The position numbers and the translations under genes are program-made. A DNA stretch of 64,000 nt. Source: Ruditapes philippinarum. Its lineage: Eukaryota. The notes beneath the pieces are model-generated. The model did no database searches. It had not been told where the DNA came from and was given only the letters and a program-made list of their open reading frames with translations. Of this stretch, positions 1-64,000 are shown piece by piece. Each line of letters begins with the position of its first letter. The first letter of the stretch is position 1. Location: positions 1-64,000 of the forward strand of contig NW_026854483.1 of NCBI RefSeq assembly GCF_026571515.1, given 5' to 3'.

Positions 1-126
1 ATAGAAAATTTTATCTTTACTGTAAATCTTCACTGTAAATGATACACAAGGTTAAAATAAACCTTGAGAATTGTTTTATTATACAAAAGCATTTAAGGAA
101 AAATTCATGTTAAGGTTGTCATTTAA

Positions 127-521
127 CCCATTACGCGATATACACGCCTAGAAAATTTTGGACTGGTGAGAGGCTATAAATGACCCAGATTGATCATAAG
201 GTAACATGTAACCAACTATGAAAAGCATTTCACTCTATCTCAATCCATTGCAGAAGTTGCAACACTTAAAAATCAATTTTGATGGAAAAAATCAACGCAA
301 AATAGTGATTTTTGGCAATTTTGAGATGTCCCCTCGTTGCCATGGTAACAGAAAATTTAAGCCTGAGCATGTTGTTGCAAGGGCAATGGTCCAGTCAACA
401 TTTGTGCCAAGTTTGATTAGTGTTGAAGCAGTTTTTATAGTATTATAGCAACTTGAACTTGTAACGGGAGACTTTTCAATGAAAACAGCCATTTTTCACA
501 AAATGCTCATGAAGTAATGGG
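127..521. mobile_element. piggyBac-type non-autonomous element (MITE)
   Basis: TTAA|CCCATTAC ... GTAATGGG|TTAA termini (TTAA TSD, CCC/GGG ends). Related inverted copies at 43849-44460 and ~27480-28125. Confidence 0.75.
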
Positions 522-810
522 TTAAGTAAATAATGCTGATTCAGCTAAAATATTAATCTAATGATATAAATGTAAGTATTTAAGGATCATTTGTAAATAC
601 TGTATTAGTAAATATATTATTCCTAATTTCATAAATAAAACACCTAGAAAATTACTAGAAAATTAGTCAGTCACTAACAAAAACAACAAAATGCTATAAA
701 ATTGTCACTACTTTGAGTAAGTCATAAAGTAAATCAAATATAAGTGCACTTGCACATGACATGATACATAAATATTGTAGATAAGTAGAAAAAAATCCCC
801 TATAAAACAA

Positions 811-1167
811 ACAAGCAAGATCAGTGATCACATGTGTCACCTGATGATAGCCAATTGCATGTTGCAGCTATTGTGTAGCAAGAAACACAAAAATCATGAA
901 CAGGGCAAATCATGATTTTTATTCAAAAATCATTAAACCTGAAAACTTGTGTAATATTCCCAAATACTTGAACCATTACTGGGTCAAAATCATTGAACCT
1001 GGAAATATCGACAATATGCATGATTAGACTTGGTACTGATCATTCCTTTTAAGTTTGGATGAAACTGCACGGAGAAGTCCAGACAAGTTTTGTGACATAC
1101 AGACAGACGGACAGGTGGAGGAGAAGTGATGCCTATATGTTGCCGCTATTCTGTAGCAGGTGACACA
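811..1167 (+). mobile_element. degenerate Helentron-associated (HINE-like) element
   Basis: ACAAG start, subterminal inverted motif TGTGTCACCTG / CAGGTGACACA, (GACA/GACG)n microsatellite near the 3' end. Confidence 0.5.
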
Positions 1168-2092
1168 ACAAGAGCTGTCAGAAGGACAGCGCGCTCGACT
1201 TTTTTAGTGCTTGCCTATAAAACAAAACTTTGACAGTTAAGGGCACACAAGACTTTAACTAGGAATTTCTAAGTACAAATCAAGAAACATTTTCACAGAG
1301 TTATCTTCTCTTGCTTACAGATAGGTCTCATGATGGCACATAAGAACTCCAACTTCCAAAGTAATATCTCAAATGGTTAAGTCAACAAGTGGACAAGAAT
1401 GAAAATTTTAACTGAGTTTCTAAGTCAAAAAGGGCCATAATTCAAATAAAATCCTTAACAGAATTACCTTTCTCCTGCCCATGTTTTGGGACCATGATGG
1501 TAAACAAGTATTCCAACTTTCAATTTAATATCTCAACCAGTTCAGTCAAAAAGTTGACTGGTACAAAAAAGTTAACCAAGATTCTAAGTCGATAAAAGGC
1601 CTTAATTTTTAAAACAAATCCCTGACAGAGTTACCTTCTCTTGCGTACAGATGGGGGTAATGATGTGAAATAGCATTAAAAGTTTCAAAGCAATATCTCA
1701 AAGGGTTAAGGCAATAAGTGGATTTTACCCATATTCAATGTATTTTCTAAGTCAAAAAGGGGCATAATTCTGTCAAAAAACCTTGACAGAGTTATGTCCT
1801 CTTGTCTGTTGATGAAGGTCGTGATGGTAAACAAGTATGGTCAGTTTCAAAGCAATACCTCCAATGGTTTTGAAATAAAGTGAGGTGGTACAAAAAACTT
1901 AACCAAGCTCAATACACTTTCTAAGTCAAAAAAGGGCCATAATTCTGTCAAAAACCTTGACAGAGTTATGTACTCCTGTCTGTAGATGGAGGTTATGATG
2001 GTGAACAAGTATGGTAAGTTTCAAAGCCATACTTGTAATACTTCTGAAATAAAGTGGGGTGGTACGAAAAACTTAACCAAGGTGTGACGCCA

Positions 2093-2129
<37 letters not shown>

Positions 2130-2172
2130 GGCGAGTAGGATAGCTCCCCTTTTCATAGAAAAGTCGAGCTAA
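1168..2172 (+). mobile_element. HINE-like element with internal ~165-175 bp tandem repeats and (GCCGAC)n
   Basis: Starts ACAAGAGCTGTC..GACAGC..CTCGACT and ends AGTCGAGCTAA (subterminal inverted repeat). About 5 core repeats. (GACGCC)n at ~2087-2127. Same ends as 12743-13486. Confidence 0.75.
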
Positions 2173-2557
2173 AAATCAATCAAACAACAGGTTTCAGTTT
2201 TTCACTATTATTAATATCTTGATATTGAAGTTTTTCTTCACTCATGTGACTTAATCAACATTGATATTTGAGCATTTCTTACCAAAAAGTTATTTAATTT
2301 TTTTTTGTATTATATATTACAAGCAAAACACATCTGAATGACTGTAGAATAAAGATAACCTGTGTAAAACAACATACATTTACTCAACTCTTCTAAACAT
2401 AAATTGAAGTAACTTAAATGAATAAATTCAATTAACAAAAAAACAACAACAAAAAAACAAACATAAAAACAACACATTCTTACATAGCAAAACATAGATA
2501 AGCTGCACAGTGATAACAAAAATAAAGCCTGAAATATCTGAATATTTAGACATAAAT

Positions 2558-2792
2558 GAGCCGCAACATGAAAAAACCAACATAATGCGTTTGCGACCAG
2601 CATGGATCCAGAGCAGCCTGCGCATCTGCACAGTCTGATCAGGATCCATGCTGGTCGCTTACAAACCCTTTTAAAAGTAGAGAAACTGATAGCGAACAGC
2701 ATGGATCCTGATCAGACTGTGCGCATGCGCAGGCTGGTCTGGATCCATGCTGGTCGCAAACCCATTACGTTAGTTTTGTCGTGACGCTGCTC
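2558..2792. mobile_element. 235-bp palindromic MITE, Sola-like
   Basis: GAG...CTC termini flanked by AAAT on both sides, ~100-bp inverted arms. Second copy of the same length at 12078-12312. Confidence 0.8.
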
Positions 2793-3930
2793 AAATCACA
2801 ACTAGGAAGTACTGTATATAGTACCACCCTTATCACAGAGAGAAGTTACAATTTACATGTCAATAAAAAACATACATATGTACAATAATTTCTAAATTCA
2901 GACAATTCGTATTAACTTTGCCTTCATTTAAGTACAGACATCATTCTTTTTTTTTGTGGGACACTTTCACACATTATAAGTAGATACAGTTGTTTATGAA
3001 AGCACCGACTTAAAACCTGAAGAATGTATATTGAAACCTGTGGTTGACATGTGTTTGTCTGAAAATTTATTCATAATTCAAAAATAAGAATGTACACATT
3101 ATCTCTTAAAAGAAATCATTTCAAACAGCAAAGTTTTTTGTAGGGATGGCAATGAGTTACTGGTTAATTTAATGCTCGAACTTAAGTTCTAGTATAGATG
3201 TATCGGTAATCAAAATTGATACTTGAGTACACATACTTTCAACAAAAAAAGAACCTCTTAATCTTAACATCATGGATACTATTTCACCAACAAGTTAAAA
3301 TTGAAACACCATAAAATGTTCACCTATATAAAGTAATTGTATCACAGGTAAAGCCTTGCCATTTGTGTACAACATCAATACAGTTAACATATCAATGTAA
3401 GTAAAACTATAAACAGATGCATAAAGATTCTTATATACCATACAAACCTTCAAAACAATGAACTCACAAAACCATTGATAAAAAGGATTCAAAAGAAATT
3501 AACATCTTAAAGCGATTTCATAGGACATATTTTCTTTTTTCTTTCTAAATATCTTTATTCTTTCTAAGTAACAAAATAGCATGAAATAGGCTCTGATAAA
3601 ATTATTTTCCCGACTTTCTTTTAATATGCAAATTTATTTCATTAAAAACATCTATATTGCAAGAAATTTGAAACAGTGTAAAAAGTACTTGTTTAAAAAA
3701 TTACAAAAAAGACTAAATTTTGAACATACTTGAAGACAAATCAATACAATAAATAATTGTGACTACATTTTCAGTTTTGATTCACCAGGAACAACATATT
3801 TATATTGTATGAAAAATATTTCATATTCATGTATATATAAAACTAAACAACATAATGTTAAAAAGAGCCAAGTTTGAATCTTTGAGACTTGGTATCACCA
3901 CAGCTGTTCTTCTGTCCTCCCTCGTGAAAG

Positions 3931-6900
3931 CTATGTGTATTTAGAGTTGGCACTGGAGAATAATTTGTAATACCAGAACTTTATCTGCATGACCGTGTCC
4001 GAGAAGAAATAACCAACATTTGTACATGTTGATGGTGATTGTAGTCTGCAGAACAAATAAATGCCAAGAAGGAACAGGACAAACAACAAAATAAAAAAGA
4101 AACACAGGAGCACAAAGCGGGCACATTTCTCCTCTGAAATAAAAGAAAGACAACAAAACATGTTAGTACAGCTTAAAAACAAATGCCAAAATATCATACA
4201 GATACTTAGAAATGTCACTGTAAGACTGTGTCTGGCCACAAAATATTAAAGACTTGGAGTTACAGTAACATGAAAATTACTTATATTACTGGGTACTATT
4301 GTTTCTTAACAGTTTTTTTGTCAATGGCTGAAACAATATGAATCTAAAGCTGACTACAAACAATTGCAGACAATTGACTGTCTATCAATTATTTCAATGT
4401 TGACTGTTAATGAATTGGTTTAATGACGAATCAAAAGGCCATCCATCATACTTGTATACTAATATGAGCATATGAAATAAACTGTCTCTACAATTTGATA
4501 CATACCTCTATCAAGCTCGGCATCTGAAGGCACTTGTGATTCATCAAACCTAACCTTCTTTTCTCTGTCACCTACAACAGAAGTATAGTTTAGAATTAAA
4601 GTTTGTGTAATAATGCCAAGCTATATTACATATATCTCAGCATGCTAGCAGTAACACTGACATGTCTAAAGCATAAGAACCAAGTATGACTAGTGTCTAC
4701 ATGTACTTAATTGTACTACTGGCTTCATTTTTTAATGTTTGATATTGAACAGTCTTAAATCAGCTTCCATTTTATATCTGGCCATGTCCCATTACAAAAT
4801 TCTTGCAACAATTAAGTCAAGTAAGTTTAAACAGATAGATAACATTTATCATTCTGATAAGCATGCCATTTTTTCATTGTTTAAATTTCTAATGATTAGC
4901 ATGTTTTGCATTTCAATCCCATAAAACATAACAATCAAGAATACTTCCAATTATTACCCTAAGATTCAAGCAAACTTTACATCTCCTTTGAAACAAAAAT
5001 TTATCTGTAAAATCTAAAATTTAACAATGGAATAAATAAAATGATAACAGTAAAACTTGTCTTTATAAAAAAAATTACTTTCCCTTTCACTCAAGCGATA
5101 ATAACTTTTACACCAAACATTATATTAATTTCTCACCTTCAGTATTCTTTCTTTTTCTCAATATTGAGGTAGGTTCAGGAGTGTCTGCTGGAGTTGTCTC
5201 CCATGACACAGTAGGGGAGGTAATATCTGGTTCCCCAGACTTGGCATATTTACTCATTGATTCTGCAACAAACAAAAAAGAAAAACACTTTCTTAAAAAC
5301 ATATATTTATAAATATAGGCTTTTGTGTGTACATCATATTAGCTCAGTCAAGAGTTTCCTCTCTTTTCAATAAATGCTATGATCCAAGTCATTTTTATTA
5401 TCACCATCTTTAATGATCAATTGTAAAATGTTTGATTACAAACAAATTACAATATAATCTTATATCATTACCATAAAAAAATTTCCTTGTATTTAAAAAG
5501 GAAGAAAAATTAATAACAGTTAAAAACAGGAGGTAAAATCTAATGTAGCCAGCAATTATTTTGTTTTCTTCACTAATTTTGTATCAAACAAGCTTAAATC
5601 TCTCCCAACAAATCAATCAAATGTTAAAATACCCTAAATATTGTGCCTCCTTTAAACTATTAATTCATTTCATATAAATTGTTGTAATATAACATATTGT
5701 TGTACTTTTTTTAAAAATTATATGACAGATAATAATAGCTTAAAGGACTTACTTCAATGTTATAATAATGTCTCTAACTATAAATGAAACTATAAAATTT
5801 GATCAGAAAATGATCAAAGTTGTTTTTTTATCAAGAAAGGACCAAGGTTTTCAAACTAAACAGTGTTAAAATGGCACTATCAAATATCAAAATAACATAG
5901 AATTAGAGCTGCCATAGAAGTGAGGAAAACCCCAACCTTCATCATGTATAGGATTTATAAAGCGACACAAGTTGTCAGACATTAATTTTGACCTTTACGG
6001 GTGACCTTGATCATAAGCCAGCACAAAGCCAGCATAGGTTTTGCACATTGCCTTGTAGAGGGAAAAACTTGAGCCAAGTTTAAAGAAAATCATTCTTCTG
6101 GTATATGACTTATATAGCAAACATGTAACTGTCTGATATTTGACCTTGAGCCTGCACAGAAGTGGCATGGATTCTGCACACCATTTGTTTAGGTGAACAT
6201 TTGAGCCAAGTTTGTAGAAAATCCTTCAAGTTCAAGGATTTCAGGATTAATAGAGTGGACACAATGGAGGTGGACAACTGACCTACCGACTGACTGATAT
6301 GACAAAATGATTCTAGTATAGCCTCCTTAACATTATGTGGCAGAGGTACAAGAATTAGTAATGTTGAGTTGGACTAATGGAAAAAAGTAATATTGAGATG
6401 GAACTAACAAAACAATATGGAATTAGAAAGGTTGAAAGATAAGATAAGTATTTGCAAATTAATATGAGATAATAACGAACTTTCAATGAATTGGTTTTCA
6501 TCATTTCTTACCTGTGTATTGAACTTTTCCAACCTCAGCATAGACTGTAGCAAAGAAATCAAGACTCTGTTGAACAAGGGGATTATTGTCACCATACACT
6601 TTCTGTCTTAACTTTGTACACTGTTCAAAATAAAACACAAAACATGTGTAACTTTGGGTATATTACATGCATTAAAGTGTTTCTTCGTGATGTAGGCCAT
6701 TACTTAACCCTTAACCTGCTGAATTTTTTAAATAAACTTGTCCAGTTACCATTTTGGAACTGTCTATTATTATTTTTTGGGATATTAAGATAAAATCTGA
6801 AGTTGGTCAGACTGCATGTATGAGTAGGCTGGCCTGGCTCTATACTGGTGGCAAAGATTACTTTCACTATATCTTATTTCAATTTGCAAGCTTTTTACAA

Positions 6901-9900
6901 TTTAAAATCAAACATTGTAAACTTAATTCTATAAACAATACTACAAACCAACGAGTATGACATGTTATCATAAATTTAACAACAATTAGATATGTAATTA
7001 ATAGTCATGTCATGTCTTGAAGATGGTATATTTTATAGATAAGTGGCTGGACAAAAAACACTCAGCTTTTTAAAAGTCAATAGAGAGGCTTTTGGTTGAG
7101 GCACTTTTATTCTACACTCATACACAAGAGAGAACTACACACTTTAAAACATTTTAAGTTTTAACATATACATGTATCATACATGTATCTAAATAATTGT
7201 GAATATGTAAGGAGTCTTACCTTGCCTGCATATTCTAGTGCTAACTGTGGTCTGAAAGAGCATAGTAGATAGATTTAACTATAGACAGAAGAATATACAA
7301 TGTATAGTCATATATACAATCTCTGATTTATGTTATCTTTAGATCCTTATTATCTAATAAATGAATACACTTACATGTGAGAATACAATGTGTTTGTCTG
7401 TTATAAACATATCAAGTTGTTGCCTTATCTTATCCTAGTTAAACATGTGACCTGTTTCAAACTTGTGTGAATATCTGGCAGAAAAATATCATATTCTTTT
7501 ATATGTAATAATTAAAGCTTTGTAATTCAGTGTATTGAGTAAAATTAAAACAACTCACTGTTTTTCATCAAGACATAGTTTAGCAAGCTGCTCATATTCT
7601 GAGGCTCTGAGGGCATCAATATTAGTGTCAGCTGTATCACCAGCACCCTGCTTTGTTACTTCATCTAAATATATATGTTACTTCATCTAAATATATACTT
7701 CATTTCATCTAAATACACTATTTACTTCATCTAAACATACAAATAACTTCATATAAATACACTATTTACTTGAATACCAAGCTACTTCACTTAAATAACG
7801 TAACTTCATTTGAATACACAAGTTATTTCATTTAAATATAGAAGTTTCTTCATTTGAAAACACAAGCTATTTCATTTGAATTTACACAAGTAACTTCATT
7901 TGAATGCACAAGTTACTCCAATTAAAAATATGAAAGTTATAGGAGTTTTGCATAACTTTAAAATCTGAAGTTAATTTTATTAAGAAATTCATAAGAAACC
8001 ATAAAATGAATGAACTTACTAAGATATGTTTTTATACTCTTTGATGATTGTTTTAAGATTCTTTAGTATTTCTTTTACTTGAAAGTGCTTTGTACTTGGT
8101 ACAAATGTGAACATATTTGAGGATACAGTGGGAAGCAGTGGTTCAGTGGAAGGCCACATATTTAAGACTATGAGTTCAAAGTTCAAGTTCCAAGTTCAAA
8201 TCCCATTAAGAACAATACTTATTTCCTTGAGCAAAAAATTCACTCCATATTGCTTCACTTTTTTCAATATGTATCACTATGGGTAGTTGGGAGGGCAGTA
8301 TAAATCCATGGTGCCACATTGTGGGCTGCCTTTAGTAGAGAGAACAGCTTCCTAGGGATACCATTACCCACTGACCAGCAGAAAATTGTAAATTTGACTC
8401 GAAACTTGTACTTTACAGTGATTTACTTACCTATATGTTTCTGTAACTCTGTGTCATCTATGAGAACACTTTCATAATATAACTTCTCTGCCTGGATAAA
8501 ACTGATTGCTTTATCAACTAGCATCTAAGTTAAGGAAAACTGGCTAACATTTTAATACCGAAACCTCCAAAAACAATCAAAATTACATGTTATAAGAGAA
8601 ATGTGTTCAGTTTAAAACCACACAGACACTGTTAAGGAAATATGGTGATTTACTAGCTTTAATTAGTGAAGGAAGACTGCAGTGGAAATATTTTGAGTGC
8701 AATAGAGCATCTGGATACAGTCAATAACCCACAACTAGCCTATTACAAGATATGTCATATCAGCAAGTTCAATCCTTAATGAATGCTTTGTAAAGTAAAT
8801 TAAACTAAATTACACAGCCTCTGAATCTAACATTTACATAGAAGTATATAACTTTTATGTTACAACAAAATAATGACTTAGCAATCAATTTAAGTGTATT
8901 ATTTATGATGAGACAAAAGTTTTATCTGTAAAAGGATACATTCATCTCTACCATAATAGATATCACCAATCTGTAAATTAAAGAATATTCATCTGACATA
9001 TAAACTGACCTTTAATTCAATCAAGCTAAGTCTATTTATTTTGTCTTGATCTACATCTCTGATATGGTAAGTGAAGACTGTGATAAATTATGTACATGGC
9101 AACAATACTAAATAAAGATAGTATAAATACCTTTATAAATAAAAAAATTATTCTATTTTAAGACATAAATGTAACATTGTTTCAGAAAATTAGAAAATAA
9201 TATGAACCATGGAATCCAAAAACTATATAATCCTTTCAAAATAAATTTACAGTAAAATTCTATATTTCATAATACACAAAGTTTAGTGTTTTAATAGACA
9301 TAGACACATTGTTTTAAATATATCTTGGCATATCATTTAGTTTTACTTACATTTCGCAAGCATTGAGGTAGCAATGCAAATCTTGAATTCTCTTTCAAAC
9401 CGACGAGACATTTTAGATATCGTTTCAATGCTTCCACTTTTTTTCCTTCTTTATCCAGCTTCAAACCTTCTTCAAACATCTGGTTCCTACCAGCATCATC
9501 TAGAGCTGGTTCCTTGCTCAAATCTATATTCAATTCTGGGTAAAATAATTCACGTACATTATCAACAAACATATAATTACCATATGATAGTTTCTTGCTT
9601 TCAAACACTAACAGTGTATGTATAAAGGCATCTCCTAAAACTTTCATCATCATGCTTATAATGGTACCAAAATAATGATATAAAAATCCTTGTACTTTGC
9701 TGTAGATCTTATATGCTATTTCACACAATGACTAATTATTTATAGTGATTGTAAGTTTCAATATGAAGCAGTATCACATATTTAAAAAGCTAAACAGAAT
9801 ATTCTGTGATAAATCATTTAGTCTTTAAAACATCTGCTACAGACAACTATATTTTACTACATCAACTAGTATATAAACATTCAATTTAAGATGACCAATA

Positions 9901-12900
9901 AAACAGGGATATAACCAAGAATGACTACCAGTATCAAGATCTTTATCATCCAGATCCTATTTTTACCCCTTAAATTTAGAGATAACAGAAGCTGTTAACT
10001 TATCACATTATCATTGTGACTTTTAATTATTATACAGATAACACATCTGTCTTCATAATATTTCCTGTACCTTTAAACTTAAAACAGGACACTTATAATT
10101 GATAAAACAAGATTAAATCAGGAAATTTAGAACCCTTCAATTACCCACAGGCAGTAGTAGACACCAAGTGAGAGTTATAATATAAATACATAGATTGTAT
10201 ATTATTAAAGGTGTTAATAAAGTTAACCAATTTTACATGTTAAGTGTTTGACAAGTGCTAATTTATGTTATCTTAAGTGTGTCCTTAAATGATAACAAAA
10301 CCACTTACTTGGCATACTACAAGAGAAGTACTTTGAATGGGCATCACAAATGGATATTGCAATATCAACTAACTGCATAGTAATAGAGGTGGACTTTACA
10401 TTAGATTTGCAGTGAATAACTTCTTCAAAGGTCATCATTAAAGAGAAGTGTTTTCTGTCATGATTAAGGTAGAAGTTTACCCTCACTCATAAACAAACAT
10501 TTCAAAAACTTAAACTAAAGACATATCATAAAAATGTATCAAGTATTTTATATCAGCTATTACATAACTTGAGAATAATGATGTCTGCTGACAAAGCTCA
10601 TAGAACGTTGACTTATACCACAGCATTATATCATTGTTTTATCCACCTTTTTTGTGCATTAACAATTGCAGAAGCACACAAGCCTGCAGATCAAAGGATT
10701 TAATAAGTCTGACCACCCCTTCTGCAGATGTAAATGCATGAAAAAAGGTGCATTAGAAATAAATTACATAAAACCATACATCTGATTTGATAATTCCTTG
10801 TTTCAATTTTTGTTATAAATATAAAGAATTCAGTTAGTTATGCTTTTCACCTGCTTGTGCAATGTCACTTGACAGGTATGTTTTCATAATGAAACTACCT
10901 GGGCTGTCATTGCAGTAAGCTGTGTTTACATGGTGCCTTGATAATAATTTAATCATAAACCATCTTCTTTAAAAACAACAAAAAAATGGTTCAAATTATT
11001 TCATTCTTTTACATGCTTTAAGGTATCATATTTTGTAGCTTACTTAACTGCTTTCTTATACAAATACAAGATATAACTTATTAACAGCAAAAATTCAACT
11101 ATACATGTAAATGTATATCTTTATATTACTCTATTGTTCATAACAGCAAAAATATGTCAGAGATATATATATATTATAGTGTTGCTGCTATGAAATACAA
11201 TTGTTGTGTAAGGGTAAAGATATACCTTAAATATAGATTAGCAATTATACTACAAAGTTGAATTAATAAATTTCCTTTTTATATAAGTGTTACTGAATGA
11301 TACATCGTCACATGAGATTTTAGATACTCCAGGCATAACAACAGGTACATTCATTCTTATTGTATTCTTTCTTTATAGTGAGCAAACAGAAAAAAGGGAG
11401 CAGTACTGATGAAGAAGAAAATTTGAACAAAAGTAAGTGCAAAGTTGTAAGAGGCCTGGAATCGTTGATTCACTACATATTAAATATATGAAAGTCATTT
11501 TTGCAACGTATTAATAAGAGTAATGCCAACTTTGTATTGTTTATATATGGATTTAAGAACATTCTCCTTATATACTTTTGTTTAACAATGTTTGTTTTCA
11601 ATATGATCGTACCATGACTTATGATTTATGTATTACGTTTTTTGTATTATGACTATGTACAAATATGTATATGTCAATAAATTATATCTATCTATCTATC
11701 TTTTTTCATCTTTTAATTTTCTGAATGTATATTATCGTTCAGGCCAAATTACACCATATATATTATAGTCACTATACCAAAATGATCAAAATTCATTGTT
11801 CAAAAATTTGTTAAGTAATCATTTAAGAAACTTATAGTGCATGTACTGTTAATAACAATAGGACTGGTACAAAAAAATTATTCTACTTGTATCCTATTAT
11901 CGCTTCTATATCCACCATTGATAGTTCATTGTTACTGACAGAATGATGTTATCAATTAGAATGAAGAGACAATGAGTCAATTGTTCTTGTTGTTGTATAT
12001 CATTGTAAACTACTTTGGTCATACAACATTTCCTTGAATATCGTGTCAGTCAATTAGTATCAATAAAGGAACTAAATGAGCCGTGTCACAACAAAACAAA
12101 CATAGTGTGTTTGCGACCAGCATGGATCCAGACCAGCCTGCGCATCCGCGCAGTCTGATCAGGATCCATGCTGTTCGCTTAAAGACCCTATAACAAGTAA
12201 AGAAACTGATAGCGAACATCATGGATCCTGATCAGACTGCGCGGATGCGCAGGCTGGTCTGGATCCATGCTGTTCGCAAACCCATTACGTTGGTTTTGTC
12301 CTGATGCTGCTCAAATGTTTATTTACAAATTATTGGAAATGTTTAAAAGGAGGGTAGACCAATTTTCTTATAAAGGGAATTTTAGTGAGTGTACTGGCAC
12401 TTCTGCAATCATTGTGATTGTATAATTTTTTCATCAATGAAATCAAGCAGATAAATATTCTGTAAATTTCATAAATATTCAGAAAAAAGTGTTTTGTTCA
12501 GGTGGATACTTTTATCTTAATTCTTGAATGAATCTTGCATTTTTCTTTGTCTTATATTTATCTTTCATAAGTAAACAACACAAGTGAGGACATCTTATTT
12601 AATACTAAATGTTTGGCAATGAGATATACATGTTTAAGTGTTTTGATCTTGCTGACTTATGGACTAAGTTATAGATGTTTGTTGTTCTTAAATCAACATT
12701 CTAAAGGTCATATCATTTATTTATATTAATATACAAATATAAACAAGAGCTGTCGGTAGGACAGCAACCCTCGACTATTCTTAGTGCTTGACAGTAAAAA
12801 AACCTTGATAATGTAAAATTTTCTAAGTTAACAAAAGGGCAAAATTTTTCTTTAAAACCATGTTACAGTTATAGGCCTTGAAGAGAGTCCTATTATGCTC

Positions 12901-14234
12901 TCAAAGAAGAGTATAAAATTTCAACTTGTTTCAAAGCCAGATGTCAATAGAATATGAAAATATCTGAGGTGGTATGCAAACTTATTTGTAAATTCTAAGT
13001 CAAAAAAGGGGCATAATTCTGTCAAAATGCTTGATACAGTTACCTGTCAATGGACTTTGAAAATATTTGAGGTATTACAAAAACTTTAACGAAAATTCTA
13101 AGTCGAAAAAGGGGCATAATTCTGTCAAAATGCTTGATACAGTTACCTCCTCCTGTGTACAGGTTGGGATCATGATGGTGAACAAGTGTGCAAAGTTTCA
13201 AAGCCATATGTCAATGGACTTTGAAAATATTTGCGGTATTACAAAAACGTTAACGAAAATTCTAAGTCGAAAATGGGGCATAATTCTGCCAAATGCTTGA
13301 TACAGTTATCTCCTCCTGTGTACAGGTTGGGATCATGATGGTGAACAAGTGTGCAAAGTTTCAAAGCCATATGTCAATGGACTTTGAAAATATTCGAGAT
13401 ATTACAAAAACTTTAACATAAGTGGTTACGCCGACGCTCTGGTGACTACAATAGCTCTACTTATTCTTATCGAATAGTCGAGCTAAAAATTATAATGAAG
13501 TTAGCAAGATGTAAGAAAAAACAAACTCAAAATATAAAGTATTACTAAACTAAATTAAATTTTTCCATTATTTCATAGTTTTATGTATAAGCCTAAGGAA
13601 CAAGTTTCCTAAAGCATCCTTACAGCAGAGATGTTCCGTTTATCTATCTCTCTGTTGACAGGATTTTTTCACAGAAAGATGGGCTATAAAACTGACAACA
13701 CGGAGTTAGGAAAAAGTATCAGTAAATTTAGTAACCAAATGAAGAGATTTTAAGGATTTTCTTAAATATTATAATAACATTAAAAGTTTCTAGAAATAAG
13801 AATTATGACATATATATTATTCAGATAATTAAATAGAAAATCAAATTCAAGGGCTCATATGAAAGACCTGGGGAAACCATTATCAAAACTAGTGCTGAAT
13901 AAAATCCACAATACCCTTCTTCTTTACCTGCTTCTTTATTCTCCACACTTTCTTCTTGTATATCAGAGTCTTCTGACTTCTTTGTTAAATCTACATCTTC
14001 TACTCCTGAAGAATCCTTTGATTCTTTATCAATGACATCAGAAGTTTTAACCTCATCATCCAAAGTCTCTTTCTCAACCTTCTTGTCATCCAAGTTTTCT
14101 GCTTCTTTTCTGACTACATCATGTTCTGCTGTAGTTTCTACTTCCATATCTGACACACCTTCATCACCAGTTTCTTTGGAAGCAGATCTTGAGTCTGTAT
14201 CTTCTTTTTTTAACATGTCTTCAGATTTCTCCAT
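3931..14234 (-). CDS. CNST: consortin-like protein (TPR-like helical region, C-terminal TM anchor), ~416 aa, 10 coding exons
   Basis: Phase-compatible exons 14234-13928, 9535-9351, 8970-8940, 8517-8431, 7664-7559, 7251-7221, 6620-6512, 5262-5137, 4571-4506, 4133-3931 sum to 1251 nt with no stops. The segments LLPQCLRNIGDIYYGRDEFDKAISFIQAEKLYYE and SILRKRK..KKVRFDE..acidic..TM helix-LFC..C resemble my recollection of vertebrate consortin (LPxCLHQIAESYF..YEKAMKFIQLERLYHE; SILKRR..RRVRF..TM). Extra exons between 13928 and 9535 are not excluded. Confidence 0.8.
5900..6350 (+). mobile_element. old HINE-like repeat remnant
   Basis: Two decayed core repeats (TGACCTTGA..GAGCCAAGTTT..GAAAATC) followed by a GACT-type microsatellite. 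Boundaries approximate. Confidence 0.45.
7656..7940. repeat. ~22-bp minisatellite (~13 copies) derived from an intron/exon junction
   Basis: Unit ~TTACTTCATCTAAATATATATG; the first copy overlaps the exon 5 acceptor and identity decays with distance. Confidence 0.8.
8518..8939 (-). other. U12-type (minor spliceosome) GT-AG intron in the consortin-like gene
   Basis: 5' splice site GTATCCTTTT. Branch site TTTCCTTAAC ends 11 nt before the 3' splice junction, with no polypyrimidine tract. Phase 1; splicing restores the ORF. Confidence 0.88.
11330..11700 (+). mobile_element. probable degenerate LINE 3' end
   Basis: Ends in AATAAA followed by a (TATC)n tail. No intact ORF; boundaries uncertain. 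Confidence 0.3.
12078..12312. mobile_element. 235-bp palindromic MITE, Sola-like (copy 2)
   Basis: AAAT|GAG...CTC|AAAT; closely similar to 2558-2792. Confidence 0.8.
12743..13486 (+). mobile_element. HINE-like element with ~163-bp tandem repeats
   Basis: ACAAGAGCTGTC..CTCGACTATTC start, GAATAGTCGAGCTAA end; near-identical core repeats at ~13093 and ~13256. Confidence 0.75.
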
Positions 14235-15528
14235 GACTAAAATAATTATAACACAACTGTGTTAAGAGTATTGGAATTTTCTTTACTCATACATATTTCA
14301 AAAGTAAATAAAATTAAGAAGCATCAAGTCATTTTCTTCAAATCAAAAGTTTTTGAAGTTTACATATAAATTTTGAGCGTATAAATTTAATATCTTATTT
14401 TCAAATTAACCCTTGATAAATGTAATAAATGAACTTGCCGATCATCTGACACATATTATAACGGGACAGGCAAGCCACAACTGAAGATAAGTGATATATG
14501 TTAACTTTTCTTCCAAATAATGCACACTCGCCCAAATTTTATCTTGTTAATCCTTGTAAAAAGGGTATTTTTGTCACACTGTAAGCAGTGTCAATAAGCA
14601 AAATATTAGCTGTTTGTTGTAAGATTTTAACAGACTCAGTATTTATATATATTTTTTGTGTGCGATTTTATGAAAATTTAAATTATCACAAGTTAGATTT
14701 AGAAATACAAAAATTAGAAATGACAATATGACAAAGAATGCAAGCAAAGTATTGCCACACAAAGAAAGTCATATTAATGAGCAATGCACAAGTGAATACA
14801 ACAATGTTTATAACACATTATTTAAATGAAAACAAAACAAAACATCAAAAGGCACATGCAAATACACATATAATACATTTTAATTACATTCTAATATTTA
14901 ACAGAAGAAGAAATAATAAAAATTAAGGGGTAGGTGGGAGTGGCAAAATTGAAGAATAACTAATTGAATGTTTTGAAACTAAATGTATCCGACAAAAACT
15001 GTGTTTTTAACATTTAACGCCAAATAATGTAGGGATATAAAAATTAAAATTCAGGTGATGGACCCAGGGTAATTCGAATGACAACAACACCACTTAAAAA
15101 TAGATGATAATAAAAATCCTACATCAATCCATTTCAAAAGATTTTCTACATAAAAATGTTCTAAATGATCAATTTCTGTTTATAAACTTAGATGCTGAGA
15201 ACAACATTCCAAAACAAACATTTTATCTTCTCATTTCTTAATCCTGTCAATTTTGATAATCTGATACTGTCTAAAGCATGTTTCAAATAATTGTTTTATG
15301 TGGGGCTAGTCGTTATGGGGCATATTGTCAGTTATCAATTCTGTACCAATTATCTATGGGTCTCCGTCATTTGTCACCCTAAGTGCTAGTTTGAGGCAAG
15401 TCGAAACTAGAAAGGAAAATTATGACACGATATTTTCATCAATTTTAGCGGATGAAACCAAATTTATGTTACATTTCATTTGAAATTAACAAGCAAAAAG
15501 ATATAATGTAAAATAAAATTCTTTCTAC

Positions 15529-16005
15529 CTTTTCAAAAAGTACTAAAATGCCTGCAGTGAACGATAAAAGGGAAATTTTAGACTTGAGAAAATAATAGTT
15601 GTCAGATATCTTCCATGACAGGTAATTTGCTTTCGGCTCTCGTTGATTTCTTGCGTACTTCAGATTATTGAGCGGGGTACCAATTTGATCACAAGCGGTG
15701 TTGAGTATAAAGCGATCCTGGTGAAATGATCCCTATATGTCATATGACTAAACAGTGCTAAATAGGTACCTGCTAAATAGGACTTGTAATAAAGAAAAAA
15801 GTAACAGGGAGCTTCACCAGCTTTGCAGTAGGTGTATATTGCATAAAATTAAGTTGCAACTATTTTTTCTGATATAAATTAAATTAAATATTTGTGTTGT
15901 AGTATTAACAGACACCAGAATAATAAAAATTAAAACATTTTTAAATGTAACATGTTAGATATTTCAATAAATTAACAAATATCAATATTTTAAATATACA
16001 CAAAG
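15529..16005. promoter_or_regulatory. putative bidirectional promoter / 5' UTR exons of consortin-like and PLD3 genes
   Basis: Divergent genes whose ATG exons both start at acceptors (14236 minus; 17191 plus). Candidate UTR donors: minus AAG|GTAGAA at 15528, plus CAG|GTAATT at 15622 or AAG|GTAAGT at 16006. Local rise in CpG. Confidence 0.45.
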
Positions 16006-16709
16006 GTAAGTAAGCTATTGTAGAAAATTGATGTCTATTAAAGCATTAGATCTAGATGTAATGAAGCAAGAGTTTTCTTTTAAGATCTTTAAATGAATTA
16101 CAAGTAAGTGACATTCAAATATTTTTGACACTTTGTTCAGTTTAAAGGGGGGATAGAAGTAAGAGGGAGAAATTTTATCAGGGGTAATTAAATTCAGATA
16201 TTTATTACTATGTCCACAACACTACTACTAATTTCAACTTGAAACTATTAAATCATACAGTATGTCTAAGGGAATATAATTGTTGGTATATCACTGTTCA
16301 AGACACATAACTCTAGCAAGATTTTTACTAAATAAAACTCATTTGTTTTTTTCCCCCCAGAAAATTCCTGCCTCATCCTGGCCTTTCTTTCACTAATATT
16401 TAGTTGTCTGATTGGAAGCTTTTGTTTTTATTTTTCTTTTATTTCAAGTCCAAATGCAATCAGTATTGAATTTTTAGAATATAGCTTCTTTGATTTTAAA
16501 CACTGTTATAATAATCATCATCTTTGTGACATTTATTATTGATTTTTTTATATGAGAGGAGTCTCATTTATTTTGCAGATCATAAAATAATGTTATCGCA
16601 TATTTATTTTTAATATTTTTTCAATTTTTACCAATACTAATGATAAAAATAAAAACAGGTACAGAACTTAAAAAAGATTAATACACATAAGAACAAATTT
16701 GGGTTGCAA

Positions 16710-16996
16710 TGTTGCCTGGACTCTATATTGGGGTTATTTGTGACCAAAATAGGTCCAGACCAAAAAAACAGGTGACAATCCTTATATGTAGACAAGGGTT
16801 CCAACTCCAAAAAACGCAATTTTCACCCTTAGCTCAATGAGAAGCAAATTACTTGTATCCATTTTTCAAGCAAATTCTATATTTTTTTACGTGTACATGT
16901 AGCATACTTATTGTCTATTTATAAGGATTGTCACCTGTTTTTTTGGTCTGGACCTAGTTTTGGTCACAATACAATACATGTATAGAGTCCAGGCAC
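16710..16996. mobile_element. foldback MITE
   Basis: TGTGACCAAAATAGGTCCAGACCAAAAAAACAGGTGACAATCCTTATA at ~16739 is mirrored at ~16921-16968; outer arms TGCCTGGACTCTATA / TATAGAGTCCAGGCA. Confidence 0.65.
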
Positions 16997-17216
16997 CGTG
17001 CTCGAGAATGTATTCTTCATTTTATCTTAAAAAAGAAGTAGAGTTATTCATTGAACATTATAAATGTTAAGAGCTAACTACTTGTAATCTGTGTGATATT
17101 ATAAAGCTTTTTTTTCATTTGTAATTAATGACATTTATTTTAATTGAACATGAAAATTCTTCTATGATGATATACATCTTAACTCTACAGGACAATATAG
17201 ATCTAGTAGTGACAGA

Positions 17217-20200
17217 ATGAAGACTCAAGACGATAAAGAGAATTTGTTTGATGTTAAGAAGAAGGAAGAGAAATGGAAACTGGTTGTGTTGATTGTAGGC
17301 ATTATTGTCCTAGTGTTGGCTTTTGTCACAGTGATTGGCGTTGTTATATATATAATAACAGATAGATATAGTGCTGATAATCACCCAGATATAGATTTAA
17401 AATGTGACACAAACAATGATGCCTGTATGTAAGTAAAAGTCATCTTACCCACATTACATTCATCTCACCTCACACTAATGAACTGTTCAATTATTGTGTG
17501 TTTAAATATAATGAATTTTGACTAGACAATCTGTTTTTCATATATTGTCAACAAAGTAAGTTTAACTGATGAAGTTTAATTTAAATTTAAGCACAGTATT
17601 CATTTTATTTTAAAATTCATCCATGATTTTCTGTTGACATATTTAATCAAAACTTGTTTTTACTTCATAATATCTATTACCTCAAATTCTGTTATATATT
17701 AATTTTGTAAAAGTAGTTACATGTATGCAAATTTGTATATATTTTTTTAAAGTAAACACAATGGAAATAGAAGAGAACAAATTAGTCAAACACAAGGGTA
17801 GTCTGTAGACTGTTTATTACTAGATCTACCTTTTGCAGTCGTTCACTTAATTAAATCAATATATACCTTTAGACATTACAGATATATTAATGTTGGTTTT
17901 ACAGATATACTATGGTTGAAAGTATACCAGAAAATTTAACATATAACGCTGGAGAACCTTCACACCCATCAACATTCTCTGGTATACAGGATATTATATC
18001 AAAGGCGGAGAGTACTATAGAGATAGCAAGTTTCTACTGGACAATGAGACCTAATGACCTACCAGTCACTGACCCTTCCTCTTGGCAAGTAAGATATAAC
18101 CCTGCTAGTTATACTTTTATTATGAAATATGCTATGAGTGTTGTCGTTGGTAGTTTTCACTCCGGATAACGGCAGTAAGCTACATTGAATTTACCAGAGC
18201 ACAGTTCAGCCACCGCATCATTCCTGGGCAGGCTGTGAAGCAGTTTACCAGTACTAGCTGACTTCACTTTCACAAGGAACTGATTACTTCTTTACACTAT
18301 ATTTGTATAACGCTAATGACGTCACGTCAAAATATATGCACGGCCGTGCAATACCATATTTACGGAGTCGCAAAATCGGCACGGGTGTGTGATAAACATG
18401 TATATTTATGAAATCAGTCAGTTTAAGATAAAATACAAACTATACAAAGTAGTTTGTAGACTTTTAGCAAGTTTTTTTTATTGATGTGTTTCATCTTAAA
18501 ACAAGCACACTTAACTTCTTAATTATAATTATATATATATAAACATATACATTGTATATTGTTTGCTAAAAATTTACAGCTTGTCAAAACATGTTACACA
18601 CCATAAAACATTATGATAATTTAAGTTTTAACTTTTGAAGATCAACTGTGTGCATGCTACAGAGAGCCAGAACATGTGTGCAGTTGTACCACTGACTCCA
18701 ACCGTACCATTGGTACCTCAGTTTTAGTATGTTAATATTGAAATCCCTTAAACCACTGTACTATTGGACTGTTCCAATTTTAATGTATGATAAGTTCATT
18801 ATACAATAGGTTAATTCACTTTTTGGCAGGGTGAACAGTTATTCAATGATCTAGTGTTTGCTGGGAAAGAGAAAGGAATAAAGATAAGAATAGTTCAGAG
18901 TTATTCAAAGAAACCAATCAATGACACACTCTATCTAGCTAAAGAGGGTAAGCATAGTTTTACTCCATTGATCAGTTATAAAGATAGATTTTCCATATTA
19001 TCAAATACAGCCACTTTCTGGGAATCCCGAAAATATTGATATGGCTCGATGTGTGTGAAAATCTACATTTATTTTGTGATACTTCTTGACTGCTAGTCAT
19101 ATGTGTCACACAAGTATATAGCCAGGCAAGTCAATATATATAATTAGAATAATATATAATAAAATGCAAATGACATCACTTCAAAATATATGCATGACCA
19201 TGCAATACCAATTTTTACAGAGTGGCAAAAGGGGCATGGATATGTGATAAATCTACCTTTAAAGTTTGTCACTTTTGTTGAAATTTCAAAATTATGCTTA
19301 TATTCCTACATGCTTAATTGAATTTGTTGATTCATTTACAGCCTTACATCAGACATGTGTATTGATTTTACTTTTGCTTGTAACTTGATTCAAAAGAAAA
19401 TCAACAATATTTCCACTTTATGTTTAATGAATAGCTGGAGCTGAGGTGCGCAGTTTAGATTTTGACAGACTGTTACATAGCGGAATACTTCATACTAAAA
19501 TGTGGTTGGTGGACAGGAAACATTTTTACCTTGGTAGCGCAAATCTTGATTGGAGATCATTTACACAGGTAGTATTGAAGATTGAAATATTTTAAATAAT
19601 AACATAGTCCTACATCTTCAAAATAATGTATGTACAACTAAGAAGTACAAGTAAGGTATATTGATGAAACTAGCTTGTTACTGAAGACCCTCAAACTTGC
19701 ATTAAATTGGTAGCAATTCAAAGCAAAACAATCCAATACAAATATTATAAGTTAAAGGTTATGTATATATTATATAAATAATGATTACTATGGTGTAAAA
19801 TTGTTAATGTGTGTATTATGACAGGTAAAAGAGATGGGGTCTTTAGTAAGAAATTGTGATTGTCTAGCTGCTGATATAGGGAAGATATTTGATGCTTACT
19901 GGTACCTGGCAACACCAGATTCTAGCATTCCATCGTCATGGCCACCAGAATATAACACCATGTACAATATGTCATCACCAATGATAGTCAACTTTAATGG
20001 AACAAAGTACAACACATTCCTGTCTGTAAGTTACCATTTTATATATTTTGTTAATATAAGATTGTAATCAAATATTTCATCAAAATTCAAAAGTACAAGA
20101 TTTTGAAAAAAATGTAACAGATATTTCTTTGACATTTTTCTGTAGTATGATTATGAAAATTACATAAAACTTTTATTTTTAAATCAAATCATTGTTTATA

Positions 20201-23200
20201 TTCCAAGTGATCACAAAATAAGATAATAAGAAACTTTTTAAAGACATTCTTTGAAGAAGGACTATTAAGCCTTTCTTATGCAGTGACTAGTTCCTGATAA
20301 AGGCTACAGTAATTTGACTTTTAAATCACTTCATTTTGTGTTCATATTTTTTAAGTCCATTTCAGTCTTGTCTTTGTAATACAATTTCATATATCATTCA
20401 ACTAGCAGCATCTTTATATATGATACATCTTTCCTAGTGTAGATGCAAGAAGTTACTATGAGAAGAAAAACAATTTTTGAAAATATTGTATAGTGTTTTT
20501 TTTACATAGAAAGTGGTGTGTTTTTACTATATTTGTAATTTACAGAGTTCACCACCACCAATATGTCCTAGTGGTCGGTCTCAGGATGGAAGTACTATTG
20601 TACAGATCATAAATAATGCCAAGTCATATGTTCATATAGCAGTGATGGATTATTTCCCTACTACACAATTCTCACATCCTAGAATGTAAGTTAACACTAG
20701 TTTACATTACATAATGTACATGATTGCTCTTAAGTCCTACCTTAAGATTGATGTTCCTGTACGAAAATTAATGTGTATAGCCTATACAGTATTATCACAT
20801 ACCTGAATGGTTGTTTAGTTTATATAAACTATCAGCCATTCATACAATGAAGAAGGACCATACAACACTTTTTGTTTGTTTTGTAGGCTGGCCTGAATAT
20901 ACTGGTGACAAAGGCTAATCACTCCCAGTTCCATCAGATTAAGGGTTAAAACAATATATTTCATTCAGCTTGGCATTTATTTGTTTAGATTTAGACAAAC
21001 AACAGAAATAAAGCATGCATTGAATGGCTGTTTATGCCTGTAAAGGACAAATGTTAAATTTTATCTAGTGGCAATATTTAATGCAAGATATCCAAAAAAT
21101 TAATGACAATGGAATAAATGGTACCAAGACCCATCATGTTTTATACACATTTTTCTATAGATATTTAGGCCAGATATACATGTATATTTAATAAAAAAAT
21201 GTTTGAGATTAGAAAATGAGACACCTGTTTTTCCCAACTTTGTTCACATCTTGGAAATGTCTAGTGTACACATTTACAACCGGATAGCTTACAACAGTGA
21301 TGTATAAACAGATTAGCAAATCTTAGGGTCTGTGTCCAGATTTCAGATTAAAGTTTTTGTGCAGTAAATCATTTTTTACTATAATGTCTTTATTTCTTAA
21401 GGTATCAACTTCAAATATATAGTCCTTTATCATCAATCACATCTTTTTTGACAAGGTTCATAACTCTAGTAGCAATATTTCCAGAAAAGTCTCCCCTTGA
21501 ACTTAGATTTTTCCATTAAAAATGTTGTTCTTTAACTTCTTTAATTTTTAATGTATCTACTTCAAACCTCAAATATATATTCCTTATTATCACCAACATC
21601 ATAGTCAACAGTGAAAATAATACTCCTTTCCCTTTAACAGCCATTGATTCTGACATTTTGTTAAGGAAAAGTAAATCGGATATAAGTATAACCTTTTATA
21701 GTTTGAACAGGTTCAATATTATAAAACCATTTGACAAGTGTCCTCCATTTTTAAACGTAACAATTTTTGAGTAAGTTACATTAACAATGTCCAAATTTGA
21801 CAATATTGATATCACAAATTAAGTAGTACTTGCAGATAAACTACAGTGTCAGTAGTAAGTACTACATCAGCAAATAACTACATAAATATTTCTACAATAT
21901 CTGGTGAAATTTGTTTTCCACTCATTCCATTCTGTTTAAAAGAATCATACAAATCATTTATAATAACACTAAACAAAACAGGACTTAAATTGCAAGCCAG
22001 TCTTAATCTAACTTGACAATTAATAAAATCACTTTAATCTTTTCCATTTGTGACTTTTGTTAACATAACAAGCAATCTACCCCAAAGATCTTCAGTTTTC
22101 AAGCATAGTCATATTTAAATATTGGAAACAAAACAAGTTCTCTGATTTGTGAGACACTCCTTTCCTTCTGTAAAGTAGACCATTTTTCCTACTTAATTAT
22201 GTTTTTGTTAGCTACAACATCACATTTAATCAGTTCTTTCATTCAAATTTTATTGCTATATAGTTTCCTACTTCCAACATTTATTTAACAAGTATTTATA
22301 TTCCTGATTTGTCATACTTGATATAGTACATATAGCATGACATACTAGCCTCACATACTAGTAGATGATATTTGTGAAAAACTTTTGAATTACATAGACA
22401 ATTATTAATCAGAGGGTATATTTTCAGATACTGGCCAGATATAGATGATGCCATTAGGTCTGCAGCATTCAACAAACATGTAAATGTTAGACTATTATTT
22501 AGTTATTGGAATCATACATGGCCAGAAATGCTCATCTATTTAAGATCACTCCAGGCTCTGCAATACAGCTCTAAATATGTAAATGTCAACATAGAGGTGG
22601 TAGGTATACTCATGTCTACTTTCAAACTGCAGGAAAATTAGATATACCTGATACAGTTACACTGAAACAGGCATGATTCTGTTCTACCAAGATGTTTCCT
22701 AACATACATTGTTGTTTTTGTTGCTGTTTTTTTTTTCAAAAGAAAGTCAAGCACTTTGACTATTTTGACAACTTTGATTGCAAGATAATATTGTTCGCAC
22801 CTTTTTGGCTTGCAAGCCTTGGCAATGATTGCTGGTTAATTTGTATGTTTATGTTGATTACACAAAGCTTTTTAGCCTCATTATGCTTTTCTATGTGTAT
22901 TTGCATATTTTACTGATGACTGAATATTTTTAAGGGGCCTCCGTGGCCGAGTGGTTAAAGTCGTTGACTTGAGATCACAGGTCCCTCACCACTGTAGGTT
23001 CGATCCTCACTCGGGTCGAAATGTTTCATGTGAGGAAGCCATCCAGCTGGCTTACGTAAGGTCGGTGGTTCTACCCAGGTGCCCGCTCGTGCCTGAAATA
23101 ATGCCCTGAGGAGCACCTGGGGTCTTCCTCCACCAATAAAGCTGGAAAAAAATCGACGAAAAATCTCGGATGACCCGACTTGAGTGTAAGGTCGCCCATA

Positions 23201-25159
23201 TGGGCTTTTCGGCAGCGACCTTCAATAAACGCATCAAAAAAAAAAAAATGAATATTTTTGTTTCAGAGATTATTTGTAGTACCAGCATTTACTGATGCTC
23301 AGAGAAACATTCCATATGGCAGAGTTAACCATAACAAGTACATGGTTACTGATAAAACAGCTTACATAGGTATTGTATTATTTTTTGAAAAACTCTGGAA
23401 CCTTAACCCAGTTGGCAGCATCTGAATCTACCCATGTGACCAGTGCAGACTAAGATCAGGTGGCACGTCTGTCCTCTCTGATCATAGTCAGCACTTTTCA
23501 CTATTTGTTTTGTTTTGTTTTTGGGTTTTACGTCACATCGACACAGTATAGGTCATATCGCGACGTTCCAGCTTTACTGGTGGAGGAAGACCTCAGGTGC
23601 CCTTCCGTGCATTATTTCAGGCACGAACGGGCACCTGAGTAGAACCACCGACGTTCCGTAAGCTAGCTGGATAGCTTCCTCACATGAAATAATCCAAAGT
23701 CCCTGTCGGGATTCGAACCCACAGCGGTGAGGGGCAAGTGGTTTGAAGTAAACGACCTTAACCACTCGGCCACGGACGCCCCTTCACTATTTAATCAGTA
23801 CTTATTTTAAAATTTTCCTTAGAAATAATTAAGGGTTTTGTCTAGATTTAAAGATTGACAAGTCCATTTAAGAAATAAAGCATGGAAAGTGTTAATAGTC
23901 TATCATGTCTCATGCTGTGCAAGTACATATTTCTTAAGGTCCTTATCTAAAGAGTTTTAAGGTTTGAAAAAAAAACCTGCATTTATATACATAAGATAGG
24001 GCTTTTTTATATGCCCGAAAATTTTTGGTGTAAATTGCTTTGCACCTGGTCATCAGTTCGCCTGTAAGCAGTTCCTTGTTTGGTTTGTATCTTTTCAACT
24101 AATGGAAGGAAATTGAACTTACTTGGCAGAAATGATAACCATAATGAGATGACCTTCCTCAGGTCAAGGTCAAACTCAGTCATTTTGTATGAATTTCAAG
24201 ATCTTGTGACCACTCTGTATCTTTTGAACCAATAGAAAGAAGAAATGTTACTTATTATGAGGCGATGTGCAGAACACAGGTTTGTGACTAGATATCAAAC
24301 AAAATAGAGACAAAATAAGAATTTTTGTCAGAGACTTTATGTAAATTTAATGAATTGACCTGTTTTAAACAGTGAAATTATCAATTTGATAATTTCACTG
24401 TTTTGAATATTTGAGCCCGTTTCAGTGAAATACAAGCGTTCACAGTACTGGAAGCCAACTTAATGATGTGACGTCGTAAATGACGTCACCTTGTATTATT
24501 ATTTGGCGCCTTTTCCATTCAGTACTAGGTTAAAATGTCTTTTTAAATGTTTCTTTGCATATAATCAAAAGAAAATTTGTTTAGTTTAATGTAAGATGGA
24601 AATATATTTCACCTTGTGAACACCAAAAGTTCATATTTCACTCATGGCTGCGCCACTTGTGAAATATACCTTTTGGTGCCCACTCGGTGGAATATATTCC
24701 GATCTTACACTGAACTAAACATATATCCTCTATATCTTTATGGAAGAACAGTGGTTTTATTCAAGTGCCTGTTTATGTCTGAAAGGGCACCACCAGTAAA
24801 GTGGGAAAGTTGCCATATGACCGTTAAAAGTGTTGTGTGATTCAAACCCAACAAAAATATATATTATATAGATATGCATTGTATTGGATAAGTGTTATAA
24901 TTGTCCTTAGTTACTTAAAGTTGCTGTTTTGTTAGTCAACAATATTCAGTATCATAATCCATTTCATGTTTCAGGGACATCAAACTGGTCAGGTGATTAT
25001 TTTATTACAACTGGAGGTATAGGACTGGTTATAGATGGCAGTAACCAAGGCAACCAGAATGACATCAGAGCACAATTGGCTGCTGTGTTTGAGAGAGACT
25101 GGAACTCACAATATGCTAAACCTCTAAATCACTTTAACTCAACACTAACTCACACTTGA
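17217..25159 (+). CDS. PLD3: phospholipase D3/4 family lysosomal 5'-3' exonuclease, type II membrane protein, ~482 aa, 9 coding exons
   Basis: Exons 17217-17428, 17905-18088, 18830-18947, 19435-19568, 19825-20025, 20546-20685, 22428-22599, 23267-23369, 24975-25159 (1449 nt, GT-AG, in phase). N-terminal TM helix, VESIP, IASFYWT, HKD1 [27 protein letters not shown]2 [25 protein letters not shown]-terminal VFERDWNS. Confidence 0.95.
21700..22110 (-). pseudogene. highly decayed non-LTR retrotransposon reverse transcriptase fragment
   Basis: Minus strand near 21950-22020 reads ..[12 protein letters not shown].., resembling the RT motif GVRQGCxLSPxLF; interrupted by stops and frameshifts. Confidence 0.45.
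22932..23248 (+). mobile_element. tRNA-derived SINE (Meta-type core likely) with poly(A) tail
   Basis: A box TGGCCGAGTGG, B box GGTTCGATCC, core GAGGAAGCCATCCAGCTGGCTTACG..GTGGTTCTACCCAGGTGCCCG, AATAAA + A tail, TSD TGAATATTTTT (22921-22931 / 23249-23259). Confidence 0.85.
23507..23782 (-). mobile_element. tRNA-derived SINE (same core) with (AAAAC)n tail
   Basis: A and B boxes on the minus strand, same core, TSD TTCACTATTT (23497-23506 / 23783-23792). Confidence 0.88.
24365..24730. repeat. interspersed repeat with short palindromes
   Basis: AACAGTGAAATTATCAATTTGATAATTTCACTGTT palindrome and TATTTCACTCATGGCTGCGCCACTTGTGAAATA hairpin. A similar hairpin motif lies at ~29930-29960. Confidence 0.45.
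24740..24855 (+). mobile_element. degenerate SINE core/tail fragment
   Basis: Decayed similarity to the SINE core and tail of 23507-23782. Confidence 0.5.
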
Positions 25160-25202
25160 TGTAATCTGTATACTTCTATTGAAAACCATTCTACCTTGAT
25201 TA

Positions 25203-26141
25203 CTGTATTCCTAGAAATGTTCGCGGATACAATATTTCGCGTTTTTCACGTCGGCATTTTCGCGGAGACAAACTTTCGCGGAAATATAGTAACCGCGAAT
25301 TCCGCGAATGTTAAAATTCTGGAAACAAAGTGATCCCTCGGAAGCATTAATCACAACAAAAGTCGCTACAGCCTAAAATACAGTTTTTGGAGGCTACGTT
25401 TTTTATGCATGACCTTGCCTGTTGGGTGCTTTTAATTATTTTTTTTTGACAAGTCGCGCCTAAAGCGCAACGTTACTCGATACATTTTCATCTATTGACC
25501 AGCCGAACAAGAACGATTGTTCCGTGAACACATTCATATTTCCTTACCTTTTTCATTATGTAATTAAGTAAGATTTAGTCAGACCCGTTAGCTTTTATTC
25601 TCATTGAATCATAACTGACTTTATCTTCAAAATGTCGATACTTATTTTTTAACACATTTTTACACATTATCGTACTGTACATAGCTTTCATTATAACAAC
25701 ATAACAGCTGTTTATCCATGTAGCACTTGATCGCTATTGTACTTTTAACAAAGGATTACACCTACTCCAAGCAAATAAAACCCAAGTCATTCAATATTCG
25801 CAATCTGTAAATGCGTTTGTCAACGTCGTGACTAGCAAATAACGTCAATAAGCATGTTAATTACAAATAATTGTTTTTTGTCTTTTTCAGCGTGCAAACT
25901 AGTATCAATAACATACATAAGTATTTTTTTACACATTTCTATAACACCTGTGTTTATATGTTGTTTTGTGTAAGTAGATTATAATAAATATTCTGCACTT
26001 TTTATGTTATATTTGGTTGAAGCTATAAATGTTCGCGGATTTGTTATAAGTGACATATTCGCGGCTATAAAGATTCGCGGAATCATGCCTACCGCGAAAG
26101 CCGCTAACTTAAAATGCGCGAAATCTTTTCTAGGAATACAG
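25203..26141. mobile_element. Tc1/mariner-superfamily MITE in the PLD3 3' UTR region
   Basis: TA|CTGTATTCCTAGAAA ... TTTCTAGGAATACAG|TA; TTCGCG subterminal repeats at both ends. Confidence 0.8.
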
Positions 26142-26231
26142 TAATAACATCTTTTTATACATGTACATAAAATGATGAATAAAATTCAAATTAAGGGCTG
26201 AATTTATGAATTCTAAGGATGCAAAATTAAT

Positions 26232-26320
26232 TAACACCAAATATACAATTTAATCGAGTGCAACACCAAATATACAATTTATTCGAGTGCAACACCAAAT
26301 ATACAAATTGTTCGAGTGCA
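26232..26320. repeat. 29-bp tandem repeat x3
   Basis: AACACCAAATATACAATTTAATCGAGTGC repeated three times with few substitutions. Confidence 0.85.
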
Positions 26321-27479
26321 ATGAATGAAATAATCATACACAGTTTTCAGACAATTTTGTTTTCACCACAAAATGCCATCTGTCATTTAGTTCATTAATG
26401 AGGATAACTGAGGTTAATTGAGGATAACATGATTGATAACACTGCTTTAGTAGTACAGTATAGAGATAATGATAAAACACGGTATGTTGATATGTCAAGC
26501 ATGAGATGGGATAGAAATTGATGGAACACCAAATTTAGGATTTATTTCAGGACTGAAATTATTACTGATTGCTCAAGAATCCTTCTGTATTATTATTTTT
26601 ATAATACAAATAGCCACTTTATAATTGTATTTTTTAAACATTTTTTCAGACATCTTTTCAGTTTAATGCCTTTTATCATCTTGCATTAGAGTTGATTTTA
26701 TTTACAAGATAATATATCGGCAATGCACTAACACTGAAAGTATTATAGTATTATAAATTGCAAAAAAACAAAAACAGGCTATGTTGAATTGTCAAATAGA
26801 GGACTGTGATATTTATGTTGTGGGACTGAAACATGTTTGTATAACTATACATGTGCAGTATATAATTATACATGTGCAGTAGATGTAATTGCTTACAGCT
26901 GCAATGTAGTTTCATTTTGACACCTTGTAGAACCTAACATGAAACTTGTATGGTGCTATTTTATTATTGTTTTGTACCAAATAATTATCCTCATTTTATT
27001 TATCATACATCACTGCTAATTGCACAGATATAGGGGTACATAATATTTATATTCAACATGATTGTTAAATCTTGCAAGAATTTCTGCACATGAAATTTCT
27101 GTAACAATGAGTTCATATATACTTGTAAATTATTTTCTAACTATGTAAAAATAAGCTCTATAAGGAATTAGAAGTATTTTAATAATGAAATGTTAACATT
27201 AGTTCAGGTATATGAATTTTGCAAACTGTTAAAGAATTGCTTTTTGTTCAATTTCAATACTAATATTAATTATTTGCCTTATGTTGTTGTTTTAATGTAT
27301 AACATCAGGGATGATAGTGTTCAAATACTGATCTCATTTTTTTCTTTCCATCTTGCCCATATGTTTCATTTTATGGTAAAAACATTGTTAATTAATCTTT
27401 TTGTTGTTAGAATTGCAATGTTGCAATATTTTGAGAAAAAAATCCCAGTTTTGTAAATTCATTTTTTGTACATCATTGA

Positions 27480-28125
27480 ACACATATTGTGAAAAATGGC
27501 CATTTTCATTGAAAAGTTCAAACTGCTATGAAACTTAAATGATTCAATACTGATGAAACTTGGCACAAATAATTATAATAATAAAGACTTTATTTAAAGA
27601 GGCAACATAGTTAGGCAAGCCCAGTCTTCCCTATGAGCCTCTATAAATGCTGACTGGATGACATCATCTGTAACAGCATGCTCAATCTTAAATTTTCTGT
27701 TACCATGGCAACGGGGGAACATCTCAAAATTGCCAAAATAACTATTTTGAATTGTTTTTTTCCCATCAAAACTGATTTCAAAGTGCTGCAACTTCTCAAT
27801 GGATTGAGATGGAGTAAAAGGCTTTTCAGTGTTGGTTACACGTTACCTTACGATTAACCTGAGGCCATCTTTAGCCTGTCATATGTCTAATTTTCTTGTC
27901 GATGAAGGGGGCTGCTGCCCCCTTCAAACCCCCAAAACAGAAGGAGGCACATCCCCCTTTTGGCAACCCCCTGATGTACCTTTTTGATAGGGGGCGGCCC
28001 CAACATTTCCCAAACCAAAAAACAGTATTTGGGGCCTAAATAAGGTAATTTTTCACTGTTCTAGGCCTGAGAAAGGGGGGGGGGGTCGAAAAGCTGTAAA
28101 AAACACCTCTATAGGAAGTAAAGGG
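27480..28125. mobile_element. piggyBac-type MITE, diverged/partial copy
   Basis: Collinear with 43849-44460; ends GGG|TTAA. Confidence 0.7.
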
Positions 28126-28158
28126 TTAAGGTTAAGTATGTGTGCTTTGTTGTTATAT

Positions 28159-28487
28159 TTTTAGCTCACCTGTCACAAAGTGACAGGGTGAGCTTTTGTG
28201 ATCGCTTTTCGTCAGGCGCCATCCGGCCGTCCGTCCGTCGTCCGTCCGTAAACTTTTACTTTAAATGACATCTCCTCAGAAACCACTAAGCCAATTTCAT
28301 CCAAACTTCACAGGAATGTTCCTTTGGTGGTCACCTTTAAAAATTGTTCAAAGAATTTAATTTCATGCAGAACTCTGGTTGCCATGGCAACCGAAAGAAA
28401 AAACTTTAAATATCTTCTTTTTAAAAACCCTAAGAGCGGAGGCCTATATACAGGTGAGCGACATCAGGGCCATCATGGCCCTCTTGT
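28159..28487 (-). mobile_element. short HINE-like element (no core array)
   Basis: Reverse complement of both ends of 38657-39679; TGTCACAAAGTGACA hairpin and (GTCC)n microsatellite. Confidence 0.8.
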
Positions 28488-29038
28488 TTTAATTTTGTAA
28501 AAAAAAATTCTAGTAACAATGTGTAGATTAAATCATTTATATAATGTACACAATAATAATCTAAAAAAAGAAATTTGAACATACATATAGACATAGACAT
28601 GTTGTATCATTATTATGCCAATTAGTTATACACCAATGATAATCTTAAATAAGAAATTTACATCAGTCATGGAACAAAATAAGTTAAATTTTGATCAACA
28701 AATTTGTTACTTGTACTAATCTGAATTTGAAAATACATACAGACATGTATCATTATCATTCCAGTAACAGAGATTATTTTGTGTACCAAAATAAACTTTT
28801 ACAGTTGTAGGTTTTGTTTTTATATATGTTAACTTTGCATCCCAACAATAACATGTTGAGTGATAGTTTATACTTTTTATACATGAGGTCAGGGATTGAA
28901 TTCTTGTCCATGTCATATATAAAATATTCTAACACCACCTGCATTTTTTCCTATTACCGAAAGTGTGTGTTATTATGCAATAAAATCAATGTTGACGTTC
29001 TATATTTAGACATGTAACATAATCATTATATTGTTTGG

Positions 29039-29742
29039 TTTTATTAACCTGTCAATTACGTACTGATTACACGGTCGATGCACACAGTATGTTAATCTTC
29101 GGTAGATGTTCGGTAAGTTCCGTGAGATGTACGCTGTACGATAGAATTTAATTTAATTTGTATCTCTAAACTAAGTGTACTCAGCGTTATAGCGCAATAG
29201 GGTAAATCACGAGTTTATGATCTAAGCGCCACACGTGTTTTAAGTTCGAGGCCGCGTTGGTCCATGTTTTTTCTTATTAATACTTTCAACATTATTGAAT
29301 CTATATATGATTATTTATGTTGTTCGTTTTGTTTCATTATGTTTTACTTAATTTTGTTATGTATATACTCTTTTTAAATAACATTTTTTTTTAAGAATTC
29401 ATGTTTAAAATTAAAACGGATTAAAATCAATAAATGTCATTTCAATGCCGTAAAACACACTACAAATCTGTTCTATTAAAATATACTGCAAAAATAAAGA
29501 AAAAGTACTAAAACAATAGCAACAGTCAGGATCGAACCACAGACCTTTCAATTATCAGGCATTCTCTTTACCGACTGTCCTATTGTGAATTAACGAAAAC
29601 CTTCACATTAAGCTGGCGTGACTTTCAATCGATGACTTATATACTCCACATTAATTCTCGTAAACTACACGGACCAAACCGAAGTTGGATCGAATATTTA
29701 AATGAGTCCTATAATGTATTCAAAATTGACAGGTCAATAAAA
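29039..29742. mobile_element. MITE with TIRs and internal tRNA-like promoter boxes
   Basis: TTTTATTAACCTGTCAATT ... AATTGACAGGTCAATAAAA inverted termini. Confidence 0.55.
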
Positions 29743-30806
29743 TCAGACTATATATGTGATGTAACCACTAAAAATGTGACTCACTGAAAATAAGTACGGA
29801 ATCAAAACAGGTGCAATTTAGTTTAATATCAGGTAGGGCAGCATTTATTTGTTAATGTCGTGTTAGAATCCAAATCAGTGATTATATTGCTTGAAAAAAT
29901 CACTGTTTGTCGTTCTGATGCGCATCATTACATCACTTGGGCTACGCCCACGTGATATTATTCCTCGCATTGGAACTCCAAACAGTGATTTTATAGAGCG
30001 ATAAAATCACAGTTTGGGATATATTATTTCTTAATCATTATTAAAATGGTACCAATGTTAAATGATGATACACGTGTAGTAATCTTCCCAAGGCTTTGTT
30101 TCTTGTTACCATTGCAAATATGTTGTGACAAAATTGTAAGAGTTTTCAAGCAAGAAACAATCCAGACAACCAATAGTTTGCTCTTTAGCTATTAACAGAA
30201 TAAATATATTATTATCTCGTCGGTTCTGCTGTGCCTGCTCAATTTTTATGGGTATTTGTAATATAGGGGTTGATGGTTAGATTTTCATGAAAGGTATAAT
30301 TTCACCATGGCAATCTCTGACATTGAGTCTAATGGTCGTTAATTTTTTGTCTCTCACTGATGATCAAGAAGTCATATGGGATTAGTAGTCAGTCACAAGT
30401 TATCCTGGAAAACCGTTAAGCTGAATCAACTGGAGAGTTTTGACCACATTGGTGTAAATACCAGCTGTTGTACTGTATTTCTTCATACAGATTAACTTTA
30501 CCTGTACATAAAAGTCATACTTAACAGTTTGCTCAACCTTATACTATATTTAATGGAATTAAAATGTTATTCTTATGATATATGTATAAGCAAAATAAAG
30601 TTATATAACCAGGTGGTTAACTTAATTGAACTTTAATTATTTACCACTCACAAGTGGGCTTATCCATACCACAAAGTGTCATTGTATATACAAGAAGATT
30701 CAGGAAGGAAGCATGCAGCTTTCAGCTGTTTAGTTGTGCATGAAATAACCTGAAACCTTCCTCCGCTTGTTAAAGCTAGGATGTCTTTATGGTATCATTG
30801 CAACAT

Positions 30807-31280
30807 TTTTATGCCCCCACAAAGTGGAAGCATATAGCGTTGCACTTGTCTGTCCGTCTGTACGTCCTGAAATCTTGTGAACGCAACTCCTCTTAAACCG
30901 GATGGCAGATTTTGCTTAAACTTTCAGGGATGAACAACCTTAATGTGTAGATGGTAGTAAAGGAAGGAATTTTCGCTGCGACCAAATTTAACAGAATTCT
31001 GGCCTTCCACTATATACTATGTAGAAATTTTGTGAACGCAACTCCTATACCGGATGGCAGATTTTGCTTAAACTTCCAGGGATGAACAACCTTAATGTGT
31101 AGATGGTAGTAAAAGAAGGAATTTTTGCTGCGACCAAATTTAACAGAATTATGGCCCTTTGTTGATTTTTAGTTTTCAACTTGTGGCACATGTAGTCCAA
31201 AAAATATTTGACCTAGAGTCATAAGATTGACAGAACAATGGCGTGTGGGGGCATCCGTGTCCTATGGACACATTTCTAGT
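30807..31280 (-). mobile_element. HINE-like element with two ~156-bp repeats
   Basis: Terminus GGGGCATCCGTG..GACACATTTCTAGT is the reverse complement of the 44492 start; GTCY microsatellite and terminal hairpin at the other end. Confidence 0.7.
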
Positions 31281-31329
31281 TTAGTTTTACATATGGGAAT
31301 CAGCGCTTTGAACTAGGGGCCCATATTGC

Positions 31330-32162
31330 ATAGTAGTAATTTTAAGAATTTTGTAAAATTCTGTGTAGAGGTTCATACTGAGGTTTCTACACGGTGGAAA
31401 ATTTTTATTAAAGTCGGAGAAAATGTTACCTCTAGTGTTTGTTGACAAGGTTTTTCAAATTTGGGCTGTGTGACCTAGCTTTTGCAGACAACCCTTACTC
31501 AAACTCAGCTAGAAATCATCAAACAACTTTTCTGACCAATTTCAAAATAATTTAAGCTTAAAATGATAACTCCCGAGTGTGATCAAGGTTTTTCATATTT
31601 GGGCTGTTCCACTTAGTTTTGACCATTCGATCTTGAGCTAGAAATCATAGCATCAACTTTTTAGACCCATTTCCAAGATATTTGAGCTGACATGCTGACA
31701 ACCTCAGAAGTGTTAACAGGTTTTCCCATATTTGGGTTGTAATCTAGTTTTTGACCCCACATGACCAATATTTGAATTTGAGGTAGAAATTACATAAACA
31801 AACTTTCTGACATTTAAATATTTGGGATGAAACATATAAGCCCCTAGAGTGTTAACAAGGTCTTTCCATATTGTGCTTTATGACCCATTAGCAGAGTTAG
31901 AAGGCATCTAAACAACCTTTCGGACACATTTCCACGATATTTGGACTGAAACAGTAGCCACTTGAGTGGTAACAAGATTTTTTTCTATTTTCGGCTCCTG
32001 TTACCTCGTTTTTCATCCAAGATAACCCGTGTTCAAACTCATCTGAGCAATTACTGGGACAAATATCCTGTCCAAGTTCCACAACAATTGAGTGTTAAAG
32101 GACTAAATGTGGACAGATGACGGACTTAAAAGCTCACCTTGAACCAGCTCAGGTGAGCTAAA
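31330..32162 (+). mobile_element. old HINE-like element with decayed core repeats
   Basis: Decayed ~130-bp repeats, GGAC motifs, terminal AGCTCACC..GGTGAGCTAAAA hairpin. Confidence 0.55.
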
Positions 32163-35100
32163 ACATCTACTTTTAGTCTCTTTTATTAACTCAAGCCGAG
32201 TTAAGGCATATAAATAGAACAAAAATAACAAATAAAAGAAAACACTTTTATTGAAACATTCTAAACTATGAAATAGTCAACAAAACTACATAATATAAAC
32301 AAAAAGATAATTCTTAGACTACTGGCATACGTTTGTTAGAAATATTTACAACAGTAATAAACTGGCTAATGCCCTCTGGCTATATACAGTAAAACTTTAA
32401 ACATGTATAAATATCATTACCCAACTATGGTGAAATTTACCTTCTGGCTAGTTAAAAAGTACAAAAACATAATAGCATCAATTGAAACAAATCTTTATTT
32501 GAATGTCTTTGGTAACTTCAGGTTACTTTCAGTTATTCAGCATTGACAAAGTTTATTCAAATAACTGAAAGTCTTTTAAAAACAACCAAGACAAGAATTT
32601 CTTGATCCCAAGTTTTCAATTTAATTAAAAGATCACCTTGATGGAAACTTGTCCAAAAGGTAAGCTAAAATTCTTAAAGTTATAGGTGATTAGTCACTAA
32701 CATGATTAGATTATTCTAAATATTTAAGTCAGAACTTTCATTTTAGAATCAGCACTTAAAATCATTCATCTTTACTGAAAATAAATATTTAAATCATTAT
32801 AACAAAATGGTAATTAATTTATAATATTTTCTTTTTTAGTGCCAAAATCATGTGTTTTTTTTTGTTTGTTTTAATACAAAACAAAAAACTTATCAATCTG
32901 TTCAATGGAACCCACAGTCAATATGACCTACAAATGCAGGTACCCACAATCTGTCCGACTACTGCAGGTTCCCACAATTTATGCTATGGCTGCAGGTACC
33001 CACAGAACATTTCTGTGTTACAAAATGCACAGCATAAAGATTAATTGCAATTAAATTTGAAAATGTATATTGACAACTGTAGTTCATGATAATGTTGTCC
33101 TTAGAACAGATTTATGTAACAGATTGTTCTAGAATTCATAAATTTTAAGTTGTGACTACTGCAATAATGCTTATTGGATTTCAAATACATTTGCTCTTTG
33201 CTTTTAACAACACCATAAACAAACATTGAAATAAGTTAATAAACTGTGACAGAGCTGAAACATGCTTCTGCCACAAGTATATGGCCAGGTCAGCATGCTT
33301 GATCGTACAAGACCATGTCGGCCTACCAACCAAATCAATTTTGTAAAGTAACAAATATGTTTCAAAATGGAAGTTGGAATAGTTTGTTTGCAAAAATTAG
33401 CATTAAAACAAGTAGAGCAAAAATTAATTGAAAAAAGAAAACAGGCTCATAAGAATATTCAGGCATTTTAAAAAAGCCCAGTCCATTACAAGCAGAGTTT
33501 ACAAAAAACAAATTTTACATTTCTTACTTTACTTTTTCTATGACAAACTTTTTTTAATGAAATGGTGCTTTTATATTTTACTGTAAAAAAATAAATCATT
33601 TTGTCTTGCAGACAAACATAAGGAGTTTGTATTAATCAAAATTAATACAAAATAAAAGTGACCTGCCAAAACAATGGCTAAATTACATTCAATTTCTGGA
33701 AATAATACTTTGACACTGCTTTAAGCTGAATTCATTAACAATGCAAGTTCTTTTATACATCTTAAACAATCAACATATTTATTCAATACTATTTATAAAC
33801 AAAGTAACACCTACAAGGGATGTTAAACACATTTTTTTTAAATGTAAATATTTTTTCATGCAAACAGAAGTCAATTGTTGATGTTTTATATGAATTTGGA
33901 GATATTATATCTCAAAATAACATTTGGAGGTTGTTATAACCATGATTTCTATCATTCTATGTGTTGTTTTTTTTCTTTTGTTTCTTTCAAATTAAGATAC
34001 AATAACAGTATCATTACTATCACATTATTCCACAAGAGTTACACTCATGAATTATTTTGTAACAAAATACAATCAAACTGACTAAATGCAACAAATCTCT
34101 TAACATCTTTTTTAAACTTAGATAAAAATCAAATATAAATGAAAATATTACTAATAACAAACAAAAAATGCATCTTTGGCATAAATGTTTAGCTTTTAAC
34201 AATTTTCAAAATAAGTGAAACTAAAAAGCAAAACAAAGAACTTCAAACATATAGAGTTTTTACTTAATTGCAGATTTGTTAAAAATAGCATAGACATAAA
34301 ACTATTAAACTTCACTAAAAAATTGGGAAAATTAAAATAGATGTAAATAAACACATTAAAAACACAGAACACTATCAGTGAAAATATTGATAAAAATATA
34401 CTAAAAGTAACTCAGAATAAAAATTTCTAGACATACAACTGCAGAAACATTTACGATACACCAGAGAAAATAATTAAACTTGATATTCTTTGACACTCCC
34501 AGCTTCACTTTTTTTTAAAGCAAAACATATCCGGTTTAGATTTATAGCAAAAATCCCTGGGTTGAGATGTAGACATCTTAACCACATGGTCACCAATCTC
34601 ATTCTGAATACTAATGACACAGAATATAAACTTTAAACAAGAGGACCATGATGGCCCTATATCGCTCTACAGAGTATAAAGGCTCAAACTAACGGAGGAC
34701 TGACGATATTGCTATTAATGAAAGACAGGAATTATATAAAAATTTAGGTCAACTGAAATTAAACATCAAATCTGAATCTAGAACTTTACATGTTGAAGAA
34801 ATTTCGTACACAAAGCTCTAAATACTAAAAGTAGGTATTTTGGTCAAATTCTAGGTCAACTGATAACAAATTCAAATCTGCACTTCAATGCTGTAGCTCT
34901 AAATACAACAAGTACAAAATTGTGCTATTTCAAAAGATTGAGTTATGGATCTGGACTAATATTGAAAAAAAAAATCAATGCTAGATCTGCATATGCAACA
35001 ATAAATTCATTAAAGAAATAGAATGAAATAACTCCTGAAATACATTAATCTCCATTTCAAAACCAAAACATGCGACAAAAAATCAATACAGGGTATGGTC

Positions 35101-36111
35101 CGTTACAGGTTATATTTTGTACCCATCCAGAAAAAGTAAAATATGACAGTTTTGGCCATAATTTAAGAATTATTATTCTTAAAATGTCACTTTACATTAT
35201 GTGAAGTAATGTTTCGAGATGACCCCCTGATTTCAAGCTAAAAAATATCCCAAGGAGATGGAGCAGTCTTCAAGATTATAATTTACTTTAGCATTGGCTA
35301 CAATAGACATAGCAAGACCTACATAATAATGTAAAAAAAGCTCCAACAAGAGTTTAAACAAGATGTACATGTATACAACAGTAAAAAGTCCCACTGTCAC
35401 ATATATAACATACAAACAAGTGTTAAAAATTCAAAAAATTCGTCAAATAATCTTTTACATTATAAACACGTTAAAAATATCTTGGGTTAAAATCTGAACA
35501 CATTTTCACTAAGAATAATCTTTGTATCAAAAATATAACATTAACAATAAATTTCACAAAATCTTGACAATTGCACATTTTCTATAATAATTTAGTAACA
35601 TATTTGGGTCCGACATATTGTAGTTAACTTTATAATTTAGTATCTTAGAGAAAATGCTTTCAATTGTATAAAAAACAATTCAAAGCAAAATATACTACAC
35701 ATAATTGTTGTGAATGTAACTTTGTTCTTACTTTTTCAGTAATTTTCGTGTTTTTTTTTCCATTTCACTAAATACTATTCAATGTATTTGAAAAAAACTT
35801 TTCTAAATATGAGAATAAAATTGAAATATGTGATTCAATAACATAATACAATGTGTAATCTTTCACAATATTCAAGTATATGATTATTTTATATCAACTC
35901 AATGCCTTGCTCAAGAACATCTTGCAAAGCATCTTGACAGTTCAAGTTCTTTACCATCCATTATTTTGCATCGTATCTGAGCACTTTCATTCAATTCAGC
36001 CCGTACACTGTTTACTAATTGTATTTAAAATGTAACTCATTACAAAACATATCAGACAACACATCACCTCATCTGATCATCTGTTGGAATGATCAAGAAT
36101 TAACTTTTTCA

Positions 36112-36956
36112 TTAGTTGAGATCTCCCCTGGGTCGTGCAGGACAATGGCGCAATGTATGAGCCCCATCTCCTGTTGCTCCACAGATTGGACATGTATACT
36201 TTCTGAGAATTGGGCAAATCACCTTCCCCCATGAATCCTTGACAACATGTGTTGTGTAAAATTCTCTTCGCTCACGGTTTCTCTTGCAGAATGCACAGAA
36301 TTTCCCTTCATCAAGGGAGCGGGAATTACGGTATCCACCATTCTCAGCATAGGAAACACCTGAATTTCCTTGCTGCATCAATTTGTTCAGCAGAAAAGCA
36401 ACATGACTAATAGATTCTGGGTATTCCACATTAAGTCCATTTGAATATCGAGGGTACACTGGAGATGTATTCCTTTCTTCATCATGTGCTTGATCTAAAC
36501 AACTATTTCCCAACATCTCATTAAAGACAGTGTCTACAGAAGCATCACTGCTGCCAAAGAATCCAGTACTAGAATAACTTGAAGAAGTATGCATGTTTCC
36601 ATTCCATACAGTTGATGTGCTCTGTAAACCTCTTGTATCAATGTCATTTGGCTGGTGTGCAATATGGCCTCTTATTTCATCGTTCATATCAATCCATACT
36701 CCATTGTCGCTGCCCCAAATTCCATCACTACTTTTTGAAGCAACAGTTGAAGACTTGTAGTCCCAAACTTTTCCTGTAGTTGACACATTGCCAGTTGCCT
36801 GTGCATTCTGGTCATTCACATCAACATTTTTCCTTTGTGTATTAATGTCAGTAAGAAACGGAGGTGAAGAATTAACAGAATCTCTACGACCTAAAACAGG
36901 CCTGGCACAAAGAAGTTCATCTGAACCTGAATAAGATGTCCACTGCTCTGATGAAT
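36112..36956 (-). CDS. nanos: Nanos RNA-binding protein, coding exon 2 (tandem CCHC zinc fingers)
   Basis: FCAFCKRNRERREFYTTHVVKDSWGKVICPILRKYTCPICGATGDGAHTLRHCP is the Nanos (CCHC)2 domain. The frame stays open upstream of the GTG-started ORF call to a phase-1 acceptor TTTTTTAG at 36957. Confidence 0.95.
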
Positions 36957-37484
36957 CTAAAAAATATCAAATACAGATTTTTTCATTTTATAACTACAGT
37001 CTGAGTCACCTTAAAAGCATATCACTATATGTTTGCTTTGGAAGTCACTGGTAACAATGCTATGAAAATTTACTGTTTGCTATGAAAAGTCAATGGCTGC
37101 TATGAAGTCACTGCATGCTATGAAACTAAGCTTTAGTTGTTGAAGATTTAGAGAAGAATATTTTTAAGTTTTTACTATATAAATGAAAGGAAAATCAATG
37201 TTACCCAGGATGGGGCCAATTTTGACCACTATATTATTTTTTCCCTCATGTTTTCGTATAATAATATCTATCAATTTGTTGTTGCATTGTGATATTGCTA
37301 AATGTTATTCATGTATATTAAAATCGAAAGTTGGATTACTTCTAAAAATATTCTGATTTGATCTGCCAATTCCTTTTTTTTATTGCAATTTTTAACATGT
37401 AAACATGAAAGGACAAAATGCCATGACAAATGCTCAACTCTCCTAATTATGTTGTCAAGATGCAACTTTTAAGGCCAAATAAAA

Positions 37485-39845
37485 ACAAGAGCACTGCTAG
37501 GCGGAGCATTATATGCACAAAGGAGTTTTTTTTGTTAGTAAGGATAAAACATTTGTAGGACATTGGAATTAAATACAGTATTACCTCCTTCAAAAAGCAA
37601 TCCTCCTTTATAGCTGAAGAACCTTCATATATATATATGTTTTCAAAGCAACAGCATCAAGTTGTAGTTATGCTTCAGAGACAACAACTTTCAGTGTAAA
37701 GATCATTGTGACCCTGACCTTTGACCTTATGACCCTAAAATCAATAGGGGTCATGTATTGGACATGGCTGTTCATCCTATAAACTTTTACAGCGTAGGTC
37801 GATTAATACTTAAGTTATTGAGAGAAAAGTTATTGAGAGAAACTGTTTTCAGTTTTAAGGTAATAGTGACCTTGACCTTTGACCTTGTGACCCAAAAATC
37901 GATAGGGGTCTTCTGCCTAATATGGACAATCATCCTATGAAGTTTGAATACTGTGGGCCAAATGGAACTTAAGTTATGCTCTGGAAACTGTTTTCAGTTT
38001 TAAGGTAATAGTGACCTTGACCTTTGACCTTGTGACCCCAAAATTAAATGGGGTCTTCTTCATAATATAGACAATCATCCTATGAAGTTTGAAGACTGTG
38101 GGCCAAATGGAACTTTAGTTATGCTCCAGAAACCATTTTCAGTGTTAGGGTAATAGTGACCTTGACGTTTGACCTTGTGACCCCAAAATCAATAGGGGTC
38201 TTCTTCACAATATAGACAATCATTCTATGAAGTTTGAAGACTGTGGGCCAAATGGAACTTTAGTTATGCTCTGAAAACCATTTTCAGTGTTAGGGTAATA
38301 GTGACCTTGATGTTTGACCTTGTGACCCCAAAATCAATAGGGGTCTTCTACCCAATATGGACAATCATCCTAGTAAGTTTGAAGACTGTGGGCCAAATGG
38401 AACTTAAGTTATGCTCCGGAAACCATTTTCAAATTTAAGGTAATAGTGACCTTGACCTTTGACCTTGCAACCCCAAAATCAATAGGGGTCTTCTACGCAA
38501 TATGGACAATCATCATATGAAGTTTGAATACTGTGGGCCAAATGGAACTTAAGTTATGCTCCGGAAACCAAATTGCTAACGGACGAACAGATGGACATAC
38601 TCACAAAATGGTGCTTTTTGATCTTTTTGGCCATTTTTAGTCACACAAGGCTTAAAACAAGAGGGCCATGATGGCCCTGAGGTCGCTCACCTGTATATAG
38701 CCCCCCCCCCCCCCCCACACCCATAAGAAGATGTTTCATGCTAAACATCTAAGCTCTAGCTCATTGGGCTTTTTAAAAGAAGATTTTTTAAAGTTTTTAC
38801 TATACACATATAGTTAAAAACGATGACACCCCTGGGGCGGGGCCAGTTTTGACCCAGGGCTTTTATTTGAACAAACATTGTAGACACTTACTGGAATGTT
38901 TCATGCTTAATATCTAAACTCTAGCTATTTGGGTTTTTTCAAAGAAGATTTTAAGTTTTTGCTATACACATATAAGGAAAATCAATGACCCCCGGGGCGG
39001 GGCCAATTTTGACCCCAGGTCTTTTATTTGAACAAACTTTGTAGACACTTACTAGAAGATGCTTCATGCTTAATATCTAAACTCTAGCTATTTGGGTTTT
39101 TTCAAAGAAGATTTTTCAAGTTTTTGCTATACACATATAAGGAAAATCAATGACCCCCGGGGCGGGGCCAATTTTGACCCCAGTGCTTTTATTTGCACAA
39201 ACTTAGTAGACACCTATTAGAACATGTTTGAAGCTAAATATCTTAGCTCTAGCTCTTGGAGTTCTTTAAAAGAAGATTTTTTAAGTTTTTACTATATGCA
39301 TATAGGGAAAATCAATGACCCCCTGGGGCGGGGCCAATTTTGACCCCAGGGCTTTTATTTGAACAAACTTGGTAGACACTCACTAGAAGATGTTTCATGC
39401 CAAATATCTAAGCTCTAGCTTTTAGGATTTTTTAAAAGAACATATTTAAAGTTTTTTCTTTCGGTTGCCATGGCAACCAGAGTTCTGCATGGAATTAAAT
39501 TCTTTGAACAATTTTTAAATGTGACCACCAAAGGAACATTCCTGTGAAGTTTGGATGAAATTGGCCTAGTGGTTTATGAGGAGATGTCATTTAAAGTAAA
39601 AGTTTACGGACGACGGACGGACAACAGACGAAAAGCGATCACAAAAGCTCACCCTGTCACTTTGTGACAGGTGAGCTAAAAAGACACACAAGTAAAAACG
39701 GAATGAATAGGATCAAAGAGAATTTACTGTTACCCATTGTTCTCCAAGTCACACAAGTACCTCTGGGTTCATACGGACGGATGGACAGAGGGACGGACGC
39801 CAGGGGGTATAACATAATATGCCCAAAATTATTTCGGGCAATATA
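37485..39845 (+). mobile_element. HINE-like element with 145-bp tandem array (~6 copies)
   Basis: ACAAGAG start; TAATAGTGACCTTG recurs at 37861, 38006, 38151, 38296 and 38441; GGAC microsatellite; terminal hairpin TGCCC..GGGCA at ~39820-39840. Interrupted by 38657-39679. Confidence 0.75.
38657..39679 (+). mobile_element. HINE-like element with ~165-bp tandem array
   Basis: ACAAGAGGGCCATGATGGCCCT..GCTCACCTG start, ~4.5 core repeats, (GGAC)n, TGTCACTTTGTGACA hairpin and GGTGAGCTAA end. Confidence 0.8.
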
Positions 39846-41509
39846 GAAATATGTCTGGTTCAGGAAACATTGGCCCAAAAATTAGGAGGGTAGGGATTTT
39901 CAATTTTTTTTTTTCCATTTTCACATGTGTTGCTTGCATAACATACTTGAACAGAGATTGTAATCAATCAATGCAAACACCAATTTTTCGAACTTCCAGC
40001 ATAGTGTGTTTCACTGCAATCTCAATATGAATGGTATTGATAAAGAATTATATTAAAATGATCACTGTCAACAAGTTAAGAATGACACTAGCAAATAGTT
40101 TAGCATCTTTTCGCTTGAAGCAGCTCTCGTAAATGAAACACTTTTATCAAACAAATGCCCTAAATTAAAACATGTTACTTCACCTTCCAAAATGTTGCCC
40201 CTTGGATGGCCGTTGACATCTCACTTTTGACGTCGTATAATACTTACATGTTTTTTGAGATTGGCCAAACGTAAAGTTGACTAAAACAATGCATGTACAT
40301 AAAAGTTTAATATTAAGTAACTCATATCAAATATTTGAAACAATGAACAGCAAAATTCATTGCTTTTCCATATTCAAAAATATTGAAGCTTATTAAACTT
40401 TTCGTACCCAAAATATTTCGCAGAGAAAATAAAAAAAATAGTTTAGGGTCGGCTGTAAAAAAATAGGGTAGGTCGGGTTCCCTGAACCAGACATATTTTA
40501 TATTTTGGCCTAAGCTTTACTATTGAAAAAACACCTTAAGCACCCCATTCTAATATCAATTGTTTCAGTGGCGCAAGATGGAGTCATCAGAGCAGAACAA
40601 CAGACGCAGCTGAAAATAGCTTCCTCGCATGAAAGAATCCAAAGACCAAGGATGGAGTTATGTGTAGGTATATCTTCTAAAAGTACTGTAAAGTAAAATT
40701 ACCATTAAACATGATGTTGTTTATTGATCTCTCAAGTATTTCAGGTTTCATTTCATGCATTGAAGATTCTTCATTTCCTATGCATCCTGAAATATAAAAT
40801 ATGGTTTTACATATTCTGTAACATAAGCTACTTTACTATTCAAAAAGATGAACTTGGAAAAAAAAGGAATGACAAACATATGAAACATCAGGTAAAAATG
40901 AACAAAATTAAATGATCTAGCTACCACTTTTGATGATAAGATCACCTTCAGGATAAAAACAATATAGAAATTCAGCCCAACAAAATGTGGATTACTTTTT
41001 AGATGTTACTAAAGATAGATTCAACAGTGTCATGTTTCCAGTAATTTGAAGTCTGAGTACAAGTTAGTCATTAGAGATTTTCCTGAGAAAAATATTTAGC
41101 AGACTTGAAAATCCCATATAATTACGCTATGGATATTGATTATAATTAAGGTCACTATGCTGGCTGATTTGTGCCATTCGTGTTTTTGCCCCGCGACCCG
41201 GCCAAGCGAAAGGGTCGCGGAATGAAAACATGCTAATTAGCGCCCCTGCTAGTGTGTTTTTGCTCCGCTCCTCGCCATTTTAACTTGTTAATTATCGACT
41301 TTTTGCTTGGCGGGGTCGCGGGACGAAAACACGCTAATTAGTGGGGGCGCGCGGCGAAGTTTTACATGCTCAAACGGACAGGCAGATATGGGCAAATCTA
41401 AATCTGCCCCCCCCCCCCACCCAAAGTGGGAGCACAAAAATACATTTATTTGATACAATGTAAGATATGGCAAGTCTAGACTATTCAAGCATATATTGTA
41501 AATATAGAA

Positions 41510-43620
41510 TATACCAATTTCTTGAAAAAAAGTTTAAGGGGGACATTATTCTAGAAATAGTCTTGCTAGAGTATTGAACCTTCTCACAAATGATTGAGTG
41601 ATAATAAGAAACATATATATGAAGTTTGAAGAAGATACATTAAGAAATAAAGAAGTTATATAAATAAACAACATTTTTTTCATGTAAATTCAAGGGAGGC
41701 AATTCTGATAATTTTTTTGTGCTAGAGTTAAAACCGTGTCATATATGATGTGGTTGGTGACCAGAAACTTACGTTTGAAATAAATACCTTAAGAAATAAA
41801 GAATTTATAGTGAAAAATCCTAAAAACTAGAATCAGATATTTTGACGAGGTTTCCGACATTTGTAAGTATGACATCTCAATATACTCCCTATAGTCAAGA
41901 TTAAAATGATGTGTATAATTTCCATACTACCATCTATCCATATTTAAAGACTCATAAAAAAATTCAGGTTTTTTTTTTACTAATCACAAATATTGTTATA
42001 TTTGCCATGTTTTAAGCCTATTTGTTGCCATGGCAAACATTTTTTTTTCAAAATAGGTGAAAAGAAATCGACATGCATAATCTCCATACTGCCATCTACC
42101 CATATTTCAAGTTTCATAAAAATATTTTCAGTACTTTTTGCATTACCACTAGATCCAGTTTACGTGTTAAATTTGCCTTATTTTTAGTCTATTTGTAAAA
42201 CCACAATTTTCAAAATAGGAAGAAAAGAAAAAGATGTGCATAATTTCCAGACTGCCATCATCCCATATTTCAAGTTTCATAAAAATATTTCAAGTACTTT
42301 TTGCCGTATCACTGGATCCAGTTTATGTGTAAAATTTGCCATCAAAATTTTCCGTCAGTCCCGAAGTCTGTCTGTCAGTCCGTCCGTCCACAAAACTGGA
42401 ACCCGCGATAACACAAAAAGTACTAAAATATTTTTATGAAACTTGATAAATGGATAGGTGGCAGTATGGAGATTAGGCCGTCTTTTTCTTTACTACCTAT
42501 GTTGAAAATTCTGGTTGCTATGGCAACAAATAGACTGAATTTCAATATTTCCGATTTAAATTTTTAAGCTTTTTCACTAAAAGTTCTTCATTTCTTAAGG
42601 AGTTTACTTCAAACTTTAAATATTAGTTTCTGGTCATCAACCACATCATATGTGACTAGGTTTACAACTCCAGCACAAAAATTATCAGAATTACCTCCCT
42701 TGAACTTAGAATTTTTATAAAAAAAATGTTGTCTTTTTTAAATAACTTCTTTATTTATTAATGTAACTATCTACTTCAAACTTCATATTTATGTTTCTTA
42801 TTATCACTCAACATTTTTGAGAAGGTTAAATACTCTAGCAAGACTATTTCTAGAATTATGTCCCCCTTGAACTTAGATTTTTTTCGAGAAATTGGTATTT
42901 TTTACTCCAACTTCTTCATTCCTTATAGGATTAACTTAAAAATCCCACATCATAATAATATGACAAGGTTTATAAATCTAGAATCCATATTTCCAGAATT
43001 ATCTCCTCCTTGAAGTTTGAAATTTTCTTATTCATTCTTTCCTTCATGGATGTTCTTCAAATTCAAAATAAACATTCATTATCAACACCTACATGCACAT
43101 TATAATTATTTCTTTTTTAATTTTCATCTTTGTTACTTACTATACATTATAGTTAATGCTAATTTGAAAATTGTTATTTTTTTTACTTATCTTCTTTGTG
43201 ACTTTAAATGGTATCTTAAAACTTAAAGTAAAACTCACATCATATATGACAATGTTCATAAATCTAGCATATTTATTTCAAGAGTTATCTTCTCTTTAAG
43301 AATTTTGCATTAAAATATGTCATTTTTGAAACAATATGTTATTTTTGAAAAAATAACTTTAGAGTCTCCTTCAGGCTGTCTGTATGTACGTCTGTCTGTA
43401 TGTCTGTTCATAAATTTTTTTTCCTGAGATCACTTTTAAAGATTTTTTCCAACAAATTTACTTACAATAGAGAAAAGTTGAAACATTAGTTTAATTCTTA
43501 TTCATCCTGAGAAAATTGGACCTTTTGATTATCTGTTGTATACACATAATTTCCTTACTAGGCAGGGAAACTTAACACATTACTGTGATATAGACAAACT
43601 TAGAACTCAAAAGATTTAAG
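41510..43620. repeat. complex repeat block with internal foldback (41510-41820 vs 42570-42900) and an inverted copy at 56080-57850
   Basis: Direct reading shows reverse-complement matches, e.g. TTCTAGAAATAGTCTTGCTAGAGTATT / AATACTCTAGCAAGACTATTTCTAGAA. Confidence 0.75.
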
Positions 43621-43848
43621 TTCATTCATGTCATTCATTAACTGGTAAAATTGAATGGCCAATGGCCCATCAGAATGTTGCTGGGGTTCTAACCGGTAGG
43701 GGACTTGTGGATTGCTTGCAATACTTTGATAATTTGCTTGTATTAACTAGCTCTGCACTGTCTAGTAATATTTTTGGGGAAAATATTGAAAATGATGAAT
43801 TATACTAGTTATTTACTAAAATAAACTGTTTTTATTTTTTTTATTTAA

Positions 43849-44460
43849 CCCATTACTTCATGAGCATTTTGTGAAAAATGGCTGTTTTCATTGAAAAGTC
43901 TCCCGTTCAAATTGCTATAATGCTATAAAAACTGCTTCAATACTAATCAAACTTGGCACAAATGTTGACTGGACCATTGCCCTTGCAACAACATGCTCAG
44001 GCTAAAATTTTCTGTTAACATGGCAACGAGGGGACATCTCAAAATTGCCAAAAATCACTATTTTGCGTTGATTTTTTCCATCAAAATTGATTTCAAAGTG
44101 CTGCAACTTCTCAATGGATTGAGATAGAGTCAAATACTTTTCAGCGTTGGTTACACGTTACCTTATGATCAATCTGGGTTCATTTTTAGCCTCTCACAAG
44201 TCCAAAATTTTCTTGGCGATGAGGGGGACTGCTGTCCCCCTTCAAACCCCCCAAACAGAAGGGGGCACATCCCCCTTCTGGCAACCCCCTGATGTATCTT
44301 TTAGTTGGGGGAACACGCCGAAAAAGTGGTCACTTTTTTTAACAACATTTCTCAAACAAAAATAAGTGTTGGGGTCCTAAATAAGCCATTTTTTCACCAT
44401 TTGAGACAAAAAAAAGGGGGGTGAAAAAGGCATTAAAAGGCGTTTATATCGCATAATGGG
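43849..44460. mobile_element. piggyBac-type MITE, longer copy
   Basis: TTAA|CCCATTAC start, ATAATGGG end (right TTAA missing); reverse complement of 127-521 plus a ~230-bp internal segment. Confidence 0.75.
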
Positions 44461-45144
44461 AAGTCCCCTCCGGTAAACCGGTAGGGGACTAACTAGAAAT
44501 GTGTCATCATGCCACGGATGCCCCCGCATGCAGCCAAAATTTCAGATATTATAATATTTAGTCAGGGTTCTCGGGGACGCTTATTTCAGCGTCCCGGTAC
44601 GCATGTTTATTGCAGCTGGACGCAAGTATTTCAGAGCAAGGATTCCGCGTACGCTTAATTTTGCCTGGGGACGCATAAACATAACAGATAGTTTTACACC
44701 CCTAAATACACAAATACGTCGGCGCGTGTCAGTCGATAAGTAGGCCGTCCTATGCACATCGACCAGTAAAGCGATTAGCCAATCAGCGATAGCGCTTCCA
44801 CTCTGATTGATGGATCATTATCACGCGACAGCGATCAGACTAATGTATACATGCGCTGTACATGTAATTACCAGACATAACACGAGGTGATAATCTTTTT
44901 ATCTTTGATCAACAGTTGATTGGAAATTAGCAAATTTTACCGACAAACGGATTAACTGTTGACTAATTAGGTGGAAATTAATTACGCCGCAAGCTTAAAG
45001 ACTGTTTTCTCAAGTTTACAAATGAGTGTAATTATGAATAATTGTCGGTTATTTTCGGCATTTTCTAGGCAAAATTTTGCTTTAGTTTTCATTCTTGAAA
45101 AAACGTTCTATGAGAGCATTAAGAATTTAAGATATTGTGCCGAT

Positions 45145-47914
45145 ATGCCTGGACAACAAACGTTATTTAATTGTGGTGTAAAACGAAAAAGGGATGACCA
45201 ATGTGATAAAGTCAGAGACTCGGATGATAATAATGACATTGACACAATTTCAAACGCTAAAAACTTGAAAAGGGAATGTATACCTGGAAATCTGAATGGA
45301 AAAGAACATTTCCGTGGTTAGAAAAAAATGGAAAAGATGGAAATTTGCTTGCTATTTGTGCTTGGTGCAAGGCTTCAAAACGAAGCAATTCAATGGCAAC
45401 AGTTGGCTCACCAAATCTACAGGTAATATTTTTATTGCTTCATATTAACTTAAATAAGGCCATCCTTAATCAACATTAAATCTTTAAATATTGACGTCCA
45501 ATTTGCCCCTTTTGAAGATATTTGCTAAAATAATTGTCGATCAGATGAATCTCTTACACACTGTGTGAAGCTGTACACGATTTTCCTATTCATATCACTA
45601 AATGCTGCCTATATACATGTACAAATTTTTTACAAATATAATGAACTTTTGGTCTTAAAGAGTGGACTTATTTAACCAAAATATAATTTGATTTGGTATA
45701 AAGGTGAAAAAAAAACAATAACGATTAATACGTTTGTTTCAAATTCATGTACATGTATGATACATCAATGAATGAAATATTGCCCCTGTAAATAATAAAT
45801 TAATTATTCATTTTTTTCCCCAGAGTTCTACGAGGCCACAAAGGACCATTTATTTGCGACACAGGCACGCCATTCCATACAAAAGAACATTACTGTGCAG
45901 AAAGTTGTCGAGTCGCTTAATGAACAAGACCAGGAACAGGATACCGATTCAATTACGGCACAACTGAACACTATGTATTACATAGCCAAACAGGGGGTTG
46001 CCCTGAATCAGTTTGACAAGATTATAGAACTTCAGGTAAGAACAAGTAATTTTTGAAAATCAGATATTCTACAAATGCTGAAGATATTTTATGAACTTTC
46101 ACACATCTTAATAATGACAATGTCAATCTATAGCAAAGAAAACATAATTATCTAAGGTATACCAACAGCAAATATGTGTTGAATTGGCATTGAAAAGAGG
46201 CAAATTGTATGTGTTATGATGTAGATTAACTGAAATAAATTATAATTTATATTGAATTTAATTATATTTTAATAGTCGGTTCTATATCATACTTGCTTAA
46301 GTGTTGAACTGATATAATAACAGAACTCAAGATATCAGACTATCATTTTACAGCTTGATATGTATTTCTGTTTTAGGTCAAGAACAACTGTCCAGGGTTA
46401 CAGAATCCAAAGAAAATATATACAAGTGAGGAGTCGAAGACCGAGCTCCTAGATGCTATCAATGCTACACTAGACGAGAACCTGACTGAAAACTTACACA
46501 AATCAGATTACATTGGTCTTGTACAGACATTACAGTGCACAAAAAATTGAATGTGTATGTGAAGTGTTTAGTCTCTAATGAACCAAAAGTTCACTTCTTG
46601 GAGTGTATTAATGTTCAAAATGGAACAGCAGACACCATAGTTACAGCTGTTAAGGAACTTTTCACAGAGAAAAATATACCTCTAGACAAAGTTGTAACTC
46701 TCGCAAGTGATGGAGCCAGTGTTATGACGGGTAAGAAGGGAGGTGTTGGGATCAAATTAAAAGAATTTTCACCCTTGATGATACAAATTCATTGTGTTGC
46801 GCACAGGTTGGCCCTTGCTGCAGGTCATGCTTGTTGAGATATCCCAATGCTTGATGAGTATCAGCAGACAGTAAAGTGTATCTATCGCCATTTTAGTAAC
46901 TCAGCCGTAAGATACAATAAGCTAAGAACTCTTGTGAAGGTGTTGAAGGATGATGACATCAAATTTGTGACTTTAAAAGAACCATCCAGCTTTAGATGGC
47001 TTTCAGTAGGTAAGGCTGTTGACGCCATTTATGAAGTGTACCCAGCTTTGTATCAGACACTAGAACAAGAAGCAGCTGAGGGACAGGCTGATGCTAAAGG
47101 GCTACTCACAAAGATAAGAAATGTAAACTTTGTACTTGTGACTGCTTTTCTTAAGGATGTTCTGAGCATCATAACTAGGCTAAGTACAATTCTTCAAGGG
47201 GACTATGTTGACATTAACATTGTAGAAACACAAATTGAGCTATCTCAGGCAAAGTTGGATAGAATGAAAAGAGTGAATGGGAAGGAGCTTGAGGCAACAT
47301 ATGATAGTATAGACAATGGTGTATATAGAGGGGTTAAGTTGGTGGAAAGAGAAACACTGAGAATTGGTTTTCAAAACAGTGCAAATAAATATCTTGAAAA
47401 GCTGTGTGATAATATCAAGGACAGATTTGAACCAGAATCAATGGCAACCCTGAAAAATCTTGATGCTGTACTCAACCCAGAGAAGGTACCGAAGGCTATA
47501 GCAGCATTAGAGTTGTATGGAGAGAAAGACTTAGAGGAACTTATTAGAGTGTATGGTGTTAGTGTTATTGATGGAGACAGAGCACGAGATAGCTATTTGG
47601 ATGTGAAAATCATTCTGAAGAATCTGAATATGAACCTACAAGAAGGGTGTGTGCATATCATTAAGAAATACAGTGAACTTTACCCTGACTTTGTTCAACT
47701 AGCCAAAATCCTTCTTGTTTCCCCTGTCACTTCTGTAGCATGTGAAAGAGGATTTAGTGTTCACAACCATATTAAGACCAAAGGACGCTCTAGACTAAAC
47801 CACAATACTGTTGTTAAGCTCATGAGAATAACACAAGAAGGTCCCTCTTTGAAAGACTTCAACCCCTGTGCCAGTGTTGCCAAATTTAAACAATTGCGTC
47901 CAAGGAGGAAGTGA
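45145..47914 (+). pseudogene. hAT transposase (ZNF862-like), 3 exons, disrupted
   Basis: TTF-like Zn finger (WKRTFPWL..CAWC), SDGASVMTG, HCVAHRLALA, RWLS, SVACERGFS dimerisation motif. Introns 45423-45823 and 46036-46376. Frameshifts near 45276, 45829 and 46520; TGA at 46835-46837. Confidence 0.88.
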
Positions 47915-48215
47915 ACAAAACTCATGAACTGAATGAATGAAAGTCTAAAATATCCATGCCCATAAGGCACTTGAGGAGCTAAATAATTTAGCTAGTCAAT
48001 AGTTACTTTATATTTGAGGAAAGACATTTAAGTGACTGATTTTGATAGCATACATGTATATGTTCTTTTGAGTAGACTGTCTATTTTGATCACATAACAC
48101 ATGTCCACATTATGACTTGTTCTATTTCAGATGACACAAATATGGGAAAATATTTATTAAGTTATGTTCTGTTATTTTCATGCTATTTATTTGAAATCTA
48201 TCATCATGTTGACAT

Positions 48216-48218
<3 letters not shown>

Positions 48219-48277
<59 letters not shown>
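48219..48277. repeat. (AT)n microsatellite
   Basis: Perfect AT run inside the 3' part of the hAT element. Confidence 0.95.
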
Positions 48278-48279
<2 letters not shown>

Positions 48280-50224
48280 AAATAAAAACAGTTAATCTTT
48301 AATGTTTTGTTTCATTACTGTGTTGATGCATTATAATCATATAACTATAAAGTCTCTTGAAGATTCAAAATATCAGCTATTGTGAGCATTAAAGACTAAT
48401 CTGTAAGCATATTACTTGCGACGCGCTTTTAGACTCCAACTTTTTCAGACTTGGGAGTCCATGGCCTCCATGTTTTAAAGTCCTAGTGAGAACCCTGTTA
48501 GTTCCAAATTTGTTTGCACAAATTATTTTTTTCATTTTAAGTTCAAAGCCCTTAATAACACAAACCATTTTCATACAATGTTCAAGGCACTGAAATTATT
48601 CAGTCTTAACCTTTTGAAAATAGCATATTTCATATTAATAGCCAAAATAATGGCTACATACATTTCCATAAAAGTATGAGTGCTGAAACTGAAAGTTCAA
48701 AATTTTTCCAACATTCAAGAAAGATAAGTTTGTCCAAAATCATTGAACCGCAACCAAATTCAAACTTAAACTGCTTATTCCTAAGATGTATCTTATATTA
48801 TTTTCAAAGTGAAAGGGACATAACTCTGCCAAAAAATCATCGAACCATGACCAAAATCCAACTTGACCTGCCCATTCCTTTGACATATCCATATGTCAAA
48901 TTTGAGTTGAATATGTAACACTGTTGGGTAGATAATGAACAGAAACTGTAAATTTCATATTATTTTCAAAGTAAAAGGGGCATAACTCTGCCAAAAATCA
49001 TCGAACCATGACCAAATTTGAACTTGACCTGTGCATTCCTTTGACGTATCTATATGTCAAGTTTGAGTTGAATGTGTTGTACCGTTGGGGAGATAATGAA
49101 CGGAAACTAAAAATTTCATATTTTTTTCAAAGTGAAAGGGGCATAACTCTGCCAAAAATCATTGAACCATGACCAAATTCGAACTTGGCCTGTATTTTCT
49201 CATGAATGACATATCCATATGTCAAATTTGAGTTGAATGTGTTGTACTGTTGGGGAGATAATGAACGGAAACTGAAAATTTCATATTATTTTCAAAGTGA
49301 TAGGGGCATAACTCTGTAAAAAATCATCGAACCATGACCAAATTCGAACTTGACCTGTATTTTCTCATGACATTTCAATATGTCAAGTTTGAGTTGAATG
49401 TGTTGTACCGTTGGGGAAATAATGAACGGAAACTGAAAATTTCATATTATTTTCAAAGTAAAAGGGGCATAACTCTGCCAAAAATCATCGAACCATGACC
49501 AAATTCGAACTTGACCTGTATTTTCTCATGACATATCCATATGTCAAGTTTGAGTTGAATGTGTGCAACCGTTACTAAGATAATGAACGGAAACTGGTGA
49601 TGACGGAAGGACGGAACAGGGTAACAATATATGCCCACTATTATTTATGGATGTTATTTTGTATCAAGAGTTTTAGCGCGGTCAGTCTTTTTACCCCAAG
49701 ACACCCCTAGACTACCCCAAGACACCCCTACACTATCCCAAGTAATGTAAGATCATAAATCATATATTCTTTTTTGTGCAAAATAGTTTACAACAATGAA
49801 ATCATGCCGAGGTTGAGGGGTTTTGGTGTAGTGTGAGTTTTATTATGCGACAATGTCATTTTATGAGTGACACATTTTTGATGCCTGATTATTCAATTAT
49901 AAATATCATGAGAATGAGTTTTGGATGGATATGAATAAACTTGTCATAATAAAAATAGTAACACATCATTGTTTGTTGGTTTTTTATTTAATCATCTCTT
50001 TTATCTCTATCTTTTTTTTAAATTTTTTATTTCATTTTCGATGTAAAACTGCAAAAGTAACATATGATATAAAATGATACATGTTCACTGAACAATTTCT
50101 AAAGTTCATTGTTATGAATCTTTGCCCTCAAAAAACAACTTAGTCAACTGTATATATTTCATTTCTCATTGAAAGACAATGTGTGCCTCATTTTAACAGT
50201 ATATATATTTCTATAATGTTTTGT

Positions 50225-50452
50225 TTAGAAGCCTTCAAACTCCTCATCGTCACTTTCACCAAAGAGTTCATTAAACTGGCATTCAGTTAAAGTGTCAGCG
50301 TAAATATCTGTGTCCTGGTCATTTTCCTCATTTTCAGGCACAACATCTTGCTTGCTACTAGTACTAGCAAGAAATTCAGAGAAGAGTTCATCATCCTCAC
50401 TTCCATCTAATGAATTCGAAATTCCACACTTGAGGAAAGTTTTCTTTTGCAA
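50225..50452 (-). pseudogene. pogo/Tigger transposase C-terminal remnant
   Basis: FLKCGISNSLDGSEDD followed by an acidic tail ending FEGF is typical of pogo-family C-termini. A pogo-type TIR CGTCTTATAGTCGGAGAAATACGG|TA lies at 56056-56081. Confidence 0.7.
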
Positions 50453-50473
50453 ACTGAATTACAGTCAATTTAA

Positions 50474-53400
50474 AGAGCTAGGTTCACTAACTACTGAAAA
50501 TGGCCCCCAAAAAATCAAAAATAAAATCTAAGGAAAAACTTTTTTTGTGTTATGTTTTTAATTAACAACATTAATGCATCATAAAAATCATTTTTCTTTT
50601 TTAAAAATCGTTGTATAGGTAATAATAATGTACCGTTGTTAGGACCCTATTCTGGCAAAAATAGCAATAATTCATAAAAATCTGGTGTTATTTTTTATTT
50701 TCTCAATATGAGCGCACGTTTGTTCCACCTTTAAACTTACTTTGAATAATTTGTAATTCTATTGTCCTTCAATAAATCATCGTTAGCTTGTGGAACATGC
50801 ATGCGCTCACAGTATAAAATAAGAAAATTTATGCCGTCCCCCCACCCCCCTGATAATTATAAAAGGGGACCTATCGTCTTAAAAATCATCGTTATAATCT
50901 TTTCTGATAACAGATTACGCATAAATAAGCAAAGTGTGAAAGAAAACTTGAAAATAAGTTATTACAAAGTATTTACAAAACAACAACATCATGAAATACG
51001 ATAATCGCTCATTTATTCGACATCACTGGACGAACTAAAGTGGGTGCGAAACACAGCCTCGCTATTGTAAACAACTCGAGATAGACACCAACATAAAGTG
51101 CAATTCCAGGTACTTATTTTCCCCTAATGAATAAAACATGTTCAGAACCATATTTTATAACATTTATGCAATTAAGACTACCTATTGGTATTTATTTATA
51201 CTCTACTGTATGTAAATAATCAGTTTCAAAAAAGAATATTGACTGTCATGTACAGCAAAAATGAACAGGAGTTCAATCATGGATCTACGCAACGAAATGA
51301 AATTAACGATGCATAATTTCGGATCACGTTAAGTGTATTATGTGATATGGTAAAACATAAAAGAAAAGATTTCAGGCTTTTTGTTTAATATTTAAATCTA
51401 TGGAAATGTAGTAAATATCTATCGGCTGCTGTCAAATTTATTTGTACTACTTTACTATATATAGATACATGTACATATACTTCCATCACTACACTGTCTG
51501 TTATGGTACAATGGAATAGCCTGTGGAGTTCCATGCAGGAGAGATGGTTCGAAACTAACTCGAGTCACATTTTTATTTTTTTTTTTTTTTTGCTTTTTTT
51601 CATTATTATTATTTCAATTGCTTCAGATTTAAAAAGGTGAACTATGTTTAAACTGTCGGACAAAAACAAATAATAATTTATTCTTCTATGAAGCTAATTC
51701 CAATAGATTACATTTATAAACAAAATTAGTTCATTGAATTAAAGTCATACATAACTTTCATTTCACTTGAATCATATTAATTTTAATGAAAATCGCTCTT
51801 AATATTTGTTTCAGAATGTTCAAACATTTTGAATGCATTGTTTGTAAAAAAAGAATAAAACCTTCTGGAAGACGCCCATTCCTGAAGGCTAAAAAGTTGC
51901 TGAAAATGATTTTTACAACTGATCAGAAGACATAGCTATACATGCCAAGATGCCCGAATGAATGTCGAAGGGGCAGAAGCAACTAGAATCTAATGACGCC
52001 AATGAAAGTCGCTTAGTAACCAAGGTAAGATGTTGACTAGTAAATATACTTGTAAATGTATTATTTTTCACATTATGACATTATCTTTAACATACACAAA
52101 ATTATATTAATGTGTCTGCATTTGCATTTGAAATCAGGAAAAAAACAACTGATTTTGATTTGGTTAATACCGGAGCTATAACCCCAATATGTAAGTGACT
52201 ATAGCCTTACACATACTTAGCAATGAATGTAAAGGAACGGGGTTTGAACCCACTCGCTCACACTTCTTTTATAGTATTACATATATTGATAATACACATA
52301 TTACGCCGTAGAATTACCATCACAGTTGTACTTTTAAATCATTTATTGTAAATTAATAAATATTTTAATAATGTAATAACGACAACATTTTAGTGAACAT
52401 ACACAACAGAAAATGAAAACAAAAACTTTTTATCTTAGTAACGGTGTTCTTTATTTTCAGATTCGATGGGTTGTTGAGTCAGCAAATGCTCGTATAAAGC
52501 GTTTTAAGAACTTGGATCATGTTATGCCAAACAGTCAAATCTTATATATTAGCAATTTTGTTCGGATTGTATGTGCTATTTCAAACAAGTACTTCCCACC
52601 TCTCAGTAGCACAGACCAATCCGAAATTGATGTTGCTGCAAAAAGGGTCAGGCTTCTAGAGAGGGAAAACAAGCTGCAGACAATGATAGAAGAGACTGAA
52701 CTAGATAGAAAACGGACTATGTACTCTTAGGCACTTTTTTCCATTTTGACATTTACTAAAGTTGTGGCGAATAAGTTTTGTGTATCGTGTATCGAAGTCA
52801 AAATACAACTTTGTTTACATTTCGCTGCCTATCTTAATTATCAATAATTTTACATTAAAACGCCATTTTCGTTATGTGAAAAGCATCATACGTTTTCTTA
52901 ATCAATTATTACTAAACTATAAAACATACATTTTCTCTTTCTACATAAGAAAAATCAATCCGTTTATGAGTCATAATGTGCCTTTAAAGGACATTTTATA
53001 ACATTTTCAATCACAAGGTTATTTAAGTACCTAAGGACGTCTTCTATTTATTGTACATTTTCTTAGTTTACTTTTCGAAGTTAAAGCGCATTTAATCCTA
53101 AATAACTGATATAAAAATGTTATTTTATAGTCAACACTGATGATCCAAACCTCATATGTGTTAAAATGCAAAGCAAGCACACATCTTTAAAAACATACAT
53201 GATTTGGGTTAAAGTGGAAAACGAGACAGTAGTTGGGTGGTACATGCAGGTGTGGCTCCAGACTCATTGGGTTGTGTGCTCATATAGCTGCTATAGTGTG
53301 GTACCTTTCGAACGGGAGTCATAGCGGAAGAGAAAGTTACGGCATTCGTGACTGGAGTGTACATTTATCAGATGCCGCAGTGTTTGAGATTGACGAAACG

Positions 53401-54635
53401 ATCGAGCGAGACGGACTAAATAACTTGTGTTTTGTTGGCGTCTATTATAACTCATATATATTACACAGTGACGTCATGACTTTTGCACTAAATAAGTGAA
53501 TAAGTTTTTTTAAGATATACTGTAGTTGTTATAATTCACTATTTGCTACTGTTAACATAAGAAAATATCTTGTTTTTATTAACAACAAACATTTAAATAT
53601 TTTTTCGGGATGATTATTTGTTACATGAACTTGTCTAGTAGTTTATGGAGTGAGTTTCTGTTTACAGAAAATGACATACAAACACGACTCGTTATATTAA
53701 TGAACTGATTCTTTCTTATTGTTATATTCTTTTAATTTTTCAATTAAGTATTTCCAAGGATCTGTTTCATTTATTAGTTTGAAATCAAGCTGCCAAATTA
53801 AGATTTTCATAGGTATGTTTCAAGCGATATCACAACATTTTTCATACAAAAAAATACATGTAACATTATTTTCAGAAATGCATAATAATAGATATTATAT
53901 TATTAATTTTAGAATCAGTATCATAATTTTAAGTTCAAGAAGATAAAGATACCAATTCCTACATTATTGTACTTTCCTTTTTTAAAAATTAAAATCACAT
54001 TATTTTATTATATTGTTTACACCATGTTTGTATCATACAGATTTTCTGAATGAGTTGTTTGATACATGCGCTTCATATTCATTATTTAATCGTTTGTAGA
54101 AATGGTACATTGTAAACATATAAGTATTTATTTACTATTCCTGATACCGTTTTTTTAAATTTGTTATCAATCCATTTGAAGTAAATTTAACAGAACTTAA
54201 AATTTTACAAGATCATGACTTCGACATAATATATGAAAACATTTTAATTATATATTTTCAAACAAAACAGATTTAGAAGAAAAATGCGAAACTGTCCGTT
54301 TTTTTCCATCCGAAAACTGGTCTATTGCCAACAAATGTTTTATTCTTAGCTTCACTTTATACATGCTGTTGCATCTGAATTATTCAGTGGTGTTTAAATC
54401 AATCTAAAGAAATAGGAAACATATAAAATAATTTTCATTATTTTGCAAGATCAATAAGTGCCGATAATTCGATGAACAGGTGTTCCAATTAAGAGACGAC
54501 AAGTGACGTCATCGTTAGGTATTTACGACTAAGAATGAAAATTTTATCAAAAAGACATATATTTAACTATCATTAAAGGGGTTTTCATCAATTTCTGAGG
54601 TTGGGCCATTTTCAGTGCTTAGTGAACCTATCTCT
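50474..54635 (+). mobile_element. Kolobok-like DNA transposon, decayed (DDE + SWIM remnants)
   Basis: 33-bp TIR AGAGCTAGGTTCACTAACTACTGAAAATGGCCC (3 mismatches), flanks TTAA / TTGA. Spliced remnant DANESRLVTK|IRWVVESANARIKRF (intron 52025-52460) and SWIM-like CRCGSRLIGLCAHIAAIVWYL. Confidence 0.7.
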
Positions 54636-56118
54636 TTGACATCATAAGATGCACTTTTACGTTCAAGAGACATGACTTCACTTAAACAAAACTATCAGCA
54701 GTTGTAAATAGTGTATAACGATATATAAATAGAGCAATTATTTTTTTACTGTCAATCTATTTTGCTACTATTTTATAGACACCAAATTATTCTATCAATT
54801 AGATTAAACCAATCAAAGATTAATCCACTAATACCGCCATTTTTAACCAATAAAATTTAAGAATTAACAAAAATGCTATAATTTATTCACAGACTAATGA
54901 CCCTTTTTAATCAAAAACCAATGAAATTTAAGTGTAAATAATAATCCTCTAATTTATTCACAGATTATTGACCCATCTCAATTAAAGAAGGGTCCTGCTT
55001 TTAATCATCAATGTCTAGTTTTATGACAATAAACAACATATGGTAAAATGACAATTAACAAGTGTAGAAATGGCAAATAACAGTGTCTATAATTGAAAGT
55101 ATAGAATATAATTGAAAGTGTCTCTCTTGTCAGCAGGTGTCCATGCAATTTACGCTAGATTGCTTATCAATGTTTGAAGTAGTGGCAAAATATTTTTGAT
55201 TGGGGGTAATTTGCTTAGAGCATACTTATGTTTCGTAAAAAGCAGTGAGACAGATAAAAAGATATTCATACTTATCTTTTAAAAAGAAATGATATTAAGT
55301 ATAAAGTGTAAAGTAGGATCAAACAAATTACTTAACATTGTTCCAACATGTTCCATCAAAAACAATAAATAAAATGACCCAGACAAGATTTTTTCCCATT
55401 ATGAACCAAAGTTTTTGTGAAAAACAAATCTCCCCGATGTGACCTTATTTTTCTCCATGAATCTACAGGTTGTATACGACAAAATGGCACAAAATTTTAA
55501 GTTGCATTTTTTTTATAACGGAGTCTGTGACCCTTGCATACTTTCTCTGATATTTAGTTAATAATGGCATTTTTTATTAATAAAATTTTTTAATTATATT
55601 TATTAATCTTTCATACTTAATCATCATCAATTTAGTATTTTTTTTTTATGAAACTAAAGTGTCAAGTTAATATGGCATATCTGTAATTACTCTTCTAAAA
55701 AAATCAATATCAGCTTTGGTCTACATGACTAGCTTGTGCAGGTGTTATGAGGTTGATTTCCCGAAAATCTGTAAATAGCATCTTTGTTATTCAACACATG
55801 TAATGACCTAACAAATGATTACTGTTTATGTTAGTTCTCTTTTACCAAGACAATAATTGTCTTTCAAAACGGAATAAGTGGACATGGCTTGAGGCTACGT
55901 TCGTAGGGTCAGGGAGGTACATTTTTTCCTCGATATTAAAGAAGGCCCCATAGTCATTTTTGAAAATTATAAGTCAGAAAAATTTTGGTAAACGTCGTTG
56001 ATCCTCTTATAAGACGGAAAGCAACTTTTGTCTTTAAAATGGAAGAAAAAATCCCCGTCTTATAGTCGGAGAAATACGGTAAATCTTTTGAGTTCTGAGT
56101 TTGTCTATATCATAGTAA

Positions 56119-56610
56119 GGCCATAGAAAATTAATCTTTAGACTCTCATCCAGGTTTCAAGAAATAATTGGGGTGGGTGGGTGGAATTTATAATTTATAA
56201 TTTATTTTATCCATCACTTTTAAGACCTGAAAAAACAGAAATGTATGAATAAACAAAAGTGTTTAAATCTATATTTTAATGAGAATAATACTAAATGTTG
56301 TAAGATTTGTTACTTACAAACAGTTTTCTTGTTTACTGCATCATATATTTCACATATGACGAACATTTTGACAATTTTACTGATCGAAAACGAACGTATT
56401 TAAAATCTTGATCACTAGACGCTGTAAACCTCAGTCTGATTTTTATGCGTTCGTCCGCGAATATTCAACTACGATTTTCGGACGAATTTTCATCCACAGA
56501 CGTCTGCGAAATGAACAATTTTTTTTTTATGAAAATAAATTATTTTGGAGCGGAAAGATTTTGATACGGGCGGGCGAGGATGAGAGTCTAAAAATTAATT
56601 TTCTGTGGCC
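56119..56610. mobile_element. PIF/Harbinger-type MITE
   Basis: TAA|GGCCATAGAAAATTAAT..AGACTCTCATCC and its mirror end GGCC|TAA; empty site visible in the paralogous copy at ~43580. Confidence 0.85.
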
Positions 56611-56709
56611 TAATGTGTTAAGTTTCCCTGCCTAGTAAGAAAATAATGTTTATACAACAGATAATCAAAAGGTCCAATTTTCTCAGGATGAATAAGTATA
56701 ACTAACGGC

Positions 56710-57157
56710 TAGTGTTGCATCTAGAATTTCAAAATTATGGGGGATTGTCCCCCACACAATTGAAAAATGTGGGGGATTTGAAAAAGATGTGGGGGACATA
56801 CATTTACCTTACAATATGACATACCGAATAGAGTTCATTTATTTTACATTCAGGCATTTTTGACAGCTATCGTCCGCTCAAAAATGGAAGTTAAGAAAAA
56901 ATAAAATATTGACGAATACTACAAAACACACGCGAGATGACTTAGTCGGCTGCTACACGCGATTTAGTACATATTTTAGTAATAACCACGAGTGAAAACA
57001 AACATGGCTGAAGCGTTTAAGATAAGATAGAGATAAACTGAATTAAGTTGAAAAGATGGTCAGATGCGCGACTTGGCGCGCACTGACTTCAATAAAATGC
57101 GCGATCTGCATAAAAAATGCGCAAATCGCGCAATCGCGCGTCCTAGATGCAACACTG
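56710..57157. mobile_element. hAT-type MITE (8-bp TSD)
   Basis: AGTGTTGCATCTAG / CTAGATGCAACACTG TIRs; TSD AACTAACG / AACTAATG; single-copy empty site at ~43484-43491. Confidence 0.75.
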
Positions 57158-58236
57158 AACTAATGTTTCAACTATTCTCTATTTTAAGTAAATTTGTTGG
57201 AAAAAAATCTTTAAAAGTGATCTCAGGAAACAGTTTTTATGAACAGACAGACTGAAGGAGACTCTTAAGTTATTTTTTTTAAACATCCCTGTTACCAAAA
57301 TATAACATATTCTAATACAAAATTCTTAAAGAGGAGATAACTCTTAAAAATAACAATGCTAGATTTATGAACATTGATGCGAGTTTTACTGAAGTTTAAA
57401 GATACCATTTATAGTCACAAAGAAGATAAGTTAAAAAAAATTTTTTTCAAATATAACATTAACTATAATGTATAGTAAGTAACAAAGATGAAAATTAAAA
57501 ACAAAAATATAATGTAGGTGTTGATAATGAATGTTTATTTTGAATTTGAAGAAAATCCATGAAGAAATAAGAAAGTTAAAGAATGAATCAGAAAAATTCA
57601 AAGTTTAAGGAGGAGATAATTCTGGAAATATGGATCTAGATTTATTAACCTTGTCATATTATTATGATGTGGGATTTTAAAGTAAATCCTATACGGAATG
57701 AAGAAGTTGGAGTAAAAAATACCAATTTCTCGAAAAAAATCTAAGTTCAAGGGGGACATAATTCTAGATATAGTCTTGCTAGAGTATTTAACCTGCTCAC
57801 AAATGTTGAGTGATAATAAGAAACATATATATGACGTTTCAAGTAGATACATTTATAGCAACCAGAATTTTCAACATAGGAAGAAAAGAAAAAGATGTGC
57901 ATAATTTCCAGACTGTCATCTACCCATATTTCAAATTTCATAAAAATATTTTCAGTACTTTTTGAGTTATCACTTGATCCAGTTTATGTGTAAAATTTGC
58001 CATATTTTCAGTCTATTTGTTGCCATAGCAACCAGAATTTTCAACAAAGGAAGAAAAGAAAAGGAAGTGCATAATCTCCATACTGCCATTTATCCAGATA
58101 TCAAGTTTCATAAAAATATTTTCAGTACTTTTTGTGTTATCGCGGGATCCAGTTTTGTGGACAGACAGATTGACAGACAGACGGACGGAGGGTAAACCTA
58201 AAGTCCCCTACGATTAGACCGGTAGGGGACTGATTA

Positions 58237-58530
58237 ACAATATTTGATGTATTTGACAGTAGCAAGATGACACGTAAATAATCAGTAGTCGTATATCAAT
58301 TTGCACCATATATAAGAGTCTTGGGGTAGTCCTGATACTAAAAATGTGTATATATCTGGGGTGGTCTATTTACCCCTATACACCCCAAGACTAATCTGGG
58401 ACAGAAATATACGCATTTTTAGTCAAAGGACTACCCCAAATAACTTATATATTGTGTAAATTGGGAAAGTCTTATAACTGATTATTTACCTGTCATCTTG
58501 AACATTACTGTTCAATACATCAAATATTGT
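58237..58530. repeat. ~295-bp imperfect palindrome built from Mutator-like subterminal sequence
   Basis: ACAATATTTGATGTATT..CAAGATGACA.GTAAATAATCAGT mirrored by ACTGATTATTTACCTGTCATCTTG..AATACATCAAATATTGT. Confidence 0.75.
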
Positions 58531-58539
58531 CAATTATGT

Positions 58540-59773
58540 CAGGGTTCTCACTAGGACTTTAAAACATGGAGTCCATGGACTCCCAACCCTGAAAAAGTTG
58601 GAGTCCAAAAGCGCGTCACAATTAATATGTTTACAGATTAGTCATTCAATGCTCACAATAGCATTGCTGATATTTTGAATATTCAAGAAACTTCCAAAGT
58701 TTATAGTTATTCAAAAAAAACTGAACTACATAGTATAATTATTGTTCTGTTGTTAATATTTATTATGAAATTATTTCATTATAATGCATCAACACACGGA
58801 AATCGTTTTTTTGTTGTTTTTTTTTCACTTTTATACCAAATCAAATTTTATTCTGGTTAAATAAGTCCACTCTAAAGACAAAAAGTTTATATTTGTAAAA
58901 AAACTTAAATATATATAGGCAGCGTTTAGCGGAATGAATAGGAAAATCGTGTATAGCTTCACACAGTGTGTAAGAGATTCATCCGATCGACAATTATTTT
59001 AGCAAATATCTCCAAAAGGGGGCAAATTGAAGATCGATATTTAAAGATTTAATGTTGATTAAATAATAAAGGAACAATTCATTCGCATGTTTGGCTTGGA
59101 AACCGAGAATTTTTGCGAAATTTTAGGGTTTCTGGCGAACGTGAAATCGCCGATGTTCGGGATCAGTTTTCGGATAGAATCTAAATATCAAAGAAAAGCG
59201 TATGTGTATTTTGGTTTGTTGTCCTGGCATTTCAGCACAATATCTTAATACTCTTATAGAAAGTTTTTGCAAAATGAAACTAAAGCAAAATTGTGCCTAG
59301 AAAATGCCGAAAATATTCGACAATCATTCAAAATTACACTCATTTGTAATTTGAGAAAACAGTCTTTAAACTTGCGGCATAAATAGTCGATAATTTTATC
59401 CTTTTGTCGGTAAAATTTGCTTATTTCCAATCAACTGTTGATCAAAGATATAAAATTATCACCGCGTGTTATATCTGGTAATTACATGCATGTACTGTAC
59501 AGCGCGTGTATACATTAGTTTGATCACTATTGCGTGATAATGATCGGAAGCGTTTTCGCTGATTGGCTAATCGCTTCACAGGTCGATGTGCATAGGACCG
59601 CCTACCTATAGACTGACATGCGCAGACGCATTTGTGGTTGTAAACAATCGGTAATGTTTATGCGTCCCCAGGCAAAATTAAGCGTACATGGAATCCTTGC
59701 TCTGAAATATTTGCGTCCAGCTGTAATAAACATGCGTACCGGGACGCCGAAATAAGCTTCCCCGAGAACCCTG
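58540..59773 (-). mobile_element. non-autonomous deletion derivative of the hAT5-like element
   Basis: Same 10-bp TIRs; TSD TATGT (58535-58539 / 59774-59778); inverted homology to both ends and to intron 1 of 44563-48497. Confidence 0.9.
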
Positions 59774-61283
59774 TATGTATGGGTATACTTTTCATCAATA
59801 AAATATTTAAAATATATGAAAAAAATATCGTGATTTAGATAAATTTTACTGAAACAATAAGACTATGTTAATCTAACGAAATGTGGGGCAGGTGAAATAA
59901 AAATATATATATACACCCCGCAATCTGGGACTTGGAGTTATTTCATTGTTGTTAACTATTTTGCACAAAAAAGAATATATTTATAATCTTACAGGGAAAT
60001 AAATGAAGGGAGATAATTCAATGTGTACATGTGAAATCGCATAGTTACCCCCGTAAACAAAGTAAAATGAAAAAAAATACATGTCAGTGAAAGTGTCTTG
60101 TCTTGGGGTGGTCTTGTGGTGTCTTGGCGTAGTCTTGGGGTAGTCTAGGGGTGTCTTGGGGTATCTTAGGGTAGTCTTGGGATAGTCTATGGTAGTCTTC
60201 GGGTATCATGGGGTGTCTTGGGGTAAATAGACCGACCGATATTTCTGTCCCAGAGTAGTCTTGGGGTAAATAGACCGACCCATTTTAGTGTATTATAGTG
60301 ATATGGAATCAGAGATGAATTTTGTTTCTTTGGTAAATGCAAGTTATATCATAATATGTATCAGCATAAAGATGAACTAAAAAGAGAACAGATGCTATTC
60401 TAAATGTTCATGAATTAAAAATCAAAAAATCTTTTTTTCCCACTGCCTCAAACCTTAGCTTTTTTTGGATAAAAAAATGGTAAACTGAAAGATAAAAAAT
60501 AACTTAATAATGTTAAAAAGTATGTTAAATGCTTATTACATGAAGAAAATACAGCTGAATGTGCAATTATTTGTCATAAAACGAGCAAAATATAAAAAAA
60601 AGTAGTATTTTGATTTCAATACTTAATAACTATAGCTGTACAGCAACAGAAGCAAAATATTGTTCAGCTAATTGGCATGAGTAACTTTTTGGAAACTAAG
60701 TAAAAATAAAGCTTTCAAGAAATAAAAATAAAAGCATTTCTGGGCCATAATGGGCCTTTAAGCTTTTATAAGTTATGTGGACAAAAAATGCAAGAGTGGG
60801 ACTGGGTGACAAATGTCCATACAGTATACATAATACTGTAATATACTAGGAATATTAATTTGCACAACATACTGTATAAAACATAATAAATGTCAATAAT
60901 CTTGCTTATAATGATGTTGGTGCTTACAAAGACTTAAATTAACGAAAATATTGTGCAAATTTTCATGCCAATGGATAGACATATCAATTTTAACTTTTTG
61001 AACAAATACTATAATTTAAGCTTTGTGTCAAGAAAAGATTCCATGTCAAATTCTTTAATCCTATCAAATTGATTTTTCACTGAAAAAAGAAATAAAAAAT
61101 TATGTAACCACAACTTCATACTGTATTTTTGGATATGTCAAATAAAATTTAAATTAAGCGACACAAATCTGCTTGAATATGTTTTCATAATTTGCGAGGC
61201 ATTTCGCTTAAAATGAAAAAAAAACAAAAAAAACTGCAAAAATTCTCCTTTAATGCCTACAGAACTAATAAATTAAATCAAAC

Positions 61284-61338
61284 CTCCTCTTGGAATTTCC
61301 AGCTCGAAGTAGTCTTTAAAAGGGTCAAAACAATCCAT
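61284..61338 (-). CDS. nanos: Nanos coding exon 1 (MDCFDPFKDYFELEIPRG; NOT1-interacting-motif-like)
   Basis: ATG preceded by an in-frame TGA. FDPFKDYFEL resembles the Nanos N-terminal FxxWxDYLGL motif. Phase-1 donor GAG|GTTTGA matches the phase-1 acceptor at 36957 and gives a 299-aa protein. Confidence 0.75.
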
Positions 61339-61419
61339 CGTGTGTACGTGTCAACTAGGCAGAATCTCAGCAGAGACTGATGTTGCGGAAGATCCGACCT
61401 GGCCAAATCCATTCTCAAA

Positions 61420-62234
61420 AAGGGCAAAAAGAGAAAAGTTTAACAAAATCTAAATTCAAACGCAAAATATTTGTTGCTTTCCCTCTCGGTTTTTTAAAAA
61501 TAATATTTTAGAACTTGATGATTCCGAACAGTGAAAAAAATGCTAAAATCAAGTTTAAATATGTCACACCTCCTAGACTTCGAAATGGAACAGTCCGTTT
61601 ACGCGCGGGAAAATCAACATCAAACGAGTTGTCGGCGGCCTTTGATGTAAGTTGGGGTTGCATCGGGCATCACTGGAACAAACGCGGGAAAGTCTGATTT
61701 CTTTGTTATTTATCACTTTTGCGAGTTTAGGGAAGAAAAATAAAATGTTTTTAAAAAGAATGCAAGTCACAATTTAATAATTAAATGAAGTCGTATTTGA
61801 GTGATTATTATGTTTATAGAAAAATTAAAATAGGATAAATAGGATGTAAAGTCGTCTTAGAAAAATCAGATTTCCCAGAGTTGATACATGCAATGTAAAT
61901 CAATCGTTTTTTCCCTTAAAAAATGTAATCTTATGAGACACAAAAAGTGTCGTGCAAAAGTCCTACAGTACATGTTGACCAAACAAAACTTTTTCGTGAC
62001 CATTGACTACATGGTCAGGGGAATAAAATGCAATAATCTAATTATGACATGATGAATAATGATGTTAAGAAAAAATCTTAAAGAACAAACAATTTTCATT
62101 TAGTAAGTACAGAACAAATTGCAATTAATCTACGCAACGCCAGGGGAGGTTACTAAAATGTTTCATCACAGAAAAGAACTTTTCACGGTGCACCGTCATC
62201 TTCTGAAAATATAATTTTTGTGGGTGTTTCGCAG
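61420..62234. promoter_or_regulatory. putative divergent promoter region nanos / TKFC incl. TKFC non-coding first exon
   Basis: CpG-richer stretch at 61560-61730; plus-strand donor CAG|GTACGT at 62234/62235; the TKFC ATG exon begins at an acceptor at 63746. Confidence 0.45.
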
Positions 62235-62417
62235 GTACGTAATATATTTATGGTTTTCCAAGCATATAGTTATTGTCATTCACTTACTGCAACATATATG
62301 ATAAATTGAAAGTATATATTTGCACAAAATATAAACGGTATTTGTTTTCTTTAATACCTTAACGGGACAAAGTCAAGGAAATATTTGTATTGGTTCTTTA
62401 TCTTACATCTGTTTCAA

Positions 62418-63196
62418 CAGGTCTAGGATTTCATGATATTTATGGACTGTCAGTAAATTTATGGATAGTCTATAAATTTAAAGATTTTTCAGTCCATAAA
62501 TTCACAGACACTTGGGGTTTGGAGCTCAAAACGCCTTTAAAATCCAAATAAAATGCATATTTGTCAATCCCAGCACATGTACTGATCATATATATCAAAA
62601 AAACTTAATATAAGCCGTTTTGAAAAAAAATCATATTTCAACATCTATAATAATACGTGTATTATTATAGTTGTTGAAATATGATTTTGTTTCAAAACGG
62701 CATATATTAAGTTTTTTTGATATATATAATCAGTACATGTCCTGGGATTGACAAATATGCATTATATTTGGATTTTAAAGGCGTTTTGAGCTCCAAACCC
62801 CAAGTATCTGTGCATAAATTTACAGATCCTCAATGTTAAATTTGCTGTTTTTAGTTTTATACTAAAATCCGCAGCTTAAAACAAGTTGTTATATTGATTG
62901 CTTCTATTAACAAAGGTAGTGAGAAAAGTTTCATCTTTGTATGATGACTGGGTTTGAAATTTTTGTTAAAAGTGAAAATTGAAAGTCATCAAATTGTTCT
63001 GAATCTTATCATACTGTTACATTTAATCATATAATCAGTAAATTTATTCTTATTAAACTGCGGTTTTTAATTTTAATACAACTTATACTCTTTTCGCATT
63101 TAATGTCTATAAATTTACAGATAGAAAAATCTGTAAAATTATAGATGGTCCATAAATTTACAGACTGTCCGTAAATATCATGAAATCCTAGACCTG
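62418..63196. mobile_element. MITE with CAGG termini and 5-bp TSD, containing a near-perfect 310-bp palindrome
   Basis: TTCAA|CAGGTCTAGGATTTCATGATATTTA ... TAAATATCATGAAATCCTAGACCTG|TTCAA; internal palindrome 62503-62812. Confidence 0.85.
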
Positions 63197-63755
63197 TTCA
63201 ATGTCAATATGTAGTCCAACTAATTGTACTGCGCGACGAGATATTGTGTTATTTTCGTGTCTGGGCAATATCTCGCCTCTACATTAAAGCGAGATTCTGC
63301 CCCAAAACGAAAATATCTGAGAATCAAGCTTTGGCATGTCAATATATTTTGATTATGTCATTATGGAGGTAAGAATTTGACCAGCTAGGATAGAAAAAGA
63401 AAGTACTTGAATTTTAAGCCTTTTTGTGGTGGGAATGGATGCATAAATTATTCTATTCAATGTATATACATGTAATTGGTTTGGGCTAAAATGACTAATT
63501 TCTGAATCACATAAGTGGAGGGAATGATCTGTCACTTCTGTGTTTTTATGTTAAAATAGAATTTATTGGTGTAAAGGCATTTTCGGAAAATAATTTACCA
63601 CTTCTTTGTGCCTTAAGAATGGCACTTTTTCAAGGAATATGCTATTTTCATGTAGAATACCCCACCATTCACTGAAGATGGGACTTTTGGATTGTCTTAA
63701 GTATGCAGCTAAATGCTAATAAATATGCTGAAGTATTTGATTACAGAATTAAGCG

Positions 63756-63954
63756 ATGTCTGGCAAGAAATTGTTGAACACGGTTGAGAAGTGTGTTGAT
63801 GAGAATTTGGAGGGTCTTGTAACAATTAACCCTGGTTTGAGACTTATTAAGGATTCTAGGGTTGTAGTAAGAGCTGACATAGAAAGTGTGAAGACAGCTG
63901 GAAAAGTTGCTCTACTATGTGGGGGAGGATCTGGTCACGAGCCTGCACATGCTG
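63756..63954 (+). CDS. TKFC: triokinase/FMN cyclase (dihydroxyacetone kinase), first coding exon; gene continues beyond the window
   Basis: [40 protein letters not shown] is the DAK1-domain signature; phase-1 donor G|GTAAAT at 63955. Confidence 0.93.
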
Positions 63955-64000
63955 GTAAATACATCTATTTGTATACAAAGTTATAATAATATAAAATGAC

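What the first reader, a model, noticed from the sequence alone, without database searches (positions are those of the whole stretch)
36112..61338. nanos is split by a ~24.3 kb intron; a hidden 55-nt first exon supplies the NOT1-binding-like motif
Seen: the zinc-finger exon begins at a phase-1 acceptor (36957) with no nearby ATG. A phase-1 exon at 61338-61284, too short for the ORF track, encodes MDCFDPFKDYFELEIPRG. Known: Nanos proteins recruit CCR4-NOT via an N-terminal FxxWxDYLGL motif, and many nanos genes are compact. Inference: a 900-nt CDS is spread over 25 kb, and the motif is a variant (W->F, LGL->FEL). The donor (GTTTGA) is weak.
Basis: partly seen in the sequence, partly recalled or inferred. 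Interest (0 to 1): 0.7.

Follow-up and report, generated by a model that had tools for sequence, protein, structure and literature searches.

The report
Clam nanos gene, transposon-swollen intron
This is an ordinary, already annotated Manila clam nanos gene whose short first coding exon is real but splices to a missed 84-base middle exon, so the supposed 24-kb intron is two introns (20.5 and 3.7 kb), the longer one mostly transposon DNA, and the protein likely represses germline mRNAs in the usual Nanos way.

Summary
The small exon is real; the single 24.3-kb intron is not. The window is Manila clam (Ruditapes philippinarum). RefSeq XP_060584089.1 (327 aa) equals exon 61338-61284 + a missed 84-nt exon (40786-40703) + exon 36956-36112, letter for letter. 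Introns are 20,497 and 3,746 nt. One contig adds a non-coding exon ending at 62358, so the small exon is not always first. About 86% of the long intron is repeats, including two 5-bp-TSD hAT insertions. The NOT1-interacting motif keeps F, D, Y, L; W-to-F is the majority state among close homologues (32 of 51). A fold with mussel CNOT1 gave weak support (0.53; best control 0.18). Verdict: known gene model, known family, intron long through transposon pile-up. Loose ends: a strong-context overlapping uORF and clade-specific motifs.

The parts
62358..62387 (-). 3' part of an upstream non-coding exon (5' end unknown); donor AAG|GTATTA
   Evidence: 28 loose letters of one X3 contig match exactly; 30 letters on the short side, one under the tool's 31-letter bar; one run only
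61414..62357 (-). 944-nt GT-AG intron in the 5' leader (spliced in X3; X21 reads cover 61414 to about 61585 unspliced)
61284..61413 (-). first coding exon: 75 nt leader + 55 nt CDS (ATG at 61338), encodes the NIM-like motif
61284..61412 (-). start of an out-of-frame upstream ORF (ATG 61412, A at -3, G at +4), 45 codons, overlapping the main start and stopping 9 nt into the middle exon
   Evidence: sequence; chance rates; translation not tested
40787..61283 (-). intron of 20,497 nt, about 86% repeats
44563..48497 (+). broken hAT transposon with terminal inverted repeats and a 5-bp target duplication (hAT5-like), nested in another repeat
   Evidence: empty site at G000:C1863 holds the 5 bp once
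58540..59773 (-). internally deleted copy of the same hAT family, opposite orientation, its own 5-bp duplication
50472..54637 (+). 4.2-kb dispersed DNA element with about 25-bp inverted ends and a DDE_Tnp_4 fragment (Harbinger-like; label recalled)
   Evidence: (E 0.0011, below cut-off)
   Evidence: similar segment in Mercenaria RefSeq protein
36957..40702 (-). intron of 3,746 nt, 1,531 nt of it tandem arrays
36112..36956 (-). last coding exon (845 nt): disordered region, clade motifs, tandem CCHC zinc fingers, stop
35522..36111 (-). 3' UTR, at least to 35821 in one contig and to about 35522 in shorter pieces
   Evidence: X1 records 4-7

Best explanation
This is a bivalve nanos gene with three coding exons (55, 84 and 845 nt) and, in at least one transcript, a non-coding exon in front; its 20.5-kb intron is mostly transposon and satellite DNA, and its protein likely represses germline mRNAs by docking its N-terminal motif on CNOT1. 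Shown: exon structure, splicing from the small exon into the middle exon, repeat content, zinc fingers, motif residues, conserved CNOT1 pocket. Inferred: the intron grew by separate insertions into a normal-sized intron (about 2.9 kb is non-repeat); the zinc fingers bind 3' UTRs, probably with Pumilio; the motif recruits CCR4-NOT; the role is in germ cells.
For: RefSeq 327-aa protein equals the three-exon translation. Contigs of X1 and X3 run from 61283/4 into the first 30 nt of the middle exon, one synonymous change; X1's 1,304-nt contig leaves exactly 84 nt between its two mapped parts. 13,593 of 16,954 intron bases searched match other contigs at E<=1e-20; 17,626 of 20,497 with whole elements and arrays. 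Two hAT copies have different 5-bp duplications, and an empty site exists. Motif positions 1, 6, 7, 10 match the published almost invariant F, D, Y, L; the motif is reported in molluscs (PMC4003280 passages). Clam CNOT1 keeps the pocket residues matching human W2338, F2353, A2357 (numbering by spacing). Predicted complex of residues 1-36 with mussel CNOT1: weak support, 0.53 against best control 0.18, runs agree in at least 88% of contacts, partner pLDDT at least 65; that mark was reached by 51 of 78 solved and 2 of 108 mismatched pairs, but at 0.60 or under by only 5 of 78 solved and all 4 passing mismatches.
Against: The RefSeq model probably comes from this same assembly (contig length 102,008), so it is not independent of the DNA. 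The middle-to-last exon junction was not printed as letters; it rests on contig arithmetic across two calls and on RefSeq. X2 laid nothing on the small exon, X21 gave no listed joint, X23 did not cover the last exon. Position 4 is F, where the paper calls W almost invariant and W-to-E abolishes binding; the tail after the core is divergent. The complex score is weak, used a stand-in CNOT1 from Mytilus, ran without alignments, and a like complex is solved, so it may be from memory. Tissue of expression is unknown here.
Confidence: 0.9

Rival explanations
1. The reader's two-exon form (61284 joined to 36956, 299 aa, 24.3-kb intron) exists as a minor isoform, the middle exon being a cassette.
For: The middle exon is symmetric (84 nt, phase 1-1) and skipping keeps the frame open. 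Contigs drop rare variants, and only two contigs crossed the donor.
Against: 0 of 2 contigs leaving the small exon skip it; X1's contig runs unbroken through both junction regions; the middle exon has the stronger donor and a counterpart in Mercenaria.
Confidence: 0.12
2. The motif is decaying in this clam lineage and repression depends on other conserved short motifs (RPxLGR, STGF, YPRYS and an amphipathic helix near residues 227-243), as in fly Nanos, which recruits CCR4-NOT without the motif.
For: The Mya orthologue lacks the D and Y of the core; the clade keeps the other motifs (12, 14 and 11 of 172 zinc-finger proteins, query counted twice); fly precedent in PMC5207322 (passages).
Against: The clam keeps 4 of 5 key residues plus an aromatic; Mercenaria keeps the same core; weak predicted binding. 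No partner for the other motifs was tested; the Atlas gave no usable hit for residues 45-262.
Confidence: 0.15
3. The long intron is kept for a function (transcription delay in early embryos, or pairing of its inverted repeats to steer splicing).
For: Two repeat families lie in inverted pairs 13-16 kb apart inside the intron.
Against: These are dispersed, high-copy families with separate target duplications; no exon was found between the arms; intron length in other clams could not be read.
Confidence: 0.05

Closest known systems
RefSeq LOC132740241 / XP_060584089.1 (Ruditapes philippinarum, 'uncharacterized protein')
   Same: Identical 327-aa product from the same three coding exons.
   Different: No family name given there; its UTR exons were not visible to me.
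Human Nanos1-3 with the NOT1-interacting motif (PMC4003280)
   Same: Tandem CCHC zinc fingers; N-terminal motif with F, D, Y, L at positions 1, 6, 7, 10; conserved CNOT1 pocket.
   Different: F for W at position 4, E at position 9, divergent tail; motif on its own exon 24 kb from the zinc-finger exon; binding not measured.
Bivalve nanos of Mercenaria, Mya, Dreissena; oyster and scallop 'Nanos-like 3' group
   Same: Query sits with Mercenaria, Mya and Dreissena in a 16-row clade (95/95); that clade joins the oyster and scallop proteins at 86/93, below the starred level. Scallops share F at position 4.
   Different: Only the clam-side clade shows the RPxLGR, STGF and YPRYS motifs. Gene structures of the others were not available.
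hAT5 group of hAT transposons (5-bp target duplication; PMC12730594 passage)
   Same: hAT dimerisation domain, terminal inverted repeats, 5-bp duplication in two copies, empty site.
   Different: Not compared with named hAT5 transposases; the copy here is broken by stops and frame changes.

Membership tests
Nanos family | Tandem CCHC zinc finger (PF05741) near the C terminus | tested here: met
   E 3.7e-24, 85 bits against cut-off 27, residues 267-319
Nanos family | Long, poorly conserved, unstructured N-terminal region | tested here: met
   No Pfam hit outside the finger; Atlas model pTM 0.24, pLDDT 0.48; gappy alignment
Nanos family | Expressed, spliced, intact reading frame | tested here: met
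   Spliced contigs in X1 and X3; no internal stop
Nanos family | Germline expression and repression of target mRNAs with Pumilio | not testable with these tools
   Run tissues are not given; oyster precedent in PMC4530894 passages
NIM-bearing Nanos | F1, D6, Y7, L10 of the motif | tested here: met
   F4, D9, Y10, L13 of the protein
NIM-bearing Nanos | W at motif position 4 | tested here: not met
   F7; F in 32, W in 12, Y in 3 of 51 motif-bearing homologues among 171 zinc-finger proteins fetched
NIM-bearing Nanos | Direct binding to the CNOT1 C-terminal domain | tested here: inconclusive
   Weak predicted support, 0.53 against best control 0.18, Mytilus stand-in, like complex solved; clam pocket residues conserved
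   0 of 2 junction contigs; both enter 40786
hAT5 transposons | hAT transposase, terminal inverted repeats, 5-bp target duplication | tested here: met
hAT5 transposons | Transposase groups with named hAT5 elements | not tested
   No named hAT5 sequence was fetched

The most novel reading that the evidence does not exclude
The strong-context upstream ORF that overlaps the main start and stops in the middle exon would switch translation between full-length Nanos and a shorter form started at Met28, Met31 or Met44 that lacks the NOT1 motif, while clam-lineage motifs in the last exon give a second route to the repression machinery: a translational isoform switch of a germline repressor.
Probability: 0.07. 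Interest if true: 0.55.

Novelty: already known. Interest (0 to 1): 0.15.

Why it matters
Little as it stands: the gene model is already in RefSeq and the family and motif are known. If the upstream ORF did make a motif-less Nanos, it would be a new way to tune a core germline repressor.

Tried and rejected
Run search: no RNA holder listed on record; the guessed-RNA contigs and raw reads were laid instead. X2 laid 0 records on the small exon (a filter can drop contigs); X23 did not cover the last exon; X15 has a contig crossing the acceptor unspliced (36906-37104), so it is DNA or pre-mRNA. An alternative start at the first in-frame ATG of the last exon was dropped: spliced upstream exons exist. 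A script filter for other candidate exons returned 0, missing even the true middle exon, so it was too strict and says nothing. ESM Atlas: no usable hit for residues 45-262. The clam's own full-length CNOT1 was not returned (search limited to 2,000 aa). No strict motif match was found in the fetched DNA around the two paralogues (C4412, C946). No AATAAA/ATTAAA or Pumilio-element match in 36111-35300 (patterns recalled). Earlier findings near this place: none. Paper searches listed no paper on this gene's structure or a nanos uORF; listings only, and most subscription journals are not held. The supplement of PMC4003280 with the invertebrate motif alignment was not opened and may already show F at position 4.
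Full report
Observation. The last exon starts at 36956 after a TTTTTAG acceptor and holds an 845-nt frame ending in the Nanos zinc fingers. A strict motif pattern hits once in the window, against 0.135 per shuffled window over 200 shuffles. The region 61150-61800 is single-copy in the own genome.

Identity. The best protein hit is RefSeq XP_060584089.1, LOC132740241 of Ruditapes philippinarum, 327 aa, 100% identical. Its contig length, 102,008, equals that of the window's contig, so the model probably comes from this assembly. They map to 40786-40703, an 84-nt phase 1-1 exon with canonical sites. The three exons translate exactly to the RefSeq protein: 984 nt, introns 20,497 and 3,746 nt.

RNA. 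No holder was on record as RNA; contig runs guessed as RNA and raw RNA runs were laid. On the small exon, 2 of 3 contig runs (X1, X3; two studies) laid one contig each, and both leave at 61283/4 with loose letters equal to the first 30 nt of the middle exon, one synonymous change. X1's contig of 1,304 nt and depth 10.7 fits 61358-61283 with letters 1-76 and 36957-35821 with letters 159-1304; letters 76-159 are 84 nt. I take these as one record by length and depth; the middle-to-last junction was not printed as letters. X2 laid nothing; X21 gave 15 reads and no listed joint; X23 did not cover the last exon. A minor skipped form cannot be excluded, since contigs drop rare variants. X3's contig has 28 more 5' letters matching 62387-62360 exactly, with 0 expected by chance. 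This gives an upstream non-coding exon, donor AAG|GTATTA, and a 944-nt GT-AG intron. It is one contig with 30 letters on the short side. X21 reads cover 61414 to about 61585 unspliced, so a second leader or pre-mRNA exists.

Why the intron is long. Of 16,954 intron bases searched against the genome, 13,593 (80%) match other contigs at E<=1e-20, with only 40 candidates scored per search. Adding whole elements and tandem arrays gives 17,626 of 20,497 (86%), leaving about 2.9 kb. A broken hAT element at 44563-48497 and a deleted, inverted copy at 58540-59773 each have terminal inverted repeats and their own 5-bp duplication; a paralogous empty site on C1863 holds the 5 bp once. hAT families with 5-bp duplications are named hAT5 (PMC12730594, passages). 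A 4.2-kb element with inverted ends and a weak DDE_Tnp_4 hit lies at 50472-54637. Mean introns in print are 1,230 bp for an older assembly of this clam (PMC5499747, passages) and 2,805 bp for Arctica (PMC11899663, passages). So the intron is long, but its non-repeat part is ordinary. I could not compute the length distribution.

The motif. PMC4003280 (abstract and passages) gives F1, W4, D6, Y7, L10 as almost invariant, reports the motif in molluscs, finds minor contacts for the tail, and shows that W-to-E abolishes binding. The clam has F, F, D, Y, L. Among 171 fetched zinc-finger proteins, 51 carry a detectable motif; position 4 is F in 32, W in 12, Y in 3, other in 4; position 8 is F in 12; position 9 is E in 3. 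This set is the query's nearest neighbours, not a balanced sample. Clam CNOT1 keeps the pocket residues (numbering by spacing). Folding residues 1-36 with Mytilus CNOT1 852-1373 gave weak support: 0.53 against a best control of 0.18, runs agreeing in at least 88% of contacts, partner pLDDT at least 65. The mark was reached by 51 of 78 solved and 2 of 108 mismatched pairs, but at 0.60 or under by only 5 of 78 solved pairs and all 4 passing mismatches. Peptides are untested in that calibration, alignments were not used, and the human complex is solved, so this shows likeness, not binding.

Relatives. In a 40-row tree of the finger region the query groups with Mercenaria, Mya and Dreissena (95/95), and more loosely with oyster and scallop 'Nanos-like 3' proteins (86/93, not starred). 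The genome has two more nanos-finger loci (3 of 3 candidates scored): C4412 groups with the other scallop paralogue (97/76) and appears to have an intron near the end of the finger; C946 is a long branch. A review passage lists two scallop genes, PyNanos1 and PyNanos2/3 (PMC11374967), and oyster nanos is germ-cell specific (PMC4530894, passages); I did not match those names to sequences.

Mechanism. Shown: exon order, splicing into the middle exon, repeat origin of the intron, domain and motif content. Inferred from the family: zinc fingers bind 3' UTRs, probably with Pumilio (recalled), and the N-terminal motif recruits CCR4-NOT to deadenylate and silence targets in germ cells. I put 0.9 on the structure and about 0.75 on a working motif.

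Loose ends. An out-of-frame ATG at 61412, with A at -3 and G at +4, opens 45 codons that overlap the main start and stop at CDS nt 64. In 20,000 shuffles of the 75-nt leader, 34% had some overlapping uORF and 4.9% one in strong context, so chance is not excluded. In-frame ATGs follow at codons 28, 31 and 44. The clam-side clade shares RPxLGR, STGF and YPRYS motifs and a likely amphipathic helix, with no known match. Fly Nanos uses other motifs to reach CCR4-NOT (PMC5207322, passages), which makes them worth a test.

Verdict. Already known gene model and family. Interest 0.15.

Noticed in passing
window 61412 to 40778 (- strand, spliced): Strong-context out-of-frame upstream ORF of 45 codons overlapping the nanos start; 4.9% of shuffled leaders give one in such context.
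   Followed up: partly
window 44563-48497 and 58540-59773: hAT element and deleted derivative with 5-bp target duplications (hAT5-like), one nested in another repeat; empty site at G000:C1863:412531-412535.
   Followed up: yes
window 50472-54637: 4.2-kb element with about 25-bp inverted ends and a DDE_Tnp_4 fragment; copies about 90% alike on C11277, C15418, C8605.
   Followed up: partly
P0003 residues 65-72, 176-180, 214-218, 227-243: Short motifs conserved only in the clam-side nanos clade, of unknown partner.
   Followed up: partly
window 42348-43746 and 56611-58253; 37839-39456; 48795-49596: A high-copy dispersed repeat in inverted pair, and tandem arrays of 145, 165 and 161 nt inside the introns.
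   Followed up: partly
window 35821-36957: X1's contig differs from the assembly at 37 letters and 9 gap places over the last exon and UTR, but at 0 over the small exon: high polymorphism between animals.
   Followed up: no
L002 (G000:C4412) and L003/L013 (G000:C946): Two further nanos-finger loci; C4412 has a degenerate N-terminal motif, C946 is highly divergent and no motif exon was found in the 9.9 kb fetched.
   Followed up: partly
L008:1653-1961 and 8196-8516 (G000:C2970, about 93.6-100.5 kb): Upstream neighbour on the same strand: PP2A B56 regulatory subunit exons.
   Followed up: no
window 9333-9731 and 13821-14261 (- strand): Exon-like frames of a downstream gene with no convincing Pfam hit.
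   Followed up: no
window 62420-62800 and 63040-63200: An inverted duplication and a repeat lie just upstream of the non-coding exon (seen).
   Followed up: no
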